Source of the DNA: a virus
Length of the DNA: 64,000 nt
Reading direction: 5' to 3' (one strand)
Virus record (IMG/VR): IMGVR_UViG_3300009314_000008
Span: 14,446-78,445 of that record
Shown here: piece by piece, positions 1 to 64,000 of the stretch
Layout: every line of letters begins with the position of its first letter
Position numbering within the stretch: the stretch's first letter is position 1
Translations under genes and position numbers: made by a program
Notes under the pieces: generated by a model
Told to the model about the DNA's origin: nothing
The model's input: the letters and a program-made list of their open reading frames with translations, nothing else
Database searches by the model: none

Positions 1-274
1 TAATATCTACCCTGTAAATTCTTACTTTATCGGGATGGCAGCACCAGATATAATCTTTTGCGAGATCGAAAGACCAACCTTTGATCTTTTCTCCAGCACC
101 AAAGTCAACTTTTTCAAAATCATTTAGATCATTTATGTTAATTTTGAAAACGCTTTGAGTCGGATATTGCTCTAAAACCCATAAATAACCTTCATTGTAA
201 AAGAAAGCATGAAGGCGATCTATCCTGTGCAATCCAGCGTAGGTGTGTTTTTGTAAAATCTCTAATTGTAACAA
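1..274 (-). CDS. Partial beta-propeller-like virion/tail protein (runs off left edge; not in ORF track)
   Basis: Hand translation from TTG at 274: MLQLEILQKHTYAGLHRIDRLHAFFYNEGYLWVLEQYPTQSVFKININDL..., open to position 1. GYLW and YIW/IYRVD blades resemble those of 5214..8609. Confidence 0.6.
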   Translation of the reverse strand, partial: MLQLEILQKHTYAGLHRIDRLHAFFYNEGYLWVLEQYPTQSVFKININDLNDFEKVDFGAGEKIKGWSFDLAKDYIWCCHPDKVRIYRVDI

Positions 275-1318
275 TTATCTTTCCTGTCCGAATAATAGTT
301 TATCGATTTTTAATGATTCTGCATTTGCTCCACCGGCTTTAACACCATACATTATTCCCATAACAACGATAGCACTTGCGGTATTTAGAGTGTGTGGAGT
401 TCCGGCAACTCCATTTACATAAGGAGTAAACTTATAATTATTTGTCGAAGTAATTTCAATTTTAATCCCAAGTTTATACCAAGTATTGCTAACAAAAGGG
501 TCAACGACATTACTGATTTCTTGATTTGTCACCGTCAATCCAATACAAGTTCCGAATTTAATTTTCATATCACCATCTGTTTTGAAAAATATCATTCTGG
601 AGAATGATCCAGTAGTTAATCCACCTCCATCATTTTGTAGGTTATCAGCAGCAATATTACTTGTTAATCCAACAATCCAATTAGCAGCATCTATATTTGT
701 TTCTTCAAGCCTTTTTCGGAATTCAATGAAAATAGGTTTATTCTCCTTCAATTTAGCAAATTTCGCTTTTGACACCATGTAATGATAATCATTATCCTCT
801 GCGTCTGTTTTTATAAATGCAACACCATTTTCATCATTTGTAGCTTCCGAAAGTGTATTAGTGCCGGTTGCACCATCGTCGAGAGAATCCCATTTTTGTG
901 TATCGAGAAATGTAAACTCATCTTCAACAACAACTCCATTGACAAATACTTCTATCGGACAATCTTTCCAGACTCCTGCTCCTGCTGCCTGTTTGTAAAC
1001 ATAAGTTCCTGCTATCGCATACCATTGCCCCGAACTTCCATCTACAACATACGGAGGATCTTCCGTGATGGAAATATTTTTCCAGAGATAAAGAGTATTT
1101 CTTTTTGAATCGGAAGAATCTTCGATAATAACAAACGTTGTTCCGCTTGAAACACCGGCAATGGCATTTAATTGTGTAGACGGGTCTTCGATATTATCCG
1201 AAAGTGTTTGAATATACATTGATTCCAGAATATCTCGCACATCTTGGCAGGTTGCATCTTCCCCTGCGTCAGGAAAAAGTAATTTTAACGCAGCAAGCGT
1301 TCTTTTTGTATCAGCCAT
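275..1318 (-). CDS. Virion/tail-associated protein with C-terminal concanavalin A-like (LamG-like) beta-sandwich
   Basis: Beta-rich C-terminus (WYKLGIKI...YVNGV...LKIDKL); located in tail-fibre cluster. Confidence 0.45.
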   Translation of the reverse strand: MADTKRTLAALKLLFPDAGEDATCQDVRDILESMYIQTLSDNIEDPSTQLNAIAGVSSGTTFVIIEDSSDSKRNTLYLWKNISITEDPPYVVDGSSGQWYAIAGTYVYKQAAGAGVWKDCPIEVFVNGVVVEDEFTFLDTQKWDSLDDGATGTNTLSEATNDENGVAFIKTDAEDNDYHYMVSKAKFAKLKENKPIFIEFRKRLEETNIDAANWIVGLTSNIAADNLQNDGGGLTTGSFSRMIFFKTDGDMKIKFGTCIGLTVTNQEISNVVDPFVSNTWYKLGIKIEITSTNNYKFTPYVNGVAGTPHTLNTASAIVVMGIMYGVKAGGANAESLKIDKLLFGQER

Positions 1319-1323
1319 GATTA

Positions 1324-1929
1324 TTATTCTCCTTTGTAAAATTGATCGCTGAATTGATCGCTAAAACCACCATACTTAATTAATCTATCAAAATATGATG
1401 CTTTACAATACACCTTATTAGCAACACAAACAACAATATTTTTCATTCTAATCCCAAATGCTGACATTATAGCACTTTTTAGAGCCAATGCCGAAACGTG
1501 TAGCATGTCAGATGAAGTGGCAAACTGATCGCTATTAAATTGACTACTGAATCCGGCACTTTTATATTCAAACTGTCCGCAAACTTCATCATTTTCAGTC
1601 GTTCCAAAACTGTAATAGGCCCCTGTAGAAACTAATCCGAGAACAAAGTTTGAATTTTCTCGATCATCTGCGATCATACCCGCATTAATTGTGATTACTA
1701 TCCAATCACATTTATCACCAAAACATTTAGCGCTGGCATAATAAACTCCAATTCCTTTTGACCTAACATCCTCTACTCTTCTTAGGTTACCCCCGTGTCC
1801 AACAATATCAAATTTAGATAATGATCCACCTTCTTCAATATTAACTATCTCTTTATTTCGTTTTTTAAGATAATCTTTAAGAAATATATCCAGAAATTCG
1901 TCTTTATTCACTTTCTTCTGCATCCACAA
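1324..1929 (-). CDS. Hypothetical tail-associated protein
   Basis: Translationally coupled ORF in tail cluster; ends in an FSDQFSDQF aromatic repeat. Confidence 0.45.
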   Translation of the reverse strand: MWMQKKVNKDEFLDIFLKDYLKKRNKEIVNIEEGGSLSKFDIVGHGGNLRRVEDVRSKGIGVYYASAKCFGDKCDWIVITINAGMIADDRENSNFVLGLVSTGAYYSFGTTENDEVCGQFEYKSAGFSSQFNSDQFATSSDMLHVSALALKSAIMSAFGIRMKNIVVCVANKVYCKASYFDRLIKYGGFSDQFSDQFYKGE

Positions 1930-4786
1930 AGGTTTTGCTAACTTTCATTGTCCTTCCAACAAGGTCAGCAAAATCCTCATCCTCTACAATGGCAGCCTTA
2001 AGTTCTGCCAAGGTTGGATTGTCCGGAGCATGTATGGTATAATTCTTTGTATCAGACCAATTTGTATTCTTAGTCGTATTGCCAAATCGCCCTCTATAAA
2101 CAAGTTTTGTTATACCATCGCTATCATATTTACTATCTCCCACAGGTAGATTTATGCCCCTAAGGGTATTCTGTGTTGACATGAGAGTTTGAATATCTTC
2201 TTGAGGGTTGTCCCAGTCAACGGGATCATCCAATATCGTATCTGGGCGAAACCACATATACTCTATTTGGTAATTACCAACAACAGATATTGCATTGAAA
2301 GTTATTGTGAATTCATTATTATTATTAATAAGCGTTGGCCCCGAGATTAAACACTCGTCAGGAACATCCCCAAATATGTCGGTAACCATATCTTGTGTCT
2401 GCTGTATTTCGCTGGCGACAATCCTTTCAACTTCACTTATGCCCGCCTTACCATTTACGTCATTTCTTATCTGAGTAATATCATCTTCTGTTTGTCTTTT
2501 AATCTTCGCATCTTCAATACCTTTTCTCATTCTTCTTAAGGTCGCTCTCTCATCGACCCAATCAGAAAAGATTATTTCCGGATCCGGCTGCACAATAACG
2601 GCCGGTATGTTTATTACGTACGGATTACACCAGTCTCCGACTACCCCATATTCCGAGATACTGGCAATATAGATAACAAATCTCATTTCGGCACTTACTT
2701 TGTATTGGATATTTCTTTCATTTACAACCGTGTTCCATGTATAGCTTTTACCTAAAGGGTGGCCCGGATCATCAATAACTGTCTTTCTTTTATAATCAGT
2801 GTGTTTTTCATCAAGTTTCTGCAATATTTGGTCTTCCGCTATCTTATCCTCAAAATTGTATGGATCTGTTGCCCCTAATGTAATCAGAGATTCTTGTGTT
2901 TCGCTGAATGTTTTTACCACGGCGTAGGATTTAACTCTATATCCTATTATCTTTTCATTATCAATCAAGGCCGGTTCATCCCAGTGTATATCCATTTTCC
3001 CCGTGACAAAAGGAGTCCCCTCATTAATTTTTTCGGATTCTTCGTAAATAGAGTCTTCAAGCCCCTCTATTACTTCACTCTCGGTTGCCACTTGATCATC
3101 GAATATATCTTTATAATCATTAGCATCATCTATAAAATCACTTTCTTCCCCCAATATATAAGATAACAAGTTGTCTGCCTCGCTCGAACTAATTGCTCCC
3201 GAGGTTTCAGCGTCGTCTATCCTAGATGTTAGATCATTATATTTTTTTACATTAACATCATCTATGTTACATCCTAAACTGTCCGTCGCCTTAAATTTCA
3301 GGTTACCTGTTCCCACTGTAGTTATATCCTGCTCATAAGTTCCATTAGCCGTTATTACAGAACCTTCGGTGCCACCTATTTCTGGAGTCAGCGTTCCCCC
3401 AGTATATCCGCTGACGTTAAAGGTTAACCTATATTTAGTTGATGATGCTACCAATATGTCTTGTTCAAGATCTCCATCTCCACCGGAATGTGAGGCATTG
3501 CCCCCAGAGATTGTCCACCCTGTGCCTTTTGTCCAATTAACATCAGCAGAAAAATCACCATTTGTAACCTTCTCTGACCATAGTTGTAATTTATTTACTT
3601 TATTAATAATTTCTTGAATTGTGCTTGATTTTCCCTGGTATCTCGATCTATTAGATATAGATATTTCTCTTAATTTGATATCTTCATAAACCTTATCGGC
3701 GATATCATAATCGTCCGGAGTTATCTCAACCGTTATAGTATTCGTGTTTATGGCATTAGGCATTGATGGTATTTTTTCTGCCAACACCATTTTATCCCCT
3801 TCTCCATCATCCAGATTGATCACAAGATTATTCGATAGAGTATAAAGTCTTCTTGCTTGATTTGCCGTAAGGCGATCTGTATGATAAAATAAATAGTTGA
3901 CTCCCAGTTCGTCAATATTTACTATCCCCCTATGAAGTTGTATTAATTGAGATATTTCTCCTGTATTGATTGTTGCTTTATTGTAATGTCTGATATCAAT
4001 AATCGGAGACCAAACTACCGTGCTGGCAACATTCTCAAAATGGTGATGATCGGGAACGGTGTTATAACCTCCACGGGATACGATAGTATAGACACCTCCG
4101 CTTTCGCTGACCTCAATATATTCATTTCCTACTAGCAAATACGGAGTATTAGAATCGTAGTTTGCCAATGCCCCAGATAATGATAAATCTCCGCTATCGT
4201 CATCTACTGTTGTTTCGCCACTTGTAATAGTACTTGAATTAGATGCTATTTCTCCACTACTGTTGACATAAATATATGCGATTGCTACTTTACTAGTATC
4301 TCTTGCTGCATCCACTGTTCCAACGGTTAGTTGAGCAGAATCATTTAATAGGGGATAAATCGTATCCGGGGTCATTGTCCCGCCGGGGAATGCATTCTCA
4401 TATCCGGTGAGAGATTTTTCCTCATCATATTCAACGTAAAGATAATAATGTCCCTCTACATCTGGAATTGAGACATTTGTTAATGCAGACAAATATATTA
4501 TTTCACCGTCTGATCCCATGGCATAGCCCGGTTGTACTCGAACTGTCGTTGTGTTTAGTTTGGTAACAGTAAAATAATCATTATCTGTTAATCGCCCGTC
4601 GCTTTTTATCCCAGCGATTACACCAAATGACAACACCCCTCCAGATGTAAACATGGAGTCATATCTTTGCTGAATATTCTTCACCATCTGTAATTGCAGA
4701 TACTCCAATACGCGTCTTCTCTGCATTATTAGATTAGCAAAATCAGTAAAAATATTCACACCGCGCTCCCTGCCCCTATTTTCCAA
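1904..4786 (-). CDS. Large tail/baseplate protein with internal carbohydrate-binding-like module and FnIII-like segments (start probably GTG 4759)
   Basis: N-terminal VRVQPGYAMGSDGEII fibre-base motif; VTNGDFS..WT..GW...IDDVNVK CBM-like insert; W.EP...GYRV...G.WC FnIII pattern. Confidence 0.55.
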   Translation of the reverse strand: MENRGRERGVNIFTDFANLIMQRRRVLEYLQLQMVKNIQQRYDSMFTSGGVLSFGVIAGIKSDGRLTDNDYFTVTKLNTTTVRVQPGYAMGSDGEIIYLSALTNVSIPDVEGHYYLYVEYDEEKSLTGYENAFPGGTMTPDTIYPLLNDSAQLTVGTVDAARDTSKVAIAYIYVNSSGEIASNSSTITSGETTVDDDSGDLSLSGALANYDSNTPYLLVGNEYIEVSESGGVYTIVSRGGYNTVPDHHHFENVASTVVWSPIIDIRHYNKATINTGEISQLIQLHRGIVNIDELGVNYLFYHTDRLTANQARRLYTLSNNLVINLDDGEGDKMVLAEKIPSMPNAINTNTITVEITPDDYDIADKVYEDIKLREISISNRSRYQGKSSTIQEIINKVNKLQLWSEKVTNGDFSADVNWTKGTGWTISGGNASHSGGDGDLEQDILVASSTKYRLTFNVSGYTGGTLTPEIGGTEGSVITANGTYEQDITTVGTGNLKFKATDSLGCNIDDVNVKKYNDLTSRIDDAETSGAISSSEADNLLSYILGEESDFIDDANDYKDIFDDQVATESEVIEGLEDSIYEESEKINEGTPFVTGKMDIHWDEPALIDNEKIIGYRVKSYAVVKTFSETQESLITLGATDPYNFEDKIAEDQILQKLDEKHTDYKRKTVIDDPGHPLGKSYTWNTVVNERNIQYKVSAEMRFVIYIASISEYGVVGDWCNPYVINIPAVIVQPDPEIIFSDWVDERATLRRMRKGIEDAKIKRQTEDDITQIRNDVNGKAGISEVERIVASEIQQTQDMVTDIFGDVPDECLISGPTLINNNNEFTITFNAISVVGNYQIEYMWFRPDTILDDPVDWDNPQEDIQTLMSTQNTLRGINLPVGDSKYDSDGITKLVYRGRFGNTTKNTNWSDTKNYTIHAPDNPTLAELKAAIVEDEDFADLVGRTMKVSKTFVDAEESE

Positions 4787-5202
4787 TTTGACCCGTCACT
4801 ATAAATATATAAAGTCTCATTATTGCTGGTGAGATCTTGTGACGCTGATCCCTCAATGGTCTCAGATCCTTCGGTGGTTATAGATGCGGTATTGCTGGCT
4901 GAAACTTTTTTAAATAAATACCTCTTGCCAGCTATCAGTAAATCTGTATCCAGGACAACAGTGATGTCTCCATCAGCGGTATTTAATTCGATAATATAAT
5001 CAGTATTCAATACAGTGTAAGGGCTATCAGCAACGGCAATTATTTTAAACGGAACCTGCAACATCAATCTCTGCAGAATAGCAAGGGTTGCATATTTTAA
5101 TTTCGATGTAGAATCTTGATAAACAGCTGTCAAATCTGTTAAAGCCGCTGATGTTACTGGATCTAACTCAGACACCTGCTTAGTCGGAATGGGTAATGTC
5201 AT
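4756..5202 (-). CDS. Small tail-fibre-associated protein
   Basis: VSELDPVTS N-terminus; YTV..TDY.I...TIEG......L....IYSDGSNW domain typical of phage tail proteins. Confidence 0.6.
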   Translation of the reverse strand: MTLPIPTKQVSELDPVTSAALTDLTAVYQDSTSKLKYATLAILQRLMLQVPFKIIAVADSPYTVLNTDYIIELNTADGDITVVLDTDLLIAGKRYLFKKVSASNTASITTEGSETIEGSASQDLTSNNETLYIYSDGSNWKIGAGSAV

Positions 5203-5213
5203 TTATCCTCCAT

Positions 5214-8200
5214 TTATATGTTCCAAAGATGTCCACCTCCTTTTGGTAACAGGACATTTAGAACCTTTGTAATATTTTCTTGGTAATTTGGAAAATTTGT
5301 CAAGATATTTTCATACCCATGTAGTATTTTAATGGGCGTGATCATATATTCTCCGGCATCGGTCACAATATAATATCCGTCTTCAGTTACAACATTCGTC
5401 TTTACTAATCCATCGATTGTTATTTTATTGTGAACCGACAAACTCTTTAACAACAGGATTTTTGCATTGTCTGCAATTTTATAATTATGTTCTAGATTTT
5501 CAGCAAGGGTAAGCGTTTGCCCTTCTATTCCTATTATTTTATGCAATTCCGCTTCTGTTGTATCTCCATAAATCAATATATAACGATATGTGTTGATTAT
5601 ATTTATTTCACTCGCCAAAACAATTTCATTCTGGTGAGCATTAGCATTTGATTGAAGTACTTTCACTACATTGTCGCCATAACCAAGATATGCAGCCTTT
5701 TTAACTATCGGCAGAGTATTAATATTGACAGATATTTCGGCGTCCATTTCACATTCTAGACCAATCAGCCCATCTAACTTTCTTGTATATAATTTGTTAT
5801 CGAGAGGATATACATATGCGTCTATTAATGATATAATCAAGTCACCATTTTCTGTGACAAGATAATTCCCTTCCCCATCAATTATATAATTAACCATATT
5901 GGATAAATCAATATCAACCTTAAGAGCGTATCTGTCCAGAATCCTGTCGTAGTTTCCCTCCAGTATTATAGCATATCCTCCATAATGACAATTTTCTGTA
6001 TCTTCATCCCAGACTATTAATATCTGTTCAAGACCTCTAAAATTATAGTCCATGTCTTCTACTTCTACCCACCAATAGCCATTTTCATCCTGATAAGCCT
6101 TTACAATTCTATGGGAGTTAGTAGATAATCTTGGTTTTATGGTAATACTCTCACCGTCCGCGAGGTTGTCAACACTGTCCAAATTTACCTTGGTATTATC
6201 TCCAGTATTGCTCTCTGTGGGACTATATATTTTATCAACTTCTTCGCTGTAAATTGCTTTAACATAACTAGGTCTTAATGCCTCCCCGTATCCCGCAACA
6301 TCATTATCTATGTAATTGTCTAACCATCCTGATATTTCGAATGCTTTTTGCAAATTTTTAAACCTTGGTATTCTGTCTCCATCCTTGACATTGTCCGGAA
6401 ATTCTATATATTTCTCCAGCGTTTCTGATTCGGTTGCAATATATGGATATCCATTATCATCATAATTTACATTGCGCTGATGAACCATTAAGACTTCACC
6501 TTCTGGAATCTCATTATCTAAAGATAGTTCTATTATTTTTTTATTCACTCTATCGAATAAAACACAATTCTTATAGATTGAACGATCTAATAAAGTATAG
6601 ACCACTATGTCATATGTTCCATCTGTTATTGTAGCATCAAGAACAGCATTATCACCATCTTTCTCTATTACTTGGTAGACATTACCATCTATGATTACAA
6701 TATCATTAACAGAGGCGTTTTCGCCAATCCCGATAATAACATTAGAAGTTACCGCCTGGCCGTTATATTTAACTTTTTTATCCGCTATATATATTCTTTC
6801 ATTATCTTTTACCGCATAAACGGGTACTGAATAATATAACCTATATCTGGGAAGGATGTCGCTAGGATAGTCTGTTTCAATTATTTTTACCATTCCGGGA
6901 TATTTCGCGAAAGGTATCCCAGCCATGGCATGAATAAAGAAATTTAGATTATCTTCTGTTGGACCGGTTCGAACTATTGTCCAAATCATCCTCAATAAAC
7001 TTATTTTTATATCATAATGATAATCTCCGAGAGAAACATCCAATAGCCCGGTCACAAAATTTTCTGCAATATCGTTCTTGATATAAATTTCCTGTGCCCA
7101 ATAATCATCTAAATCCCCATCTGCTGATAATTGAGATGCTGTTTGGATTAAGACTTTCCTATTATCTCCTAAATGGTCGTTTCTTACAACTCCGGATATA
7201 AACGGTAAATATTGATCAATTATTTCATAATTTGTTCCCTCTTCAATTAACGCCGTCGCGGTATTTATCTTATTTTGCATATTCTCAATGCCAAAAACAT
7301 CTTCATTCAGCAGATATGATGTGCAATCTCCATAAAGTAAAGACATTGTGGAATATCGTTCCAACACAGCCTCTGATCCACTTGACAACTGTCGATACAG
7401 ATAAATATATTCAGGAGCATCTGGGTCTATCATAATATTCCAACATTTGTACCCAGTGCCGACAGCAACTGTTATTATCCGGGGAATCATCTCAAATGTT
7501 TTCAGGTTAACCAGTTTGATTGTATATTGGTCTTCTCCATCTGCTACAACTCTAGGCAAGATAATCAGATTATTGTTTATAATTAGATCGCTCCCATAGG
7601 TACCTTCTCCAAGATTATGGATGTGTTCCACAGATAAATCCTGTTTTTTCCATCGGTTTATGCCCACGGGAGTGCCTGATTCATCTATAGTATAGACATA
7701 GTATTCATCCTGGACTATATTATCTCCATTTATTGAGGTGGAAGGATCTGCCGTTCTTTGATCAAGAGACAAATCGGACTTCAATATTTTATACATTTCT
7801 TTTAATGTGTTACTATAAGCGTATAAATAATCTCCATCTTCTATTATACAGCGAATATTTGTGTTGCTATCATCGAAATAGTTCGCTCCATCTATATTCT
7901 CGCTGAATATTGTGCCGTCAGATATCTTAAATTTTATTATATCCCCTGTTTCATATCCCCCAAGATATATATATTCATCATCAGCGCATCCAGAACTTGT
8001 TCCGTGGTTTGATCCAATAGCATCACTTGATGCGAATACCTCCCATGTTTCAACAACTTCCAGGGTGTCTAAATCTATCTTATATAAATGCGGTTGGAAT
8101 GGGTCAGGATTCGTCTGCGCCGGATCACAATAATCTGCTATCCACAAATAACCATCTTTAATTACAATACAATTTAAAAAACCTCCCACATGGAAATCAA

Positions 8201-8609
8201 CATCATCGTCTATACTTTTGGTAGTTACAGCCATTGTTGAAAGATCCACTCTGACTATAATTGCATTCCCTGTTTGTACACAATCAACACTATACCAATA
8301 GCCATTATTAATAATCGATGCATCTCCCCAATAGGCCGGGATAACCTCTGTAACTGCCAGAGGCTCTGTTGTATGCTCAGTTTTTATCCCATAAAGATTT
8401 GAAAACTTTTCCCAATAACGCTTTCTAAATTCCAGAGCAGAATCTGGAAACATAAGAGCCACAGCATCTTCTTTATTCTTCAATTCTCTAACTAATTCAA
8501 TCATTCCCTGCCAAATCTTTGTGATAGGTCTTTTGTTTTTTAAAAGAATATAATAATCACTAACCACCTGCCACAGGGATCTTGCTTCGTTAAGACTGTT
8601 TAATACCAT
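5214..8609 (-). CDS. Baseplate wedge-type protein with inserted beta-propeller
   Basis: DDEYIYLG/DGDYLYAY/DEYYVYT blades; GPTEDNL...AGIPFA baseplate-like segment; downstream of baseplate J. Confidence 0.55.
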   Translation of the reverse strand: MVLNSLNEARSLWQVVSDYYILLKNKRPITKIWQGMIELVRELKNKEDAVALMFPDSALEFRKRYWEKFSNLYGIKTEHTTEPLAVTEVIPAYWGDASIINNGYWYSVDCVQTGNAIIVRVDLSTMAVTTKSIDDDVDFHVGGFLNCIVIKDGYLWIADYCDPAQTNPDPFQPHLYKIDLDTLEVVETWEVFASSDAIGSNHGTSSGCADDEYIYLGGYETGDIIKFKISDGTIFSENIDGANYFDDSNTNIRCIIEDGDYLYAYSNTLKEMYKILKSDLSLDQRTADPSTSINGDNIVQDEYYVYTIDESGTPVGINRWKKQDLSVEHIHNLGEGTYGSDLIINNNLIILPRVVADGEDQYTIKLVNLKTFEMIPRIITVAVGTGYKCWNIMIDPDAPEYIYLYRQLSSGSEAVLERYSTMSLLYGDCTSYLLNEDVFGIENMQNKINTATALIEEGTNYEIIDQYLPFISGVVRNDHLGDNRKVLIQTASQLSADGDLDDYWAQEIYIKNDIAENFVTGLLDVSLGDYHYDIKISLLRMIWTIVRTGPTEDNLNFFIHAMAGIPFAKYPGMVKIIETDYPSDILPRYRLYYSVPVYAVKDNERIYIADKKVKYNGQAVTSNVIIGIGENASVNDIVIIDGNVYQVIEKDGDNAVLDATITDGTYDIVVYTLLDRSIYKNCVLFDRVNKKIIELSLDNEIPEGEVLMVHQRNVNYDDNGYPYIATESETLEKYIEFPDNVKDGDRIPRFKNLQKAFEISGWLDNYIDNDVAGYGEALRPSYVKAIYSEEVDKIYSPTESNTGDNTKVNLDSVDNLADGESITIKPRLSTNSHRIVKAYQDENGYWWVEVEDMDYNFRGLEQILIVWDEDTENCHYGGYAIILEGNYDRILDRYALKVDIDLSNMVNYIIDGEGNYLVTENGDLIISLIDAYVYPLDNKLYTRKLDGLIGLECEMDAEISVNINTLPIVKKAAYLGYGDNVVKVLQSNANAHQNEIVLASEINIINTYRYILIYGDTTEAELHKIIGIEGQTLTLAENLEHNYKIADNAKILLLKSLSVHNKITIDGLVKTNVVTEDGYYIVTDAGEYMITPIKILHGYENILTNFPNYQENITKVLNVLLPKGGGHLWNI

Positions 8610-8985
8610 TTGAGGCCTTTGCTTTTCCTTCCATAATTTCTTTTCTGCTTGTTATCCAGCGATAAATATTCTGGGCACCCATGAATACTAGGGCGGCCAC
8701 AATCAAATAATTAACATGTTCGGAAATAGTTGCTCCGTTGCCGTTATAGGCGGCAAATATCTTTGAGACTACGGTAAATTTTAGCGTCCAGGAGAACAAA
8801 TAAGCAAAACCAGCGTTCAACCATCGCTGGATTTCTTTGGGAAATCCATCTTTAAAGATTTTTCCCCATTCGTCCGGAAATGCTTTGATCATACTGGATA
8901 ATATATTTACCACAGCATATACACAGAGAGATAGAAAGAAAAACATTACTATCTCCATACTAAATTGTTTAATTATTTGCTCCAT
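8590..8985 (-). CDS. Membrane protein, putative holin
   Basis: Three hydrophobic segments, charged C-terminus, 131 aa. Confidence 0.45.
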   Translation of the reverse strand: MEQIIKQFSMEIVMFFFLSLCVYAVVNILSSMIKAFPDEWGKIFKDGFPKEIQRWLNAGFAYLFSWTLKFTVVSKIFAAYNGNGATISEHVNYLIVAALVFMGAQNIYRWITSRKEIMEGKAKASNGIKQS

Positions 8986-9094
8986 TTTCGCTCCTTTTCA
9001 TTACTATAGACGGTTTATGATGAATAGGGGCAGAACTTGGTACCCCTTTTTGCTTTTTCTTTACTGGCTCTTTCTTCTTTTCTTTTTTTGCCAT
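8969..9094 (-). CDS. Small Lys-rich protein (41 aa; not in ORF track)
   Basis: MAKKEKKKEPVKKKQKGVPSSAPIHHKPSIVMKRSENGANN fills the gap between coupled genes. Confidence 0.5.
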   Translation of the reverse strand: MAKKEKKKEPVKKKQKGVPSSAPIHHKPSIVMKRSENGANN

Positions 9095-9100
9095 TCGTGA

Positions 9101-11047
9101 TTATATTCTACCTTCTAATCTAAATATAGCCGTTTTATTAATAGTTATTACATCTCCGGGAACATTGATAATTTCTTTTGTCTTCACGCCGTTTTCCCTA
9201 TAATTATCGGTAACGACCAAATAGGATAGTTCTCTTACCCCCTGTAGATATAAATATTCTTTAATTCCTTCATATGTTAGGGATACCTCCCCATCCTTTG
9301 ATGTTAAGGTATTAACATAATCCTCAATATGGCCTTTTATGGTGGACAAAATAGTGTTATCGCCAGTTGTAGCAACAATGGACAATAGATGAATATTTTT
9401 ATGCCTGACCAAAATATCCTGCCCCTTATAATGAATATGTGGCTCATTGACCCAATTTTGCACATTTTTAACCAGGGAACTATAATAATAAGTTATTCTC
9501 ACCTCACTTGAGATTGCGGGATTAAATTTTATAATACTCTGTCCCCGTACAGATCTTTCATAATTATTGTCATTGTGTTCCCATATATAGTCAATCCCCT
9601 CCGTCAATTCAATCTCTGGACTACTATCTTTGATAATTATTTTATCAATCCATACTGGCACTCTATTGCTAAAATCTATCACGTTAATGTAGTCAGATAA
9701 ATCCGGTTCCACATCCACCGTATCGCTTTTGAGATATTCATCATCAATATAAACGTCCACACATCCACCTATATTGACCCCACTATTGTATGAACTCCGA
9801 ACATCTATATAATCCAGAGAAATTGCCGCCTCTGTTGTTAATCCCGAGGGATAGGATGTTTGTACTTTTATTTTAATAGTATTATCTGTCGCATAATACT
9901 CTGTATCAATATCGTTCGAAATAGTTAATCCCGAGACAGAAAATGTATTTTCTGCTATTTGTTCCCATACTTCTTGAGATGGATCCCATACATACATTTT
10001 TAATCCATCTCCCCCATATCCGGAACCATATCCTTTGATGTAGAGTTGGATCATGTCCGCCAAGGTGCTGATATCGAATTCAAAATAGTTGACAGCATAT
10101 TCTCCCGCCAATCTTCTTATCTGAATGTTATCATAATACCATTTATACCCAGCCGTATCAACCGTTGATATTCCGAAGGCATCCATATTAGAGGTGGCAA
10201 GATATTCTGATAAGGGAGTTCTCGCCCCACAACTTATTTTTGCCGTTGCTTCCTCAAGGGCTTCTTCTGTTTCTTCCAAATAGAAATCGATCGCATTATC
10301 TTCGCTTATTTGCATTTTGAAATAATAATCAGTATTTTTTTCAATCTTGGTTATTCCAGACACTATGTATGCTAATGTATTACCGGGGAATTCCATCACT
10401 TTATTGACATACATATCAGCATTCACCAGATCATTATCAACAATGAAGATATTGGGTTCACAAACGAGTATGGTTACTTCTCCTGATGGTGTGATATTTT
10501 CCGGAAACACACAATCTGTCAAAATATCTGTGTCTCGGGTAAACTCAAACGGAACATAATAGATTTTATTCCCAATAACATTAGATATAAATGCTACTGT
10601 GTTGGTACCCAGGTGTACTCCGTCCCCAGGATTTAGTGTTATTGTTGTTCCAGAGACTGTTCCCGTTAATTCAAGACTTTCTGCATCGTAGGATGAAGGT
10701 CTCCATACTATTCCGTATCCGCTAATGGCATCTGCCTTCCCGGAAGATGGTTTTCTCACAGTAATATAACTATATCCGCCATGGCTCCCGCTTTCAACAG
10801 GATCATAATCGGTTCTAAACTTCCCCGTTATCTCAATATTTTTCTGCAATTCTGAACTCAACTTTTTCTGACATATTGGGTTATAAGTTTCAACAGGAAT
10901 ATCATCTCCGCTGCTATATTCTTCCAAGAACTTTGAAACATCAAAACGGAGAGCGATATTGGTAGTTGGATTAACAGCAGACGGAGTATCCCCCGTTGGG
11001 GATACTGGTAAACTCTGATTTACCACATCTTCTACGAATTGTGCCAT
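9101..11047 (-). CDS. Baseplate protein (C-terminal part of baseplate J/gp6-like) with lectin-like insert
   Basis: NIGGCVDVYI motif and C-terminal wedge-like segment; follows the J-like gene after a 3-nt gap. Confidence 0.55.
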   Translation of the reverse strand: MAQFVEDVVNQSLPVSPTGDTPSAVNPTTNIALRFDVSKFLEEYSSGDDIPVETYNPICQKKLSSELQKNIEITGKFRTDYDPVESGSHGGYSYITVRKPSSGKADAISGYGIVWRPSSYDAESLELTGTVSGTTITLNPGDGVHLGTNTVAFISNVIGNKIYYVPFEFTRDTDILTDCVFPENITPSGEVTILVCEPNIFIVDNDLVNADMYVNKVMEFPGNTLAYIVSGITKIEKNTDYYFKMQISEDNAIDFYLEETEEALEEATAKISCGARTPLSEYLATSNMDAFGISTVDTAGYKWYYDNIQIRRLAGEYAVNYFEFDISTLADMIQLYIKGYGSGYGGDGLKMYVWDPSQEVWEQIAENTFSVSGLTISNDIDTEYYATDNTIKIKVQTSYPSGLTTEAAISLDYIDVRSSYNSGVNIGGCVDVYIDDEYLKSDTVDVEPDLSDYINVIDFSNRVPVWIDKIIIKDSSPEIELTEGIDYIWEHNDNNYERSVRGQSIIKFNPAISSEVRITYYYSSLVKNVQNWVNEPHIHYKGQDILVRHKNIHLLSIVATTGDNTILSTIKGHIEDYVNTLTSKDGEVSLTYEGIKEYLYLQGVRELSYLVVTDNYRENGVKTKEIINVPGDVITINKTAIFRLEGRI

Positions 11048-11050
11048 AAA

Positions 11051-12766
11051 TTATTCTCCTTGTATATAGACACTATCACCATCATTGACGACAACTTCAT
11101 TATTATTTCCTCGCGGTCTCGTGAAAACTATTTGGCTGGAATCCCTAACTGCCTGAATAAATTTCTGCACACCAGCCCGTATGATCATTTCCGCTACGAT
11201 ATTGCCACTATAGGCGGAACTTATCGTCCCTAACACTAATTCCCCGTCCACGACCATCACTTCTTTTTTGTCCAGATAACTTCCCACGGATAACCCGTGC
11301 TCGCTTTTTATCCATCCATTACCTATATTAAAACCCTCACCTATAACATTCTCAATATAACATCCATTTGCGGCCAAATATGTTCCGTTGATGTTATTAT
11401 AAACTTCAATGTATGTATATGTTACGGAACATCCAGTATTGTCCTCTGTAATCGATGCAACGGTGATAGTTGTCTCGTCTTCACCCTCGTCATAACCAAC
11501 GGATATAACAGTATGTTCTCCATCGTCTGCACCCGCATCGGATAAAGTCAATTTCATTCCCGCTTTCATTTTAGCAGTTTGGTCACCCGGGATAATAATA
11601 TATTCATTATCTTTATCTGTTTCTACTCCTGTATGAGAAGCCGAGGTGATTGATTTAATAATGTTTACCCGGGTAGATTCTGCTTCTGTAGGGTCAATAA
11701 TGTTTATTGTATTACCTTCTTCGAATCCTGAATAACTATTCATGTGTATAATCGTGTCAGTTAAGCCAATATCATTGAGGACATTCTCAATTTCCCCGAT
11801 AACTTCAGATGATTGGGTAAAAGTCTCGTTCAATATATTGTCGGTGCTGATTTCTATAAGATCAGTATCCTCGAAAGATATTTTATTATATTGATACTGA
11901 TTAAATTCTTCTCCATCTGCAGATTCTATTGCATTGGACAATTCACCAGACTGTCTAAAGAGATAAAATGCTTTATTGGGCACGGCTGCTATGTTACCTT
12001 TGAGTTTACCCACAAAATTACTGGTTCTATTATATTCGCCATTGGCTATTATGGTATTATAGAGAAGATCCCTTACCATCTCGTTGTCCCCAGCACCAAC
12101 AATATCTATATTTCTAAGTCCTCGGAAATTCTCTCTAATGGATAGTTCAATCCCTGATTTTGACATCATATTTCGCGAATTTATAGAATTTCTTATTAAA
12201 TTATAATATTCAGATACAGTATAATCGGATGTTCCGCTGGTCATTGCTTCGTGGACGATTTTAACCAATTCTGCCGGAGCATCATCTACTTGTCCCAGTG
12301 TATTTTCTGCAATGCTCTCCCCTCTAGTATTTTTTACTCGAATATTCCCAATAGTGAAATAACCGTCAATCACGGTATAGACATTGGCATTCGTGGACAA
12401 AATAACATTATCAGTAAATTCAAATTCCTTATTTCCAGAATATAGTTTATTCCCCGCGGCTATTTCCCAAGAAATTGGTTCCGTAAAATATAATGTGATC
12501 ATGCCCGTTGTTTCATTAGATTTTCCCTCTGTGACTAGAAAATTAGAGGCTAATCGCTTTATCTGATCAACCGTCATGTTTGAATAATTGGATAAATTTA
12601 GAGCATCTTTTTCTGTGTCAATCACATCGAGCGACATCTTGGTAGTTAAAATATATACGAGAGGTACTATCAACAGCTCATAAATATTGCTGCCTTCTCG
12701 GATATCATAATTTTTTAAAGTTTCATCCTCTGCAAATGTCTCTCTTATAAATTCAACAATATCCAT
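11051..12766 (-). CDS. Baseplate J/gp6-like protein (N-terminal part)
   Basis: DIREGSNIYELLIVP N-terminus, TGMITLYF, MTSGTSD, IVGAGDNEMVRD. Confidence 0.65.
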   Translation of the reverse strand: MDIVEFIRETFAEDETLKNYDIREGSNIYELLIVPLVYILTTKMSLDVIDTEKDALNLSNYSNMTVDQIKRLASNFLVTEGKSNETTGMITLYFTEPISWEIAAGNKLYSGNKEFEFTDNVILSTNANVYTVIDGYFTIGNIRVKNTRGESIAENTLGQVDDAPAELVKIVHEAMTSGTSDYTVSEYYNLIRNSINSRNMMSKSGIELSIRENFRGLRNIDIVGAGDNEMVRDLLYNTIIANGEYNRTSNFVGKLKGNIAAVPNKAFYLFRQSGELSNAIESADGEEFNQYQYNKISFEDTDLIEISTDNILNETFTQSSEVIGEIENVLNDIGLTDTIIHMNSYSGFEEGNTINIIDPTEAESTRVNIIKSITSASHTGVETDKDNEYIIIPGDQTAKMKAGMKLTLSDAGADDGEHTVISVGYDEGEDETTITVASITEDNTGCSVTYTYIEVYNNINGTYLAANGCYIENVIGEGFNIGNGWIKSEHGLSVGSYLDKKEVMVVDGELVLGTISSAYSGNIVAEMIIRAGVQKFIQAVRDSSQIVFTRPRGNNNEVVVNDGDSVYIQGE

Positions 12767-12774
12767 TATGTCTC

Positions 12775-13170
12775 CTATAATTCTAATTGTTGGACACCAT
12801 CGAGGGTGACCAACTCAATACTCATATTCACCTGACCATTGGTGATAATTATGTCAAGATTTTTTAACTTTGCCCTTACAAATGTCTCAGTTGCCAGGAG
12901 TTCTTCATTTTCTTGTAACTTAAGCATTTTCTCTGAGGTTTTACTCAACGCTGATATAATGGTATTATGCATTAACCCAACATTTTTATTTGATAACTTT
13001 ATGGTTTTATAGGCATCTAATAAGCCCCCACAATCACTTCCATATAATAATCTACAAAACCTCTGTGACACAGAGACTTTACCGGTTGCCCGGGGACCAT
13101 TGTTTATTATATCAAAACATGTTTCGGAATCCTGAGAACCTATATTGTCTAATATTTTTAAGTCAATCAT
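12775..13170 (-). CDS. gp25/GpW-like baseplate wedge (sheath initiator)
   Basis: Size, ATGK..VSQRF..LL pattern, immediately upstream of J. Confidence 0.55.
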   Translation of the reverse strand: MIDLKILDNIGSQDSETCFDIINNGPRATGKVSVSQRFCRLLYGSDCGGLLDAYKTIKLSNKNVGLMHNTIISALSKTSEKMLKLQENEELLATETFVRAKLKNLDIIITNGQVNMSIELVTLDGVQQLEL

Positions 13171-15116
13171 GTAACCTCCGACATCATTCGAGACACTCCG
13201 GTAATTCTATTCAACTGTCTTTCGCCCTCATCCATTTTGATTTTAATGTCCGCTACTTCTCTTACTAAGTCTGATCCTAATCCAACAATGTTCATCGCCG
13301 AGTCTATCGCTTGATTTACTGTCTTATCAAATGTTTCTTCTAACCTCTTGATAATTTTACTGGCTGTTTTTTGTATAGACCTTAATAGATCCTTTGATAT
13401 TTTTGGGTTGCCAAACGGGGGAATAATGCATTTTGCTATAATCATCCCTATTCCACCACCAAATATTATAGCATTCCCCACACTTATTTTATTCAAAAAA
13501 ATTTCAGCCTGCATAATCTTATTAAGCAGGGGCATTAAGCCCAGTTCCCGCAAAGAGCCAATAAGCCCATCGATATGAGGATCGGAATATCCCGTCAAAT
13601 CCTTTATGCCCGTTTTTATCGATGTTAAATATGCTATTCTATCATCAATAAGTTGATAGTAATAATCATAGGATGGTTGCCCCAACAGCATGTCCTTAAC
13701 AATATGAAGCCCCAATCCAAGAATAAAATTGATAGTAAAGTTAGGTTCGTCACCACCCCATTCAATATTATTCAGGATACTAACAGCCCTTGATAATTTT
13801 TCGGCATAATCTCTTTGTCCTTCTATTTTCTCCAAATCGTCAGCCACAATATTATCAACATATCGCAATTTTCTGTAAATGTCATAATATTTTTTCCATG
13901 CTTGGATACGATCCCGCATATTCCGGATAGTACATTTATCCGGGATAAGGTTTTTTATGGCATTAGATTTATTCTTTATATTAGAAATAATATCTGCCCT
14001 CTCTTTTTCATGCTTTCCTATCGTTTCTTGATCAGTATAGTCGGGCATCAATTTGTTTAACTGCTGAAGAATTTCAACTCCAGACAATACTTGCGATTGG
14101 GCACCAAACACCGTTAAGTCTCTACAACTACCATTCAGTCCATCTACCCACTCAAGAATATTCGGGTCATTATCAAAGGTAAAGAATGGTGCTACTGCAG
14201 ATTCACCCATATCCTTAAGCATTTTTTTTATATCTACCATTGATGATATAGATGGTGCTGTGACCGGTTCCTGATCATTAATCATTAATCGTACTTGTTC
14301 TGCAATCTTATCGGCATATATCACCATATCCCTTCCCGAATAATATCTCAATATCTCAAAATATGCTCTCAGGATACCAATAAACTCTCTTATAAGATAA
14401 TTACCAGACGCATCTAACAGCGAGGAAAGATTATCGGACATAAATTTTTTTATATCAATATCGGTTAATGCGGTTTTTATTGGCTTTTTTCTCTGTTTTT
14501 GGTATTCTTCGAGGTTTAATCCCTCTCCCAAAACTTCCTGTTCAAGTCTTTGTACTATCACTTCTTTAATAATCTCTAAAACTTTGGAGCTTATCCCCGT
14601 AGATTCTAATGAGAGAATATCCTTGAGAGCTTGGGCTTTTTTTTTGGCTGATTTTAAATTCCCCAGGATTATACTGCTGTTTGAGGATAATATCATATTG
14701 TTGATAGCGGCTTTTATCTGTGGTCTGATATGATTACATATTTCTTCAAGTTTCTTATATGGTCCCTCCGACATTTTGGATTTATTTTCAATTAATCTCA
14801 CGCGCGACTTAATCAAATTCAGTAGAGTTATCTCCCATGTGCATGATTCACGCACTAAATTTGCTTGATATTGTGCAATATATAATGCCCACGACAATGG
14901 ACTTATTGATCCGACAATATCATTAATTGCCTTTACAAATGCATCCCCAATATCGCCGAGATTCTCTATCGTATTCATTATCTCGCCAATGATTGGGCCT
15001 AGCCATAGCCCAAGAATCCCCAATCCAAGACTTACTATCCCAGATTTTTCTATCTGCTTTGATAGGTCTATAGCGTGTTTAAGATTAATAGCCTCTGATA
15101 GTGGGCAGTTCTGCAT
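13167..15116 (-). CDS. Hypothetical helical protein with hydrophobic segments
   Basis: 649 aa; Gly-rich hydrophobic stretches near both ends; within the baseplate operon. Confidence 0.5.
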   Translation of the reverse strand: MQNCPLSEAINLKHAIDLSKQIEKSGIVSLGLGILGLWLGPIIGEIMNTIENLGDIGDAFVKAINDIVGSISPLSWALYIAQYQANLVRESCTWEITLLNLIKSRVRLIENKSKMSEGPYKKLEEICNHIRPQIKAAINNMILSSNSSIILGNLKSAKKKAQALKDILSLESTGISSKVLEIIKEVIVQRLEQEVLGEGLNLEEYQKQRKKPIKTALTDIDIKKFMSDNLSSLLDASGNYLIREFIGILRAYFEILRYYSGRDMVIYADKIAEQVRLMINDQEPVTAPSISSMVDIKKMLKDMGESAVAPFFTFDNDPNILEWVDGLNGSCRDLTVFGAQSQVLSGVEILQQLNKLMPDYTDQETIGKHEKERADIISNIKNKSNAIKNLIPDKCTIRNMRDRIQAWKKYYDIYRKLRYVDNIVADDLEKIEGQRDYAEKLSRAVSILNNIEWGGDEPNFTINFILGLGLHIVKDMLLGQPSYDYYYQLIDDRIAYLTSIKTGIKDLTGYSDPHIDGLIGSLRELGLMPLLNKIMQAEIFLNKISVGNAIIFGGGIGMIIAKCIIPPFGNPKISKDLLRSIQKTASKIIKRLEETFDKTVNQAIDSAMNIVGLGSDLVREVADIKIKMDEGERQLNRITGVSRMMSEVT

Positions 15117-15117
15117 T

Positions 15118-15789
15118 TTATTTCAATTTCCTCATTACTGTAATAATGTTATCTTTTTTCCGCCTTATTGTAGATTCTGACACCCCTACCCGTTGAGCAA
15201 TCTGCTCATTAGTTGACAATCTTGGATATCCGTGTATCCCATAAGTTAGTGCCAATATTTTCTTTTCGTCAGAATTCTCAAGTTTATTATAAACCATATC
15301 CAAGAAGTTTTTTTCATTGAATGTGGGATCAAAAGCCATTGTGATATTGTCTGCAAAAGAGATATCTGATGTTAATTTTCTGCCAGTTTCCTCTGATAAT
15401 CTTTTTATGTCGCCAATACCCATCTTTAATCTGTCAGCCATTTCCTCGTAGGTTGGCTTTCGTCCGACCTTCTCCTCAAAGGTAGCCACCTCGGATGTGA
15501 ATTTGCCAAATTTCTGCGATCTTTCTTCAGGAATATATATAGGACTCGCTTCATTCACAAACCTATTCATCGATTTCATATAATTGCTCACATGGTTAGC
15601 CAATGGACCTTTTTGGGGATCAAAAGTATTGAGAGCTTCTCCGACTAATATTTCCGCCTGCAATCTTAACAGGTTTTTAGGTATTGTGCTCCCAGAAAAT
15701 CTATTGACAGTTGAATTAATTAAAGGTTGATATTTCTTTAGGACATCATTATATTCCATATTATCTCCTTGGCAATATATCGTCTCCAT
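15118..15789 (-). CDS. Phage RNA polymerase sigma-70-family factor (start probably 15759)
   Basis: Region 2 (KYQPLI...EALNTFDPQKG), region 3 (GRKPTYEEMADRL), region 4 HTH (NEQIAQRVGVSESTIRR). Confidence 0.85.
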   Translation of the reverse strand: METIYCQGDNMEYNDVLKKYQPLINSTVNRFSGSTIPKNLLRLQAEILVGEALNTFDPQKGPLANHVSNYMKSMNRFVNEASPIYIPEERSQKFGKFTSEVATFEEKVGRKPTYEEMADRLKMGIGDIKRLSEETGRKLTSDISFADNITMAFDPTFNEKNFLDMVYNKLENSDEKKILALTYGIHGYPRLSTNEQIAQRVGVSESTIRRKKDNIITVMRKLK

Positions 15790-17701
15790 ATTCTTCTAGT
15801 AATTCCAGGATTTTATCTCGCCTCTCCGTTATAAATACCGTCCCATCTGGCACGACAGTTGTTCCATGCTCTTCTAACGTTTTCACTTGATCTGTAACTT
15901 CTGATGCCATATCGGGTATAATTTTCTTATATTTCAATTCATATATACTCTTAGGGGTATTATCTCGTGTTATCAGTCCTCTTGAATACAAATATTCTCC
16001 AAATGTAATGATTTCTCGTTTACAATACCCATCTTTTTTAAATAAATCTTGATGATTTGTTTTTATAGCATTAACGCTGTTTACTACCTCGGAGCCAGTT
16101 CTTTTTTCGCGTTTTCTCCTTTTTAGTAGTTTTAGATCATTCGAATGTTCTGTTATGGGAATATAACCTATCATTCCCAAAATACCGGGAGAATATTCGC
16201 TTTCAACTACTTTGGCTGCAACCCCTTTAGAACCAGTAAGAATAGGATTGTAGCAATAATCGTATATCTTATTAATATTTGTAAATACTTCCCTCTCCAG
16301 AAATGGATTGATCAAACCGATATCTGTCAGACTGGTTATTTTTCTGACATTAGTCATCTCAATTTGTGTCCCGGTTTTTCCCGCAGACTGATCTATCATT
16401 ATATTTACGCTGGATAATATTCCATAATAAACAGCATCCTGTGGTACATCATAGACAATGCTCGGAAATCCCACTACTCCATAGGGGTGTAATTCTGGAA
16501 ATGAACATTGCAGGATGTTCTGTGAATATCGTTTTTTCATAAATTCATAATCACAGAGGTTTTGCCAAACAATATTGCTTTGTTGTTCAGCAATTTCTTC
16601 AGGTTTTAGAATGTCTTCTCCAATTATTCTATTAAACAGATAACTCTTTATCTCAATTGCTCCCCGTATCCCAAATTCATATTCTTCATCTGTCAGATTA
16701 TACTTATTTTCCTTTAAATCCCCGGGCGATTCTCGACTGAAAAGATTATTATCGAATATTTTATAGACATGGCGTAGTCGCGTTATGGGGGTGCTCCGGA
16801 TATTGTCATTTAACAATTCTACATCATCACCGGCAATAAAGACATTACATTTGGGAGGAGCGACATTTAATATATCGGGCAGCAATACATATTTAGCCAT
16901 CGATTTATCATTTGTTTGGATTTTTAGCCCAGACAGTATTTTCTCCACTCCCTTATCATTATAGGCGGGACAACCAATGTTGATATAGCGGTATCCCACA
17001 TGCATTAGTTTTCTCAAAATACCATCCAATGGTGTTTCATTGTTCAATATGACATCCATATTGGTAGATTCCAGAAAGTTGGTCAACCCCTCCGCCCTAT
17101 AAAATTCTTTAAACAAATCTTCATCAACATAAACATGATCGCGACTAATTTTCAGTCTCTTGTTGATATTTTTATAATAATATTCCCACGAATCCTTTAA
17201 TAGGGATAAAACTTTATCAAAATAATCAACAACATTAAGTTTAACAGGATCTCCGAGATTAAATATCTGAAAAGCATTTTTTATAGCGTTGTTTATCACG
17301 GTTGTCCCCATATTTGCATCATCCATACCATAAAATTCATATGAACCAACTAATTGAAAAAAATTCTCGAACTCAAGAGCGGATAAATATTGAGATGGCA
17401 GATCGTTCAGATATTTATTCTGTCCAACGGCTAATATAGATCTCGTCCTAAGGTCTCTTTGCCTATTATAGGTAACACCCGTGGTTACACCGTCAAATAA
17501 TAATCGGTAGACCTCTGAATCACAATCGTAATAGAATACCGTTATGATTGTACCGTCCTTGATCTCCGACAGTTTCCCCACTTGGGGCAAGGTAATTGTG
17601 GCTACACACAGATTATTCTCATGCATGGATATACTTATTTTCATCATTGGGACCTTTATTCCCTCCAAGTAGCAAACGGTATTCAGATCAACACCTCTCA
17701 T
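15761..17701 (-). CDS. Baseplate hub (gp27/VgrG-like) protein
   Basis: YLEGIKVP N-terminus, LLFDGVTTG, APPKCNVF, PYGVVGFP; position after tape measure and tube initiator. Confidence 0.6.
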   Translation of the reverse strand: MRGVDLNTVCYLEGIKVPMMKISISMHENNLCVATITLPQVGKLSEIKDGTIITVFYYDCDSEVYRLLFDGVTTGVTYNRQRDLRTRSILAVGQNKYLNDLPSQYLSALEFENFFQLVGSYEFYGMDDANMGTTVINNAIKNAFQIFNLGDPVKLNVVDYFDKVLSLLKDSWEYYYKNINKRLKISRDHVYVDEDLFKEFYRAEGLTNFLESTNMDVILNNETPLDGILRKLMHVGYRYINIGCPAYNDKGVEKILSGLKIQTNDKSMAKYVLLPDILNVAPPKCNVFIAGDDVELLNDNIRSTPITRLRHVYKIFDNNLFSRESPGDLKENKYNLTDEEYEFGIRGAIEIKSYLFNRIIGEDILKPEEIAEQQSNIVWQNLCDYEFMKKRYSQNILQCSFPELHPYGVVGFPSIVYDVPQDAVYYGILSSVNIMIDQSAGKTGTQIEMTNVRKITSLTDIGLINPFLEREVFTNINKIYDYCYNPILTGSKGVAAKVVESEYSPGILGMIGYIPITEHSNDLKLLKRRKREKRTGSEVVNSVNAIKTNHQDLFKKDGYCKREIITFGEYLYSRGLITRDNTPKSIYELKYKKIIPDMASEVTDQVKTLEEHGTTVVPDGTVFITERRDKILELLEEYGDDILPRR

Positions 17702-18636
17702 TAATGCCCCCCCATGTCAGCATAATCACTTTTTACCAACATTCGTAGTTCTACTCTTGAGAATGTTTCCCCGGCCTTCACATTATCCGTTAAACTCATA
17801 ATATAACCCGTGGCCACCCTGTTTTTATATACAATATGCACTTTCTGATCCCTATATAAATTCTTTACACTCCATTTTTCGCGATAATATTTATTAAATA
17901 GGTGCTTCCATGAATATTCAACACCTTCTACTATTACGCTCTCTTTTGTATCCGGTAATATTAAACCAAAAATATAGGTATCGGGATAACTCCCAAAACT
18001 AGTAATCCCCCCATATACACCTGTGAATTGATATTTTTCCAAGAAGTATTTATTGATCGATTGTAGAGAGAACTCTCTCATTGGTTGTTCTTCTATGGGC
18101 TTATTACTCATAAATATAGATGCCTTATTATCCTCTCTTTGAACATTAGATATATCAGCCTTATCAATATAATCTATTTCGCCAGCCAAGTTCTCCACCG
18201 GATTCCCCAAGGGAATCAGAGTAAACGAAAAATAAGATAAACCTGTATTGTTTGACATGATAGACATATCAACCATATAACCATTTATCTGAATGCCTTT
18301 ATATACGACTGATACATATGTATCCTTCCTTTGTGCAGACTTATCCTGAGACCCCAAACATACGCTGGCTCTCCAGAGGTTTTTATAATTCTCAATAAAT
18401 TGCGTCTCCCATGTAGTATTTTTTGTGTCAATCACAATCCCACTAAATTTATATGGCTCTATGATCTTATTTTTAATGCCTATTTTATAATCATCATAAT
18501 GATGATTGACCGCAATTTGTTCAGATCTTTTCTGGGTTACCGATGTTAATATAAAATCAGATGAATTTGATCTACCCACCGATATTACTGCCCGCGGATA
18601 ATTTCTTGTCTCTCCATCAGTGAATAATATTTCCAT
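17701..18636 (-). CDS. Tail tube initiator/baseplate protein with two tandem homologous domains
   Basis: Internal duplication (F.L.SV...E...YK..I.GYM vs F.LQSI...EK...YK...TGYI). Confidence 0.5.
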   Translation of the reverse strand: MEILFTDGETRNYPRAVISVGRSNSSDFILTSVTQKRSEQIAVNHHYDDYKIGIKNKIIEPYKFSGIVIDTKNTTWETQFIENYKNLWRASVCLGSQDKSAQRKDTYVSVVYKGIQINGYMVDMSIMSNNTGLSYFSFTLIPLGNPVENLAGEIDYIDKADISNVQREDNKASIFMSNKPIEEQPMREFSLQSINKYFLEKYQFTGVYGGITSFGSYPDTYIFGLILPDTKESVIVEGVEYSWKHLFNKYYREKWSVKNLYRDQKVHIVYKNRVATGYIMSLTDNVKAGETFSRVELRMLVKSDYADMGGH

Positions 18637-18639
18637 TAT

Positions 18640-21237
18640 TTATCCCTTCCATGCTCTGACTTCGGCTAATATTTCTCTGGTCGCCGTTTTATGTTGTTCG
18701 GCCGCTATCAATAAATTATTGAACAATGTTATAACATCCCCCCATTGCCCTTTGTAAATTCCAGAAACCTCTGTCATTCTATCTTTTTGATCAAGGTCTT
18801 TTTTGTCCAAAAATGCTTGAGCGCCTGTAATAGACCCATGGTGTGAGACCAACAAACTATTAACATCATCAAATAGAGGATCTAGTGCCCCGGGAGAAAC
18901 ACTCTTATCAGTTAGTTTTATAAATTCTTTATGAACATCCGCTCTTATCTCATCCCATGGAAAGCTTTTTGTTTTTAGGTCAACAGCTATTTCGGTAAAT
19001 AACCTTTGTCCTTCTGATGTTGACAACAGTTCTCTGGTTCGACTACTACCTCTCCTTGATAAATATTCTAAGTCTCCTGCCCATTTTCCATAGAGTCCAC
19101 CAGGAGACTGTCCCATCAAACCTATGAAAGATGTATCAACATGGACGCCCTTTATGTCAGCATACATGTGGACGGATCTCAAGAATGTCGCCATATCCTC
19201 ATCGGTTATATCTTCTTGTTCCAAATACCCTAATTTTCCAAACAACATTGCTACATCTACGTCTTCACCCTTGCGTCTTGCCTCCCCTATCGCACCCAAT
19301 AAAGCTTCTGCATCCTTACTTTTTAGGATTCCTCCCATGTCATCATATTTCCCTGATATCATCCCCTCTGAAAATCTTTCCAGAATTTTTGCTTGCCTGG
19401 TTACTTCTTTTTTTGTTCTCCATGGAGAAAACCAGTTTCCCTTATCTCGAACATACCCCTGTTTATACAATTGCATAATAGTTTTTTTATTTGCTCGCCA
19501 GAAATCTTTATCGCCAAAACCAACCCTATCCATAACCTCATCAGCTAATCCTTCATACTCTCCAGATTGAATCGCTGCAAACAGCATGCTCGCATAAGGC
19601 ATATGACCCCCCACGCCTCCATATGTTAGATATTTTGGTGGCTTTTCTATCCCGTATTTTTCCCTTAATTCAATATACATTTGTTCTGCTCTGCTTGGGT
19701 CACTTGCTAATATTGAGAACAATTCATTTTGGGGTCTTGTCACGTCCTCAATAAGATTACTTATGGGGGTGAATATTACATCGTCTAACTCTTCCCATAC
19801 AGTCTTTTCCCCTTTTCTATACTTTTTTAGTTCTAATGCAAGATTTTTATCGTATTCTCCTTTATATAATTTCATTGAAGCATTGATCTGCCCCTGATTT
19901 AATCCCATATTCTCAAGAGTAAAGCGCATTGCATTAGTTCTTTCTTTACTATCATCTGGATACATTTGGTCAACTATCATCCGCGCTTTGGTCAACGCCA
20001 GCGATGACATAATTTCCCCAGACCGGTTGGGTCCAATTTGTTCTAACAATCCGGGCATTCCTGTCTGTAGAGCAATATATTTATCCATAATATTGCCTCC
20101 CCGGAAATATTCTGCCGCTCTTTCAGATAGTCCTCCTACTCCTATCTGACCAGTTAAAAACTTATTTAAGACCTCCTCGTTTAAAGTTAATTCCCCGTCC
20201 TTATAGTCTGATAATGCAGCAAAATATATAGGATTTGACATAATTTCATTCAATCCCCAACTTTTTAATCCAGAAGTGTCCTTGTCTTGAACAATATTTA
20301 ATGCCAATTCACCTCCGGTAGACATGGGTATACCGTAAGTGGAATATATTCTCCTCGCGGTGTCCTTGCTCCATGAGGTTAATTGTTGTGCAGATAATCC
20401 TGAGTATGCTGATGCTACATTAAGTCCCTTGATGTACCCTGCGGGATTGGATATTTGCATTGAACTAATATCGGACATTACCTGAGTTGCTTCTGTATAA
20501 GAAGTATGCATTGTCTGCATAATTTCTTTAACGCCCTCCAATAATTCTCTGTAAGATCGCTTAAATGTTTCGACATCTCCTGTCTTTTTAAAATATCCTT
20601 GCTGGTCAGCCATTTTAAAGATATTATCGGCTTCATCTCGTTTAAACCCATACCCGCGGTGTGATGTGGTCATAAATCTGGACAATTCCGTTAATTGAGA
20701 GTCATCCCACCCAGTATAAGTAATCCGGTTTGAACTCTGTCCAGCTAGAATATTATTCTTGCCGGATCTATCAAGAAAATTCCACCAATCATGCTTTCTG
20801 CCTATATATTTATCTATCAAAGGGCGCACCCCAAATGAATAAATTGCCCCGGGGACAATTCCCATTGACCATGCGGCTATTTCGGCCCCCGTTGCTGCCA
20901 GATACTGACCTCTTTGTCCCCAATGCTTTGCTGCGTAGTATTCGGCTTCTCGCCGTGTCATATCCATATATTCTGGCTGAACTCCAGAGAGAGCCACAAT
21001 ATCTCGTGACCATAATGCTGGTCGATTAAACTGTTTGCTAAAGGTTTCCTGCATAAATGATCTTGGTGATTCGGAAGCTATATTCATCGCTTCTCTCATG
21101 GTGCCATGAATTTTAGTAGCTGATGTTGCCCCCATTCTCATGGCTTCTCCGCCGGAACGAATTAACAACTGTATATCTTTAGACAGTAATCCGAAGCCAG
21201 TTCTTAACTCTTTTACAACATCGTCCATATTTGCCAC
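18640..21237 (-). CDS. Tape measure protein
   Basis: Long helical protein directly after the frameshifted chaperone pair. Confidence 0.65.
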   Translation of the reverse strand: MANMDDVVKELRTGFGLLSKDIQLLIRSGGEAMRMGATSATKIHGTMREAMNIASESPRSFMQETFSKQFNRPALWSRDIVALSGVQPEYMDMTRREAEYYAAKHWGQRGQYLAATGAEIAAWSMGIVPGAIYSFGVRPLIDKYIGRKHDWWNFLDRSGKNNILAGQSSNRITYTGWDDSQLTELSRFMTTSHRGYGFKRDEADNIFKMADQQGYFKKTGDVETFKRSYRELLEGVKEIMQTMHTSYTEATQVMSDISSMQISNPAGYIKGLNVASAYSGLSAQQLTSWSKDTARRIYSTYGIPMSTGGELALNIVQDKDTSGLKSWGLNEIMSNPIYFAALSDYKDGELTLNEEVLNKFLTGQIGVGGLSERAAEYFRGGNIMDKYIALQTGMPGLLEQIGPNRSGEIMSSLALTKARMIVDQMYPDDSKERTNAMRFTLENMGLNQGQINASMKLYKGEYDKNLALELKKYRKGEKTVWEELDDVIFTPISNLIEDVTRPQNELFSILASDPSRAEQMYIELREKYGIEKPPKYLTYGGVGGHMPYASMLFAAIQSGEYEGLADEVMDRVGFGDKDFWRANKKTIMQLYKQGYVRDKGNWFSPWRTKKEVTRQAKILERFSEGMISGKYDDMGGILKSKDAEALLGAIGEARRKGEDVDVAMLFGKLGYLEQEDITDEDMATFLRSVHMYADIKGVHVDTSFIGLMGQSPGGLYGKWAGDLEYLSRRGSSRTRELLSTSEGQRLFTEIAVDLKTKSFPWDEIRADVHKEFIKLTDKSVSPGALDPLFDDVNSLLVSHHGSITGAQAFLDKKDLDQKDRMTEVSGIYKGQWGDVITLFNNLLIAAEQHKTATREILAEVRAWKG

Positions 21238-21479
21238 TATTCATCTCCAAGAAAATAATTCATTTTGTGCATTAAATTATTGATTTCATTTTTCTTTATT
21301 GTTTCCAATGGTGGGTAAATAAGCGAGGATAATAATTCTATAGCCTTTTGCCTATCTTCCAGATATGGTAATCTGGCACGAACTATATCTGCTAAGGCCT
21401 CTTTCTCATAAAAGTGTTTTAGCAGATAAAACGCTGGACTATTTCGATTTATTTGCACTCCCGGAGAAATTGATAACAT
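21237..21479 (-). CDS. Tail assembly chaperone, -1 frameshift extension (gpGT-like)
   Basis: Frame is open upstream to the slippery site at 21515-21521 (FISTPAGWARVK precedes the annotated Met). Confidence 0.65.
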   Translation of the reverse strand: MLSISPGVQINRNSPAFYLLKHFYEKEALADIVRARLPYLEDRQKAIELLSSLIYPPLETIKKNEINNLMHKMNYFLGDE

Positions 21480-21484
21480 TTTTA

Positions 21485-21521
21485 CCCGCGCCCAGCCTGC
21501 GGGAGTGCTTATAAATTTTTT
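21485..21521 (-). other. Programmed -1 frameshift signal: A AAA AAT heptamer plus CCCGC/GCGGG stem-loop
   Basis: XXXYYYZ heptamer one codon before the stop; GC-rich hairpin 21485-21503 downstream in an AT-rich genome. Confidence 0.7.
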
Positions 21522-21994
21522 AAGTTATCAGATGAAAATGCTTTTTTTAGTAATTCTTGAAACTCTCCTTTCTTCTCAAGAATTATATTGCGAATATTAA
21601 ACTTCATTTTGGAAACGAATTCTATGCGTTCTTTTAATCCTTCTTCCTGTTCAAATTTATTTCCCTGGCTCGCAACAAAATCTTTATCGTTATATTTGGC
21701 CAGATAAGCTGCCACTGAAATCTGGTTAGTTATTGATGGTATCGTTCCAATAACTGGCTCCCTGAATATCAGCCCTTCGCATCGCAGTGCCATCTTCGAA
21801 GTTATCTCCCTCAATGTAAAGAATATTTTGCCGTTGCATATCGTATGGTCTACTTCAATCGGCTTTCCACTTATCTCACAGTCAATAATTCTATTAATTT
21901 CTCCCTGTTCTTTCTCTTTTGCCGTGGTATTATCTATACTTTTTATTTTCTTCTGATCTCGCTCTTTGTCTTTCTTTATTTTGTCAATATCCAT
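21509..21994 (-). CDS. Tail assembly chaperone (gpG-like)
   Basis: Between tube and tape measure genes; ends at the slippery site. Confidence 0.65.
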   Translation of the reverse strand: MDIDKIKKDKERDQKKIKSIDNTTAKEKEQGEINRIIDCEISGKPIEVDHTICNGKIFFTLREITSKMALRCEGLIFREPVIGTIPSITNQISVAAYLAKYNDKDFVASQGNKFEQEEGLKERIEFVSKMKFNIRNIILEKKGEFQELLKKAFSSDNLKNL

Positions 21995-22011
21995 ATATTA
22001 TTCTCCTGTTA

Positions 22012-22602
22012 TTATGGTGTCCCCACCGGCAATGGCTCGGTTTTTTCCCAGACAAATGTAGCCGACTGCATAACCCCTCGCTGACCAGCCTTGAAGCCCA
22101 TACTCGCTCTTTCGGGAATAGCATTTTTAAGTCGCAATAACTGCGCTATTGATCTTCCCGTTAAATAGTTATTGTCAGCATTATTTTCGAAGAAAATCAA
22201 CATTAAATTAACTGGTCTATCAAATAGATCGCTGTCTAAATCAAGAAATATCTGCGTATTAGTTAGTTCTCCATCATATTCCAATACATCGTAAATTGAT
22301 TTTAATAGGTCCTTGAATAATATTAATCGATTAACAGCCAATCTCTCGTCTCCATCGGTTAACAAAGTATACAAAGCCTTTGAACCAATCTCCCCAACGG
22401 TTGTTACTCCACGACCTGCAGTCCACTGTTGAGTTGATATCATTCCAATGATATGATAATCCGAAAGAAGTGGATCACCGTCGTTTTCCTGGGGATCAGC
22501 GACGGCCAACATAACTTCATCACCACTTAATAAATTTGGACTGATCAAGCCTTCTATAATAGGATATGTAGGATTATCTATTACTTCCTGCACTGTTTTC
22601 AT
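22012..22602 (-). CDS. Tail tube-like protein 2
   Basis: IG.I...EIGS...RLI...LLK.IY...D..LF..P...L.N......GQRG; paralog of the next gene. Confidence 0.6.
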   Translation of the reverse strand: MKTVQEVIDNPTYPIIEGLISPNLLSGDEVMLAVADPQENDGDPLLSDYHIIGMISTQQWTAGRGVTTVGEIGSKALYTLLTDGDERLAVNRLILFKDLLKSIYDVLEYDGELTNTQIFLDLDSDLFDRPVNLMLIFFENNADNNYLTGRSIAQLLRLKNAIPERASMGFKAGQRGVMQSATFVWEKTEPLPVGTP

Positions 22603-22612
22603 ATTGTTTCTC

Positions 22613-23227
22613 CTATGTTATTGGCAAATATCTTGTTTTTGCCCACTTGATCACAACATTTTCGGCTAGGCCTCTTTGTCCTTCTGCCACAACATCGCTC
22701 ATTTGCTGGATTAATACGTTTTCCAAATAGGCTAGCATCAACAATTCTCTTTTGCCGTTCATCATCTCAATAAGTAAACCTGTGGGTTTTTTGAATAATG
22801 GATGGTCAATGTTTTTCCAGATATTTCCATACGGATAATCTCCCGTCTCTACTGTCCATGGCTCGTCAGAATTTTCACCATGTTCAACATCTAACAAAAA
22901 GTTATACATCGCTTTCAAGAGATTGCTCTGTTTGGTTATTATCCGCGGTATGGCAATAACCTTGTCGCCCCTACTTGTTGTGTTGTATCGAGCATGTGTG
23001 CCAAGCTCACTTGTTTTATTGACTCTTTTAAATGTGTTGACATCCAACCCTTGCAATAACCCAATAGGTTTTAAGTCTATTACTCCATAACCATAGGTTG
23101 ACATATTTGCAAGCAAAGCAGGACCGGGAGCGACGATAATACCATCGCCCCCGATGAATTCTATGGAGTTCGCTTGCCCACCAATGGGTTCGTTGGGGTT
23201 TAAACTTTCATCTAATGTAGGTACCAT
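22613..23227 (-). CDS. Tail tube protein
   Basis: PIGLLQG...ELGT...RII...NLLKAMY...YLENV...GQRG; immediately after sheath. Confidence 0.65.
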   Translation of the reverse strand: MVPTLDESLNPNEPIGGQANSIEFIGGDGIIVAPGPALLANMSTYGYGVIDLKPIGLLQGLDVNTFKRVNKTSELGTHARYNTTSRGDKVIAIPRIITKQSNLLKAMYNFLLDVEHGENSDEPWTVETGDYPYGNIWKNIDHPLFKKPTGLLIEMMNGKRELLMLAYLENVLIQQMSDVVAEGQRGLAENVVIKWAKTRYLPIT

Positions 23228-23237
23228 ATTTGCTCCC

Positions 23238-25280
23238 TCACACTATATAAATATAATTGTTTATTCTGTTGACTGGATAATAATGCTTTATTTCAACCTT
23301 GTTATCGACTTGATCTCTATTTACCACATTTGCAGCAACTCCAATTACTTTAAAGTCAGCCAAACATTCTATTTCATTAACAAACTTATATCTGATAGTA
23401 GCTAGATCGTTATTCAATTTTTTGATATATCTCCTATTTTTAGCCGAATTAGTTGCTTCGTGGGAGATGCTATTATCTACCCCTTTTGCCACATGTGGTC
23501 TAAGGGTTGATCTAATAGCCTGAGCAACGCTGACAGTCACGATTACTATTGATAACTCTTTTTTTTCAAGAATAGCCTGAGCGGTTGTTTTCTGATGATA
23601 AATACCAATAGGTGCCCCTTCCATTTCCTGGTGTAACATAAACCACCCAGAGTCTTTAATTGCCTCAAGTTGATTTATTGTGAAATAATTAATGGTAGGT
23701 AGCCAAGTAATCAAAGGAAGTGCATCATTAGTGAATACATAACCCAATATTTTTGAAGAGACATAACCGGCCACTATCACAGCAATATGATAACCAAATA
23801 GTTTTGTGTCTCCCATCATTGCATAATATGGACCACATAATACTACTCGCTGACTATCATAGCCATTTGGAACAGTAACCGCTGTATCTGCATCAGTTTG
23901 AGGAGTATATCCACTATCACAGAATAGACTATCCTGTGGCCAGGATAATACTTCCGCAGAAAGGTCTCCAAAGGTACTACCATAATCTTTATTGACAGTA
24001 AATGTGTCATTCGAAGTATCAACAGCAATAACATCAGACTCAACGGTTATTCCGCCATAAGTTGCAGAAAATACCATTCCGGCTTTAATGTCTGCGGCCT
24101 CGCCAGCCCCTATTGTAACCACTGTTTTTGATCCATCTGATGCCGCCGCAATTTCAGAGATAGTAAATTCATCTCCATCTTCTCCATAGGTAAGTCCGTT
24201 GCCCCCGTTTACTACTTTTTCCGAAATAAATACCTGTTTCTCACGTTTATAGTCTGTTCCGGACTGTGTCTCTGCCCAGGTTTTAAATCCGCTCAAAACC
24301 GTTTCATTGTCTGTTAGGGGAACTATAAAGAATGCGGTTGATACCCCATTAATTGACTCTTGGGCAGCAACCCAACTTGTATTAGCAGCCAATATCGTTG
24401 ATAATGCGTCGGTCCCATCAACAGGAATAGCATAAATCCTAAATTGATTGACTCCACCATTAGCGGCCAAATGTAAAAACGCACCAAAAGCCAGATTGCT
24501 GTCTGGGTCTTCTAGACTCTCCGATCCAAACTTATCCACGAGATCACCAACCGATGTAATGGTATAAAGTCCGCTAATGTCTGTTTTCTGAACTATAATA
24601 TCATAAAGGAGAACAGGACGTCTGACTTTCGGGGTATTCATGTTAGACCCAAGATAATCATACCATATGCTATCATCCACACTGGCAGCCAATGCCCCTG
24701 TTACAACCTCAACAAGAGTAAACTGGCTATTGCCCACATCAATAGACAATATCTCGTAATACTTATCATCGTCTCCATGATAAAAACATTGCCCAACCTC
24801 TAATAGCGACATAAATTTTGTTGCGTTTGAGCCTCCAACCGTAACTATTTCACCCCCAGCATCCATAGTATAGGTTAAATTAGCGCCACCATAGTTTTTG
24901 CCAATCTGTCGCAAGAAATCAGTTGAGAGGAACGTTATGGTCGCAATGCCATCATTATTATAATTTGTTTTACTGATAGTGGGGTTTGTGTTGAAATAAT
25001 ATGCTGTTGACATTTGAATAGCAGCAGGATCCTCTTCGCCAGCTTTTCTGATGAACAATTTCATGTCACCGTTTGCCTGCATTTTCTCAGCATCATTTAA
25101 TTTCATTTTATTGTCTTCTGTAGCGTCAATAGTCAGATCGCCTACCAATATCGGTCCATGATAAGTTTTTTTCGATACCCTCAATGGGACACCAACAACA
25201 ACGGCCCCTCTCGTGGGCGCGACCAGGCTACTCCCTTGTATTTGATATAGTATGTTTGTAAATACACCATTTCTACTCAT
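23238..25280 (-). CDS. Contractile tail sheath protein
   Basis: 680 aa; FIVPLT, HQKTT..ELSIV, C-terminal YYPVNRINNYIY sheath signature. Confidence 0.75.
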   Translation of the reverse strand: MSRNGVFTNILYQIQGSSLVAPTRGAVVVGVPLRVSKKTYHGPILVGDLTIDATEDNKMKLNDAEKMQANGDMKLFIRKAGEEDPAAIQMSTAYYFNTNPTISKTNYNNDGIATITFLSTDFLRQIGKNYGGANLTYTMDAGGEIVTVGGSNATKFMSLLEVGQCFYHGDDDKYYEILSIDVGNSQFTLVEVVTGALAASVDDSIWYDYLGSNMNTPKVRRPVLLYDIIVQKTDISGLYTITSVGDLVDKFGSESLEDPDSNLAFGAFLHLAANGGVNQFRIYAIPVDGTDALSTILAANTSWVAAQESINGVSTAFFIVPLTDNETVLSGFKTWAETQSGTDYKREKQVFISEKVVNGGNGLTYGEDGDEFTISEIAAASDGSKTVVTIGAGEAADIKAGMVFSATYGGITVESDVIAVDTSNDTFTVNKDYGSTFGDLSAEVLSWPQDSLFCDSGYTPQTDADTAVTVPNGYDSQRVVLCGPYYAMMGDTKLFGYHIAVIVAGYVSSKILGYVFTNDALPLITWLPTINYFTINQLEAIKDSGWFMLHQEMEGAPIGIYHQKTTAQAILEKKELSIVIVTVSVAQAIRSTLRPHVAKGVDNSISHEATNSAKNRRYIKKLNNDLATIRYKFVNEIECLADFKVIGVAANVVNRDQVDNKVEIKHYYPVNRINNYIYIV

Positions 25281-25330
25281 TTTCGTCTCCTTATCAAATT
25301 TGATTAATTACATATATTTTATCATTTATT

Positions 25331-25336
25331 TGTCAA
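25331..25336 (-). promoter_or_regulatory. TTGACA -35-like box upstream of sheath operon
   Basis: TTGACA in intergenic gap; possible TGTAAT at an 18-nt spacer; the same box precedes other structural operons. Confidence 0.45.
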
Positions 25337-25348
25337 CTAATTTCTACA

Positions 25349-25900
25349 TTAGTCTCCACTTACTTCTCTCACCGTTGGGAACCAATCATGAAATTCCCCT
25401 TCTATTGTTTTTGTCATATTGACTCTTATATCATAATAAACTGTCGACACCCATCCTTTCATAAAGTTATTTTCCCTGGGTGTTGCTTTATCTTTAACAA
25501 TATCATCAAATGTTCTTGAAATACTTATGTCCGTAGATTTTGGGAGAGTATAGGTCTCCCTCATTTGAGACATGAGATAGCTTGCGATAGATTCAACCTC
25601 TTCATCGTTTGTGCTGTATATTTCAACAACGATAGTAAAATCTGATATATATAAATATATACGGTCTTCGCTCATAGGATCATATGATAATAATCCATTG
25701 CTGCCATTGATTACTACATTTTCCCTTGCTATTGATACAACCATGCCCGGATATTCCATTTTTTCCGCCCAATCTCCAGATGTATAAAAATTGTCCGCAG
25801 AATAATCTTCATGATTAAAGAGTAATCCCCTTAACCATATCAAATTTGCTTCTTTTAACGCCGTTTTATTAAACATTCGGCACTTCCAGAGTAAATGCAA
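25349..25900 (-). CDS. Tail completion/terminator-like protein (start probably 25876)
   Basis: YPGMVVS, VEIYSTNDEEVESIA pattern; directly upstream of sheath. Confidence 0.55.
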   Translation of the reverse strand: MHLLWKCRMFNKTALKEANLIWLRGLLFNHEDYSADNFYTSGDWAEKMEYPGMVVSIARENVVINGSNGLLSYDPMSEDRIYLYISDFTIVVEIYSTNDEEVESIASYLMSQMRETYTLPKSTDISISRTFDDIVKDKATPRENNFMKGWVSTVYYDIRVNMTKTIEGEFHDWFPTVREVSGD

Positions 25901-26642
25901 TATCCTGATAATGGAGTTTTTTTAGGAGGATATTCTGCCTCACGATAAATTTGCCCATAGATCCCATTAAATATGTGTAATCCGGTTGTCTGTTCACGAC
26001 ATATCGCTCCCGATTGCTCCTGATAACTATGTCTCCCTGTTTAACGATGGGTAAATTTGACATATAAGCCTGTACAACTTCTTCTTCTTTTTCGATTTGA
26101 CCAATTTGAATATCATCCGTTATTGTCCTACTATAATTGATATATGTTGTAACCGGTCCTTTATATCCGTTTATTCTTCCACTGCCACCACAACTTGAGC
26201 AGGAAGATTTGATTCTTTTTTTTAGAGTCTCATTGTAGCAATTAGTACAATTCATATTCGTTTCTGATTTGCAATAAATATAAGATATCTCCCCGAGGGG
26301 AACTTTTTCCAATTGCCATAAAATATCTGAAGCAACTCCCAACAAATAAGGATCACCAATATTATTAGGAGTCACGATGTTAGATTCTTCTTTCCCACAC
26401 ACTATTTTATATTTAATATACTTATTATTAATCGCTTTCTGTTCTATATCAAGATATGATGTGGCTTTTCCCCGAGATATTATTTGGAACTCATCCCCAT
26501 CATTTAATGCCCTTAATACATCAAATTCTAACTCCATTATTGGGGGCATTGTCGTCCACATTAATAAGACAGTATGAGTATTTGTTCTTTCTGCTGTAAA
26601 TTCACTTATTCTCATGGCATTGCTCGCTGGATATCTGCCCAA
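25869..26642 (-). CDS. Head-closure/neck protein with Zn ribbon (start probably 26615)
   Basis: CTNC...CSSCGGSG...GY and PIVKQGDIVI...RYVV; position in neck cluster. Confidence 0.55.
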   Translation of the reverse strand: MGRYPASNAMRISEFTAERTNTHTVLLMWTTMPPIMELEFDVLRALNDGDEFQIISRGKATSYLDIEQKAINNKYIKYKIVCGKEESNIVTPNNIGDPYLLGVASDILWQLEKVPLGEISYIYCKSETNMNCTNCYNETLKKRIKSSCSSCGGSGRINGYKGPVTTYINYSRTITDDIQIGQIEKEEEVVQAYMSNLPIVKQGDIVIRSNRERYVVNRQPDYTYLMGSMGKFIVRQNILLKKLHYQDIAFTLEVPNV

Positions 26643-27013
26643 CCTTTAATCTTGTTTATTGATTCTTCGAACTCTTGCTTCATTGATGCCATTAAAGATA
26701 TATAGAGAGGCGTATTCCCCTCTCTATCTGCTATTACTCCTCCATCGTTTATAGTAACTTTATTTCTTATTTTTTGAGCAACCCTCGCTTGCATAGCATA
26801 ATAAGCTGTGCCCAATACCAACATATGCTCTGGGCAATCCTCAACTGTATACCCGGTTTGATAAATATGATCAGTATTTATTTTTGATAGTGCGATTACT
26901 GATGCACTGATAATATCATCCTCACTATACTCATAAGAATCCATTAGTTTATTTTCTATAACTATATCGCGGAACATTGCCCTAACGCGAGATATCAATT
27001 GGTTATTATTCAT
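26612..27013 (-). CDS. Head-tail adaptor
   Basis: VRAMFRD, RN...NDGG motif; start at ATG 27013 with an AAGGA RBS. Confidence 0.55.
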   Translation of the reverse strand: MNNNQLISRVRAMFRDIVIENKLMDSYEYSEDDIISASVIALSKINTDHIYQTGYTVEDCPEHMLVLGTAYYAMQARVAQKIRNKVTINDGGVIADREGNTPLYISLMASMKQEFEESINKIKGWADIQRAMP

Positions 27014-27028
27014 TTTTCCTTCTAAATT

Positions 27029-27072
27029 AAAAGGCATAGAGATTAAACTGTGTTCATATTCTCCATGCCTTT
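27029..27072 (-). terminator. Rho-independent terminator after capsid operon
   Basis: AAAGGCATGGAGA...TCTCTATGCCTTTT stem followed by a T-tract on the minus strand. Confidence 0.7.
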
Positions 27073-27105
27073 AATATCTTATCACTATGGGCAGATAAGA
27101 ATCAA

Positions 27106-27699
27106 TTATTCTTTATTCAGGCCACCCCAAAGTTTTTGCAGAGTGTCAAGGGTGTCCTTTTTGCGATAAGTAACTTTTTCATCAGTATCACGAGTTTCAT
27201 TATAAGCATCCAAATTTTCCATGATCTTGGCACGGTTCAACGGTTTTGGCCCTTCCTTTTTATTGGTGATTTCATCGCCCTTTATTTCTTTTTTGGCTAC
27301 CTCTTCCTGTTTCAATATTAATTCTTTTTTCTCGGAAATATCACCATCTTCAGCCTTATTAGTAATCCCTTCACCTTCTTCGCTCCCTTTGAGTTCAGGT
27401 TCATCCGGTTTCTTTGAGCCTTCTTCAACCTTATCTTCTATTGTCTCTTCCTCATCGTTCGAAATAGTTAATCCCGAGACAGATATGATTTTGACAGCAT
27501 AGAATTTGGTGTCGACGGTCCATTCACTTTTATCCGTGGTATCGGTCATCATTCCCTTGTAATGTTCATGAACCTCATCACTAATAACAGTAACCTTTTT
27601 AGGACGGACAACAAGTTTATGTTCCCCGTCCATTATTGTTACATTCTCATAGGACTTAATATGCGGATTTTTACGCGTTATATTGAGTATGCGAAACAT
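27106..27699 (-). CDS. Hypothetical protein with acidic low-complexity linker
   Basis: ORF directly after the capsid gene. Confidence 0.55.
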   Translation of the reverse strand: MFRILNITRKNPHIKSYENVTIMDGEHKLVVRPKKVTVISDEVHEHYKGMMTDTTDKSEWTVDTKFYAVKIISVSGLTISNDEEETIEDKVEEGSKKPDEPELKGSEEGEGITNKAEDGDISEKKELILKQEEVAKKEIKGDEITNKKEGPKPLNRAKIMENLDAYNETRDTDEKVTYRKKDTLDTLQKLWGGLNKE

Positions 27700-27712
27700 T
27701 CTCTATTCCCAA

Positions 27713-28720
27713 TTATTTAATTCGGATTCTCATCCTACAGATACCACGAGTGTCGCCAAATCCGTGACCGGTATATCTCCATGCACCCCAGATGAAATCA
27801 TCCCATTCCCATTTGGAATCAGATTTATCGCTTCCAATTTTGATGTTTTTACCCAAATAAGATGGATCTACAAACAAATAGATATCTGTATAGAGCTCGC
27901 CGCTATCACCTTCTTTATCAAAATAGTAAATAGTTTCATCATCATTTTTAAGGTCTGCCTTTATGGTTGTAATGACAGGAATATCCAGCAGGACTTTCTG
28001 CGCTATACCGTTTTTAAAAGTCTCTCCAGCAAGATTACCAACTTCACCAGCATCAAATGCAAGCATATCATTCCATGCAGTCTGAGACATCAACCATTTA
28101 GCAGGCACAAGTCCTTGTCGTGTGATATAGGACATTAGGTTCGTAAGATCTTTTTTTCTACCACTATTTGTCCAATCGATAGTATCAGTATATACTGTGG
28201 TGTCTCCACCAACATGATTACCCGTAATTGTCAATATGGAAGCAACATTCTTGATAAAGCCTAAATCTTGAGTTCGCCTTATTGCTTCGGCACCATTTTT
28301 CGTTACCATATCAACAAGATCGGAAGCAGAAGATGTTTCAAGTTCCAGCCATGGTTTTTTGTGCCGTTCTGTTTCAATTTTGCCGATCCATATCTTATAT
28401 TTTTTTGTGTCTACGAAAATGGGTTGGGTATCACCTCTTATAGAGACCTCGGCAGCGGTTGCTCCGATTTCCTTCTTGTCAAGTACGTAAAATACATCAG
28501 CATCTTCGGTCTCTTGAATACCCGGATCCTTCGGTGACATGGTTTTATTGACCAAGAGTTTCTCAGAGAAAGCCTCTTCCCTTACATATCTCTTGACGTA
28601 ATTTTCCAGAGAAGTTCCGAATTTCGTTATAAAATTATCTTTTGCCTCACGACCATTCATCGCAAGGTCTTGCAGAATATCGTTCGCCTCTTTTATTAAT
28701 TGTGTATTATCTATATTCAT
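27713..28720 (-). CDS. Major capsid protein (HK97 fold)
   Basis: 335 aa; YVREEAFSEKLL, EAIRRTQDLGFI, C-terminal GHGFGDTRGICR; follows scaffold/decoration genes; N-terminal LIKEA. Confidence 0.75.
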   Translation of the reverse strand: MNIDNTQLIKEANDILQDLAMNGREAKDNFITKFGTSLENYVKRYVREEAFSEKLLVNKTMSPKDPGIQETEDADVFYVLDKKEIGATAAEVSIRGDTQPIFVDTKKYKIWIGKIETERHKKPWLELETSSASDLVDMVTKNGAEAIRRTQDLGFIKNVASILTITGNHVGGDTTVYTDTIDWTNSGRKKDLTNLMSYITRQGLVPAKWLMSQTAWNDMLAFDAGEVGNLAGETFKNGIAQKVLLDIPVITTIKADLKNDDETIYYFDKEGDSGELYTDIYLFVDPSYLGKNIKIGSDKSDSKWEWDDFIWGAWRYTGHGFGDTRGICRMRIRIK

Positions 28721-28732
28721 CTCTCATCTCCT

Positions 28733-29203
28733 TTATGCTTGGGTAACCTGTGGGAATCCGAAGGATTTAACCTTCCAAATATCTGTTGCAACGACTCCAG
28801 CCTGTGCTTCCATAACTTGAGCTACCGCAACTTCACCATCGGAAGTGCATTTTGTAAACACCCCATTTGTGATAGTAAGATAATCACCCAATGCGACGGC
28901 TTGTGCAGCATGATTATTATATAATTCCCCTTCCCAATCTGCTCCAACGGGAGTGGCTGCAATATATCCATGATCTTTTGCAGTTAAATAACTTCCCATT
29001 GCAATATAGAACATGCCTATAGATTTAGCCTTCCCAGCAATTGTAAGAACAAGGGAGTCTCCTGTGCTAGCTTTCACAACACCATTCGCAGTCCACTTCA
29101 AGATAGTTCCCTCAACAATATTTTCGAAATTATCATCATCTTGGTCTACCAAAAGGTGAACAGAATATGCGCCTTTAACTTTATTACGACTCTCTACTAA
29201 CAT
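28733..29203 (-). CDS. Capsid decoration/cement protein
   Basis: Small beta-rich protein (GDYLTI..G) directly upstream of MCP. Confidence 0.55.
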   Translation of the reverse strand: MLVESRNKVKGAYSVHLLVDQDDDNFENIVEGTILKWTANGVVKASTGDSLVLTIAGKAKSIGMFYIAMGSYLTAKDHGYIAATPVGADWEGELYNNHAAQAVALGDYLTITNGVFTKCTSDGEVAVAQVMEAQAGVVATDIWKVKSFGFPQVTQA

Positions 29204-29222
29204 TTTTATCTCCTTTTTTTAA

Positions 29223-29630
29223 TTAATGAATTCCCACAAAATTTTGTAAGAATTCTTCTTTAGCAGATTTAGATTTCTCATATCTACCTGCCGATTTTTC
29301 TATGTCACCATCTTTATCATTTCTGGTTGCGCGATAAATTGCTTCCAAATCTTCAGGATTTGGGCTATTATACAATTTATCAAAAGCAATCTTTTCGTGT
29401 ACCTTCCCAATCACTTCATCGTCAACCAGACCTGATACGATAGCCTTACATTTATTTTCTTTTTCAAGCGAAGCAATCTTGTCATTAGCCTGTTGCAACT
29501 TTTCATTCGCTTTATCAATATCTTTTTTTTTATCTATTGCATCTTTTTCCATTTCTTTGATCTTCTGATCAAGTTCACGGATCTTCCCAGCTGATTTCTT
29601 CATTAATTCATTATTATTATTACCCATCAT
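29223..29630 (-). CDS. Scaffold-like coiled-coil protein
   Basis: Coiled coil with KSA/KDA/KIA/KSA motifs; C-terminal FLQNFV. Confidence 0.55.
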   Translation of the reverse strand: MMGNNNNELMKKSAGKIRELDQKIKEMEKDAIDKKKDIDKANEKLQQANDKIASLEKENKCKAIVSGLVDDEVIGKVHEKIAFDKLYNSPNPEDLEAIYRATRNDKDGDIEKSAGRYEKSKSAKEEFLQNFVGIH

Positions 29631-30106
29631 TTGCTCCTTTGCCCTAGACGATAGAAAAACCTGGCAATTCGACGATCTTCTGTTTCGTCTTTCCCAGCTT
29701 CATATTTTTTACCACCAAAGAATGCGCCTATTCCTGTTGCTGCAGCAATCGCTGGCCATACAAACTTTTTAACCTTAATTTTACCCTCTTTTATGATATC
29801 CACATCTGATATTCTCTGCTCAATACGGTCAAAAATTTCATGTGCTTCTTTGCTGAAGAATTCTATTTCAGCAGTTTTTTCTGGCTCTTTCTTCTTGTCA
29901 TCTTCTTTATCTGGATATTTTTTCTTCGGTTCTTTGCCTGACGGTTTTTTCGCCGCTTCTTCCAGTTGCTGGGCAAGGGATAATGGGTCGTCGTCTATAT
30001 GGGATGATTCTGTCTTGTTGTTACCTTCAGAGGTAATTATAGATGCTGATTTATCTATGATGGATTGCAATAAATTCGAACTTCCCAAGATTCCTTTATT
30101 CTCCAT
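29627..30106 (-). CDS. Prohead core protein with C-terminal hydrophobic helix
   Basis: KSA/KTA/KEA motifs; FVWPAIAAATGIGAFFGG. Confidence 0.5.
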   Translation of the reverse strand: MENKGILGSSNLLQSIIDKSASIITSEGNNKTESSHIDDDPLSLAQQLEEAAKKPSGKEPKKKYPDKEDDKKKEPEKTAEIEFFSKEAHEIFDRIEQRISDVDIIKEGKIKVKKFVWPAIAAATGIGAFFGGKKYEAGKDETEDRRIARFFYRLGQRSK

Positions 30107-30127
30107 TATATCTCCTTGTTTAAAGGG

Positions 30128-30694
30128 TTATTCGCCAGTTTTTTCTGTCACTTCTTGAGCTACCTCTGCACCTATAGCTTGAGATGTTTCCAGAATTTCA
30201 GCAGCAATTTCAGGATTTTTTTCCACCACTTCTTCTCCACCAGCTTCTTCGACCAGATTTTCAGCAGCAGCCTCACTAGCCACTTCTGCAATTATTTCAG
30301 CCTCGGTAAGAGCAGGACTCTCCTCGTTTAAAACCTTGTCAACCTCTTCTGCCAACTTTTCGTGTCCCTTATCATTCAATACCTGAATCATTGTGGCATA
30401 AATTTCGTCAGCCATCGGTCCTGCCATAGCCTCTTTGGTTAATGCTTCACCATATGCACACCCAGCACCAAAAGCATAAAGATTATGGGCCTTTACTTTA
30501 TCTTCTTCTGACATCTTTTCCAACTCGTCGTTGGCAATCTTGATAACTTCTGGAAATGCATTTTCAAACTCTTTGGATTCCTTAAGGTATTCAATGGTTT
30601 TATCTTGCGCTTTTTTTACAATAAGATATTGAGCACTTTTTGTAAGCCCAGTTTCTTCTTCATTTGCGGCTAATTTGTTTAAAAATTCAAACAT
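30128..30694 (-). CDS. Acidic scaffold/prohead core protein
   Basis: KLA, KSA, KKA, KIA, KEA, KLA motifs; Glu/Ala-rich. Confidence 0.55.
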   Translation of the reverse strand: MFEFLNKLAANEEETGLTKSAQYLIVKKAQDKTIEYLKESKEFENAFPEVIKIANDELEKMSEEDKVKAHNLYAFGAGCAYGEALTKEAMAGPMADEIYATMIQVLNDKGHEKLAEEVDKVLNEESPALTEAEIIAEVASEAAAENLVEEAGGEEVVEKNPEIAAEILETSQAIGAEVAQEVTEKTGE

Positions 30695-30712
30695 TTTTTA
30701 TCTCCTTTTATA

Positions 30713-31108
30713 TTACTTCTTTTTGAGGATATTATATCCACCATAACCAGCACCAGCCAACCCAAGCCCACCTGTTCCTATTGCAATTGCTTGAGCTTTG
30801 CGCCCTCGTCTGCCAGTAACTATATCGCGCAATTTATTAGTCGTACTGGTGGTATAAGTTGTCGCTTTATTGTAATGCTTGGCAGGGAATTTTTTAGCTT
30901 TGCCGTAAAAGGTTTTCATCCTGCCCATCAACCCTTTACCTTTACCAAGTATTGGCTTAAAATTGATTTTAAAAGCCTCTTTCTCCAATGATTCCGCTTG
31001 TTCAATATAGCCAAGGCTAATGAAATCATTTGCCAACATTTCTTCTGCTACTTTCTTAATTTCACCCATTGTCTTTACTCCTTTTTTTACAATGTTTTTA
31101 TTATTCAT
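30713..31108 (-). CDS. Prohead/ejected protein: acidic pro-part, LEKEA, basic part, Gly-zipper helix
   Basis: AIAIGTGGLGLAGAGYGGY C-terminus. Confidence 0.5.
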   Translation of the reverse strand: MNNKNIVKKGVKTMGEIKKVAEEMLANDFISLGYIEQAESLEKEAFKINFKPILGKGKGLMGRMKTFYGKAKKFPAKHYNKATTYTTSTTNKLRDIVTGRRGRKAQAIAIGTGGLGLAGAGYGGYNILKKK

Positions 31109-31145
31109 ACTATATGATGTTATGCTTGATAATTTTCTGATTATT

Positions 31146-31151
31146 TGTCAA
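31146..31151 (-). promoter_or_regulatory. TTGACA box within a TGCTTGA..TCAAGCA inverted repeat upstream of scaffold/capsid operon
   Basis: Intergenic; shared with other operon starts. Confidence 0.4.
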
Positions 31152-31156
31152 GCAAT

Positions 31157-33145
31157 TTATTTATCATATAGATTTTTCCACATCGATGCAATAATGCTAT
31201 CTCTATCTTCTATAGGATATTGCGTTATATCCATCCCATTAAAATCCATTCCATTTTTTATTAACATATCAAGTTCGGCATGCTTCCCTACCACTCCCTT
31301 AAGTATTACTTTTATTGCTTTTCGAGTATGGGGATTAGCGGTAAGCCCAGCAGCAATTCCAACCCCTCCAGGATTTTTGGCCACGAATTTTTCAACACCG
31401 CTGATATGTCTTCCCGATTTGGCTTTATTATAAACATGCCCAGCATATAAATAAGATGCCACGGGCAGCCCAACCAAGGTAGCTATATTCGTATATTTAG
31501 CAGATGTCTTAACCATATTATTACCCATTTCTTCCCGCGAATAGTTAAATAAACGCGAAGCCACCTCGCTGCCGACAATGGCGGCTATCCAGAGTTTTGG
31601 GTTACCTTTTATATTTTTAACAAGCGGGACAAGGTGTTTTCCTGCTTTTGTTTTCGACAACATATAGGTAGCAGCGATGGTTCCTAATATTCCAGGTAAG
31701 GGCGATTTATGATTTTTGGGCGGATCTAAATATGCATTAATTTCATTTGCCCTCTTTACCATCACGATTCTCTTGATCATGCATGGTCTATAATATGACC
31801 TTTGCATTAAAAACGGTTTTATGATATCAAAAATATTGTTATTAATTTTATCTGGAGAGAAGGTTATTCCTGGTAAGCATTCCCCAGATGTTGGAATTCC
31901 CTCTATTGTATCCGGAATAACTATTTTCTGTCTATCATATTCATCTGCATCATCTTTTTTCCCCATTTGAATTAAGATAATCCTCTGAAATTCCCGTGGA
32001 CGAGGGTATGCCCCCGCACTCAAGAATGTTGTCAGAATATCATCAATGGGATATTTTGCAATCTCACTTATTGTTCCCACCGGAAGATCCATTTCAGATG
32101 CTTTCAATTCCGGGACTATTTTTTCACCGATATAATTGTTAATCGCCATATGATCATCACTTAATACTTGGCCTTCTACCTCTTTTTCAATATCTGCCTT
32201 CTTATCTTCTGCCCTCTTGTTCTCGGAGGCTTTTTCTATTTCAATTAATTCTTCTTCTGTTATTCTGCCAGAGTCATCTTTGCTAGCAACCTTCTGCAGG
32301 ACATAACTGGATTTTTCAGCATTCGTTCCCACCTTACTTATATCGAAAAACTTAGGTCTCATATTGACCACAGAGACAACTATACCGGTTGAGGGCACCA
32401 TTCTACCCCTCATGTACTTCATATGGTCGCAATATTTGTTCAATGTTGAGTGAATCCCAACAGGACCTCTTCCGAGACTCTTCTTTTGTCCATCATCAGT
32501 TTCCTTGAATTCTTCGTCATTCAATTCAGTAATATATGACAAATCAACGCCATACTTTTTGCCAATCGCCTTTATCTCATCAATATCGCCGGAAATAGAT
32601 ATTTTGATCATTTCATTTTCCGGAATCTTGTAGAATTCTTTCCATTTAGGATGGCATACCCGACAAACATCATAAGGAACCCTCATGCCCATCGATGTCG
32701 GAATATGCTGGTGACTATCCAGCATCTGCTTCGTGTCCAAATCCTTCAGGGTATCCACCTCTGCAACTACCAGCACTCTGCCCATCATCTCATCCCATGT
32801 GGAGAAAATCACTCTACCGAACCCTTTGGCTGGGTCTTTATTCTCATGGCGATGAAAATAATGTGCCTTAAGGTAAGTTTTATACCCCCAATCATCCGTA
32901 GGATTACTTAGACTCATAGTTGGGAAGAAATCTGAATTACTATTTGCTCCCCAACACTCATCGGCAACCGCACTGATCAGCAAGAAGACCCTATTTTTTA
33001 CCGGCGTTATGTTCGCCACAAACTCCTGAGCATCTTTGGGCATGTAATTGTAATTAGCCACTTTCTCCATGCCATAAAAATTAATCGGCTGGACAGTGGG
33101 GTTCCCATTCTTATCGTAAGATGGGAGGTCAATATATTTGATCAT
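31157..33145 (-). CDS. Prohead (capsid maturation) serine protease with Zn ribbon and C-terminal membrane helices
   Basis: HRHENKD (His), TSMG (Ser), CRVC...CDH, FFDISKV..NAE pattern of HK97/assemblin-type proteases; upstream of scaffolds and MCP. Confidence 0.7.
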   Translation of the reverse strand: MIKYIDLPSYDKNGNPTVQPINFYGMEKVANYNYMPKDAQEFVANITPVKNRVFLLISAVADECWGANSNSDFFPTMSLSNPTDDWGYKTYLKAHYFHRHENKDPAKGFGRVIFSTWDEMMGRVLVVAEVDTLKDLDTKQMLDSHQHIPTSMGMRVPYDVCRVCHPKWKEFYKIPENEMIKISISGDIDEIKAIGKKYGVDLSYITELNDEEFKETDDGQKKSLGRGPVGIHSTLNKYCDHMKYMRGRMVPSTGIVVSVVNMRPKFFDISKVGTNAEKSSYVLQKVASKDDSGRITEEELIEIEKASENKRAEDKKADIEKEVEGQVLSDDHMAINNYIGEKIVPELKASEMDLPVGTISEIAKYPIDDILTTFLSAGAYPRPREFQRIILIQMGKKDDADEYDRQKIVIPDTIEGIPTSGECLPGITFSPDKINNNIFDIIKPFLMQRSYYRPCMIKRIVMVKRANEINAYLDPPKNHKSPLPGILGTIAATYMLSKTKAGKHLVPLVKNIKGNPKLWIAAIVGSEVASRLFNYSREEMGNNMVKTSAKYTNIATLVGLPVASYLYAGHVYNKAKSGRHISGVEKFVAKNPGGVGIAAGLTANPHTRKAIKVILKGVVGKHAELDMLIKNGMDFNGMDITQYPIEDRDSIIASMWKNLYDK

Positions 33146-33157
33146 TTGTTCTCCCAG

Positions 33158-33538
33158 TTATATTCGGGGCGCCCTATAATATTTTATTAATGAATTAACA
33201 TACTTTTCAGCATCTCTCTGTAATACACTGGGGAATGCTTTTGCTTTTAAATCATCAATTTCAGATAAAACTTTTGCTGCCCCCCCAGATAGTCCTCCTG
33301 CACCTACATGACGCATAGTCTTCATTAAAGATTTTGGTCCTATCAGCGAAGATAGTGCCCCTATCCCAGCCCCTAATAGAACAGCAGGCAATCGTCCCTG
33401 CTCAATATTATCAAAAGCATGAGTCTTGTAGTCTTTTATTGCCTGACTTTTGGTATATTGTGGATTAGTTGATATTTCGTCTTCGATGTCTGCAATATCT
33501 TTGACTATTGCTTCTTTAATTATTAATGGACGTTTCAT
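33158..33538 (-). CDS. Leader-bearing Gly-zipper protein (true start MKRPLIIKEA at 33538)
   Basis: AAGGAGAAATA-ATG RBS; LLGAGIGAL and VGAGGLSGGAA helices. Confidence 0.65.
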   Translation of the reverse strand: MKRPLIIKEAIVKDIADIEDEISTNPQYTKSQAIKDYKTHAFDNIEQGRLPAVLLGAGIGALSSLIGPKSLMKTMRHVGAGGLSGGAAKVLSEIDDLKAKAFPSVLQRDAEKYVNSLIKYYRAPRI

Positions 33539-33582
33539 TATTTCTCCTTTAATTTGCTCTTTCCATAACTTCGTATAATTGG

Positions 33583-33678
33583 TCAATGATATCTTTCTTC
33601 TCTTTTGATCTTTGCAACAAATAGAGGTTGTAATATAGTGCTGATCACCGCCTCTTTAACTACAATGGGACATCTCAC
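33583..33678 (-). CDS. 31-aa leader-bearing micro-ORF (not in ORF track)
   Basis: GTG start, AGGA upstream: MRCPIVVKEAVISTILQPLFVAKIKREERYH. Confidence 0.55.
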   Translation of the reverse strand: MRCPIVVKEAVISTILQPLFVAKIKREERYH

Positions 33679-33690
33679 TATTTCTATTTC

Positions 33691-34170
33691 CTATGTATCT
33701 CTCATATAGTATTTATAGTTTTTAGGATTTTTCTTTATCCCCGGTCTTTGATAATGTCTCCTGAAATTTTCTATATCAGTTTTTTTATCAGCATATGCTC
33801 GCATTCTCTCCATTCTCCTTTTATTTGGAGTAAATGCTGCACCTAATCCTATTCCACTTAATAGCGACGATCCCAATATAATAGGTAATTTGTATTTTCC
33901 TTTTATTTTTGACCCGGACATAAGACTACTAGATATTGTGCCACCCAGTCCTCCTCCTAATATCCCTCCAGCGACCTGCCTATTTTTTTTGTATACTTTA
34001 GGCAGATTCCTATATCTATTTATCCTTTTGTTCCTCAATTCATCAGATAATTCCAGATATTTATCGCTTGTTATTTCTTTTGCTTTTGTTGGGGTATACC
34101 CTCTATACTCACCTTTGTTGGATACTCTCATCAATGTAATGGCTTCTTTTACTATTCTTGGACATTTCAT
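33691..34170 (-). CDS. Leader-bearing basic protein with two Gly-zipper helices
   Basis: MKCPRIVKEA; GGILGGGLGG; ILGSSLLSGIGLGA. Confidence 0.7.
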   Translation of the reverse strand: MKCPRIVKEAITLMRVSNKGEYRGYTPTKAKEITSDKYLELSDELRNKRINRYRNLPKVYKKNRQVAGGILGGGLGGTISSSLMSGSKIKGKYKLPIILGSSLLSGIGLGAAFTPNKRRMERMRAYADKKTDIENFRRHYQRPGIKKNPKNYKYYMRDT

Positions 34171-34250
34171 TTTATTCTCCTTTATTTTTTCAATCCAGTA
34201 TATCGTCTTGGATCGTATATTCCTTATATTTAATCATATATTCTCCAAAA

Positions 34251-34382
34251 TTATTTTTTGACTGATCCTAAACCGTGTTGGATAAGAACATTGTTATTCA
34301 TTGATTTTCTAACAGTCCTTTCCTGATGTGGCTGTAAGACGGTTTTAGTTGCTGCCATTTTTACAGATGCAGGACATTTCGT
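34251..34382 (-). pseudogene. Leader fused to truncated SNF2/SF2 helicase N-terminus; start codon reads ACG
   Basis: GAGG..AAATAAG-ACG-AAA-TGT-CCT: (T)KCPASVKMAATKTVLQPHQERTVRKSMNNNVLIQHGLGSVKK*; LxPHQ Q-motif and a HGLGS(GKT)-like Walker A cut short. Confidence 0.6.
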
Positions 34383-34424
34383 CTTATTTTTCCTCTCGTT
34401 TTATATGCCTAATCATCTTAAAAC

Positions 34425-34694
34425 TTAACTAGATTTATCTTTTTTTAATGTTTGTGCTCGTCTCCAACCTGACATATATCCAAGATGATAACCTATTGAA
34501 CCAGGTATCGTTAGTAGCCCAGCGTAATTTTTAAATTTCAGTCGTTCCGGATTTTCTTTTCTGCTGATAGCTCCTTCCCTAAATCCCTTTTTCTTACCTT
34601 CTCCATGACCTATCAAAGAAGGTGTTCCAAATAACGACAGATCGATGGCAGGACCTACGAGAACGGCCATTTTAACTATTTGTGGACATTTCAT
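34425..34694 (-). CDS. Leader-bearing small protein
   Basis: MKCPQIVKMA; AGGAG RBS; Gly-rich helices. Confidence 0.7.
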   Translation of the reverse strand: MKCPQIVKMAVLVGPAIDLSLFGTPSLIGHGEGKKKGFREGAISRKENPERLKFKNYAGLLTIPGSIGYHLGYMSGWRRAQTLKKDKSS

Positions 34695-34708
34695 CTTATT
34701 TCTCCTTT

Positions 34709-35209
34709 CTAAACTCCAGACACAACGTAGGGCTTACCAACTAAGGGTTGTTTACCTAACACTATGTGTGCAGGATATTTTTTATTCTTAATTATATTAT
34801 GTTTTATCTTTATACCTTTTGGTTTTATTGCTTTTAACTTCTTGTAGCCAAACCTTCCTCCAACTCCGATTGCAGCACCACCTATAGTTCCTTTGACAAC
34901 ATTTCCACCGCTTATGCCCGATGATATTCCACCGACAGATCCACCAACAATACCTGCTTTTGTATATGGATTTTTCCATATATGTTTAGCGATGGGTTTA
35001 AATGCTTTTAATGCGGCAACTATTCCCGCTTCCTTCAGTACTATTGGGCATGCCAACTTAATCCCATTATCGGTTTTTCTCTTAGTTATTGCTGGTGCAT
35101 ATCTTGCCCGGGAATTAGTTATTGTTGGCGTTTTCATCACAACAGATTGTCCGGCCTTTAATGCTTTACTATACAATAGACCCTTATCATAATTTATCAT
35201 ATTTACCAT
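34709..35209 (-). CDS. Basic protein with internal leader and Gly-zipper
   Basis: KLACPIVLKEA internal; GIVGGSVGGISSG..GTIGGAAIGVGG. Confidence 0.65.
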   Translation of the reverse strand: MVNMINYDKGLLYSKALKAGQSVVMKTPTITNSRARYAPAITKRKTDNGIKLACPIVLKEAGIVAALKAFKPIAKHIWKNPYTKAGIVGGSVGGISSGISGGNVVKGTIGGAAIGVGGRFGYKKLKAIKPKGIKIKHNIIKNKKYPAHIVLGKQPLVGKPYVVSGV

Positions 35210-35901
35210 CCTATTAGTTTATATTTAAACATCAGTCCAACCGTTGTTGTATTCCCCTTTAATCCAATTCCATATCTTTCATCAAAGATGATATCTATGC
35301 CTACAAAACCATCTAATCTCTGTTTATTATTATTAACTTCTGGATTATAATCATATTGGGTCTCCCCTACGAAGAATATCTGTCCTTTATCAACGGTTTT
35401 AATATATTTTCTTTCCCAATTGAGCCTCACATTTTTTATCTGATATCTCAATTTATCAAAGATATACATTACTCCATCTTTATCTAGATTTACATCAATA
35501 TCTATCCACTCATGAATATCAAATTGCAGAGTATCCCCTTCGGCTGTAAAGAGTTTTCGCACTTTTATTGCATTATCGCCACTATAATCTAATGTGTGGG
35601 AAGCAGCATTAGCCACCATGAGAGTATCATAAATAGTTTCTCCATCTTCTGTGACAATAATTGATATTGTATCCTTGATAATCTTGGGATTAGTAAATAG
35701 CGAATCTGCTATCGATTTCCAATTATTCGCCTGATGAGTAACCGCACTTATACTCTCCGTCAAGGAATCCACCTTGCTATCCATAAACACAAGGTCTTCC
35801 TCTTGCCTAACGATTGTATCGTTTACACCATTTCGATAGGCAAAGTGATAAATGCTGCCAGTTAGCACTACTATAATAAGCACGATTATCTTAACATCCA
35901 T
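35203..35901 (-). CDS. Membrane-anchored protein, putative spanin-like lysis protein
   Basis: N-terminal TM, coiled coil, C-terminal amphipathic beta-strands ending YKLIGW. Confidence 0.45.
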   Translation of the reverse strand: MDVKIIVLIIVVLTGSIYHFAYRNGVNDTIVRQEEDLVFMDSKVDSLTESISAVTHQANNWKSIADSLFTNPKIIKDTISIIVTEDGETIYDTLMVANAASHTLDYSGDNAIKVRKLFTAEGDTLQFDIHEWIDIDVNLDKDGVMYIFDKLRYQIKNVRLNWERKYIKTVDKGQIFFVGETQYDYNPEVNNNKQRLDGFVGIDIIFDERYGIGLKGNTTTVGLMFKYKLIGW

Positions 35902-35972
35902 TACTTCTCCTTTCTTTTTTGAGCCATCCTCCGGAAGACTTTCGCCAAATTATAGCGCCTTGTCTTTGGTGG

Positions 35973-36854
35973 TCAAGTAGGTCCACCAAAGTTTGCTCCA
36001 GAACACACACCTTCCGTACCTCGACTTTTAATGGATTTATTTGCTGATTGTATCCACCTTTTGGTTGCTTCCTTTAATACCCATGGACATAAAGCCTTCT
36101 TTTCTATAAGTAAATGCATAGATTTGCCCCGCGCCATCTTCAATATATTGGGATACGCTAATTTCTTAAACCAATCCGTTTTTGACACATCATCAAATGC
36201 TCTATTGATTGTTTTAGCAATTTCCTCATTGCCTCCTTTGTCGGGATGCACTTTCCTCATCGTTGCCCAATAAGCTTGTTTTACCTGACTTTTTGAGTTA
36301 ACTCCTTTCATCTTTAATCCGAAAGTACTTAAATTCTTTTTTATGGTAGCCTTTGGAATGTTCGGCGACCCTGAGTATTGTTGATATGCACGCCTGAAAC
36401 CATCATATGATGCGCCCCGCAATTTTGCGTGATTGTACGGGATAAAAGATCCTGCCAACATCCCTAATCGTATACCCACACCCACAGATTTTTTCAGTTC
36501 ATTTTTATTTCGTCGTGTTCTATTAGAATAAAATTGTTTAAATGTCGCTGATGGATTCTTTTTTTTATACCTTCCCCATTGGTTTTTAAGAGTACCAGCA
36601 TATGATAGCCCACCCCCTACTGCGCTACCTCCTCCTATTCTAATGGCCATTTGCCTCATAACCTCACTTTGTAGTGAAGCCTTTTTTGGAAGCCCCTTTC
36701 TCTTAGTTTTAGCAAATTCCCTGATTTTTTCTTTGGGCATTTTCTCGTATATCTGCCTAGCCGGACCATGTAATGCAGAGACTGGTATTTCGCCCTTTTT
36801 GGCTGCATAGACAAGTCCCATTAATTTTTGTTGGTTCTGACTGACACTGGGCAC
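35973..36854 (-). CDS. Polyprotein: DUF3008-like domain + Gly-zipper TMs + J-domain + leader-preceded small basic module (GTG start 36854; frame continues past TGA to 35901)
   Basis: PSVSQNQQKLMG...KKGE...EFAKTKRKGLP (DUF3008-like); HPDKGG; YPNILKMA and LCPWVLKEA linkers. Confidence 0.7.
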   Translation of the reverse strand: MPSVSQNQQKLMGLVYAAKKGEIPVSALHGPARQIYEKMPKEKIREFAKTKRKGLPKKASLQSEVMRQMAIRIGGGSAVGGGLSYAGTLKNQWGRYKKKNPSATFKQFYSNRTRRNKNELKKSVGVGIRLGMLAGSFIPYNHAKLRGASYDGFRRAYQQYSGSPNIPKATIKKNLSTFGLKMKGVNSKSQVKQAYWATMRKVHPDKGGNEEIAKTINRAFDDVSKTDWFKKLAYPNILKMARGKSMHLLIEKKALCPWVLKEATKRWIQSANKSIKSRGTEGVCSGANFGGPT

Positions 36855-36855
36855 G

Positions 36856-37572
36856 TTATTCTCCTGCATAGAATAATGGATTTATTCCAGCTTCAACTAA
36901 TACTGTTATTTTACCCGGATTAGACGCACCGCTGACTACTTGTATTTCAATGTCTGATTTACTCTCAACTATTATTGGTTCTTCTAAATCTATTTCTGCC
37001 ACTCCATTCAGGAGGGACACAGATAATTCCCGTTTAAATACTTTCCCAAAAGGTCTTACATTCAAAGACATAAGCGAACTCCCATCATCTGCACCCGCTT
37101 CTGACAGAATAATCTTTTTAATGAAGATCCTTTTCTTATTGGGCACTGTATAGAGAGCCATCTCACTCTTATTTTTTCCGGTTTCTATCATACCTCTAAT
37201 GTTGTTATCATTAGGTATTCCGCCTGTCGGAGCAGATTCGGTACCGATATATATGTCGCCAGCATTATTGGTGTCTCCTATATTCTCTATACTAAACACC
37301 CTTCTCCAAGAATTATCTTCTCCAATTTTTACCCCGGTTTGCCCCGAAGATGTAACCTCTACCTCTTGATAAACATAATTAGCATCTACCCCTGTCACTT
37401 TATAATCCTGATCATCTCCGTTATCAGAGCTGGACAAATATAATGTTTCTGATACAGAACCATAAATATATTCCATATTATGTGGCCAAACAAGTTGATT
37501 TACATCTGTTGTCAGATTCCCAGCATATCCTTTTATTTTTATAGGTTTCATACCCGCGAATACTTTGCTCAT
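36856..37572 (-). CDS. Virion structural protein (beta-rich)
   Basis: LYLSSSDNGDD, GVDANY, NAGDIYI, YTVP, KSDIEI pattern common in phage structural proteins. Confidence 0.5.
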   Translation of the reverse strand: MSKVFAGMKPIKIKGYAGNLTTDVNQLVWPHNMEYIYGSVSETLYLSSSDNGDDQDYKVTGVDANYVYQEVEVTSSGQTGVKIGEDNSWRRVFSIENIGDTNNAGDIYIGTESAPTGGIPNDNNIRGMIETGKNKSEMALYTVPNKKRIFIKKIILSEAGADDGSSLMSLNVRPFGKVFKRELSVSLLNGVAEIDLEEPIIVESKSDIEIQVVSGASNPGKITVLVEAGINPLFYAGE

Positions 37573-37581
37573 TTTTTCTCC

Positions 37582-40350
37582 TTACTTATCTAAATCCATA
37601 TTTGCTATTATTTTTTTATATAATGTGGGATTTATGTATCGAAGTTGCTTTAGCATTTCTACCCTGTCGGTTTCATTATAACTTTCCTGAATCTGTAGAG
37701 CCATCTCCTTGGCAACATCGTCTTCCCCCGTTTTAATCAAGGTGTTGTCCTTTTCAATTTTCATGAATTGATCTAGATTGTCGGATATCATCTGCTTAAA
37801 CTCATCGGGGAACTTTTGAACTTCCTTTACAAACTTGCCGAATTCTGGTGTTCCTTCGAGTTTAATCATCCTGGATGCATAGGCCGCGGCTTGTTGCTTA
37901 ATGAACATTCGGCTTTCCAGTTCGGTTTCTACATCTTTGGCGATATCTGGACGGTGAGCCTCAATCTCCTCAACTATATCAGATATTTCATTGTCGTCTG
38001 CATTGGCTAATCTATCTGCATAGCCCATTGTGGCCATAGCATCCGCAGTTTCTTTAACTTTAGCGAACCTCTCCGAAGATTCCTGCATTAATTGCTGTTT
38101 AAAATATTCTCTCTCGTCCTGATTTAATCTATTATAGGTTGTAGCAGACAAATTTATACTCTGATCTTCTGCTCTTTCTTCGTCCATTCTTTTAATACGT
38201 TCTTTCTGCAAGTTTGGATCCATTGTGACCGTTTTCTCTATTTGTTCTTCATCCTTTTTCTTCTTATATATATTTTCCAGTTGCTTATTGCGTTCTTCTT
38301 CGCTTAATTGGGACAATTCCTGTTTAGTCTGGGGATCAAGATTGTCGTTAATGGCCGACATTTCCTGTTCTATAGCAATTTCTTGAAGACATTTCTTTCT
38401 GTCATCGTACTTCATGCCGATCAATTCCAGTTGTTTAGTTTTTGGCAATTTTTTATAAATCTCCATCAATTGACGGTATTCTTCGGCCATCTGTCTCTTA
38501 TAATTAACCTCATCTCCCTTGAGTCCCATGGCTTCCATCTGATTCAATTCCAATTTCATTGATCGTTTTGCATCTCTATACTGCTGATCAGATTGTATTT
38601 TGAGACTTTCCTTCATATGTTCTAAAGAACCATCCATCTCATTAATCCGCCGTTTATTCTGAACATCCAATTGATAATCCAACAACTTTTTCTTGGATGC
38701 AATATCCATTTTCATCAATTTCTTATGTTTATCAATAGCGGCCTCCATTTTATCGGATTCAATGGCGGCTATAGATAACTGATCTTTCAGGGCTTCTCGA
38801 CGTTCAGTTTCTTTTATTTTCTTCTGTCCAGATAACAATACTTCTTGGAATTCAACTTCACCCTGGGCTTCGAGGCGTTTCTGCATTTTTTTGAAATAGA
38901 TTCTATCCTGTTTAGTGGCTTCTATTTTTGATCTTTGTGCTCGGAGATCAACACCAAACCGACTATAATATAATTCCGGAGATATATCTCCGTTCACCAT
39001 ACCCTTTTCGAGAAAAGTTGACTCCGCAAGGGCCTCGACCAACCTGGGCATTTCCAAAGTCAATTCGACCTTATCTTTTACATTCTGCGATGAGTTTATT
39101 TTCTCGGCTATAAAATCTAATAATTCCTGGACTAACATTCCGAATTGTTTAAATGTATTTTCGAGAATAATCGCTGATACATTTTGTCGTGACCATGTTA
39201 CTCCACCGAATATAAACTCAATAGGTACACCTATTGTGGCCAATATGTCCGACATGTTCTCGCGCAATTCTCTTCCGAGCACGAGAAGTTTGCCGGCTCC
39301 CCAAAAGTCTTTACTGCCCATTTCAATAGGCATCACCATTACATGTTTATTATCTTTTTTCCATTTTTTATATTGTGAGAGAACGCTCTGTCGCCAAGTC
39401 AACGAATTAATAGTTTGAGTCCTTGGTAGATGACCTCCAGATTCACCTCTCCAAATAGGATAAAGCATCCGGAACGGAACCATCAATTCTTCGGCAACAT
39501 TAGCGTTTGCTTGGACATACTTCATTCTTGTATAGAGATCTTGGAATGCCATTACCATGGGTGGAATTGGCATCCCTTGAATATTCATTGTCGGAGCCTC
39601 AAAGATAAATAGTTTGCTGGGATTGATGACTATCCTGCGATTTTTCAATGCCGCTCTTATATATATCTGAGGCGTTGTACAAAGAATATAATGATCACCC
39701 CTGCGTATCAGATTACGCATTTCTTTATCAATATATAATTTATATTGTTTTGTGTCAGTTATTTTATTATAAACTGCTTCAATATTGTTAGGTGACCATA
39801 CTGCTATAGACATTCTTTTTAAATTTGAACTATCTTTTCTATCTCTCATCTTAAAGGATGCATTTTTCCCATAGGCAGAACACTTTTTGTTGCGGCATTT
39901 ATATTGAATCGATCCTTCTCCCGAACTATCCCATTTATATTCTGGGTCTCCTGTATGTGTGAGATCTTTTAACAAATACGTATCTCCACAACTTTCACAC
40001 ACAATAACCTTATCAATAGCATACATCGGAAAAACAGCACTTATCCCATATATATCATAATCACGACATGTCTTCACTATTTTTTCTCTTAATTTAATCA
40101 CCCTGATCATCTTTTTGGCTCTATCCTCAAGTTCTGGATTATTACTTCTGATTTTAATATCCTGGATGGCAAATCTTGCCTTCTTGAGTATAGCCGTCCC
40201 AATCGCTGTATGGGTAAAGAAAAACTCCGCATAGCGATAATAGGTCTTCGCTCTAACGGGGACAACTATTCTGTCCATGTTCAGGTTGAACACCAAATTC
40301 TTGATTCTGCTTGTATTATAGCTGCCTTCAGTAACACTATCTAATGACAT
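37582..40350 (-). CDS. Portal protein with Zn-ribbon insert and long C-terminal coiled coil
   Basis: DYDIYGISAV, IGVPIEFIFGG, LENTF; position between terminase and protease. Confidence 0.65.
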   Translation of the reverse strand: MSLDSVTEGSYNTSRIKNLVFNLNMDRIVVPVRAKTYYRYAEFFFTHTAIGTAILKKARFAIQDIKIRSNNPELEDRAKKMIRVIKLREKIVKTCRDYDIYGISAVFPMYAIDKVIVCESCGDTYLLKDLTHTGDPEYKWDSSGEGSIQYKCRNKKCSAYGKNASFKMRDRKDSSNLKRMSIAVWSPNNIEAVYNKITDTKQYKLYIDKEMRNLIRRGDHYILCTTPQIYIRAALKNRRIVINPSKLFIFEAPTMNIQGMPIPPMVMAFQDLYTRMKYVQANANVAEELMVPFRMLYPIWRGESGGHLPRTQTINSLTWRQSVLSQYKKWKKDNKHVMVMPIEMGSKDFWGAGKLLVLGRELRENMSDILATIGVPIEFIFGGVTWSRQNVSAIILENTFKQFGMLVQELLDFIAEKINSSQNVKDKVELTLEMPRLVEALAESTFLEKGMVNGDISPELYYSRFGVDLRAQRSKIEATKQDRIYFKKMQKRLEAQGEVEFQEVLLSGQKKIKETERREALKDQLSIAAIESDKMEAAIDKHKKLMKMDIASKKKLLDYQLDVQNKRRINEMDGSLEHMKESLKIQSDQQYRDAKRSMKLELNQMEAMGLKGDEVNYKRQMAEEYRQLMEIYKKLPKTKQLELIGMKYDDRKKCLQEIAIEQEMSAINDNLDPQTKQELSQLSEEERNKQLENIYKKKKDEEQIEKTVTMDPNLQKERIKRMDEERAEDQSINLSATTYNRLNQDEREYFKQQLMQESSERFAKVKETADAMATMGYADRLANADDNEISDIVEEIEAHRPDIAKDVETELESRMFIKQQAAAYASRMIKLEGTPEFGKFVKEVQKFPDEFKQMISDNLDQFMKIEKDNTLIKTGEDDVAKEMALQIQESYNETDRVEMLKQLRYINPTLYKKIIANMDLDK

Positions 40351-40407
40351 TACCTATCTCACCTTGCTTTTGCCGCCGAAAATATCATCCGCTTTCTTTA
40401 ATATCCT

Positions 40408-41754
40408 TTACTTTTTACGCTTTTCATTAATATAGATTGCCAGATCAGATTTGAAGTCATGTTCTTTGTCCATCTTATCTTGATCTTCTACCACTTTTGC
40501 TCCAGCTAACATTCCAGTTTGAACCGCTTTGCTAATAGACTCTGAATTCAATGGAGGGGTATAATTTTTACCCGCAGATATCATCTGGTTAATATTTCCA
40601 GAATCCATTGTGCCGGTTATGTGGTGCTTTTTCAGTGTCTGCGCGAGGGCGTATGGGGCTGTAACCAATACTGGATTCAAATTAGTTACAGTCTCATAGA
40701 TGTCATGATACTCAGATGGAGGTATTTCCTGCAGTCCGGGGAATCGATTAGGAAGCGATTTCTCCAATTTCCTAGTTCGGATTTTCTTTGTCACATCATT
40801 GATGATATCAACGCCTTTGGTTGCAGCTATTTGGGCACCAACTATTGCGGCCAAGTATGCTAATGGCTTTTCCTGGAAAAATATTTTCGCGGCAGTGTTG
40901 ACTCCTGCATATTTTTCTAACCCTTCTTGCAATACGCTGGCTATAATAAATTCATGCTGGAGATACTTATCAATCATGGCTGCCCTTTTCTCGCCACCCT
41001 CTTTCTGCAACATATTCATCATATTTAGATGGGCGATCTCTCGCTTGATAATCTCATCGCTATATCTTAAAACTTCATGAGCAGACTTCGCCAGTTCATT
41101 ATCCGTTAATTCAACGGGGTCAGTATTGGTATAATCTGGAACATTGAAATCCACTTGATCAATATAGCCTTCGGTCTTTAAATCGTCTAATAATCCAGTA
41201 AAATACTTTTTCAGTTCCTCTTCATTATTCTTGCCCCAAGACTCATATAGCGTTCTGTAAATATCATTAGCAGATTCTCCTGCCTGCAACAGGGCAATAA
41301 TGGTGTTCTTTATATGGGCAAATATATTATCTCTTTTATTTACAAGAGACAATAAGTCGTCAGCATTCTCCTCGGCAGCATCAGCTATTTTCACAATATT
41401 ATGGATTGGATTTATTTTAGGGCTTGGCTCATTGGCTACACTACCCAGCAGTTCGGATGCCGTTTTCATCCTTTTACCCTCAATCACTTTTGCCTTTTTC
41501 TCTACTAATGGTCCAAGTTGAGTATAGTCTGCCTTTTCAAACTTAAATGTCAGTGTCCCATTTCTATCTTTTTCTCTGGCGAATTTAATATGGTTCATCC
41601 GGGCCCCTACATTTTCTGCCTGGACGGGATTTAACCCATAATCAATCGCTACTTTTCGGAGAGCATCAGTTAGGGAAATCTGATTATCCTCAGCAACATC
41701 TACCCCTGCTTTAGCCACTCGCTCAACAAAATGTATATTGTTTCCCGGGTTCAC
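40408..41754 (-). CDS. KxA-rich internal head protein with membrane helix
   Basis: KVA, KKA, KTA, KIA, KSA, KRA, KYA motifs; PLAYLAAIVGAQIAATKGV after LEKYA. Confidence 0.55.
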   Translation of the reverse strand: MNPGNNIHFVERVAKAGVDVAEDNQISLTDALRKVAIDYGLNPVQAENVGARMNHIKFAREKDRNGTLTFKFEKADYTQLGPLVEKKAKVIEGKRMKTASELLGSVANEPSPKINPIHNIVKIADAAEENADDLLSLVNKRDNIFAHIKNTIIALLQAGESANDIYRTLYESWGKNNEEELKKYFTGLLDDLKTEGYIDQVDFNVPDYTNTDPVELTDNELAKSAHEVLRYSDEIIKREIAHLNMMNMLQKEGGEKRAAMIDKYLQHEFIIASVLQEGLEKYAGVNTAAKIFFQEKPLAYLAAIVGAQIAATKGVDIINDVTKKIRTRKLEKSLPNRFPGLQEIPPSEYHDIYETVTNLNPVLVTAPYALAQTLKKHHITGTMDSGNINQMISAGKNYTPPLNSESISKAVQTGMLAGAKVVEDQDKMDKEHDFKSDLAIYINEKRKK

Positions 41755-41765
41755 GTCTCCCCCTC

Positions 41766-41924
41766 TTATTTTTTGTTTTCTTCGGCTTCAGTGGTTTCTT
41801 GTTCTTTTTTTGCTTCTTCTTTCAAGATGGGGATAATTTGATTAATCTCACCCTTAGCTATCTTTTCTATCGCATCATCATATCCTTTTTTTACAATTAC
41901 TTCCATGAAAATATCTTCTTTCAT
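41766..41924 (-). CDS. 52-aa acidic KxA protein (not in ORF track)
   Basis: GGAGG RBS; MKEDIFMEVIVKKGYDDAIEKIAKGEINQ... Confidence 0.6.
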   Translation of the reverse strand: MKEDIFMEVIVKKGYDDAIEKIAKGEINQIIPILKEEAKKEQETTEAEENKK

Positions 41925-41972
41925 TCTTTCCTCCATTATTTAATCTTTACTTTTAATTGACCATTGTTTTTT

Positions 41973-41978
41973 TGTCAA
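41973..41978 (-). promoter_or_regulatory. TTGACA box in an ATTGAC..GTCAAT inverted repeat upstream of portal operon
   Basis: Immediately after the terminase stop codon. Confidence 0.4.
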
Positions 41979-41979
41979 T

Positions 41980-43599
41980 TTATTTTTTTACTCTATATTC
42001 TAATTCGTCAAAATGGTATTTCTTCACTAATCTCAATATAACCAAATTCTGGAAAAAGTCATCTGTGCCTGACTTCCCATATCTGATTTTTCTTTTTCCA
42101 GTATCGTGATATCGATAGACGTTTGTCAAGTCTTTTGCATATTCTGAGGTCTCCCCAGGATATTTTGCAAATTTGTATTCACCTTTTCTCACAATATCGT
42201 CTATTAATCCAGTCATTACCGTTGATCTCGCCATTACCCATTTCTCGAATTCTGGATAATATGCCACCTTCTCAGCCAACTCTCCTACATATTCAAATTC
42301 CATCGTCCTCTTAAAACCAAGTATTTCTATTATCCGGATATTTTCTTTGTGCCCAGCACCATAATCCATTCCGAGAATCAATACATTAAAGTGGTTTACC
42401 CAATAGACAACATCGTTAATTATATCATCTGGAGATCCATCTTCTCCCTTTCCATAATATCTTCTGACGAAATTTATATTAATCTTGCGCGACCCAGGAT
42501 CGTATGATCCTATCGTGAGCATGGTATAGGACTTTATTTTCGACAATTTTTTCCGCGGGTCATCTTCTACAGCCCAATCCAATGCCGCAAAAGAATACTC
42601 CTTCATTTTTTTAGTAATTTCAGAAGGATCTTTTACGTATTCCCTATCGCTATCGCATAAATATACTACCCTCTGCAATGTTATAGGATGTATATTGTCT
42701 GAAAATGATAACCCTAGAACTTCATTATGGAAATCAACCTCATCTTTTTTATTATAATCGTATAAAATTGTATCCCAATCTGAAGCAAAGGGTGCTTCGG
42801 GGGGGATCATCAACTCGTTAATTGAAAATCCCTCGAAAGGTCTTCCGGGATGCGCCTCTACCCATTCTCCCCACCATGTGCTAATTCTCTTATGACATTT
42901 TTCGCAGATAATACCCTTAAGACCCATATTCTTTATGCCAAGCCCGACATTCCAATGGCCGCATGCCCTACATTTAATCGCCCATTCACATCCTGTTGAA
43001 TCATCGAATGTCGTTTGGATTCTATTCTCCGGTTGCATCGGCGTTCCCGTCTTAAGCATATATTTATATTTAGACCTTTTCAGCGCAAACTCAACAATAC
43101 TAGCGTGCTGTTCAGGAGTATCTTGCATCTCGTCCTCAATATAGCAATCACCGATAATTCCCCGAGCAGATAGTGGCGACACATAAATATTAGCTAAGAG
43201 TATTCTTGAGCCGGTCAAGTAGGATTTGTTTTTTACTTGTCTTTCGTTTAAACGAGGGTCGTAATAAATAACATCCGTGACCACAGAATCCCGGTTAATC
43301 CCCTTCAGAATGTCTGTTGAAAACCGACTCACCTGGGCATCGGTAGGTAAGGTTATAATAGTATTAAAATATTTATGTTCAATCGCGAATCCGGTAGCAA
43401 GAATTGCGGCATTTGTTGATTTGGCTACTTTACGCGAACATTTTAGAATCACCCGGCGTTGAACTTGAGGAGATTCAAGGGTAAATCGAGAAGTATTAAT
43501 TATAGGTATCCAAAAGGGTAAATATTTGAAAGAGAGGGCATCTCCATCAAGTTTAAACCATGCTTGGTATAAATCGCTCCGAGTTATTGCTTTATTCAT
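41980..43599 (-). CDS. terL: Terminase large subunit (lambda gpA-like)
   Basis: KCSRKVAKST Walker A, DEMQD Walker B, TGTP, CxxC..CxxC, NEVLG, RNase H acidic residues ALDWA/MDYG/DDFFQ. Confidence 0.85.
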   Translation of the reverse strand: MNKAITRSDLYQAWFKLDGDALSFKYLPFWIPIINTSRFTLESPQVQRRVILKCSRKVAKSTNAAILATGFAIEHKYFNTIITLPTDAQVSRFSTDILKGINRDSVVTDVIYYDPRLNERQVKNKSYLTGSRILLANIYVSPLSARGIIGDCYIEDEMQDTPEQHASIVEFALKRSKYKYMLKTGTPMQPENRIQTTFDDSTGCEWAIKCRACGHWNVGLGIKNMGLKGIICEKCHKRISTWWGEWVEAHPGRPFEGFSINELMIPPEAPFASDWDTILYDYNKKDEVDFHNEVLGLSFSDNIHPITLQRVVYLCDSDREYVKDPSEITKKMKEYSFAALDWAVEDDPRKKLSKIKSYTMLTIGSYDPGSRKININFVRRYYGKGEDGSPDDIINDVVYWVNHFNVLILGMDYGAGHKENIRIIEILGFKRTMEFEYVGELAEKVAYYPEFEKWVMARSTVMTGLIDDIVRKGEYKFAKYPGETSEYAKDLTNVYRYHDTGKRKIRYGKSGTDDFFQNLVILRLVKKYHFDELEYRVKK

Positions 43600-43613
43600 T
43601 AAATATTTCTTAC

Positions 43614-43865
43614 TTACGGTTGTTTAATCCATTTCCCCATTCTCTTATAATCTGCATAACCGCCAGCTCCTGCACCTAACAAACTTCCTCCCATAAATGC
43701 ACCTATTGTAGACAAAGGATTGTATTTTTTTTGTTTACCTTTTTTAATCCTTTTATTTTGGGATGAGCTATTTAGCATAGATGCTCCTATACCACCACCC
43801 AACATACCAATACCCGTCCTTAATCCCGGTACATAGGCTTCCTTAATTATCTCTGGACATTTCAT
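43614..43865 (-). CDS. Leader-bearing Gly-zipper protein
   Basis: MKCPEIIKEA; GMLGGGIGA; GGSLLGAGAGG. Confidence 0.7.
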   Translation of the reverse strand: MKCPEIIKEAYVPGLRTGIGMLGGGIGASMLNSSSQNKRIKKGKQKKYNPLSTIGAFMGGSLLGAGAGGYADYKRMGKWIKQP

Positions 43866-44155
43866 TTCATTCTCCTCTTTATTATAGATATCAAATCGCT
43901 TGCATCTCTTTTTAATTTCTTAACCATCTTTATCTGCCTAGCCTTTTCAAATTTCTTTGCCTGTCTCATGTAGTTAACCTGATAAGGGATTGCCTTGACT
44001 TGTAGTTTTATTGATCTGACAGGGTAGTATCTTCTATATTTAGAAAGGTCGTTAATAAAATTATGAGAGAATATTGCTTTAGTCATTGCTTTGGTAGACG
44101 CTCTCCCTAACAATGTTGAAGTTAAGGCTTCTTTAATTATCCCTGGACATCTCAC
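43862..44155 (-). CDS. Leader-bearing basic helical protein
   Basis: MRCPGIIKEA; ATGA/GTGA coupling on both sides. Confidence 0.7.
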   Translation of the reverse strand: MRCPGIIKEALTSTLLGRASTKAMTKAIFSHNFINDLSKYRRYYPVRSIKLQVKAIPYQVNYMRQAKKFEKARQIKMVKKLKRDASDLISIIKRRMK

Positions 44156-45999
44156 AACAAATCCTCCCCATAAATTTTTAACTTTTTATATAGTATTTTC
44201 TTTATCTTTGGCATATTTAATGGAATCTTATCTTTCATTTTATTTAATGTCTTCAATCCAAAAGCACTTGCTTCCGCTTCTGATAAATACTCGTTCATAG
44301 CAGTAGGCTTCTTCCAATATTTCTGGTTATATGTTTGTTTCTTAAGAATATCCAATAATCCTTTTTTGCTCTTCACAGCATGCCCCAGTTCGTGAGACAA
44401 CACTGCTGCCGGCTCATTTTTTCTTGGAAGCATAGAGACGATCTTCCTGACAGCAACATTTTTCACTTTAGGAATAGATATAGATAAATCATTTCCTCTA
44501 CCTTTGAGAAATTGCCCGCCACGCAGCAATCTAATATAATCTCTTACCCCAATATCTGAGTTGACTCCCCCATATTCTATATTGAGCATTCTCTTAAGAG
44601 TGGGATTGATCTTTTTAAGTGGGATGAAATGCCTCTCTATAGGAATCTTGTGCGCCTTTATTTCTCGAAGTAAAGGTCTTAATTTAAGTATAGACCTTAG
44701 GGAAGACTTTTTTTGTAAAATGCTGGGGCAATTCATTGTTTTTCCCACTTTAAAAAGTTTTTGTTTATTTAGAGGACTTCCGGTTCTACCCTTCATAGTC
44801 CATTCCTTGAATTGCTCTACGGTCATCGCCGTGATCGGTCCACATTTCCATCCCTTCTCATAATTAGCGAGATATGTTTTTCTAGCCTCATCTTCAGTGA
44901 GTGCCCCGAGGATACACTTGTGTTCATCGAATTTACCGTTCTTGTCTACTTGATCAATTACATACACTATCTGACTTTCTGGATGACTTCCTATGAACAC
45001 ATCAATTTTGTCCCCATCTTTCCCATCCTGTGCATTAGAGATGTATCCATAATCATATTTCATCTTTATTGACCACGATTTACCATCTGGGTCAGTTCCG
45101 GATCTCGTTGATCCCTTTGGGTTCTCCAATTTAATAGTCAGTCCATTCCACTTGAATGACCCTTTTTTGTAGTTCTCGGCTTTTATTTGGGCATCTGATG
45201 GGTTAATGTTGGTATCTTTTCGAGCCCTATTTATATCTCCGGTCATTGTTGCTATTTTAATATTATTGGGCATTCTGTCATTTAACGCCTCCCTCATTGC
45301 TCTGTATGAATCTTTTTTAATGTTACGTTTCATGTCCAAGTTTGTAGGGAATGCCTTATAGTTAGTAATATCAAAGTCTATTAAAGTGTTTCCTATTGTG
45401 TTTTGAGCGGTAGTATCTCTAAGATGAGGAAACCTTTTTTTAATATTCTTATAGTCCGACTTGTTTATTATATTTGCATTAATTATTTTATGAACTTTTT
45501 CTCTTGCCTTGTTTATAGAAATTATTCTTTTTTGCCATCTAATTTTTTCTGCTACTGTCCCCTCTCTTGGATACTCATTAGGGACCATATTTTTTTTTAT
45601 TATTGCCGCTTTATCAGAAATTTTTCTCCCCTTAATGTATTCATAATATCCAATCCCTTTATTTCTCTTTACCATTTTCGCTACAGGAATACCCTTTTTG
45701 TGCATTAACTTCCTCGCTTTATTCCATACCTTATGCTCCATTGCCTGAGCTTTATATATTCCTATAATATCGCTTGCAGATTTTCTGTCTATTAAAGGTA
45801 TTTTTCTAACAGCTTTTCCAATACCTTCTGTGAATACGAGGTCGGCGATCCTGAAAGCTCCTCTACCTAATGGCTTTATCGTCCTGTCTTTATACCCAGC
45901 TTCCGCCAGTCTTTTAAGCGACTCTCTTCCTAATTTCCCAGACCTCACCATCTTAACCCATCTTGGAGAAGCTCTCTTCAGTATTACAGGACAATTCAT
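44152..45999 (-). CDS. Polyvalent protein: protein kinase-like domain + InPase domain + HExxH zinc metallopeptidase, each preceded by a leader
   Basis: LGRGAF, AVRK, EH, YYEYIKG, DTTAQN, LIDFD; then NYKKG..ENPKGS.RSG...YGY..DGD.IDVF...FDEHK; then HELGH...EAEASAFG. Confidence 0.8.
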   Translation of the reverse strand: MNCPVILKRASPRWVKMVRSGKLGRESLKRLAEAGYKDRTIKPLGRGAFRIADLVFTEGIGKAVRKIPLIDRKSASDIIGIYKAQAMEHKVWNKARKLMHKKGIPVAKMVKRNKGIGYYEYIKGRKISDKAAIIKKNMVPNEYPREGTVAEKIRWQKRIISINKAREKVHKIINANIINKSDYKNIKKRFPHLRDTTAQNTIGNTLIDFDITNYKAFPTNLDMKRNIKKDSYRAMREALNDRMPNNIKIATMTGDINRARKDTNINPSDAQIKAENYKKGSFKWNGLTIKLENPKGSTRSGTDPDGKSWSIKMKYDYGYISNAQDGKDGDKIDVFIGSHPESQIVYVIDQVDKNGKFDEHKCILGALTEDEARKTYLANYEKGWKCGPITAMTVEQFKEWTMKGRTGSPLNKQKLFKVGKTMNCPSILQKKSSLRSILKLRPLLREIKAHKIPIERHFIPLKKINPTLKRMLNIEYGGVNSDIGVRDYIRLLRGGQFLKGRGNDLSISIPKVKNVAVRKIVSMLPRKNEPAAVLSHELGHAVKSKKGLLDILKKQTYNQKYWKKPTAMNEYLSEAEASAFGLKTLNKMKDKIPLNMPKIKKILYKKLKIYGEDLL

Positions 46000-46011
46000 T
46001 TAATACCTCTT

Positions 46012-46896
46012 TTAGTGGCGTTTTTTAAAATATTCAGATGCTTCGGGGTTACTTTTATAGAGTTGGAACCTGTATTTCCTTCTTAGGTATTTCATACGTA
46101 ACTCATCTAATTTTCTTGGAGACTTAAATACATACTTCCTTGTCTTCGGGCTCCTCATCATGCGAAATCTTCTCGTGAGCGGACCCCTAATAAGTGCATT
46201 AAATGCTTTTCCTGAAACATCCGCCGCATTCGTGACGAGTCGTCCCGACACCGCTGTTTTCGGTATATAAGGTGCTCTCTCATATGCAAGTTTACTGAAC
46301 CACCCTGAGTTTTTAATGGATGTCCATGCTCCCACCACTTCTTTCATAATATCCTCCGAACCACCTTTATCAGGGTGGCTTTTCATTGCTGCTGCTCTAA
46401 AAATCTTTTTTACCTGAGCCTTAGTCTTTACTGACGATTTATTAATGTTTAGCGTTTTAATTGCTTTATCTAAATTTCCGCTCTTTACCGCGAACCCACC
46501 TAAGTTTTTAAAGTATTCATAATATTTTTTATTTAAATCTTCCCACATTGCCCGGTTCATCCTTCCTCTTATGTTTTCTGCTGCTCCATTAAGCCCTCTT
46601 CTTATGTTTTCTGCTGCTTCATTAAGCCCTCTCATTCTTCTTTTATGCCGATACACCGATGGTCCTATTGCCATCCCCACAAGAGCTCCCCCAATAGCTG
46701 TCCCTATTGCGGCATCTTTAAGATCCTTACCGGATTTCGTCTTTATGTATTGCCCAAAAGATAATCTGTTTTTTCTCCCACCCCGCACATACTTATTGTA
46801 GTTTCGGTGTCCTTGCCATAAACTTGCCCCACCGAGCATTCCACCCAATGTGCCGCAGGTGGCAGTAGTTCCAGCTATTGTCTTAAATGCTCCCAT
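46012..46896 (-). CDS. Gly-zipper TM + J-domain protein with C-terminal leader-preceded module
   Basis: GTLGGMLGG, GTAIGGALVG; HPDKGG; WFSKLAY..APYIPKTA; paralogous to 35973..36854. Confidence 0.75.
   Translation of the reverse strand: MGAFKTIAGTTATCGTLGGMLGGASLWQGHRNYNKYVRGGRKNRLSFGQYIKTKSGKDLKDAAIGTAIGGALVGMAIGPSVYRHKRRMRGLNEAAENIRRGLNGAAENIRGRMNRAMWEDLNKKYYEYFKNLGGFAVKSGNLDKAIKTLNINKSSVKTKAQVKKIFRAAAMKSHPDKGGSEDIMKEVVGAWTSIKNSGWFSKLAYERAPYIPKTAVSGRLVTNAADVSGKAFNALIRGPLTRRFRMMRSPKTRKYVFKSPRKLDELRMKYLRRKYRFQLYKSNPEASEYFKKRH
46567..46632. repeat. 33-bp in-frame tandem duplication
   Basis: Two copies of TCTTATGTTTTCTGCTGCTYCATTAAGCCCTCT with one mismatch (RGLN[EG]AAENIR x2). Confidence 0.9.
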
Positions 46897-46984
46897 TATT
46901 TCTCCTTTTTCAATCTCTTTAAATCAACAGGCGGTAGATTGATACCACCGCCCACCTACTGAAGGGGAAGGGTTCCTCAGTATT

Positions 46985-47107
46985 CTATTTAACAAACACC
47001 CATTCGATTACAACAGTGCCTGAACAGTTTAGATCACCATCTGGATGCCAATGCCATAACCCTCTATCTTCAACATCGGCAATTTTCAATATTTTAGGAC
47101 ATTTCAT
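46985..47107 (-). CDS. 40-aa leader-bearing micro-ORF (not in ORF track)
   Basis: MKCPKILKIADVEDRGLWHWHPDGDLNCSGTVVIEWVFVK; its end matches the end of 48470..49105. Confidence 0.6.
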   Translation of the reverse strand: MKCPKILKIADVEDRGLWHWHPDGDLNCSGTVVIEWVFVK

Positions 47108-47146
47108 TTGTTCGCCTACTTTAAATAATTTTTGTTCATTAATATG

Positions 47147-48214
47147 TTATCTTATCTTCCTGATAATTCCTGAAATAAATTTTCTCGCCTTTATGGGCAC
47201 TTTTTTATAGTTTTCTGCCTTAATCTGTGCTTCTGACGGATTAGCATTAGTTGCTTTGCGAGCACTGGCAATATCTGATAACATCCCGGAGAATTTTATC
47301 ATAGCATTTTTTTTGATTTGATTCACTCCATTTTTATCTTTATTTTTTGCTTCTCTAATTCCAGCGGCAACCAAAGCCCCTCCTAATATAACGGAGGGTA
47401 TTATTTTATTTTTGTTTCTGCTGAAATATCCAGGAAACGTTTTCTTATAGTTTTCAGTCGTACGCATTCCATTAGCAAACGCTTTATAAGTATCACGATA
47501 ATGCTTGGATGGTCCTCTATCCATTGTATAAGTTTGGGGTCCTAGAATATCAAAGTCTACTAGCGTTCTATCAACAAGATTTCTATTCGTCATATCATAT
47601 ATTCTCGGATATTTTCTTTTTATTTTTCGCATGGTTTTAGCATCTATAGGTGATTTATTAAGAATCCTTAACATCCTTAATTTAGCATTCTTTACCCGAA
47701 TTCTCCTAACTCTATCACCCTGCTTTCCATATTCGTCTAGTTTATTAAATAATTTTTTTGCTTTATTAGCAACGCTCCTACCTTTAACATGCTCATAATA
47801 TCCTATTGGGCCATCTTGTTTTATCAATCGAGGAACCTTTATCTTCTTTTTTGACAAATATTTTTGCACTTTATTCCATACAAAATGTTCCTTTGCTTGG
47901 CTATTATATGGCTCATGAATATAATATTTCGACACCCCCTCTATATTAGGTATTTTTCTAACAGCTTTACCCACCCTACTAGTAAATACCAAGTCAGAGA
48001 CTCTTGTTCCTCCCACTCCAAGATGTTTTATTGTCCTATCTTTATATCCAGCATTTGCAAGAATTTTTAATGCCTTCTCACTTAATTTGCCTGACCTTAT
48101 CATCTTGATCCATTTGGGAGACGAATACTTCTCTATTGCAGATATCTTAATTATTGTTGGAAGCATACTTATTCTCCTAATTCCCGATGTTTTTATGATA
48201 CAAGGGCATTTCAT
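47147..48214 (-). CDS. Leader-bearing protein kinase-like protein + TM helix + truncated InPase stub
   Basis: MKCPCIIKTS; LGVGG, AVRK, EH, YYEHVKG, DMTNRN, LVDFD; ends NPSEAQIKAENYKK. Confidence 0.75.
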   Translation of the reverse strand: MKCPCIIKTSGIRRISMLPTIIKISAIEKYSSPKWIKMIRSGKLSEKALKILANAGYKDRTIKHLGVGGTRVSDLVFTSRVGKAVRKIPNIEGVSKYYIHEPYNSQAKEHFVWNKVQKYLSKKKIKVPRLIKQDGPIGYYEHVKGRSVANKAKKLFNKLDEYGKQGDRVRRIRVKNAKLRMLRILNKSPIDAKTMRKIKRKYPRIYDMTNRNLVDRTLVDFDILGPQTYTMDRGPSKHYRDTYKAFANGMRTTENYKKTFPGYFSRNKNKIIPSVILGGALVAAGIREAKNKDKNGVNQIKKNAMIKFSGMLSDIASARKATNANPSEAQIKAENYKKVPIKARKFISGIIRKIR

Positions 48215-48434
48215 CCTATTGATCCCCCTATTTATTATTCTACTTTTTAGGGACTTTATTTTTTATAGTCTTAATGAAATCTATACCCTTTGGCATAAAC
48301 CTATATTTCAAAGTTTTTTTGTCAGATCTCAAAATACTTTCGATTGTTCCCTTTAATCCATATGGAAGTTTTACAGGAGAAGATGACAACCTTCTATGTA
48401 TAGTCCTAAAAACCTTTCCCTTTATTTATTGAAT

Positions 48435-48459
48435 GGAGGGCAACACTATGTCACCCTCC
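48435..48459 (-). terminator. Stem-loop after 48470..49105
   Basis: GGAGGGTGACA-TAG-TGTTGCCCTCC; weak U-tract. Confidence 0.45.
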
Positions 48460-48469
48460 TGTTTCTTTG

Positions 48470-49105
48470 CTATTCTTTAAGTAATACCCATTCTATCACA
48501 ACTGTTCCAACATATTCCAATGCATCTTCACCACTAGCTGCCCATCCATCAGCGACATTCAAGTATACTGTTTTATCACCACCTGTCTCAATCTCCAGGG
48601 GGTCTGCTAATGCCAATGTTTTCGTAGTATAAGTGCTATCACAATCTGTAGCGGTCTGGCCGGTTAAAATATTTTCAAACGCGGCTGTTCCGCCCAACAC
48701 ATTTACAACACCCGATGCTACCGTAGTTCCAATACCTACATCTGGGGTGTCTGCAGTAATATTCCCATCACTTTCATTCAAAGCAATATTCATATATGCG
48801 CCCTTGACAACTATTGCCCCCGTGGGGAAAGTATACAGTAACTGTCCCAAAGCCAAATCGGCTCCGCCAGGTATATCGGCAAAGTGGGCAGATGATATTG
48901 CAATTTCAGTTACATGGAATTTTGCGTCGCCATATTCTACTACGGAGGCTACACTATCAGATTTTGTACCCACATTTTTAGTAGTGATCATGGTACTGTC
49001 CGTCTGCACCTTCCCGTAGAATCGATTAGTTGCAGACTTAAAGTCCTTCGCAAATAGCGATGTCACCAACAACATCGCAAGCAAAATAATTACTAATTTC
49101 TTCAT
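48470..49105 (-). CDS. Beta-rich protein with Sec signal peptide
   Basis: MKKLVIILLAMLLVTSLFA-K; jelly-roll-like body. Confidence 0.6.
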   Translation of the reverse strand: MKKLVIILLAMLLVTSLFAKDFKSATNRFYGKVQTDSTMITTKNVGTKSDSVASVVEYGDAKFHVTEIAISSAHFADIPGGADLALGQLLYTFPTGAIVVKGAYMNIALNESDGNITADTPDVGIGTTVASGVVNVLGGTAAFENILTGQTATDCDSTYTTKTLALADPLEIETGGDKTVYLNVADGWAASGEDALEYVGTVVIEWVLLKE

Positions 49106-49119
49106 GTTCTTTTCTCCTT

Positions 49120-49356
49120 TTATTTGTAGAATATTTTGCCGGTAGTTTCTTCAACAAAGGTTACGGTAAAAGCATTGACCGATGTATGCTGAACTTCCCC
49201 ATCAATGACATAACCGTCTCCGTCAATTAATGTTACGTCTGGATAATATCCCCAATTATGAGTGACATCTATACTTGTTTGATCAGTGAAGTCAACCAAG
49301 TTACCTACAGCCAATTCATTCCTGTGGACAGTATCTCTAATTCTCGAGTACTGCAT
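49120..49356 (-). CDS. Small virion beta-sandwich protein
   Basis: VTHNWGYYPDVTLID..G...VTF...TG motif typical of phage tail/virion domains. Confidence 0.55.
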   Translation of the reverse strand: MQYSRIRDTVHRNELAVGNLVDFTDQTSIDVTHNWGYYPDVTLIDGDGYVIDGEVQHTSVNAFTVTFVEETTGKIFYK

Positions 49357-49374
49357 GGTCTCTTTCTCCTTTTA

Positions 49375-50379
49375 TTATTTATTTTTGACGGGGCTATCTT
49401 GTTCTATATTGCCTGTATCAACCACCTCGTCTTTTAATTGATACAGGGTTTTCCTCTCTTGAGGCATTATTTTAAGTCTTTCTATCATTCTCCTTATTTC
49501 GGCTCTTAAACTTTCTGCGCTATCTCCCTTAGATGCATCTTCTTGCAACTGGCTATCGGTATGAGAAAAAATTTCTGTCACACCACGACCTATAGATTGG
49601 TGTTTTTTGGATAACCGTGATTTTATCAATCTGCCAGACTTACCCCGCAGATCTCTAATGTCTTGCATTCTATCAAATTCATTCATTAACCCAAAATATG
49701 AAAGGGCATCCGCCACAGGGTTGAACATTAATTCTATGTGGGGACTATAATAAGGATTCTGCTTATCATATACCAAATATTCATAAATATCCATTATATC
49801 TGCCCCTCTTTTTCTAAGAGAACCACTCGCAACATCCCAGAAATATAAAAGATAAAAGTATAGATTTGTTTCACTCAATTTAAAATCATTCTCCTGTGTA
49901 TGTCGATTCCAATTTTTTACAATATCTGCCCTAAATCTTTCCAGCAATATACTTATTTCAATATATTGTCGCAATTTTTTGCACCTCAAGATATGATAAA
50001 CACTTTTAGCACATCCGTTCACATCTTTTATCTCTCTACTATATGGACTTAGCATGGCTGTGGTTATATCTGCTCCACCCCTTATGTGTTTTACCAATAT
50101 ATTAGGATCAGATATAATAGGTTTGTGTTTAAGAGAATCTATTTCCACGGAATTATCTTCCCGGATTTTCCTATTTTTCTTGACCATGGTTGCTGTTGCT
50201 TTATCATCCATCATTTCATTGATATAATATTCATAATATTTATCATCTATGCTATTAAAACTCTCCTCCACGACCTTCTCTTTTATGCCTTTTATGCCAT
50301 CAGTCGATTTTATGGGAAATCCGGACAATGCCAACAACTTTATAAATCCTAAGTGGGGAATTACTTTTAATAAGTTCAT
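49375..50379 (-). CDS. Hypothetical protein (candidate terminase small subunit)
   Basis: Helical; Y..YFWD motif; upstream of terL. Function guessed from position only. Confidence 0.35.
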   Translation of the reverse strand: MNLLKVIPHLGFIKLLALSGFPIKSTDGIKGIKEKVVEESFNSIDDKYYEYYINEMMDDKATATMVKKNRKIREDNSVEIDSLKHKPIISDPNILVKHIRGGADITTAMLSPYSREIKDVNGCAKSVYHILRCKKLRQYIEISILLERFRADIVKNWNRHTQENDFKLSETNLYFYLLYFWDVASGSLRKRGADIMDIYEYLVYDKQNPYYSPHIELMFNPVADALSYFGLMNEFDRMQDIRDLRGKSGRLIKSRLSKKHQSIGRGVTEIFSHTDSQLQEDASKGDSAESLRAEIRRMIERLKIMPQERKTLYQLKDEVVDTGNIEQDSPVKNK

Positions 50380-50383
50380 TTGA

Positions 50384-52396
50384 TTATTCGCCCTTTATAT
50401 CAGAAATCAACCCTGTTATTGCCTTAAAAGCCTTCGTTAATATTGGTTCAGACAAATGTGTTTTTGACATTCTGGACAATAATAAGACATTCCCTATTTT
50501 ATTTAGCGTTTTACTCAGCAGTTCCAACAGTTCTTCTGAATTTACGATATTTTTTTTATCAGCATATTCTGCGGAAATCAGTCCATTAATGACATTCTCT
50601 ATTTCGGCATCTTTTTCAATTGGCCATTCTCGCCAAAGAATCGATGCTGTTTTGATAAAATCCCCTCTATATTTATCCATAGCAGACAAGTCCACATAGT
50701 GTTTTGGTTCTATGTCTTTAATATTTCCAGCATATTTTGACAAATAAATATCACTAGGATCATAGTCTTCTATTCTGTCAGCGTTTTGCCCAGTAAAGTA
50801 ATTGGCAACCAGGAGTGAAGCCTCTTTTTTCATAGTTTCATCAAAAATCTTCCTACTTCCATTGCGAACCGTCACCCTGTATTCATCCATGTCAACCATC
50901 TCAATAGCTGTTTTGATAGGATAATCTGTTTGGATATTTTTCATAATGTCTGACACTTGAGATTTGATTTTTGAATCCTTGATTCTTTTCCCGGGAAGAA
51001 ATATGGGGCGATAATATTCCGGCAAAAGATATATATCCCTGCCCGGTCTAACAATCGCCCCTAGTCCTTGAGCAATCATTTTTTCAGTGTCCGCTTTAGT
51101 CACTTTATCAATACCGCTATTTAACCATACTGTCGCATGACTACCATCATGATATGATTTTAAATAATAGAGAACTATTTCGCGTCCATCTTTTGCGAGT
51201 CGTGTTTTTGTTACCTCTTCTACTCTATATGGGAGGGTTATTGTCCTGCTGGCTTCAAATATTATATCCTTGCCTTGAACATTTTGTAGATCAACAGGTG
51301 TCATTCCACCGAAATAATAGCCCTGCGACTTGGTTTTTAAATTTTCATAATCGTCTGACCCACCATATACCTCGCCATAAATCCATTCTCGTGGGTCATT
51401 CGTTTCGTGAAGGGCAGAGGTATTTTCAGAAACAGCCAACGCTCTAGATTTTCCTGTCTCCCATATTTTTAATGGGTCGGTTACGACAACACCTCTTTTT
51501 CCAATCCCATTAAATAATATATATTGATAATTCCCCGATTCCGTTATCTTTTTGATTTTGGGCATATCCTTTAACTGTTTATCCAGTATCATTGATACAT
51601 ATTTGGTTGTTCTATTATCAAGGCAATCAGAATCAGAATTAGAATCATATACACACCCCCCTTCAACAAATCCAGCAATTTTATTAAAATCTTCTGCAGA
51701 CATTTCAAACCTTTCTATTTTATATTTACCATCAGAGGCTTGTTTTAACATAATTCCAGAAAAATGATATGGTTTTTCTGGAATTTCTCTCCTCTTTATC
51801 ACTAATATTCTGTCTTCATCATTTTTACCCTTTGCTACCCCCTCCTTAATAAGATTCTCAATATTTTCTGGCAATTTTACACCCCTGCTATCTAACAAAT
51901 TTCTTACCCTTGCAACAGTGGATATTGTGGCTGCTACTTTTATGCCCGTCTGGTCACTAACATCAAATAATCCCCCTTCTGTAAGAAATTCTATCTCATC
52001 AGAAACATCATTAGTCTCTTCAGTTTGCCCCATTTCCTGATTCTTCTCCACTTCAGATAATATAAAAGACTCCGATATGGGAATAACTTTATTCTGGTAT
52101 ATCGCTGCGTCAATATCTTTGAGGATGTTGTTTTCAATTATCACTGGGATAGTCATCGATGTATTACCTTCCATCCATACTATTGATCCAATAGCATCCC
52201 CAGTTGACTCATCTATCTTATTATATTTAACTTCCTTTAATCCTGCCGTCAAAAATGGATATTTATTTGAGATGTATTCTCTTATCTCTTCTCTCCATTG
52301 ATCTGGGCGGTCATTCGTTAAATCCAAAACAGCCGTCTTGACAACTATGTCTTTAAATACATCGTTTGCATTTAGTGGATCTTTAAAAAATTTCAT
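50384..52396 (-). CDS. KxA-rich internal head protein
   Basis: VKTA, KVA, KQA, KTA, KEA, KYA, KTA motifs; start of head module. Confidence 0.55.
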   Translation of the reverse strand: MKFFKDPLNANDVFKDIVVKTAVLDLTNDRPDQWREEIREYISNKYPFLTAGLKEVKYNKIDESTGDAIGSIVWMEGNTSMTIPVIIENNILKDIDAAIYQNKVIPISESFILSEVEKNQEMGQTEETNDVSDEIEFLTEGGLFDVSDQTGIKVAATISTVARVRNLLDSRGVKLPENIENLIKEGVAKGKNDEDRILVIKRREIPEKPYHFSGIMLKQASDGKYKIERFEMSAEDFNKIAGFVEGGCVYDSNSDSDCLDNRTTKYVSMILDKQLKDMPKIKKITESGNYQYILFNGIGKRGVVVTDPLKIWETGKSRALAVSENTSALHETNDPREWIYGEVYGGSDDYENLKTKSQGYYFGGMTPVDLQNVQGKDIIFEASRTITLPYRVEEVTKTRLAKDGREIVLYYLKSYHDGSHATVWLNSGIDKVTKADTEKMIAQGLGAIVRPGRDIYLLPEYYRPIFLPGKRIKDSKIKSQVSDIMKNIQTDYPIKTAIEMVDMDEYRVTVRNGSRKIFDETMKKEASLLVANYFTGQNADRIEDYDPSDIYLSKYAGNIKDIEPKHYVDLSAMDKYRGDFIKTASILWREWPIEKDAEIENVINGLISAEYADKKNIVNSEELLELLSKTLNKIGNVLLLSRMSKTHLSEPILTKAFKAITGLISDIKGE

Positions 52397-52405
52397 TATA
52401 TCTCC

Positions 52406-52684
52406 TTATAATGGTATGTTCTTGCTTTTCTTCATTACATTAAAAATGCTTGTCCCCAACCAAAGCCCAGTCATCCCTTTGCCCAGTAGCCCTACGGTCT
52501 TCTTTCCCAGTGATTTATGTAATTTTGGACCAGAAATATTGGGCGTTTTCATAGTATTCTTTGCAATAGTTGACATGTTCATGGGAGCCACTTCACTTTT
52601 CTTTAAAATCGATGGGCACTTAATATTTTTTCTCTTCTTTTTGTCTAGGTTATCATGGACATACCGTCTTACATATGATATCAT
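52406..52684 (-). CDS. Small basic protein with internal leader and C-terminal hydrophobic helix
   Basis: IKCPSILKKS; VGLLGKGMTGLWLGTSIF. Confidence 0.6.
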   Translation of the reverse strand: MISYVRRYVHDNLDKKKRKNIKCPSILKKSEVAPMNMSTIAKNTMKTPNISGPKLHKSLGKKTVGLLGKGMTGLWLGTSIFNVMKKSKNIPL

Positions 52685-52974
52685 AGTGTCACCATAATTG
52701 AGGTGCCTGCTGTCAAAATAATATCAGATATAATATCCGGCCACTTTTTCTTTAAATAGGATTTTTTATCATAAGAATTATTATATTGGATTATTTCAAT
52801 AAATAGTGCTATAATTATTGGTATGATTATAGCCCACGTCTTATAGAAACTCATATTCAAACCAATTGCCGTACATATCCATCGCATCACCTTGATTACC
52901 GATCCCAATGCAAGACCTAGCAAAATATGTCTTTCAATATTGATGATCTCATATCCAAATATTTTGATGCTCAT
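52681..52974 (-). CDS. Small membrane protein
   Basis: 2-3 TMs, H...E..Q...DI pattern; AGGAGG RBS. Confidence 0.55.
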   Translation of the reverse strand: MSIKIFGYEIINIERHILLGLALGSVIKVMRWICTAIGLNMSFYKTWAIIIPIIIALFIEIIQYNNSYDKKSYLKKKWPDIISDIILTAGTSIMVTL

Positions 52975-53014
52975 TTATCCTCCTATTAAGCGAATGGCTA
53001 AAAAAAAAGAATAT

Positions 53015-53020
53015 TGTCAA
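53015..53020 (-). promoter_or_regulatory. TTGACA box at start of the structural region
   Basis: Between the terminator hairpin and the first head-module gene. Confidence 0.45.
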
Positions 53021-53027
53021 GATATTT

Positions 53028-53066
53028 TTCTGGGACACCTGATATTTATTGTCAGATGTCCCAGAA
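53028..53066. terminator. Long hairpin separating accessory and structural regions
   Basis: TTCTGGGACACCTGA...TCAGATGTCCCAGAA, about 15-bp stem. Confidence 0.65.
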
Positions 53067-53068
53067 TT

Positions 53069-53443
53069 TTATCTATAATTCATCAAATATCTTACTTCCT
53101 CGGGAGTAAAATATTTTTTGTAATATTGTTTTAATTGTGTCAATTTTCCCTCTACAAATTTTCCTGCTTCTGGGTTACTTACACCATGCGCCCCATTATC
53201 ATGGCAATCATCACACAAATAGAGAAGGTTGCCCAGCCATGCTTTTCTTCTTCGCCCAACCATATGATGAATCTGCAGATTATCTCCATGTTTACAGAGC
53301 GGATTCTCACATCGTTGACATGCCCGGCGTATAACTTTATCAGCAAGTTCTGAATTAATAGAGGCTATGCCTGGCTGATAAGCGGCAAGAAGATCTTTCT
53401 TATTTTTCATTTTTCCTTTCCACATATTTATGTCTTTACCCAT
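53069..53443 (-). CDS. HNH endonuclease
   Basis: CENPLC...QIHH...NLLYLCDDCH...H. Confidence 0.8.
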   Translation of the reverse strand: MGKDINMWKGKMKNKKDLLAAYQPGIASINSELADKVIRRACQRCENPLCKHGDNLQIHHMVGRRRKAWLGNLLYLCDDCHDNGAHGVSNPEAGKFVEGKLTQLKQYYKKYFTPEEVRYLMNYR

Positions 53444-53483
53444 ATATCCACATTGGCATCATGCTACTGACCGGGTTTTCTCC

Positions 53484-53867
53484 TCAATTGTCATGGACAT
53501 TATCTTCTTGTGCTTCTTTTGACACCTTAATCATAAATTCCTTCACAAGTACCCCAAGTTTATAGTTCAACAATCTTGACCCCGTATAATTAAATAACAT
53601 CAATATTGATTTTTGATAATCTGGCAATAATTTTAAGAATGTGTTGCCTAATTTATTCAATATATCTTTTTTTGCCAAACATGAGGAATGTTTTAATTCG
53701 CGCTTCCTTCTTTCCTTTTCCTCTGTTGCTTTATTATATTTTTCGGTCATCTGGCAAACAATATCTTTTAATCTGTTTTGCCTTTGCCCGAATATTATGA
53801 GAATGAGCATGTTCGTAAAACATAATATGATCATGATCACCAAAGATATATTAATTATTTCCATCAT
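53484..53867 (-). CDS. Hypothetical protein with N-terminal TM
   Basis: Hydrophobic N-terminus; coupled ORF. Confidence 0.5.
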   Translation of the reverse strand: MMEIINISLVIMIILCFTNMLILIIFGQRQNRLKDIVCQMTEKYNKATEEKERRKRELKHSSCLAKKDILNKLGNTFLKLLPDYQKSILMLFNYTGSRLLNYKLGVLVKEFMIKVSKEAQEDNVHDN

Positions 53868-54174
53868 TGTCCCCTAGTATTTTATATATTTCATTTATTA
53901 ATTTTCTTGCCTCCCTGTATCCAATCTTTAACCCTTTGGCCATGTTAATTTCTGCCAAGAACCCATTTCTCTTTATTGATTGAATACTATCAGAATACTT
54001 GTCAATGGCCTCGTCCGTCTGCTTTTTTAGATACTCCATGAGGCATTTGATTTCATACTTTCCTTTCTTTACTTTGCGCTGCATGATTTTTAGTTTTTTC
54101 CACTGTGATATATTAATGATAACTAGCACAACAATTACCATATACAACACAGGAATGATAATAATATTAGGCAT
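53851..54174 (-). CDS. Hypothetical protein with N-terminal TM
   Basis: Hydrophobic N-terminus; GGAGG RBS. Confidence 0.5.
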   Translation of the reverse strand: MPNIIIIPVLYMVIVVLVIINISQWKKLKIMQRKVKKGKYEIKCLMEYLKKQTDEAIDKYSDSIQSIKRNGFLAEINMAKGLKIGYREARKLINEIYKILGDNDGNN

Positions 54175-54496
54175 CTATTCTCCCTCCTTTTAATTTTATT
54201 TGACTTATGATTGACATACCCACTTTATGGCAATCTTCCTCAATCTCTTTAACTCTTAAATCGTATTGGTACGTACCATTGTCTAATCCAACATGGTCAG
54301 ATATCCGTATATTATGGCAGCGCCCACCATATTCCAAAGCAATGTATCTGCTCATAGTTTTTTTACATGAGTATACGGCTAAATATTTAATGTCGGGGCC
54401 TTTGTTAGACATAATAACAGTCAACAGTTTATCTGTGGCTGATTGTATTGCCTTTCCCCGACGTCCCCGAGGGCCTATTTTCTTTTTCATTGCCAC
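54167..54496 (-). CDS. Hypothetical protein with S.Y...IRISDH motif
   Basis: SRYI...NIRISDH, a motif seen in small phage and polyvalent-protein-associated domains. Confidence 0.5.
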   Translation of the reverse strand: MAMKKKIGPRGRRGKAIQSATDKLLTVIMSNKGPDIKYLAVYSCKKTMSRYIALEYGGRCHNIRISDHVGLDNGTYQYDLRVKEIEEDCHKVGMSIISQIKLKGGRIDA

Positions 54497-54826
54497 CCCC
54501 CTCCTTCTCTATCCAAATTTTTTCTAAAAATTCTACCGCTTTTTTAGACATAATCTTTTCAAATTGTTTCGAACTCAGGAATTCGAATAGTTACTTTTTT
54601 CATTTTATCTCCTTTCTCCCTTAGTTTTTAATTAATTCAGGATTGTTATTTTTTAATTTCCACCCAATGCACTATCCCCTGCCATTTATATTTATCAACC
54701 CATGTTTGGCAAATATTTTTACTTTCTTGCTATTTACCATACCCCGTGCGGTTATTAAGTTTGTTTCCCCATGTAACTCGGTATTTTTTTTCGTTAACTG
54801 TTTGTTCTTTTTTCATAATACTTCTC

Positions 54827-55063
54827 CTAAAGTGATTTACGCATTTCTGGTGTGAATCCACCGAAGTGTTTAAATAGGCGTTCTTCGAATATTTCTGCAT
54901 AAGGCAATGTTTTGTCAAAATAAGGATGTTCACTCGACGCAAATTTCCAAAGATAACACATTTCGTAGTGTCCCATTTGGTTTATTTTATTAATTGTTGT
55001 TTGCTGTTCTGGCGTATAGGTTGATGCCTTATTCTGTGTTTTTACAGTTTGTTGTTTTTTCAT
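54827..55063 (-). CDS. Hypothetical protein
   Basis: GGAGGAG RBS; LWKFA..HPYF..GGFTPE. Confidence 0.55.
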   Translation of the reverse strand: MKKQQTVKTQNKASTYTPEQQTTINKINQMGHYEMCYLWKFASSEHPYFDKTLPYAEIFEERLFKHFGGFTPEMRKSL

Positions 55064-55387
55064 AATACTCCTCCTTTATATCATATATTATGTCAATCAA
55101 CTTTATTATTAAAGGCAGAAAAATAATAAATATTCAACTTGATTATCAATTTAAAATGATTTATTATATTACTCATTTGATCCGATAATTCTGTAAGTTC
55201 CATTCTCAACCTTTTTTATTGTGAGTTTATTTAGACAGTCTTCCTCTTCGAATTTAGATACATCTTTGAGAAACTGACTGTGAATCGGCAGCGACTATAA
55301 GTCGGCTCTTAGTATTTTGTGTGTATTGAAAATTCGTGAAAACACCCAATTCATGAAGTCGCCATAGCAAGCAGATTGAACTTTTGG

Positions 55388-56062
55388 TTATATAGTTTTT
55401 AAAGAATGCTTTGTTATTTTTTTTCCGTTCCATAAAAATGTTTTGACCCCGAATACCCATACATAGTCAAGATATTTTTTTTCGTCATCAACATAAAACA
55501 CATTATCATACTTCTTTTGAATTTCTATTATTTTGTATATCTTCTTTTTTTTTCCCTTTACTGCATTTATTCTGCTCGGCATTGTTATATTTTTTGCCTC
55601 GAACCATTTGGATGTAATTGTCGGGTTCGCACTGCAGATTTCAGTTCTGCACCTCTTGTTGCATAACTCATATATTTCTATAAACCTTTTATCTGTTACA
55701 ACCCCATCAAAATCCAAGACTATTATGTTGTTTAATCCACCCAATAATTGAATGGTTGGAAAAAACTTGTTGTGATTGTGTTTCAAGATTGCATTGCAAT
55801 CTCTTACATAGCCTCTTGATATATGGTGTATTTTCCTTATTCTATTTGTCATGATCTCCATATACCTGTATATATCCATATTGAGATATTCCAGCATATT
55901 TCTAATGTCTACTGATTTTCTAGTAAACAATTCTGTGAAAATATGCTTAAGATGTATTATCTCATTCCTTATCGTAAGCGTTTTGGGAAAGCCATGCTTG
56001 TTTGCTACTTCCGGTATATCTGCCAAATATTTTGTTTCCATTATTGAATACCCAAAACCCAT
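55388..56062 (-). CDS. HAD-superfamily-like phosphatase domain protein
   Basis: LDFDGVV (motif I), CSAN (II), K (III), YVDD (IV). Confidence 0.6.
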   Translation of the reverse strand: MGFGYSIMETKYLADIPEVANKHGFPKTLTIRNEIIHLKHIFTELFTRKSVDIRNMLEYLNMDIYRYMEIMTNRIRKIHHISRGYVRDCNAILKHNHNKFFPTIQLLGGLNNIIVLDFDGVVTDKRFIEIYELCNKRCRTEICSANPTITSKWFEAKNITMPSRINAVKGKKKKIYKIIEIQKKYDNVFYVDDEKKYLDYVWVFGVKTFLWNGKKITKHSLKTI

Positions 56063-56178
56063 CTTTTTCTCCTTTCCGGTTTTATACCGAAAATCGGTCG
56101 ATTTGGGACACGAAAAATGGAGAATTGCCCATTAGCAGTGCAATAAATCTTTAATTCTTTATTATTAATCTTCATTAA

Positions 56179-57063
56179 CTACTCCCTGTATTCTATATCA
56201 TGCCGGAACGCTGTGGCATCAGATATTTCAACTACTGCATCAGAATAACTATGAAAACTGTACCTGTTAACTGTTTTAACTGTAATCATCTTTCCATGTT
56301 TTTTATTACCATAAGTCAAAACTAATCCTGCTTCGTCATAAAAATCCATAGTGAACACCATATTTCTATAATAGATGAAATCCGGAGCACCATAAAATCG
56401 AATGTATGTTTGCATTGTTTCGATATAATAAAAATTCGGATGATGATAGCTGAAATGGTGTATTACTCCTGTATCGTTAGTCGTAACAAACGGAAGAATC
56501 TGATGAGCGACATCTATTGGCTGTAACATTTCTGTCCAATTTTCACCTTCAAAAATATCTCTCATTTTCGTATTAACACTTGCAGGATTCAAGCAGTTTA
56601 CCCTGATATTATATTTTTTTAAATCTTCGGCTAAACATTGAGTTAAATTAATAAGAGCAGCTTTCATTGGTGAATAACAAGAATAATTTTTTCTGCCACA
56701 AATCGATGAAGAAGAACTAATAAATGTTATTGTTCCGCCTTTTTTCTGAAACAACATTTTTGCTAATCTTGCTGTAAGTACCGCCGACCAATAATTTACT
56801 TTATACGAATGCAAAAAATCTTTGTTTTTGAGATCCGTAAAAGGCAATATTATTGATTCACTTGCTTCCGATGTCATTGTTCCAACAAATAAAATTATAC
56901 TTTCAATATAATAGCATTCTATTAACTGATGTATGATTTCTCCGTTCAGCAGATCATGTCCCGATTGTTCTTCAACTATAAATTGCCTTCTTTTTAATAA
57001 AGAAATTGTTTTCCGACCGATGTCGGAATTCTTTCCGATTACTAATACTTTTGTTGTGCCCAT
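56179..57063 (-). CDS. SDR oxidoreductase (resembling the Bcs1/Acs1 ribitol-5-phosphate dehydrogenase domain) fused to an unrelated C-terminal domain
   Basis: VIGKNSDIG, ISSSS, GR..YS.YSPMKAALINLTQ.LA, IRVNCLNP..V.T.MR. Confidence 0.7.
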   Translation of the reverse strand: MGTTKVLVIGKNSDIGRKTISLLKRRQFIVEEQSGHDLLNGEIIHQLIECYYIESIILFVGTMTSEASESIILPFTDLKNKDFLHSYKVNYWSAVLTARLAKMLFQKKGGTITFISSSSSICGRKNYSCYSPMKAALINLTQCLAEDLKKYNIRVNCLNPASVNTKMRDIFEGENWTEMLQPIDVAHQILPFVTTNDTGVIHHFSYHHPNFYYIETMQTYIRFYGAPDFIYYRNMVFTMDFYDEAGLVLTYGNKKHGKMITVKTVNRYSFHSYSDAVVEISDATAFRHDIEYRE

Positions 57064-57172
57064 TTTTTCTCCAATTCATTATGTCTTTCAATTACCCTAA
57101 TATTTTCAAATGTTGCAATTTCAATATTGTTTTTTTCTGAATAAAAATTCGATTGCGAGTTTTTCCAGGATT

Positions 57173-57385
57173 TCAGATACCAAATATTAAGTATTTCATC
57201 CCATTAATACTGATATTAATATCTCCATCGTGCGGAATTAATCCTTTGTTCCTAATAGCCCCCAAAAGGGAACCATAAATCAAAAATATTTTCATATTGT
57301 ATCGAGCAAATAATTTTCTCAGATGGTTTAACCTGTGGAGATAACATTCGCGCTCTTGAATGTTCATTTTATTAAATTTCAGCAT
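57173..57385 (-). pseudogene. licD: Truncated LicD-family phosphotransferase
   Basis: IYGSLLGAIRNKGLIPHDGDINI LicD signature; only 70 aa. Confidence 0.65.
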
Positions 57386-57416
57386 TTCTGTAGGTAATAA
57401 TTTTTTGTACCATTCT

Positions 57417-57719
57417 TCACGTCTTTGGATATTTTTCTATTAAAGATGCTATTAAATCTGCCGTTTCTTCGGAAAAATTATTGCGAAGGTAATCTTCCAT
57501 TGACCCGTGAGCATTTTCTCGATAACCAATCTTGTGTAAAAATTTATCAAATTCAACAATATCGAAAAGCCACATTCCCATCGTAATAAACATTTGATCG
57601 GTGAAGGATGTAAGGATTACACCGTATGGTTTAAATGTCTCGTTAAATTGTTCAAAATCTTTTTGATCGATCTGATCAAGCAAATTTTCACTCGTTATTT
57701 CATTGACTAAATGTAACAT
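57417..57719 (-). CDS. Hypothetical protein, paralog of 60063..60368
   Basis: Co-linear similarity (FTD..F...W.FD..EFDK.LHKIGY....HGSM.DYL). Confidence 0.6.
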   Translation of the reverse strand: MLHLVNEITSENLLDQIDQKDFEQFNETFKPYGVILTSFTDQMFITMGMWLFDIVEFDKFLHKIGYRENAHGSMEDYLRNNFSEETADLIASLIEKYPKT

Positions 57720-57808
57720 TCGATTTCATCCATAGAAATATAAAGATCCTCGCAAGCCTTTGTGAATGCTCGGATTTGATAATTTGTTTGCATATTTCCT
57801 CCCACCGA

Positions 57809-58309
57809 TTATTTTCCATAATCGGATAATACCTTTCTAAATGTTGCTGTATCGATAATAACAATATTGCCTGTTACATATTTGGATAATTCTTCTTCAA
57901 ACCATTTACTTTTCTTATTTAAAACAAAAAATGCTCCCGTTAACGCTATGTTGTCACGTGCTTTTTTACCTTCTACACAAAAAACAATATTATCATCAAT
58001 TTTGATTTGTTTCTTCTGCAGTTCATTGATACAATCGCTACAGATTTTCAATCCGGGATTGTCAATGCTTTCATAATCATGGAGTTCTCTTTCGTATTTC
58101 AATGACGATTTCGCTTTGCATGATGGACAGTTACGTTTTCTTTTCGTACCTATAACTTTACGCCCACATTCTGTGCATTTTAGTAAGCTATTCTGATGAC
58201 CTAATAAAAGCAAGTTGTTATCTGGCTTTCTTTTAAGACAGATTGGACATAGCACTGTCGTTGACCGTGCATTAATACCATGTTTTTTATGAATGATAAG
58301 ACTACTCAC
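57809..58309 (-). CDS. Zn-finger hypothetical protein (GTG start 58309)
   Basis: AAGGAG RBS before GTG; KHGIN..CPIC, CTEC, CPSC, CSDC. Confidence 0.6.
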   Translation of the reverse strand: MSSLIIHKKHGINARSTTVLCPICLKRKPDNNLLLLGHQNSLLKCTECGRKVIGTKRKRNCPSCKAKSSLKYERELHDYESIDNPGLKICSDCINELQKKQIKIDDNIVFCVEGKKARDNIALTGAFFVLNKKSKWFEEELSKYVTGNIVIIDTATFRKVLSDYGK

Positions 58310-58764
58310 TCTTTTCTCCTTTCCGGTTTTGGGTTGCAGGAAACCGGAAACCTTTATTAATCTAAATTCATTATTTTTCAAATCTATTTATGCGTTTCGT
58401 TTTGTCTGTCTCTTAGCAGTAGGGATAAGTCATTTAGCCCCCATTATCAGCAGTTTTATATTTTTGTCCGAAATGGACACTAAATGGTCGTAACTTATAT
58501 ATCTTTGTCGTCTTTTTTCTCCGTATTTTGCAATAAGGCAATATCTATCACAGCGAGTTCATTAATGTATTATTTTTTTATATTATTTGTGGTATCTATG
58601 CCCCGCTTCTATTATAGTGGACATTTTGCAAAGACATTCTCCACATATTCCCCTTTTTTGCCTTGTTTTTCTCTCCTCTATAGAGGGCGAACCCACTTAT
58701 TTATTTTTTCTACATTTATCGCACCCGCCAGACACATATTTTATAATCATCTTATTTATGCACT

Positions 58765-58983
58765 CTATAATTTATGCCCATCATCTTCGATATTTATAAT
58801 AATATCCCTTAGACGGGCATACATATTACACAACTCGCTATTTTGAGTATCCATCGCCACCTTTTTTATAGATTCCATTATTACCCACACATCAAGAAGT
58901 CGCTGTTTTAATCTTGCTTTGTAACCAGTTAGCCTTATTAACTCTCTTATCCATTCTCTCACACTGCCTGTATAGTTCTTCAT
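58765..58983 (-). CDS. Hypothetical protein
   Basis: Minus-strand ORF with GGGGG upstream. Confidence 0.4.
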   Translation of the reverse strand: MKNYTGSVREWIRELIRLTGYKARLKQRLLDVWVIMESIKKVAMDTQNSELCNMYARLRDIIINIEDDGHKL

Positions 58984-59029
58984 TCATTTAATTTACCCCC
59001 TTTTTTGTGATAAAACGATTTCAGTTTAT

Positions 59030-59209
59030 TCATTTTCCGTCCTTTTTGATAGATTCATAGCAACAAGGATGATCAACGTATTGGCTAATCAATAGACCTT
59101 GTTGTTGTGTTTTCACGACCACGCCATCGGTTAATGCATATTTACATTTCTTCCCCTTTTTACACTTTTTCCAAAAGGGGCAGAAAGTAATATCCTTGTA
59201 GCATATCAT
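59030..59209 (-). CDS. 59-aa Cys-rich hypothetical protein (not in ORF track)
   Basis: MICYKDITFCPFWKKCKKGKKCKYALT... Confidence 0.55.
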   Translation of the reverse strand: MICYKDITFCPFWKKCKKGKKCKYALTDGVVVKTQQQGLLISQYVDHPCCYESIKKDGK

Positions 59210-59281
59210 CTTTTTATCCCCCTTTCAACCATATGTGGGGAGGTAGAACAATCTCCCCGCACTCCAATTTGGTTATCGTTA

Positions 59282-59614
59282 TCAATCCTTGAATACATTG
59301 TTAAAATCAACCATCACGCATGATGGCGTCTTGCAGTCTTCTTCATAGAATCCAATTACCTCATAAAATCCATCTCCATCTTTCGTGGCAGTTACCACAC
59401 CAAGACCTTCAATCCCGTTATCATGACAAAATGTTTTATCCATTTTATAACCAATAAATTCGCAGAATTCATCCCAATCTTTTCCCATAGTATTAGGGAC
59501 AATTCCATCTCTGTGAATTATGTAACAAGGATCTCCTATCCATACTATCCCTGCATCCACCCCAATATGCCCAATTGTTCTCGGGGTTAATTTCTTCAAT
59601 TTTTGTAAATTCAT
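59282..59614 (-). CDS. Hypothetical protein (DUF4241-like GVDAG..DP..GDG.Y.V)
   Basis: Motif pattern; GGAGG RBS; hairpin at 59235-59262 downstream. Confidence 0.5.
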   Translation of the reverse strand: MNLQKLKKLTPRTIGHIGVDAGIVWIGDPCYIIHRDGIVPNTMGKDWDEFCEFIGYKMDKTFCHDNGIEGLGVVTATKDGDGFYEVIGFYEEDCKTPSCVMVDFNNVFKD

Positions 59615-59709
59615 CTATGCCTCCTTTTTCATTTTATTCTTAAAATTTATTATTATCTGCATATCAACATCCCCTGACACCATTCAATAATAGTCCCAAT
59701 TTATCTCCT

Positions 59710-59961
59710 TTATATAAAATTTTCTATTCCATCTTTATCTATATGTAAATCTCGACACGCTTTTTCAAATGCTTCCCAAAGCGAATCTCTATTTTCCATA
59801 TCGTATTCCATATTATCAATAGCAAATTCTATATCGCCGACCATCTCAATTTCTTCCTCATAACAATCGGCTTTCTTTAATTTGGATTCAAAAAATTCTT
59901 TGAATCCACCGGGAACTGATTCTACCATAAATACCTCCTTAATTGTAGATTTTAAATTCAC
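59710..59961 (-). CDS. Acidic hypothetical protein
   Basis: Minus-strand ORF; internal AAGGAGG suggests start at MVESV. Confidence 0.45.
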   Translation of the reverse strand: MNLKSTIKEVFMVESVPGGFKEFFESKLKKADCYEEEIEMVGDIEFAIDNMEYDMENRDSLWEAFEKACRDLHIDKDGIENFI

Positions 59962-60062
59962 CTGTTTTCTTGGTTATTTTCATTACTTGATCTTTAAAAT
60001 TATCATCCCTTGTTTGTAAAAATATAAACTCTGATGATTTAATGGATTGCCGGCTTTATTTT

Positions 60063-60368
60063 TTACATTTTTGGATATTTAGTTATCAAAGAATCTATAA
60101 AAGATGCAGTTTCGGAACTAAATTCTTTTGATAGATAATCTTTCATAGAACCGTGTTCAATCTCATCATATCCAATCTTATGCAACCATTTATCAAATTC
60201 CATAAGATCAAATACCCACTTATTAATAAGAATAAAAGTTTTATCGGTGAAATAGGTGAGCAATACACCTTTGCTCCGGAAAGTATTATTAAATTTTTCC
60301 ATATCTTCTGAATCAATTTGTTTGAGTAAACTTTCACTTGTAACCTTCATATTTTTTTCCTTATACAT
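60063..60368 (-). CDS. Hypothetical protein, paralog of 57417..57719
   Basis: Co-linear similarity. Confidence 0.6.
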   Translation of the reverse strand: MYKEKNMKVTSESLLKQIDSEDMEKFNNTFRSKGVLLTYFTDKTFILINKWVFDLMEFDKWLHKIGYDEIEHGSMKDYLSKEFSSETASFIDSLITKYPKM

Positions 60369-60916
60369 TCTTTTCCAATAAATTGCCTAGTATTGTTAGC
60401 AAATTTTACGAGATAAGCATTCAACCGCTTATGATAATAGCCAATTTTATTTCCTGCTCCGTTATCTATTACACCTGTGCTATCTTTTCCACCTGTATTG
60501 ACTATAACTTCATCTCCTATAACGATTGTCTGTTGTAGGTTGATTTCTTGCCAAATTGTTCTTTTTATAAAAGAAGGTAATAAATCGCCAAAATTATTAA
60601 TGTCATTAGCTCGATCTACTAATTTATTAATTATTCGTTGAGGAAACAAAGTAAAAGGATGATTATATTTTAATTCCAATAAATTAAAATAATTTGTAGC
60701 TTCTGAACACGAAACAGTTCTTATTTGCATTTTTTCTAACGGTTTATCTTTATCGATCCAATATCGACAACAAGCTGTTTTCTTTTTTTGCGAAAAGGAT
60801 AATCGAGTTATAAATCCTAATTCACAATCGGGATGATGAATATTATTTTTAGCGTGATCAGGAATATAAATTACTTGCAAACCTATTCGAGCCACTTTGT
60901 CACTAATCATAATCAT
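60347..60916 (-). CDS. Hypothetical phage protein
   Basis: GLQVIYIP.HA....HPDCELGFIT motif. Confidence 0.5.
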   Translation of the reverse strand: MIMISDKVARIGLQVIYIPDHAKNNIHHPDCELGFITRLSFSQKKKTACCRYWIDKDKPLEKMQIRTVSCSEATNYFNLLELKYNHPFTLFPQRIINKLVDRANDINNFGDLLPSFIKRTIWQEINLQQTIVIGDEVIVNTGGKDSTGVIDNGAGNKIGYYHKRLNAYLVKFANNTRQFIGKECIRKKI

Positions 60917-61030
60917 ACCTCGTATAATTTTTCAATTTGTTCCCGGAACTTTTGAATAATTTCCTGCAGAACGGTTAATTTTATTAAAGAATCACTTGTT
61001 ACTTTTGACATTTTTCCTCCATTATTAAGA

Positions 61031-61252
61031 TTATATCACAAATTCTGGCACACTTGCCTTTAGTGGCGGATACCAGAAATGCTCACGATAGCGAGTATCG
61101 TAAAGTTTGACAAATTTAGATTTATCTGATTTAGGAAATACTCGAATACCAGATTCCATAAATCGAAAGACACCATTCTCATCTTGATATACTTTTTGGT
61201 TAGTTTTCTTATCCAGCCAGCATTTCTTGAGTTTTATTAAACGATTTTTCAT
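61031..61252 (-). CDS. Hypothetical protein
   Basis: Minus-strand ORF. Confidence 0.4.
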   Translation of the reverse strand: MKNRLIKLKKCWLDKKTNQKVYQDENGVFRFMESGIRVFPKSDKSKFVKLYDTRYREHFWYPPLKASVPEFVI

Positions 61253-61356
61253 AATTTATCAAATTCTTCTTTCAAATCAACCAAATCAGCTCCGGTATTC
61301 AATCCCGGCAATATCCTCGGAATCAACCTGACTATTATTGATTAATACTTTATGAC

Positions 61357-61560
61357 TCATTCAATATATCCTTGCGAATTTATTATTGTTTTGAAACTTA
61401 ATCCGGCAGAATGAATAATCACCGGAAGATTGTATTTTTTAGCAAAATCCAATTTAATGAACATTCGGGCTTTACAATTTTGATGAGAACCAATCAATTC
61501 TCCATCGTAATAAATATAACGGCGAGTATTAGAAAATTTATTTATATCCAAGTTTTTCAT
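61357..61560 (-). CDS. Hypothetical protein
   Basis: Coupled ORF. Confidence 0.4.
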   Translation of the reverse strand: MKNLDINKFSNTRRYIYYDGELIGSHQNCKARMFIKLDFAKKYNLPVIIHSAGLSFKTIINSQGYIE

Positions 61561-61795
61561 TTTTCAATAGTTCGGCTTTAATATCTGCTCTGGTTTGACA
61601 GATACTTTGATAAGAATCTTCTTCACTAAACTTGGGAATCCAAATCGGATATTTTGGATATTCTTTTCTGATTTTGTTTTTCTTTTTGATTAGTAATTTC
61701 TTCAATCTCAAGCATTCCTGAAAAACATCATAGACATCTCTCCCGGAATTTCTCATGTAACTTCGACGATTTTTACGAGATTCGCTCTTTTTCAT
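61538..61795 (-). CDS. Hypothetical basic protein
   Basis: GGGAG RBS. Confidence 0.45.
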   Translation of the reverse strand: MKKSESRKNRRSYMRNSGRDVYDVFQECLRLKKLLIKKKNKIRKEYPKYPIWIPKFSEEDSYQSICQTRADIKAELLKNEKLGYK

Positions 61796-61799
61796 TTTT

Positions 61800-62152
61800 T
61801 TACTCCCTTGATAAATTTAATTTATCGGCTAATTCTTCGGCAATATAAGCAATATCAACCTTGATACCTAATCGCTTTCCCGCATCTTTTGATATACACC
61901 ACAGTCTTCCAGTCCTGTAAGGATTTTCAGAACCTTCAGATTCATTGGTGCATTTGATTAACATATTCCACCCATATCTAATCCTTTTTGGCACTCGGGA
62001 CACGGGTCTCCGACATACTTCTTCCCTTCCTCAAAAGTATTAGATAATATCCTGTTCAATAGAATGCCGGAATCTTTTCCACAGATAGGGCACGCCATCA
62101 TACCTACATAAGATTTACTCCTATTCTTCTTCGCAATAATCATAAGTCCCAT
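61800..62152 (-). pseudogene. Frameshifted Zn-finger gene related to 57809..58309
   Basis: CPICG...PCPEC..LDMGGI in one frame joins MLIKC...NPYRTG in another; adding one A (ATA ATG) restores a single ORF. Confidence 0.5.
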
Positions 62153-62429
62153 CTCCGTGCCTGACGCAATGACTTAACCTTGATAATCCATTTGGATGAG
62201 AACGATTAGTAATATTATCAAGCATTTCGTCAGGGGTTATTTCTTCACCATATTCGTTGATAATGGTTTTGTCTTTCCAATACTTCTTCCAATCTTCAAG
62301 GGAATTGATTCCATTTTCGGGTTCGATATGCAAAGCAAATACCCATCCGGCAGAAGATTTCCCAATATGTTTTCTTTCTTCGTGTCCACAACACTCACAT
62401 TTTTTAATGGTATAATAATTACATCCCAT
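62121..62429 (-). CDS. Hypothetical phage protein
   Basis: MGCNYY..CECC..HIGKSSAGWVF..I.NEYG motif. Confidence 0.6.
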   Translation of the reverse strand: MGCNYYTIKKCECCGHEERKHIGKSSAGWVFALHIEPENGINSLEDWKKYWKDKTIINEYGEEITPDEMLDNITNRSHPNGLSRLSHCVRHGDGTYDYCEEE

Positions 62430-62886
62430 CGTTCATCTCCTTCAAGTATTCGAGTTCTTTTATTCTTTTTTCAATAATATCTATCCAAGATTTAAGCCGG
62501 TCTATACACTTCTGTTCACCCCATAATATATAACGGCTATACGGGAACTCATCACTCAAGTTATATTTTTTCCATTCCACACAAAGTATATTATTTATTA
62601 ATTTATGAGGACACCGGGAACATAGACTTTTGCTATATGCACACAGAGGACATTTATTAAGCACTGATCTATTACAATATTGTTGCAAAGTTTTTATGAC
62701 AGCCTGAAGCATTAGATTCAATTCCTTGATAGATAAATCATTATAGCAGAACTGCCGCCATTTTCCAAAAAAATCATCTTGGCAATTTTGACAGAGACCG
62801 CTGATAGCAAATTCTTTTCGAGATAATTCATTTCTTAAATCAGTTTCTACATTGACCTTAACTCCACATTTTCTACAGATTTCCAT
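62419..62886 (-). CDS. Cys-rich hypothetical protein
   Basis: CRKC...SRKEFAISGLCQNCQD and CPLC..CSRCP; AGGAG RBS. Confidence 0.55.
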   Translation of the reverse strand: MEICRKCGVKVNVETDLRNELSRKEFAISGLCQNCQDDFFGKWRQFCYNDLSIKELNLMLQAVIKTLQQYCNRSVLNKCPLCAYSKSLCSRCPHKLINNILCVEWKKYNLSDEFPYSRYILWGEQKCIDRLKSWIDIIEKRIKELEYLKEMNDGM

Positions 62887-63003
62887 AACAATTCTCCTTT
62901 TATTTTATCACCCTGCTATACTGAAAACGAAATATAACAAGCGTTCTCACGACGGAACATGACGCACACATCCCATTCTAAAAATAACTCTTTTTGTATC
63001 ATA

Positions 63004-63798
63004 TTAAAATTCCTTTTTAAAAACGAATATGTATTCGTGCTTGAATATGAAATAATCACTTTTTAATGCTCTATATTTCCAAATTCCACCTTGTCCAATT
63101 TTACCTCTATTGCCTTCAATATTTTTTACAATAACTCCTTTTAACTTAACCCTAAAGTTTCTTTTTATTGTATCCATTACGTAAAAAGATAAAGGTATCA
63201 CTTCACTATTTTTATAAACATCTCCTATTACAATTGCAAAGTAGCGATTTTTCTCTAAATATTTTAGCCCATTCTGTACTACTTTAGTAAAGATTTTTAT
63301 AAATTGTGATAGATCAGAGATCTGTGATAAATCTTCTTTCTTGTCGGTAAATTTCACAATATCCATATATGGTGGATGCATTAATAAAAATTGAACTTTA
63401 TTAGACCTTAGTTTATTTAATGAATTCTTGATTTTATTATTGAAATCATTTAGGCAGGAAACGTCACAATTTTGAATATCAAAATCTACCGTACTAAAGA
63501 TACCCATCTTGTCTTTAACTAAAGCAATCATTTCTTCATTTATATCAAATCCTATGCAATTTCGATTCAAGTTCTCACATTCAAAAAGTGTAGTTCCGCT
63601 ACCAAGAAACATATCAAGAACAATATCTTGTTTTTTTGTGTACCTTTTTATTAATTGATAAGGAATTTGTGGTATAAAATTGCCATGATAAAGATTTGAA
63701 TGTTTACCTTTTTTATCCCGCTTATTAATTAACCAAAGGCTATCAACATTAATATCGGTTTCCTTCCATTTTATTAAATCTAAATCGTTAAATCTCAT
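63004..63798 (-). CDS. DNA amino-methyltransferase (N4/N6), orphan
   Basis: HGNFIPQIP, DMFLGSGTT (motif I), HPPY (motif IV). Confidence 0.85.
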   Translation of the reverse strand: MRFNDLDLIKWKETDINVDSLWLINKRDKKGKHSNLYHGNFIPQIPYQLIKRYTKKQDIVLDMFLGSGTTLFECENLNRNCIGFDINEEMIALVKDKMGIFSTVDFDIQNCDVSCLNDFNNKIKNSLNKLRSNKVQFLLMHPPYMDIVKFTDKKEDLSQISDLSQFIKIFTKVVQNGLKYLEKNRYFAIVIGDVYKNSEVIPLSFYVMDTIKRNFRVKLKGVIVKNIEGNRGKIGQGGIWKYRALKSDYFIFKHEYIFVFKKEF

Positions 63799-64000
63799 TT
63801 CTTCATCTTACTCCACCTATATTTGTATTTGCTCTTTCAGCTAATTTTCTTAGTAATTCAACGGAAATTGATATTACACACTATTATAAGAATTTGCTTT
63901 TAGTTGGTTTTTTCTTACATTGCGATCAAGTTAAATATGCATTCAAAAGAATGCAAGTTTTTTCTGCTGCGATTAGCAGCTTAGTTCAACAAAAATATCC

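Follow-up and report, generated by a model that had tools for sequence, protein, structure and literature searches.

A recurrent ten-residue leader on unrelated head-module proteins of an uncultured marine myovirus, most likely a head-targeting tag

Why should many unrelated proteins encoded beside the head genes of one phage begin with nearly the same ten residues? The phage is an uncultured marine myovirus whose GpA-type TerL is at most 25% identical to that of any cultured phage. We examined the leader in the 64,000-nucleotide stretch of its genome analysed here (the window). A preliminary description had listed about 18 copies of the decapeptide, and all were recovered at the positions given, 10/10 at N-termini and 8/8 internal, every one on the minus strand. 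Their consensus is M-[KR]-C-P-x-[IV]-[IVL]-K-x-[AS]. The copies are carried by the following genes:

33158-33586, minus strand: 142-aa ORF; leader MKRPLIIKEA, without Cys, at 33509-33538
33583-33678, minus strand: 31-aa ORF; leader (GTG)RCPIVVKEA at 33649-33678
33691-34170, minus strand: 159-aa basic cargo gene with a Gly-rich hydrophobic segment; leader MKCPRIVKEA at 34141-34170
34251-34382, minus strand: probably decayed cassette; (ACG)KCPASVKMA, canonical start absent
34425-34694, minus strand: 89-aa cargo gene; leader MKCPQIVKMA at 34665-34694
34709-35209, minus strand: 166-aa Gly-zipper-like cargo gene; internal leader L(TTG)ACPIVLKEA at 35027-35056
35973-36869, minus strand: 298-aa DUF3008 and J-domain protein; internal copies AYPNILKMA (36129-36158) and ALCPWVLKEA (36066-36095), both C-terminal to the J domain
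43614-43865, minus strand: 83-aa Gly-rich cargo gene; leader MKCPEIIKEA at 43836-43865
43862-44155, minus strand: 97-aa very basic cargo gene; leader (GTG)RCPGIIKEA at 44126-44155
44152-45999, minus strand: 615-aa three-domain cargo protein; leader MNCPVILKRA (45970-45999), N-terminal domain, RMPNNIKIA (45247-45276), InPase PF18823 (residues 269-401), MNCPSILQKKSS (44701-44736), zincin HELGH domain
46012-46896, minus strand: 294-aa J-domain protein; no N-terminal leader, degenerate internal copy ERAPYIPKTA at 46252-46281
46985-47107, minus strand: 40-aa ORF; leader MKCPKILKIA and a fragment similar to the C-terminal end of the 211-aa protein encoded at 48470-49105
47147-48214, minus strand: 355-aa protein paralogous to the N-terminal domain of the 615-aa protein; two leaders in tandem, MKCPCIIKTS (48185-48214) and MLPTIIKIS (48137-48166)
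52406-52684, minus strand: 92-aa cargo gene; leader I(ATT)KCPSILKKS at 52595-52624

Start codons vary among the copies. The leaders at 33678 and 44155 begin with GTG, and the ATG of that at 33538 lies within a longer ORF starting at TTG. The cassette at 34382 is probably decayed, since ACG occupies the start position and no canonical start lies upstream. In internal copies the "Met" position may be another codon, as with ATT at 52624 and TTG at 35056.

The recurrence is real and far above chance. A regular-expression scan against shuffled controls, as the preliminary description had proposed, gave 11 matches to the strict form CP.[IV][IVL]K.[AS] in the six-frame translation of the window, all in minus-strand ORFs between 33.6 and 52.6 kb. 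Among called genes, those of the head module (8,218 aa) gave 10 matches and the other 43 (11,255 aa) gave 0, with a mean of 0.00 in 500 per-protein shuffles. Six-frame translation of the remaining 2.62 Mb of the 2.76-Mb assembly yielded only 4 matches, all one repeat (FxFCPLILKIS). The looser N-terminal pattern h-x-K-x-[AG] was present in 12/31 head genes versus 0/43 others. That all copies are confined to the head module, as first described, is true of the window; elsewhere on the phage contig two more leaders lie about 10-19 kb past the window end on the opposite strand; one of these two genes sits within the phage RNAP beta/beta' operon:

C1:74874, strand opposite to the window copies: leader MECPSIIKVA, outside the head module
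C1:83258, strand opposite to the window copies: leader TCPLIIKQA, outside the head module

Synonymous codons are mixed at the leader C, P, K and A, and the DNA upstream of the copies is only 39% identical, which indicates selection on the leader at the protein level and not at the DNA level. What follows the leader is diverse: 53 payload segments fell into 31 BLAST clusters, 22 of them singletons, and window segments have a pI of 10-11. The earlier view of a protein-level signal on interchangeable, unrelated and very basic payloads was thus borne out. Payload types include Gly-zipper membrane-type, J-domain, InPase, zincin and kinase-like domains, and the payload region has DarB-like PHROG matches. 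InPase and MPTase domains of polyvalent proteins have been predicted to be packaged in virions (PMC5512222); the InPase, zincin and DarB-like regions among these payloads are of kinds for which the literature predicts packaging in the head and injection.

Eleven relatives (TerL 41-51% identical), from a leader-bearing clade with no cultured members, each carry several copies, and the leader is conserved as protein where the DNA is non-alignable. The IKLACP form of the internal copy in 34709-35209 occupies the same orthologous position in two relatives. Relatives' InPase genes begin with the leader, about 20 aa before PF18823, and the 615-aa protein of the window has its internal copy at the same place and distance. 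In two relatives with the same head genes (L003 and L032) no recognisable leader was found in the DNA at hand. Variants include the one-residue-longer CPNMIVKIA and the Cys-less MRTPEIIKEA and MKAPVIIMKSA. Cys is replaced by Thr in L001 and L002, by Ile, Leu or Ala in L030, and by Arg, Tyr, Met, Leu or Ala among the window copies, leaving Pro plus h-h-K-x-A as the constant core. The signal had been described as Cys-Pro-containing; its Pro belongs to this core, but its Cys is dispensable.

The second half of the leader, by motif comparison, is common to the major capsid protein (MCP), the candidate protease and scaffold-like proteins. Observed and expected numbers of h-x-K-x-[AGS] sites are given below where these were counted:

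27713-28720, minus strand: MCP, 335 aa, homologous to gp226 of Salmonella phage Arash
30128-30694, minus strand: 188-aa acidic scaffold-like protein; 6 sites versus 0.8 expected, one of them the full P-x-h-h-K-x-A form
31157-33145, minus strand: 662-aa candidate prohead protease with a fused C-terminal domain, adjoining the cargo genes; 10 sites versus 3.3 expected
40408-41754, minus strand: 448-aa conserved protein of the head module, encoded between TerL and portal; 7 sites versus 2.3 expected
50384-52396, minus strand: 670-aa conserved head-module protein; 11 sites versus 3.2 expected

Clustering of sites at p<0.01 was confined in the window to conserved head proteins. The N-terminal peptide of the MCP, MNIDNTQLIKEA (28685-28720), terminates in the leader-type core, and across six MCP orthologues the Lys within h-x-K-x-[A/G] is the sole invariant residue of the first ~45 aa. 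A near-invariant VLQKVA (32282-32302, residues 282-287) closes the protease domain, with K of VLxKVA present in 33/33 sequences; this near-invariance could have a structural cause instead of marking a cut site. The Pro(-4)/Cys(-5) pair is missing from non-cargo h-x-K-x-A sites, and the first half of the cargo leader is absent from those other 50 sites. That the K-x-A end recurs where the MCP begins, where the protease domain closes and within scaffold-like proteins fits a prohead-protease site, although the shortness of the core limits the weight of this recurrence. The motif part of the earlier proposal, that the leader ends in a protease site K-x-A/S, is consistent with these data, but the scissile bond could follow K instead of A/S.

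The 662-aa protein has invariant H100, N102, S151-M-G, D159 and C161. Its AF2 protease model (pLDDT 83.6) found as best structural match among 48,161 chains T4 gp21 (5jbl_A; Z 6.6, rmsd 3.7, 114 aa), a modest fold match, followed by the VZV protease (Z 5.4); a Foldseek search returned no significant matches. The model supports a gp21/assemblin fold for the N-terminal domain, making it a candidate prohead protease.

Most likely, the leader is a tag that sends proteins into the phage head and is then removed by the head protease. By analogy with the T4 capsid-targeting sequence (CTS), we put at roughly 60% a signal in two halves: M-K-C-P, specific to cargo, followed by a prohead-protease site of generic type. 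The cargo-only half, M-[K/R/N]-[C/T/aliphatic]-P, would bind the assembling prohead core. The other, h-h-K-x-[A/S], would be one form of a more general h-x-K-x-[A/G/S] site that the phage cleaves with its own protease of gp21/assemblin fold; the short N-terminal peptide of the MCP would end at the same site, and the site closing the protease domain would probably serve autocleavage. After shell formation, the tag would be clipped off by the protease and the basic payloads released inside the head, to leave it together with the DNA when a cell is infected. A leader kept at the junction of fused neighbouring cargo genes would let the enzyme separate their domains. Cleavage at such an internal copy would leave the tag attached to the piece upstream of it, where the model does not require one.

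Several other readings deserve weighing. The least improbable is that the prohead protease cuts the leader without any targeting role, either keeping payloads inactive until maturation or acting at a site inherited from the splitting of polyvalent proteins, with packaging resting on features such as charge or membrane segments. Non-cargo substrates also carry the second half, internal copies act like domain junctions, and uniformly basic payloads might alone favour co-condensation with DNA. We nevertheless consider this reading unlikely: the first half (M-K/R-C/T-P) persists on payloads of 31 unrelated families and in relatives with as little as 41% TerL identity, a peptide that is only cut would have no need of a half that the other 50 sites lack, and in T4 the equivalent N-terminal half carries targeting (PMC9026906). 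An uncleaved peptide, serving as a docking handle for portal, scaffold, DNA or membrane or as a Cys-Pro heme-regulatory-type motif, appears more doubtful still. Many payloads do have Gly-zipper membrane-like segments. Heme-regulatory CP motifs, moreover, consist of a basic residue, Cys, Pro and a hydrophobic residue, much as the leader does. The many Cys replacements, however, exclude a thiol-dependent role as the conserved function, and a K-x-A half that also occurs in the N-terminal peptide of the MCP and at the boundary of the protease domain argues for proteolysis.

Processing by another protease, whether the HELGH zincin of the 615-aa protein or a host enzyme, is slightly less probable again. 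Host proteases do this in the Staphylococcus phage 80alpha / L27 Prp system. The zincin domain stands directly behind one leader copy, and Iyer et al. (2017, PMC5512222) proposed that polyvalent proteins are cut into units by MPTase domains. Yet a zincin domain was found in none of the relatives' leader-bearing fragments, a weak point because these sequences are fragments, and the site is common to the MCP, the protease-domain end and scaffold-like proteins wherever the 662-aa protease family occurs, including Arash. That the motif acts in DNA or RNA, as a translation-initiation region or a site of recombination, or that it arose by chance, has a negligible probability. Most copies do lie at start codons behind Shine-Dalgarno-like runs, but these explanations are refuted by codon mixing at every conserved residue, the low upstream identity and the empty shuffles; internal copies also lack start contexts, and relatives with non-alignable DNA keep the protein motif.

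The proposed targeting tag can be compared with four known systems. Among cultured phages, Arash (PMC10585845) is the nearest that carries the family of the 662-aa protease, with a homologous protease (gp222) and MCP (gp226, E=6e-15). It shares h-x-K-x-A before the MCP body (LVKEA directly ahead of the conserved part), at the protease-domain end and clustered in neighbouring virion proteins. Clustering at p<0.01 was seen only in gp218, gp220, gp222, gp223 and gp242, all found in virions by MS (PMC10585845); N-terminal h-x-K-x-A was only mildly enriched among virion proteins (10/15 versus ~46% overall). Arash virions also contain abundant RNAP beta and beta' (PMC10585845). Its TerL, however, is only ~22% identical, and a scan of 24 kb of its head module showed no leader of the M-x-C-P type.

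Like the T4 CTS, which is carried by IPI-III and Alt and removed by gp21, the leader is an N-terminal peptide of about 10 residues on unrelated, basic, fast-evolving proteins. In T4 the N-terminal part of the 10-aa CTS targets, residues 8 and 10 direct processing at a site also used on the MCP, and the internal proteins are basic and diverse (PMC9026906, PMC3012670); the predicted protease fold here is that of gp21. The sequences are unrelated, with Pro plus h-h-K-x-A here and a site ending in Glu in T4. Further differences are ~18 copies per genome versus a handful, copies at domain junctions within multidomain proteins, and polyvalent-type enzyme domains among the payloads.

In phiKZ-like jumbo phages (phiKZ, 201phi2-1, SPN3US), a single protease motif likewise serves for the processing of many head-internal proteins, the protease cleaves its own C-terminus, a multisubunit RNAP is packaged, and paralogues have conserved N-termini in common (PMC5694885). 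The leader gene in the RNAP beta/beta' operon may be a parallel. Propeptides there are mostly >100 aa with the motif S/A/G-x-E, whereas the tag here has 10 aa and ends in K-x-A.

Polyvalent proteins (Iyer et al. 2017, PMC5512222) and the P1 Dar proteins share InPase, zincin/MPTase and DarB-like regions beside head genes; for polyvalent proteins, packaging, injection and proteolytic separation into units have been predicted (PMC5512222). Here, in contrast, the domains are mostly separate small genes with one leader each, or fusions with a leader per junction. The leader system is a disaggregated polyvalent form, with an explicit shared tag that the description in PMC5512222 does not contain.

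All ten N-terminal and eight internal copies of the decapeptide M-[KR]-C-P-x-[IV]-[IVL]-K-x-[AS] (the leader) reported in the preliminary description were found in place, and its observation of one leader on unrelated payloads was confirmed by position, motif count and shuffling. Across the called genes, the pattern CP.[IV][IVL]K.[AS] matched 10 times in the head module and not once in the other 43 genes, against a mean of 0.00 in shuffled sequences. Translation of the window in six frames gave 11 matches, and every one fell in an ORF of the minus strand, in the range 33.6-52.6 kb. The rest of the assembly (2.62 Mb) held 4 strict-motif matches, all from one unrelated repeat. Two leader copies start with GTG, two counted as internal have ATT or TTG in the Met position, and one with ACG and no usable start has probably decayed.

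The window is the reverse strand of C1:466-64465, within a 134.6-kb phage-like contig (C1) of a marine metagenome assembly of 2.76 Mb and 189 contigs. Its minus strand carries 74 of the 80 called genes, including the head module.

Landmark genes of the window
44152-45999, minus strand, 615-aa three-domain cargo protein
41980-43599, GpA-type large terminase (TerL; phrog_675)
37582-40350, portal-sized protein of 922 aa, adjoining TerL in all relatives
31157-33145, minus strand, 662-aa candidate prohead protease
27713-28720, minus strand, MCP of 335 aa, homologue of the annotated MCP of Salmonella phage Arash (E=6e-15)
23238-25280, tail sheath

TerL was at most 25% identical to that of cultured phages, and blastn of the TerL-to-portal stretch (window 37582-43599) found no match among phage records. 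Scans of viral contigs with the single TerL sequence or with RNAP beta likewise returned nothing, as did a search of genome contigs with the TerL alignment. Relatives were gathered with TerL alignment A1, which gave 11 viral and 15 metagenome loci, some duplicating each other; TerL of the nearest was 73% identical. The phage was present at low depth in samples of the same study other than its source. Six short identical contigs from an RNA library are no evidence of expression, as DNA carry-over is possible.

Synonymous codons vary among copies at the conserved leader residues (Cys 8:3, Pro 7:4, Lys 6:5, Ala by four codons), and the DNA upstream of the leaders is only 39% identical. Selection therefore acts on the peptide, and the same two observations rule out a DNA-level element. 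Three known kinds of peptide signal were also rejected for the leader. A heme-regulatory motif needs an invariant Cys-Pro, and another residue takes the place of the leader Cys in numerous copies and throughout some lineages. A RiPP precursor leader was rejected because the payloads reach 605 aa and include folded enzymes; no peptide-modifying enzyme was matched among the window genes scanned with Pfam or PHROGs. Nor does the leader form a lipobox, since its Cys is residue 3 and has no hydrophobic region before it.

In relatives with about 50% TerL identity, M[KR][CT]PE[IM]IKEA is present in 6-10 copies; in those at 41-44%, the leader is longer by one residue (MRCPNMIVKIA) or takes other forms, for example MKCPIMLKVA. 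In the L030 lineage, seven adjacent genes have a Cys-less leader (MRIPVIFKEA, MKAPVIIMKSA, MTIPVIIKQA). The constant core therefore consists of Pro and h-h-K-x-A, where h is hydrophobic. The leader had been described as a Cys-Pro-containing signal, and this stood for Pro, which is constant; Cys is frequent but dispensable, as the L030 forms and the Thr variants indicate. No leader was found in the examined DNA of two relatives (L003 and L032), and a DNA pattern for exact MKCPxIIKEA matched only two relatives already in the set. From its distribution among these sequences, the leader is judged to be ancient and portable.

The sequences behind the leaders in 11 phages (53 segments) fell into 31 BLAST clusters, 22 of them singletons; payloads in the window have a pI of 10-11. 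InPase genes of relatives start with a leader about 20 residues ahead of PF18823, and the internal copy RMPNNIKIA in the 615-aa protein occupies exactly the same place relative to this domain. Leaders are therefore the points at which cargo genes fuse and separate. The 615-aa protein, which adjoins TerL, consists of an N-terminal domain, an InPase domain (E=1e-50) and a zincin (weak M91/M48 matches plus HELGH), and its PHROG matches are giant virion proteins, one of them DarB-like. J domains occur in two head-module proteins, one also with DUF3008, and several small payloads are Gly-zipper-like. By sequence, the payloads look like injected proteins.

Other features of the cargo cluster were also recorded. 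Midway through the cluster, with portal on one side and protease on the other, a 232-aa protein (35203-35901) has a membrane helix at its N-terminus and weakly matches an Rz-like spanin PHROG (E=9e-6). A 40-aa leader ORF (46985-47107) ends in GTVVIEWVFVK, near-identical to the C-terminus (GTVVIEWVLLKE) of a 211-aa protein (48470-49105) that begins with the signal-peptide-like MKKLVIILLAMLLVTSLFA; the short ORF looks like a leader joined to a piece of the neighbouring gene. In two other samples of the study, contigs follow the window as far as 33487-33521, 34187 and 36153 and then diverge. These three points, among the divergence points listed, lie at or beside leaders (33509-33538, 34141-34170 and 36129-36158), each on a single low-depth contig, as if leaders served as recombination joints for cassette exchange.

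The family of the 662-aa candidate protease has 1,856 cluster representatives at E<=0.001 and 240 at E<=1e-30, and there is no Pfam or PHROG model for it; in some members, 1,000-1,450 aa long, the C-terminal half is the part that matches. Nothing was found when PDB and Pfam were searched by sequence and by profile for this family, and Foldseek of the protease domain against PDB gave nothing significant. His100, Asn102, Ser151-Met-Gly, Asp159 and Cys161 are invariant in the family, the candidate catalytic residues H100 and S151 across 44 homologues. An AlphaFold model of residues 1-230 (pLDDT 83.6) was compared with 48,161 chains in the VIA wide search. The best match was T4 gp21 (5jbl_A, Z 6.6, rmsd 3.7 Å over 114 residues), followed by VZV assemblin (1vzv_A, Z 5.4), with no other match above Z 5. 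The predicted domain resembles the gp21/assemblin fold, at modest scores, and the gene order portal, protease, MCP is the same in the record of one relative (L006) and in Arash. The domain closes with V-L-x-K-V-A (K in 33 and A in 31 of 33 sequences), and a variable linker comes next. By analogy, autocleavage may plausibly occur here, as is known for T4 and jumbo-phage proteases (PMC5694885). When the whole protease protein was modelled in complex with the first 35 residues of a leader protein, the score was 0.01, which counts neither for nor against binding.

In the first 45 or so positions of six MCP orthologues, the sole invariant residue is the Lys within h-x-K-x-[A/G], 6-16 residues from the start (LIKEA, LEKIA, IEKIG, LEKTG, IAKNA, LGKLA). 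In the window, h-x-K-x-[AGS] was enriched at p<0.01 only in conserved head proteins, and h-x-K-x-[AG] fell inside the first 20 residues of 12 of 31 head-module proteins and of none of the 43 others.

Occurrences of h-x-K-x-[AGS] in conserved head proteins (observed versus expected)
Candidate protease, 10 versus 3.3
670-aa protein, 11 versus 3.2
448-aa protein, 7 versus 2.3
188-aa protein, 6 versus 0.8

At the sequence level, the motif that ends the leader is thus common to the MCP N-terminus, the end of the protease domain and the scaffold-like proteins. Upstream of the non-cargo sites are acidic or polar residues, not Pro or Cys, so the leader is made of a cargo-specific half (M-K-C-P) and a generic site. 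Cleavage motifs are h-x-E in T4 and V/L-x-A in herpesviruses; by analogy, the predicted scissile bond may lie after K, or else after A/S.

The protease family has distant cultured members in Arash (gp222) and three Vibrio phages. In Arash, LVKEA stands directly ahead of the conserved body of the MCP, and SVLEKVAN closes the protease domain. Over its full 181-kb genome, significant enrichment of h-x-K-x-A was confined to gp218, gp220 (9 versus 0.8), gp222, gp223 (8 versus 0.7) and gp242, all of which were detected by MS in Arash virions (PMC10585845). There the family member is annotated merely as 'structural protein', and the MCP coverage of 86.6% is uninformative (PMC10585845). Several virion-found Arash proteins encoded among early genes or tRNAs also have h-x-K-x-A at or near the N-terminus (gp95c MSLHKLA..., gp97c ...RLVKAA, gp100c MEKQAS...), as does the most abundant virion protein, RNAP beta gp206 (MPKSAS...). 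Such sites may be minimal tags; of the 15 proteins with one, 10 were virion-detected, versus about 46% of all proteins, an enrichment that is not significant.

The leader had also been described as confined to the head module. This held within the window; beyond it, copies were found in an RNAP operon (MECPSIIKVA) and upstream of a 193-aa ORF.

Multisubunit RNAP operon in L027, a stretch of C1 beyond the window (L027:5284-13649 = C1:69749-78114), in order
RNAP beta, 1079 aa (PF00562, E=7e-52)
Leader protein, 253 aa
beta' N-terminal part, 330 aa
LAGLIDADG endonuclease ORF, 358 aa
beta' C-terminal part, 783 aa

The 253-aa protein, which starts with MECPSIIKVA, is translationally coupled between beta and the beta' N-terminal part. 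It had no homologue within its size range and no informative atlas match, and it shows no similarity to Arash beta' gp216 despite an alike-looking N-terminus. If the leader targets proteins to heads, this copy would point to a polymerase carried in the virion, as is the case in Arash and in phiKZ-like phages; RNAP beta and beta' are abundant in Arash virions (PMC10585845). The beta' N-terminal part carries the catalytic GADFDGD (next residues SCISF...) and ends about 50 residues later. With beta' split right at the active-site motif and a homing endonuclease alongside, a remnant of an intein or intron is suggested; Rfam detected no group I intron. On the other strand, immediately upstream of the beta gene, Rfam placed a tRNA gene at 33.7 bits (L027:13752-13824). 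The other copy, TCPLIIKQAA (L027:18740-18840 = C1:~83205-83305), directly precedes the TTG start of the 193-aa ORF and has ATA in the 'Met' position, with no ATG, GTG or TTG before it. With ATT (52624), TTG (35056) and ACG (34382) at that position in window copies, it prompts the question whether leader genes use non-canonical starts.

The best-supported reading, by comparative inference and with a probability of about 0.6, is that the leader is a capsid-targeting signal joined to a prohead-protease site. More tentative, and somewhat doubtful as a whole, is a broader proposal: a clade-wide marine myovirus tag would make any protein injected head cargo, including an RNAP-operon subunit, so that the polymerase would itself be an enzyme of the virion. 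Cargo genes would fuse into polyvalent proteins and separate again at the tag, which would act as a cut site and possibly as a recombination joint, and its K-x-A half would reflect a hitherto unrecognised specificity of a large unannotated prohead-protease family that includes Arash. The T4 capsid-targeting peptide is now used to load foreign proteins into heads. A second system, unrelated to it in sequence, would make a tag plus protease site a convergent, general route to exchangeable arsenals of injected proteins, and would tie the tag mechanism to the domain repertoire of polyvalent proteins. It would also offer a simple sequence rule by which the genomes of uncultured phages could be searched for injected effectors, counter-defence candidates among them. 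The common h-x-K-x-A site is a testable specificity for the protease family, and Arash is cultured and has an existing virion MS dataset.

No description of a leader of this kind was found in the literature searched, and to our knowledge T4 is the only phage with a defined short, transferable capsid-targeting peptide. Polyvalent proteins carry 2-15 effector domains per polypeptide, with InPase/MPTase as signature, and are encoded beside packaging genes; their InPase/MPTase domains are predicted to be packaged, injected and proteolytically separated (Iyer et al. 2017, PMC5512222). By its predicted domains and position, the 615-aa protein fits this description. As the majority of the other cargo genes encode a single domain, the locus taken together does not amount to a polyvalent protein. 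The T4 capsid targeting sequence (CTS) spans residues 1-10 of the internal proteins; targeting lies in its N-terminal part, gp21 processing is directed by residues 8 and 10, and the CTS is the only common part of these basic, diverse proteins (PMC9026906, PMC3012670). T4 processing sites are glutamyl bonds (PMC9026906). The leader system, as known here from sequence alone, follows the same logic, with a short (~10 aa) N-terminal peptide on otherwise unrelated proteins (ten N-terminal copies in the window). However, the leader is unrelated in sequence and far more numerous, occurs also at domain junctions, and precedes polyvalent-type payloads in an uncultured marine clade. The T4 site ends in Glu, whereas the leader ends in K-x-A/S and has Pro at position 4; the leader is therefore an analogue, and not a homologue, of the T4 CTS.

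Follow-up and report, generated by a model that had tools for sequence, protein, structure and literature searches.

Several features of the protein described here have counterparts in phage polyvalent proteins. In the survey by Iyer, Burroughs, Anand, de Souza and Aravind (2017; PMC5512222), InPase domains, kinases without a C-lobe (which also occur as stand-alone proteins) and zincin peptidases are given as components of these proteins, and the zincin peptidases are thought to process the polyvalent chain. Another point of comparison is the capsid-targeting sequence (CTS) of phage T4, which comprises the first 10 residues of a protein and is removed by gp21 (PMC9026906). The CTS is carried by IPI-III and Alt, and gp21, the enzyme that removes it, is the prohead protease (PMC9026906, PMC3012670). 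The Dar system of phage P1 is also relevant: DarB, DdrB and related head-packaged anti-restriction proteins are large multi-domain proteins that are packed in the head and injected.

The 64,000-nucleotide stretch of DNA analysed here (the window) comes from an uncultured marine phage and contains a 615-aa open reading frame (ORF; 44152..45999, minus strand) that is real and has three modules. The ORF is a single open frame that runs from a leader through a kinase-like module, an InPase domain and a further leader to a module with an HExxH motif, and its sequence is identical in Logan contigs from three samples. The gene sits within a variable island of leader-tagged genes, with the large terminase gene immediately downstream. 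The strings quoted from this gene in a first-pass annotation were all recovered in one uninterrupted minus-strand ORF: MNCPVILKRA at residues 1-10, MPNNIKIA at residues 242-249, MNCPSILQKKSS beginning at residue 422 (encoded from the ATG at 44736), HELGH at residues 536-540 and EAEASAFG at residues 574-581. Like phage-type polyvalent proteins, the 615-aa protein holds several unrelated enzyme domains in one chain beside virion genes, with the kinase-like module and the InPase domain (plus the HExxH module) in one ORF. However, it is much smaller than those proteins, and neither its kinase module nor its HExxH module matches the Kinase-PolyVal or MPTase-PolyVal model. Moreover, a short leader that both delimits modules and heads single-module genes is a feature of this locus that is not known from PMC5512222. 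The 615-aa protein is a novel variation on two known themes, phage polyvalent proteins and capsid-targeting leaders of the T4 type. The reading that we favor, with a probability of roughly 0.55, is that of a small phage-type polyvalent virion-cargo protein built from leader-tagged cassettes, an estimate that covers both the history of the gene and the function of the leader in loading and cutting.

The assignment of the middle domain as InPase was confirmed by a match of residues 269-401 (44797..45195, minus strand) to PF18823, with E=1e-50 and 171.5 bits (cut-off 26.8) over profile positions 1-134 of 135. In an alignment, this domain keeps all 45 invariant columns, including ENPxGSxRSG, YGY, DxDxxD and KFDE. 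PHROG matches of the region include families described as virion structural, as minor head and as DarB-like antirestriction. The likeness to the P1 Dar system is restricted to the InPase domain, and no DarA- or Hdf-like loading partners were identified in the phage.

The N-terminal module (residues 11-241; 45277..45969, minus strand) is, by its predicted structure, a minimal protein-kinase-like domain with intact catalytic residues. Its AF2 model has a pLDDT of 87.7, and structure comparison recovered the bilobal protein kinase-like (PKL) fold. The best Foldseek matches were RIO2, PRPK and DYRK2 (probability 1.0, E ~1e-4). VIA-align gave Z up to 7.4 over residues 35-217, a moderate value; protein or aminoglycoside kinases formed the majority of the 50 rows listed, the remainder being short helical matches of 50-51 residues. 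The kinase signature is present as a Gly-loop, Lys66, the catalytic Asp195..Asn200 and the metal-binding Asp208. Among 26 members of the kinase-like family, G45, G47, K66 and D208 are invariant, and conservation of D195 and N200 is 90% or higher. The nearest structural matches are the minimal atypical kinases RIO2, Bud32/PRPK and Shigella OspG, with which the module has in common the Gly-loop, the beta3 Lys, a D-x4-N catalytic loop, the DFx Asp and a very short C-lobe. Unlike these kinases, the module has no sequence-level match to any kinase family, and a Z of ~7 is moderate. No model in Pfam, PHROG or NCBIfam spans it, and none of the curated kinase families (Pkinase, RIO1, Kdo and others) was found in Pfam at E<=1. 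Likewise, no kinase family matched any of the 26 family members, and a search of PDB sequences with the family profile returned no meaningful match and no kinase family. Kinase-PolyVal (PF18762) found no match across the whole assembly at E<=10, and the module resembles that family solely in the loss of the C-lobe. The claim of an N-terminal kinase-like domain is upheld by the modeled fold and the retained catalytic residues. This kinase-like family is missing from present domain libraries.

The C-terminal module (residues 422-615; 44155..44736, minus strand) carries HELGH and EAEASAFG and is possibly a peptidase, its sequence being weakly peptidase-like. The Pfam family Peptidase_M91 matched it with E=9.4e-5 and 23.3 bits, under the cut-off of 25, and M48 matched it with E=0.029 and 14.6 bits, under the cut-off of 20.3. 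MPTase-PolyVal (PF18818) had no match in the genome even at E<=10. Candidate third ligands, E574 and E576, lie 34-36 residues after HELGH, with the helices predicted by a model that was itself poor: the single-sequence AF2 model of the module has a pLDDT of 50.9, too low for structure search. Word-index searches for relatives of the module recovered its own copy alone, and searches of PHROGs, NCBIfam and PDB sequences were empty. In the ESM Atlas, the nearest clusters were unnamed viral ones at 0.91, with M78 and U49 at 0.84-0.85. The chain had first been annotated as kinase, InPase and zinc metallopeptidase. Two of these identities stand, the InPase by its profile match and the kinase at the level of fold, and the third comes down to a motif and a sub-threshold Pfam match. 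The proposed segment-by-segment Pfam check gave the same picture, with the InPase matched, the kinase part without a model and the HExxH part reaching M91 below the cut-off.

The leader is a 10-residue peptide with the full form M-x-C-P-x-I-[ILV]-K-x-[AS], and it marks about a dozen neighbouring genes. Pro4, Lys8 and Ala/Ser10 are conserved, and position 9 is variable, with E in about half of the copies. The core P-x-I-[ILV]-K-x-[AS] is enriched ~450-fold in the head-gene block, and the leader is confined to the head and packaging genes. A strict pattern, CP-x-[ILVM]-[ILV]-K-x-[AS], has 11 coding-strand copies within 21 kb of the contig, against 6 in the remaining 2.62 Mb of the assembly, where all six frames were counted. 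In total, ~13 leader copies were found on the phage contig. Copies also occur on other uncultured phage contigs, L001-L006 among them; some of these copies lie within ORFs and some lack a Met. Other proteins of the phage analysed here have Met-less internal leaders too, for example KLACPIVLKEA, which is conserved in L001. In head-block proteins totalling 8070 residues, a wider motif (two hydrophobic residues followed by K, x and [AS]) has 31 copies, against a rough expectation of ~9; one copy occupies residues 8-12 in the major head protein. The codons of the leader vary synonymously, which places selection on the peptide. A DNA-level element, such as a promoter or recombination site, is not supported, since synonymous codons differ freely.

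Two of the three leaders in the 615-aa ORF are true copies of the P-x-I-[ILV]-K-x-[AS] leader. Leader 1, MNCPVILKRA (45970..45999, minus strand), matches the consensus; its K8 is invariant in the 26 family members, and its Shine-Dalgarno (SD) duplex has an energy of -7.1 kcal/mol. Leader 3, MNCPSILQKKS, follows KQKLFKVGKT in frame at a junction (residues 412-432; 44704..44766, minus strand) whose order is conserved in relatives. It has one extra residue, so that ILQKKS is degenerate relative to ILKxS, and its ribosome-binding site is weak (-4.8 kcal/mol). The first-pass annotation placed a leader before each domain; this holds for leaders 1 and 3 and fails for leader 2, whose copy lies in the +1 frame.

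There are parallels between this leader and the T4 CTS. Both are peptides of ~10 residues common to otherwise unrelated head-block proteins with diverse, fast-evolving payloads, and the commonest form of the leader ends in I-K-E-A, resembling the gp21 cut site [L/I]-x-E. One difference from the CTS is that position 9 of the leader is variable; another is that leader copies occur inside ORFs at module borders. The two peptides look unrelated in sequence, and we take the relation to be one of analogy. By that analogy, the leader would be a putative T4-type capsid targeting signal.

Evidence on the history of the gene came from the region between the kinase-like module and the InPase domain. The string MPNNIKIA (45253..45276, minus strand) is an in-frame shadow of a hidden leader, of which it retains I-K-I-A. 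In the +1 frame, a leader mini-ORF, ATG..MTECPIILK..TAG (45252..45281, minus strand), is the native start of the InPase gene. In an alignment it corresponds to the leaders at the N-termini of P0037, P0038 and P0042, which are stand-alone InPase proteins. An SD sequence within the ORF, GAGGGAGG (45288..45295, minus strand), lies 6 nt before this ATG. Its duplex with the anti-SD has an energy of -11.8 kcal/mol, a stronger pairing than at any of the annotated starts tested or at any internal ATG in frame. The second leader had been described as kept, and it is in fact out of frame by one base. That single base, in a run of four A's (45255..45258, minus strand), separates the fused ORF from two overlapping genes: with five A's, the sequence would encode a 257-aa kinase ORF and a 376-aa ORF starting MTECPIILKIATMTGDINRARK. 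The kinase-InPase fusion arises from this one-base difference. P0001, the closest of the kinase homologues at 241 aa, stops at the point of MPNNIKIA. The A4 run is present without an indel in contigs from three samples, all from one study and two of them at 2-3x depth. An assembly error at the run is rejected as far as these data go, the identity being that of contigs and not of reads.

Additional evidence for fusion came from relatives. Leader-tagged kinase-like proteins of 241-256 aa stand alone (P0001, P0002 and one in L004), as do leader-tagged InPase proteins (P0037, P0038 and P0040-P0042), in agreement with the first-pass proposal that separate cargo genes were fused. In L005, a kinase-like gene and an InPase gene are neighbours whose stop and start codons overlap in ATGA; the gene context in relatives comes from L004-L006 alone, which were found by a metagenome scan. 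The in-frame order of InPase, LFKV, leader and variable module is seen in P0037, P0038 and P0039 and, at a variant junction, in P0043; the internal leaders of P0038 and P0039 start with Leu or Ile. Within the window, an upstream paralogue (47147..48214, minus strand) has two tandem leaders, a kinase-like domain with 41% identity to the kinase part of the 615-aa ORF, a linker and the first InPase residues, followed by a deletion and a stop. Thirteen codons past that stop lies a 40-aa ORF, MKCPKILKIA.. (46985..47107, minus strand), preceded in frame by ..QKLFKVGEQ; together they are a remnant of the same InPase-leader junction. In IMG/VR, neither the large terminase protein nor the kinase alignment retrieved any related phage, and no homologue of the 615-aa protein was found in the related phage fragments L001 and L003 or in 12 related bacterial genomes. 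A history of fusion is well supported by these sequence comparisons.

The comparison with relatives shows the history of the gene. A kinase-like gene and an InPase gene originally stood side by side, each headed by the leader, and the reading frame of the InPase gene already extended across a second leader to a third module, which was variable. In the lineage of this phage, an A-run one base shorter, just past the InPase leader, brought the InPase body into the kinase frame. The outcome was one 615-aa ORF, and the former InPase start (ribosome-binding site, ATG and leader) was left behind in the +1 frame. As to function, the N-terminal leader may direct the protein to the inside of the prohead as the T4 CTS does, and a head maturation protease may trim it at the K-x-[AS] core. 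The same protease would probably also cut at the internal leader that precedes the HExxH module, and possibly at the residual I-K-I-A. The kinase, the pyrophosphatase-like enzyme and the putative peptidase released in this way would be delivered with the DNA. It is in this sense only that we infer cleavage by the prohead protease and the release of three effectors, as proposed in the first-pass annotation. The proposed cutter is the N-terminal ~300 aa of the product of 31157..33145 (minus strand), a candidate prohead protease suggested by a language model: among named ESM Atlas clusters, Peptidase_S77 and S78 lie nearest to it (score 0.90-0.91), and searches of Pfam, PHROG and PDB sequences gave no match. 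The sites in the 615-aa protein (KRA, KIA and QKKS) lack Glu and would not be substrates for a protease that, like those of the T4 or phiKZ type, is specific for Glu.

One alternative is that the 615-aa chain is packaged and used whole as a multi-enzyme protein, with a working N-terminal leader and internal leaders that are uncut fusion scars. Leader 2 being out of frame, the degeneracy of leader 3 and the absence from all three sites of the K-E-A seen in most related-phage leaders are consistent with this alternative, as are two unprocessed polyvalent proteins mentioned in PMC5512222, the N4 virion RNA polymerase, which is packaged, and ArdC, which is transferred by conjugation. We nevertheless consider it unlikely. 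Several relatives that carry different downstream modules keep the InPase-leader junction in frame, an argument for a working signal and against a scar, and other proteins of the phage have internal leaders without Met, such as the one conserved in L001. Alternatively, the HExxH module could be a self-processing peptidase that cuts the chain in the capsid or after injection, in place of the prohead protease. Zincin-domain autoproteolysis was proposed for polyvalent proteins by Iyer et al. (PMC5512222), and HELGH with the downstream EAEASAFG helix motif, together with the M91 and M48 matches, would fit such a role. This explanation seems improbable given an M91 score under the cut-off, the failure of MPTase-PolyVal to find anything in the genome and a C-terminal model that is not usable. 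Moreover, the same leader occurs on about a dozen peptidase-less proteins, for which a common trans-acting cutter would be simpler.

Separate proteins might also be made by translation, from starts at ATG 44736 and at the +1-frame ATG 45281, the latter followed by a -1 tRNA-Lys slip on A_AAA_UAG. Of the ribosome-binding sites tested, that of the hidden start is the strongest, and a -1 shift on the A4 before the TAG would yield exactly MTECPIILKIATM.., a perfect leader. No stimulatory RNA structure lies downstream of the A4 (z=-0.81) to support a programmed -1 frameshift. The third module of the paralogue is a separate ORF past a stop, as translation of separate proteins would have it; in relatives, however, the leader and InPase share one frame, and the frameshift is not conserved. 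The site before ATG 44736 is weak, with 17% of internal ATGs scoring as well, and the internal leaders of P0038 and P0039 do not start with Met. We give this route little credence. Least of all do we expect the leader to be unrelated to the capsid, acting as a membrane-insertion, secretion or modification signal for a protein that works within the infected cell. Many leader-bearing proteins are small and have membrane-like Gly-zipper segments, but the leader is too little hydrophobic for a signal peptide and lacks a lipobox. Its confinement to the head and packaging block, the related motif at the N-terminus of the major head protein and the occurrence of InPase in virion proteins of other phages also speak for a role in the capsid.

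Polyvalent phage proteins are known as a class, and their assembly and disassembly are mostly conjecture. At this one locus, three stages can be compared: separate tagged genes in relatives, a single-base fusion with the old start intact, and a conserved domain-leader-module junction. A more far-reaching reading holds that the leader is a portable loading and cutting signal, N-terminal as well as internal, that fusion and fission of cassettes, seen here as a one-base change of frame, is the normal route of cargo building in this phage clade, and that the head protease re-splits the fusions; we advance this tentatively, at somewhat less than even odds. If the leader is a loading and cutting signal, it would provide a simple rule for spotting virion cargo in uncultured phages, and the 10-residue tag could be tested for packaging foreign proteins.

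The gene is a single open frame of 615 codons (44152..45999, minus strand) on a 134.6-kb contig, part of a 2.76-Mb marine metagenome bin, and the genes around it all lie on the same strand. Directly downstream is the large terminase gene (41980..43599; PHROG 675, E=1e-40), with weak matches farther on to a major head protein (27713..28720, minus strand; PHROG 2522, E=1.6e-5) and a tail sheath (23238..25280), so the gene sits among the head and packaging genes of a tailed phage. Deposited phage genomes include no close relative of this phage. A paralogous pair of genes (46012-46896 and 35973-36869, both minus strand) encodes Gly-zipper segments and an HPDKGG J-domain-like motif, with Pfam DnaJ matches at E about 1e-4, under the cut-off; the 35973-36869 protein also has an N-terminal DUF3008 and, after the J-domain, the sequence ALCPWVLKEA, an internal copy of the leader motif.

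That motif, M-[KNR]-C-P-x-I-[ILV]-K-x-[AS], covers residues 1-10 (MNCPVILKRA) and 422-432 (MNCPSILQKKS) of the 615-aa protein. It begins about ten neighbouring ORFs, with internal copies in a few. Strict matches number 11 on one strand of a 21-kb stretch, against six in all six frames of the remaining 2.62 Mb, a roughly 450-fold excess, and the first-pass annotation was correct in treating these two segments as leaders. Since the copies differ by synonymous codons, what is conserved is the peptide. Back-translation of the pattern retrieved two IMG/VR contigs bearing the same leader, one of which has a homologous terminase gene, the same gene order, and internal and tandem leaders. Across variants such as MKRPLIIKEA, MRTPEIIKEA, IKMPAILSKA and MSAPVIIKSA, Pro4, the hydrophobic pair, Lys8 and Ala/Ser10 are constant, while Cys3 and position 9 vary. 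Distant kinase homologues without Cys-Pro keep [FL]-x-K-x-[AS] immediately ahead of a conserved (A/S)PRW, and K8 is invariant in 26/26 kinase-family sequences. Between a 334-aa gene and the terminase gene lies a variable island, whose counterpart in the related phage fragment L003 holds small leader proteins only; a 97-aa ORF of L003 (L003:3326-3619) contains MRTPEIIKEA twice. In the metagenome contig L005, the kinase gene leader (L005:231-290) reads MKCPGLIAK, a TAA stop, then ASSKWIKMVR. The nonsense codon falls exactly on variable position 9, where a change from GAA to TAA would suffice, and the kinase body could restart from a downstream Met.

Residues 1-241 match no family in Pfam, PHROG or NCBIfam. 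When 1.84 billion representative proteins were searched exhaustively with phmmer, 35 relatives turned up (45277-45969, minus strand; 35 representative clusters at E<=1e-3), two of which weakly match Pfam FTA2 (E=0.0027). Four positions never vary in a 26-sequence alignment (G45, G47, K66, D208), and D195 and N200 hardly do; together these residues are the Gly-loop, beta3 lysine, D-x4-N catalytic loop and DFx aspartate of protein kinases. The AlphaFold model from this alignment is confident (pLDDT 87.7), and with it Foldseek retrieved RIO2, PRPK/Bud32, DYRK2 and CK2 at E about 1e-4. A Foldseek-independent structure scan gave mostly kinases, at a moderate Z of up to 7.4 over residues 35-217, together with short helical matches of 50-51 residues. 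The catalytic residues and the predicted fold thus support the earlier description of this segment as kinase-like. Because little sequence follows the DFD motif, the C-lobe is largely missing. The kinase clade of polyvalent proteins is likewise described without most of its C-lobe (PMC5512222); the Pfam model of that clade had no match anywhere in the assembly.

The middle domain is an InPase, as originally proposed: residues 269-401 match the Pfam family across the whole model (E=1e-50) and keep 45/45 invariant columns in an alignment with the nearest homologues. PHROG matches are to virion structural protein, minor head protein and DarB-like antirestriction families. After the domain, K-Q-K-L-F-K-V-G-K-T runs in frame into the leader at residue 422. 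Among InPase homologues of 102-328 aa, equivalent in-frame junctions are found in P0037 (..QELFKVAI-MKCPRMIYKTA..), P0038 (..QKLFKVGY-LKCPEIIKVK) and P0039 (..QELFKVSM-IKMPAILSKA..), and P0043 has the same order in frame with a variant junction. The sequence beyond the leader differs among the four, and two of their internal leaders lack the initial Met. On this comparison, the junction is old and conserved. The ribosome-binding site ahead of the leader's own ATG (44736) is weak (-4.8 kcal/mol). The conserved in-frame junction, the Met-less leaders and the weak site together argue for an internal leader that is translated through and exerts its effect at the protein level, rather than serving mainly as a restart site. 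P0038, a stand-alone homologue, terminates just past its internal leader (..LFKVGYLKCPEIIKVK, then a stop), as would fit loss of the downstream module or its move into another frame. Logan contigs of the source run break at 44791-44797, about 55 nt upstream of the internal leader, possibly because of the repeat shared with the paralogue junction near 47110-47140.

The kinase-InPase junction has a different history. The segment MPNNIKIA (residues 242-249), taken in the first-pass annotation as a second leader, matches the motif poorly in the ORF's own frame; the leader copy sits in the +1 frame, which reads GAGGGAGG, six bases, ATG, M-T-E-C-P-I-I-L-K and TAG. Shifted by one base, the old leader reads MPNNIKIA, and the two frames have just K-I-A in common. 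The hidden frame has a ribosome-binding site with an anti-SD duplex of -11.8 kcal/mol, stronger than at 47/47 annotated starts and 396/396 internal in-frame ATGs tested. If the A4 run at 45255..45258 were one A longer, the ORF would split into a kinase gene of 257 aa and a second gene of 376 aa that begins MTECPIILKIATMTGDINRARK, with a 56-nt overlap. The closest kinase homologue is a stand-alone protein of 241 aa with leader MKCPMIIKEA, ending where MPNNIKIA begins, and the metagenome contig L004 encodes a stand-alone kinase-like protein of 256 aa. The nearest InPase homologues also stand alone, with N-termini MNCPRTIIKQAGLKADIVQARK, MKCPGIIKEALLKSDIAAARR and similar, and in L005 the kinase gene's TGA shares bases with the ATG that opens the leader of the InPase gene. 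This two-gene arrangement in relatives marks the kinase-InPase fusion as a derived state due to a single-base frame difference. Contigs (not raw reads) built independently from three samples of one study, two at only 2-3x depth, have no indel at the site, so the fused state is not peculiar to this assembly. The proposal of cargo genes fused with their leaders intact therefore holds for the first and third leaders, which are in frame, but not for the second.

An upstream paralogue (47147..48214, minus strand), whose kinase copy is 41% identical, consists of two tandem leaders, the kinase-like domain, a linker and the first InPase residues (..AQIKAENYKK); a deletion has removed the remainder of the domain, and the frame then ends at a stop. 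Thirteen codons past it, ..QKLFKVGEQ leads in the same frame to MKCPKILKIA and a 40-aa ORF. With the main copy and L005, the kinase-InPase-leader order is thus found three times. The tandem leaders (48118-48214, minus strand) are MKCPCIIKTS at the start and ..MLPTIIKISA 16 residues on.

The C-terminal module (residues 422-615) was described as a zinc metallopeptidase. HELGH (536-540) and EAEASAFG (574-581) are present, but Peptidase_M91, at 23.3 bits, stays below its cut-off of 25, M48 gives E=0.029 and the MPTase-PolyVal model does not match. No homologues of these residues were found, and a single-sequence structure model is unusable (pLDDT 50.9). The module is a possible peptidase.

The leader may direct proteins into the prohead, analogous in working, not in sequence, to the T4 capsid-targeting sequence, whose first 10 residues are enough for packaging and are taken off by gp21 (PMC9026906, PMC3012670); internal copies are a feature of the leader only. 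A maturation protease would then cut at or beside K-x-[AS]. Consistent with such cutting, hydrophobic-hydrophobic-K-x-[AS] occurs 31 times in 8070 residues of head-block proteins versus roughly 9 expected by a rough composition estimate, and the putative major head protein (27713-28720) has LIKEA at residues 8-12. This LIKEA could close a short propeptide with the same K-x-A core. A further candidate site for cutting is the conserved [WF]-I-K-T-A-S-I near residue 580 of a 670-aa protein (50384-52396, minus strand) and its 665-aa L003 homologue (L003:297-2294). A candidate for the cutter is the N-terminal portion of 31157..33145 (minus strand): its sole indication as a protease comes from the ESM Atlas, where it scores 0.90-0.91 against Peptidase_S77 and S78 clusters, while sequence searches of Pfam, PHROG and PDB gave no match.

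K-E-A, the commonest leader ending in related phages, fits a Glu-specific T4-type protease, whereas the sites in the 615-aa protein (KRA, KIA and QKKS) lack the Glu. This is a real weakness for cutting of this protein, whether internal or at its N-terminus, and favors one main rival, in which the chain is packaged intact. The HExxH module might instead process the chain itself, a mechanism proposed for polyvalent proteins (PMC5512222) that would dispense with the phage protease, but this depends on a peptidase assignment that falls under the M91 cut-off. The modules might also be translated separately, including by a -1 slip on A_AAA_UAG, although the slip has no stimulatory structure to promote it and relatives do not share it.

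Judged by its domains and its position, the 615-aa protein is a small phage-type member of the polyvalent proteins, whose listed components include InPase, C-lobe-less kinases and zincin peptidases (PMC5512222). The kinase and HExxH modules fail the matching Pfam models and so lie outside those families. What the locus contributes is a kinase-like family absent from catalogues and a comparative series made up of separate genes, a frame-change fusion and a conserved in-frame junction.

What the first reader, a model, noticed from the sequence alone, without database searches (positions are those of the whole stretch)
45350..48214. Two paralogous minimal protein kinase-like effectors carrying the cargo leader
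Seen: both 44152..45999 and 47147..48214 have, in order, a Gly-loop (IKPLGRGAF / IKHLGVGGT), beta3 Lys (AVRK), alphaC Glu (EHKVW/EHFVW), hinge (YYEYIKG/YYEHVKG), catalytic DxxxxN (DTTAQN/DMTNRN) and Mg-binding LIDFD/LVDFD, with a very short C-lobe. Known: this is the protein kinase-like fold signature; T7 gp0.7 is a precedent for a phage kinase, but it is expressed early rather than packaged. Inference: virion-delivered kinases that could phosphorylate host or defence proteins, or small molecules, before any phage transcription.
Basis: partly seen in the sequence, partly recalled or inferred. Interest (0 to 1): 0.8.

Follow-up and report, generated by a model that had tools for sequence, protein, structure and literature searches.

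The report
Truncated phage kinase domains beside terminase
Two neighbouring genes of an uncultured 135-kb phage encode a stripped-down protein-kinase-like enzyme domain with every core catalytic residue intact. This type was predicted in 2017 to ride inside phage heads as part of multi-enzyme 'polyvalent' proteins, so it is a real and testable example but not a new kind.

Summary

A profile search found 85 mostly unannotated relatives. Across 49 of them, at about 20-25% identity to the window copy, the only invariant residues are G45, G47, G61, K66, D195, N200 and D208. These include the glycine loop, the beta3 lysine, the D-x4-N catalytic loop and the DFG aspartate of a kinase.

Sequence methods (Pfam, NCBIfam, PDB HMM search, hhalign against Hanks kinases) do not detect the relationship. 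The alphaC glutamate and the second Asp of 'DFD' are not conserved across the family.

Relatives occur alone, in tandem inside 1563-2594-aa proteins, and fused to InPase or HD domains. This matches the C-lobe-less kinases of phage polyvalent proteins described by Iyer et al. 2017.

Packaging into the virion and early action in the host remain inference.

The parts
44152..45999 (-). Protein A, 615 aa. Order of parts: leader, kinase-like domain, InPase, internal leader, zincin-like domain (a polyvalent protein).
   Evidence: ORF. Pfam InPase E 1e-50 and a weak Peptidase_M91 match.
45970..45999 (-). Leader of A, MNCPVILKRA (aa 1-10), ending in the K-x-A/S word.
   Evidence: K8 is present in 43 of 49 family members and position 10 is A or S in 43 of 49.
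45265..45969 (-). Kinase-like domain of A (aa 11-245). It has two N-terminal helices, beta1-3, alphaC, beta4-5, a hinge, alphaD, alphaE, the catalytic loop, the DFG-Asp and one last helix.
   Evidence: AF2 model with pLDDT 91.3 and pTM 0.85. Foldseek and VIA hits.
45802..45870 (-). ATP-binding elements of A: glycine loop LGRGAF (45853-45870) and the beta3 lysine in AVRK (45802-45813).
   Evidence: Positions. G45, G47 and K66 are invariant in 49 of 49 sequences.
45370..45417 (-). Catalytic loop DTTAQN (45400-45417) and metal-binding LIDFD (45370-45384) of A.
   Evidence: Positions. D195, N200 and D208 are invariant in 49 of 49; D210 is not conserved.
44797..45195 (-). InPase domain of A (aa 269-401).
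   Evidence: Pfam PF18823, E 1e-50, covering 134 of 135 profile positions. PHROG hits are to virion, minor head and DarB-like proteins.
44707..44736 (-). Internal second leader of A, MNCPSILQKK (aa 422-431), lying between the InPase and zincin-like parts.
44152..44706 (-). C-terminal zincin-like metallopeptidase part of A, with HELGH at 44380-44394.
   Evidence: The HExxH motif is read directly from the sequence. Pfam Peptidase_M91 gives E 9.4e-5 at 23.3 bits, below the 25-bit cut-off.
47147..48214 (-). Protein B, 355 aa. Order of parts: leader, kinase-like domain, hydrophobic helix, stub of the InPase start.
   Evidence: Both candidate starts, 48214 and 48166, have a Shine-Dalgarno-like word upstream.
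47429..48139 (-). Kinase-like domain of B (aa 26-262). Motif positions: LGVGGT 48005-48022, AVRK 47954-47965, DMTNRN 47579-47596, LVDFD 47549-47563.
47357..47404 (-). Hydrophobic, glycine-rich helix IIPSVILGGALVAAGI (aa 271-286). It is present in B only.
   Evidence: Read from the sequence. It falls in an alignment gap relative to A.
47201..47263 (-). Stub of the InPase N-terminus in B (ARKATNANPSEAQIKAENYKK). The rest of the InPase domain is missing.
   Evidence: It aligns to A aa 258-279. No InPase hit was found in B.
46985..47107 (-). Short leader-bearing ORF (MKCPKILK...) in the same frame as B, four codons after B's stop. It is preceded by NEQKLFKVGEQ, which matches NKQKLFKVGKT before A's internal leader, so it is a remnant of an A-like polyprotein.

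Best explanation
**What it is.** Both genes encode a minimal protein-kinase-like (PKL) phosphotransferase domain of about 235 aa. The domain keeps a complete N-lobe and the catalytic core up to the DFG-type aspartate. It has lost the activation segment and the whole alphaF-alphaI subdomain.

**The family.** It is rare: 85 clusters at E <= 1e-3 among 1.84 billion representatives. It was not found in the 231 other genomes searched from the bin's phylum. It occurs as stand-alone proteins and as one or several beads in large polyvalent proteins. This fits the C-lobe-less Ser/Thr/Tyr-type kinases of phage polyvalent proteins described by Iyer et al. 2017.

**Likely chemistry.** The most likely reaction is Mg-ATP-dependent phosphoryl transfer:
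- K66 holds the alpha and beta phosphates.
- D195 acts as the base.
- N200 and D208 bind the metals.

**Proposed life cycle (inferred, not shown).**
1. The proteins are made late, together with the head genes.
2. They are targeted to or processed in the prohead through the N-terminal hydrophobic-K-x-A/S leader. In protein A, cleavage would also occur at the same word between domains, giving separate kinase, InPase and peptidase pieces.
3. They are ejected with the DNA.
4. The kinase then modifies host proteins, possibly defence or transcription/translation factors, as shown for the unrelated early T7 kinase.

Protein B is a deletion derivative of an A-like polyprotein that has kept an intact kinase.
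For: **Shown**
- The two proteins are paralogues, E 2e-60.
- A profile search found 85 relatives at E <= 1e-3 and 29 at E <= 1e-10.
- In 49 aligned relatives the only invariant residues are G45, G47, G61, K66, D195, N200 and D208.
- The AF2 model on that alignment has pLDDT 91.3 and pTM 0.85.
- All of Foldseek's top 50 PDB hits are kinase-like, with probability 0.51-1.00 (0.9 or more for most) and best E 6e-4.
- The aligned ranges place G45, K66 and D208 at the same offsets as the glycine loop, beta3 Lys and DFG Asp of BRAF, PknB and Rio2. The residue numbers of those kinases come from my own knowledge.
- The named language-model neighbours in the ESM Atlas are APH, YrbL, OspG and T7-kinase clusters, at score 0.93.
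- Even the poor first model (pLDDT 46) pulled out RIO2 and PRPK.

**Context**
- P0009 has three tandem copies and P0012 has two.
- P0017 repeats the kinase-InPase fusion, and P0060 is HD plus kinase.
- A distant homologue on a 108.7-kb IMG/VR contig lies 3.5 kb from a phrog_2522 major head protein. The window's own capsid gene hits the same PHROG.
- The genes lie directly upstream of the terminase large subunit.

**Literature**
- C-lobe-less kinases in polyvalent proteins: PMC5512222.
- T7 kinase as a broad anti-defence enzyme: PMC13645617.
Against: - No sequence method links the family to kinases. Pfam, NCBIfam and PDB HMM searches gave no kinase hit. The one exception is a weak FTA2 match in 4 of 49 members (best E 0.0013).
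- hhalign of the family profile against 13 Hanks-type kinase domains was negative.
- The alphaC glutamate is not conserved across the family (17 of 49).
- The third glycine of GxGxxG is replaced by Gln or Arg.
- No data exist on ATP binding, on any substrate, or on virion content. The phage is uncultured.
- The recurrent fusion to a pyrophosphatase would fit a PPi-releasing reaction better than a kinase reaction.
Confidence: 0.7

Rival explanations
1. The domain has the kinase-like fold but is not a protein kinase. It could be an ATPase or autophosphorylating switch like RIO and Bud32/PRPK. It could also be a nucleotidyl-transferase (an AMPylase like SelO) whose PPi product is removed by the fused InPase.
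For: - RIO1 alignments also take in the N-terminal helices, spanning model residues 5/6 to 213/214.
- The kinase-InPase fusion recurs in a distant lineage, P0017.
- There is no substrate-binding C-lobe.
Against: - Domains in polyvalent proteins are largely independent beads, and InPase is fused to many other partners (PMC5512222).
- The D-x4-N loop is invariant, and most members carry a basic residue at D+2 (Arg in 28 of 49) as protein kinases do. In part of the window's own clade the basic residue sits at D+4 instead.
- Stand-alone members have no InPase.
Confidence: 0.15
2. It is a small-molecule kinase. The substrate could be a nucleotide-derived immune signal, an antibiotic-like compound or an envelope sugar or lipid, in the manner of APH, choline/Kdo kinases or YrbL.
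For: - APH(2'') and macrolide phosphotransferases are among the structural hits.
- APH and YrbL clusters are among the nearest named ESM Atlas neighbours.
- Losing the C-lobe removes the usual peptide-binding platform.
- Iyer et al. suggest that the neighbouring InPase may act on nucleotide-like substrates.
Against: - Most top hits, and the best ones, are protein kinases.
- APH-type enzymes rely on a helical C-terminal subdomain for substrate binding, and that subdomain is also missing here.
- Iyer et al. judged the polyvalent-protein kinases to be closer to protein kinases.
Confidence: 0.1
3. The enzyme is real but is not virion cargo. It would be an ordinary late cytoplasmic protein, for example one acting on phage or host proteins during assembly. 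The 'leader' would then be only the N-terminal cap of the domain's first helix.
For: - The K-x-A/S word is conserved at the N-terminal edge of the domain across the whole family, including members with only two residues before it. It could therefore be structural.
- No proteomic evidence exists.
- A gene's position next to the terminase gene does not prove packaging.
Against: - The same decapeptide heads unrelated small ORFs in the head module.
- It recurs between the domains of A, and before each tandem kinase copy in P0009 and P0012.
- InPase relatives are annotated as virion or minor head proteins.
- A distant homologue also lies in a head module.
Confidence: 0.3

Closest known systems
C-lobe-less Ser/Thr/Tyr-type kinase domains of phage polyvalent proteins (Iyer, Burroughs, Anand, de Souza, Aravind 2017, J Bacteriol, PMC5512222)
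   Same: - The entire C-terminal subdomain is lost while the ATP-binding and phosphotransfer residues are intact.
- The domains occur in large multi-domain phage proteins alongside InPase and zincin MPTase, and also as stand-alone versions.
- The genes sit among virion genes.
- The predicted role is as an injected effector.
   Different: - The window's two copies lack two of the published signature residues. The Glu before strand 2 is F or T here, and the Gln in beta5 is Y here. Both residues are present in part of the wider family (13 of 49 and 11 of 49).
- The published alignment (File S2) was not available, so I could not test direct membership.
- The M-x-C-P-x-I-I-K leader is not described in that paper.
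Phage T7 protein kinase gp0.7 (T7K)
   Same: It is a phage-encoded kinase-like enzyme that acts on host proteins. A recent paper shows that it disarms many defence systems by promiscuous phosphorylation (PMC13645617). It is also among the nearest named ESM Atlas neighbours.
   Different: - T7K is an early gene product and is not in the head module.
- It has DPV in place of DFG and carries a C-terminal shut-off/DNA-binding domain.
- No sequence match to it was found here.
Small atypical kinases: PRPK/Bud32 and RIO1/RIO2
   Different: - They are cellular enzymes of ribosome biogenesis or tRNA modification.
- They retain more of the C-lobe.
- No profile match was found, and the RIO1 Pfam model finds nothing in this genome.
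Minimal bacterial effector kinases (OspG/NleH family)
   Same: They are kinases of about 200 aa with a truncated C-lobe that one organism delivers into another.
   Different: - They are type III secretion effectors of animal pathogens that need host E2~ubiquitin for activation.
- There is no detectable sequence relationship to the family described here.

Membership tests
Protein kinase-like (PKL) superfamily | N-lobe of five beta strands plus alphaC, a hinge, and a catalytic core with alphaD/alphaE, as seen in solved kinases | tested here: met
Protein kinase-like (PKL) superfamily | Glycine-rich loop and an invariant beta3 lysine | tested here: met
   G45, G47 and K66 are invariant in 49 of 49 sequences. 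The spacing from G45 to K66 is 21 residues.
Protein kinase-like (PKL) superfamily | AlphaC glutamate pairing with the beta3 lysine | tested here: inconclusive
   Both window copies and their close homologues have Glu here. Across the family only 17 of 49 do, with Gln in 11 and Arg in 7. The alignment of this helix may be unreliable.
Protein kinase-like (PKL) superfamily | Catalytic D-x4-N loop followed by a metal-binding Asp (the DFG position) | tested here: met
   D195, N200 and D208 are invariant in 49 of 49 sequences.
Protein kinase-like (PKL) superfamily | Significant sequence-profile match to a family of the kinase clan | tested here: not met
   Pfam, NCBIfam and PDB HMM searches gave no kinase hit. 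The only sign is a weak FTA2 match in 4 of 49 members, best E 0.0013. hhalign against 13 Hanks kinases was negative.
Protein kinase-like (PKL) superfamily | ATP binding and phosphoryl transfer | not testable with these tools
   This needs biochemistry.
Canonical Hanks-type protein kinase (Pfam PF00069) | Activation segment with APE, and the alphaF-alphaI subdomains VIII-XI | tested here: not met
   Only about 35 residues and one helix follow D208. Structural alignments stop 5-15 residues after the DFG position. There is no PF00069 hit.
Polyvalent-protein kinase clade of Iyer et al. 2017 | Loss of the whole C-terminal subdomain with the active-site residues kept | tested here: met
   The definition comes from PMC5512222.
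Polyvalent-protein kinase clade of Iyer et al. 2017 | Occurrence in phage polyvalent proteins and as stand-alone versions | tested here: met
   Protein A is kinase-InPase-zincin. P0009 has three copies, P0012 has two, P0017 is fused to InPase and P0060 to HD. Many members of 200-320 aa stand alone.
Polyvalent-protein kinase clade of Iyer et al. 2017 | [quoted passage not shown] | tested here: inconclusive
   In the window copies these positions are F/T and Y. Across the family, Glu occurs at position 49 in 13 of 49 and Gln at position 119 in 11 of 49. My mapping of the published description onto these columns is itself a guess.
Polyvalent-protein kinase clade of Iyer et al. 2017 | Insert between the conserved His and the catalytic Asp | not tested
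   The published alignment (File S2) was not available. No conserved His precedes D195 in this family.
T7 kinase family | DPV motif at the DFG position and a C-terminal shut-off/DNA-binding domain | tested here: not met
   The window copies read D-F-D, and the family reads D-F/L/A-x. No such C-terminal domain is present. The feature definitions come from PMC13645617.
InPase (Pfam PF18823), middle domain of protein A | Full-length match above the curated cut-off | tested here: met
   E 1e-50 at 171.5 bits against a cut-off of 26.8, covering profile positions 1-134 of 135.
Zincin-like MPTase, C-terminal part of protein A | HExxH helix plus a downstream Glu, and a profile match | tested here: inconclusive
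   HELGH is present at aa 536-540. Peptidase_M91 scores 23.3 bits, below its 25-bit cut-off, and M48 is weak. The fold was not modelled.

The most novel reading that the evidence does not exclude
The truncated kinase-like domain would be capsid cargo, released by cleavage at the K-x-A/S word and ejected with the DNA. It would act in the first seconds of infection, before any phage gene is expressed. Its conserved pairing with a pyrophosphatase would reflect a coupled, PPi-releasing nucleotidylation of host defence proteins or immune nucleotides rather than simple phosphorylation.
Probability: 0.1. Interest if true: 0.8.

Novelty: new member of a known kind. Interest (0 to 1): 0.45.

Why it matters
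Phage kinases have recently been shown to be broad anti-defence weapons: the T7 kinase (PMC13645617) and the phage kinase of Jiang et al. 2024 cited in that paper. Those enzymes, however, are made only after infection begins.

A kinase carried inside the virion would act before any transcription. That class has been predicted only by computation since 2017. It has no Pfam model and, as far as I could find, no solved structure or assay.

This locus offers two compact, apparently active copies, one of them stand-alone at 355 aa. There is now also an alignment of 49 relatives that yields a confident model. Together these make the class directly testable by expression, mutant assays and structure determination.

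The domain also shows how far the kinase fold can be cut down while keeping every core catalytic residue.

Tried and rejected
**Sequence searches that found no kinase**
- Pfam on both proteins, and on every member of alignments A1 and A2. The only sign was a weak FTA2 match.
- NCBIfam on A2.
- phmmer and hmmsearch against PDB sequences. The best hits were noise at E >= 0.1.
- hhalign, global and local, of the family profile against 13 Hanks kinase domains taken from relatives of the host genome. There was no meaningful alignment.

**Structure searches that added little**
- The first AF2 run, on six sequences, was too poor to use (pLDDT 46).
- BFVD viral structures gave only weak matches, mostly to kinases, and no close viral neighbour.

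**Context searches**
- The search for related loci with alignment A1 in IMG/VR found no relative.
I therefore could not survey host organisms.
Only one IMG/VR context (L015) was examined.
- I looked for SusD as a marker of a Bacteroidota host and found none. The host phylum remains unnamed.
- The RIO1 Pfam model has no match in this genome.

**Not attempted**

Full report
**Setting**

The window is the reverse strand of contig C1 (134.6 kb, 36.6% GC, three tRNAs). C1 belongs to a 2.76-Mb, 189-contig genome bin.

All genes in the window run on the minus strand. I identified:
- a terminase large subunit at 41980-43599 (phrog_675, E 1e-40);
- a 922-aa ORF at 37582-40350, read as the portal from its size and position only, since neither PHROGs nor Pfam matched it;
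- a major head protein at 27713-28720 (phrog_2522);
- a tail sheath at 23238-25280.

The terminase is at most about 25% identical to anything among 50,697 deposited phage genomes. This is therefore a new myovirus-like phage. The two genes of the finding lie directly upstream of the terminase gene in the direction of transcription.

**The observation**

They are clear paralogues: 39% identity over 322 columns, E 2e-60. All six motif groups sit at the stated places and in the same order in both proteins.

Both proteins begin with the decapeptide leader. The same word heads, or lies inside, about ten other minus-strand frames in the head region; the three plus-strand pattern matches follow no start codon and are not leader-like.

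Protein A is larger than the finding suggests:
- residues 269-401 are an InPase domain (PF18823, E 1e-50);
- a second leader, MNCPSILQKK, lies at residues 422-431;
- the C-terminus carries HELGH, with a sub-threshold Peptidase_M91 match.

Protein B ends with the first 20 or so residues of the InPase region and then a stop codon. Four codons later, in the same frame, comes NEQKLFKVGEQ-MKCPKILK..., which mirrors NKQKLFKVGKT-MNCPSILQ in A. B is therefore a deletion derivative of an A-like polyprotein that has kept its kinase-like part whole.

**Is it a kinase fold?**

Sequence methods say nothing. Pfam, NCBIfam and HMM searches of all PDB sequences gave no kinase match for the proteins or for a profile of their close homologues.

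The word-indexed protein search found only four relatives, all 214-256 aa and stand-alone. Three of these begin with an MKCP leader; the fourth, P0005 (214 aa), starts inside the domain. With those six sequences AlphaFold2 failed (pLDDT 46). Even so, that model's best Foldseek hits were already RIO2 and PRPK.

The exhaustive profile search over 1.84 billion representatives found 85 proteins at E <= 1e-3 and 29 at E <= 1e-10. I aligned 49 of them, about 20-25% identical to A. The only invariant columns are G45, G47, G61, K66, D195, N200 and D208. These include the glycine loop, the beta3 lysine, the D-x4-N catalytic loop and the DFG-type aspartate.

- the alphaC glutamate is Glu in only 17 of 49 sequences;
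- the second Asp of 'DFD' is Asp in only 10 of 49.

With the 49-sequence alignment the model is confident: pLDDT 91.3, pTM 0.85. Its elements run beta1-3, a long alphaC, beta4-5, alphaD, a long alphaE, a short helix, the catalytic loop, and a single last helix after D208.

The fold searches agree with each other:
- All of Foldseek's top 50 PDB hits are kinase-like: RIO2, CK2, DYRK2, CDK2, APH(2''), PRPK, ROCK1, KSR1 and YtaA. Probabilities are 0.51-1.00 (0.9 or more for most), the best E is 6e-4, and TM-scores are 0.25-0.39.

- the hit list is uniform;
- the alignments start at beta1 and stop 5-15 residues after the DFG position of each kinase;
- the offsets of G45, K66 and D208 within those ranges match the known glycine loop, beta3 Lys and DFG Asp of BRAF, PknB and Rio2 (residue numbers from my own knowledge);
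- these same residues are the invariant ones.

The ESM Atlas adds a different kind of signal. No near cluster has a common Pfam family. The nearest named clusters are APH, YrbL, OspG and T7-kinase, at score 0.93.

Against this stand two results. hhalign of the family profile against 13 Hanks kinase domains, taken from relatives of the host bin, was negative. The only Pfam sign is a weak FTA2 match in 4 of 49 members. FTA2 belongs to the kinase clan as far as I recall.

**What the relatives show**

- P0009 (2594 aa) holds three tandem copies and P0012 (1563 aa) holds two. Each copy is preceded by a K-x-A/S word.
- P0017 repeats the kinase-InPase fusion in a lineage that matches the family profile only at E about 1e-17 to 1e-24. 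P0060 is HD plus kinase.
- In the 49 aligned members, K8 is present in 43, and position 10 is Ala or Ser in 43.
- The residues before K8 read M-x-C-P-x-I-I in the window's clade and F-x-x-E-L-E in many distant members.
- One distant homologue could be placed in context. On a 108.7-kb IMG/VR contig it lies 3.5 kb downstream of a phrog_2522 major head protein, next to a weak virion-structural-protein match (phrog_38102, E 8e-5). The window's own capsid protein belongs to the same PHROG.
- The domain was not found in any of the other 231 genomes searched in the bin's phylum, which is what a phage-borne gene would predict.

**Comparison with what is known**

Iyer et al. 2017 (PMC5512222) describe a monophyletic group of Ser/Thr/Tyr-type kinase domains in polyvalent proteins. 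[quoted passage not shown] They occur in phage polyvalent proteins and as stand-alone versions, and the authors predict that they act like T7 kinase after delivery. The same paper describes InPase and zincin MPTase as typical phage-type polyvalent-protein domains that are probably packaged.

Protein A (kinase, InPase, zincin) is therefore a textbook polyvalent protein, and the concept is not new.

I could not prove clade membership. The published alignment was not available. The two signature residues I could map (Glu before strand 2, Gln in beta5) are present in only part of the family and not in the window's copies.

The family is not a T7-kinase relative. T7K has DPV at the DFG position and a C-terminal DNA-binding domain (PMC13645617). 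It is not a canonical Hanks kinase either, because subdomains VIII-XI are absent.

**Mechanism**

Shown:
- the fold;
- the invariant catalytic residues;
- the domain architectures;
- the head-module location.

Inferred:
- Mg-ATP-dependent phosphoryl transfer;
- loading into the capsid by the leader and release by cleavage at K-x-A/S;
- ejection with the DNA;
- host proteins as targets.

A basic residue at D+2 (Arg in 28 of 49) — or, in part of the window's own clade, at D+4 — resembles protein kinases more than small-molecule kinases.

The alternatives are a RIO/Bud32-like ATPase, a SelO-like nucleotidyl-transferase coupled to the pyrophosphatase, a small-molecule kinase, or an enzyme that is not packaged. 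Each is kept as a rival with its own test.

**Verdict**

It is a new, sequence-divergent member of a kind predicted by computation in 2017 and, as far as I could find, never tested at the bench. Interest is moderate.

Noticed in passing
window 46985-47107 (-) and 48470-49105 (-): The 40-aa leader-bearing stub ORF ends in GTVVIEWVFVK. This resembles the C-terminus YVGTVVIEWVLLKE of the 211-aa signal-peptide protein upstream, as if a C-terminal piece had been copied.
   Followed up: partly
window 48130-48214 (-): Protein B carries three successive hydrophobic-K-x-S words before its domain: CIIKTS, TIIKIS and AIEKYS. A has only one. Gene callers in public data started B at Met17 (P0001, 339 aa). 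Both candidate starts have Shine-Dalgarno-like words upstream.
   Followed up: partly
window 46012-46896 (-) and 35973-36869 (-): Two proteins have weak DnaJ (J-domain) matches, E about 1e-4. I read the HPDKGG motif directly in the first. The second also has DUF3008 at its N-terminus (E 1e-13). Both lie among the leader-bearing genes.
   Followed up: partly
window 43614-43865 (-), 43862-44155 (-), 33158-34694 (-): Several small ORFs of 83-159 aa begin with the same M-K/R-C-P-x-I-V/I-K-E/M-A leader and have no family match. Some have glycine-zipper-like tails.
   Followed up: no
P0009 (2594 aa) and P0012 (1563 aa): These giant metagenomic proteins hold three and two tandem copies of the truncated kinase domain. 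Each copy is preceded by a K-x-A/S word (VKMAAPRW, IKQAS, EKQAN). Neither protein has any Pfam match.
   Followed up: partly
L015 1700-8800 (+): In the IMG/VR relative, K-T/I-A-S words (QTKTAS, VIKTASP, IEKISTS, LQKIAKH) recur in the head-module proteins. A K-x-A/S processing code may therefore be shared by a wider phage group that has phrog_2522 capsids.
   Followed up: no
window 35203-35901 (-): A 232-aa protein inside the head module has a weak match to an Rz-like spanin (phrog_739, E 9e-6). That is an odd place for a lysis gene.
   Followed up: no
G000 contig C1 (whole, 134,618 bp): The phage contig is the largest contig of a 96.6%-complete bacterial bin. Its GC content (36.6%) is close to the rest of the bin (34.5%), and I found no terminal repeat. 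It may be a co-binned phage rather than a prophage. The genomes of this bin and its relatives carry Pkinase-domain open frames of about 1800 aa.
   Followed up: partly
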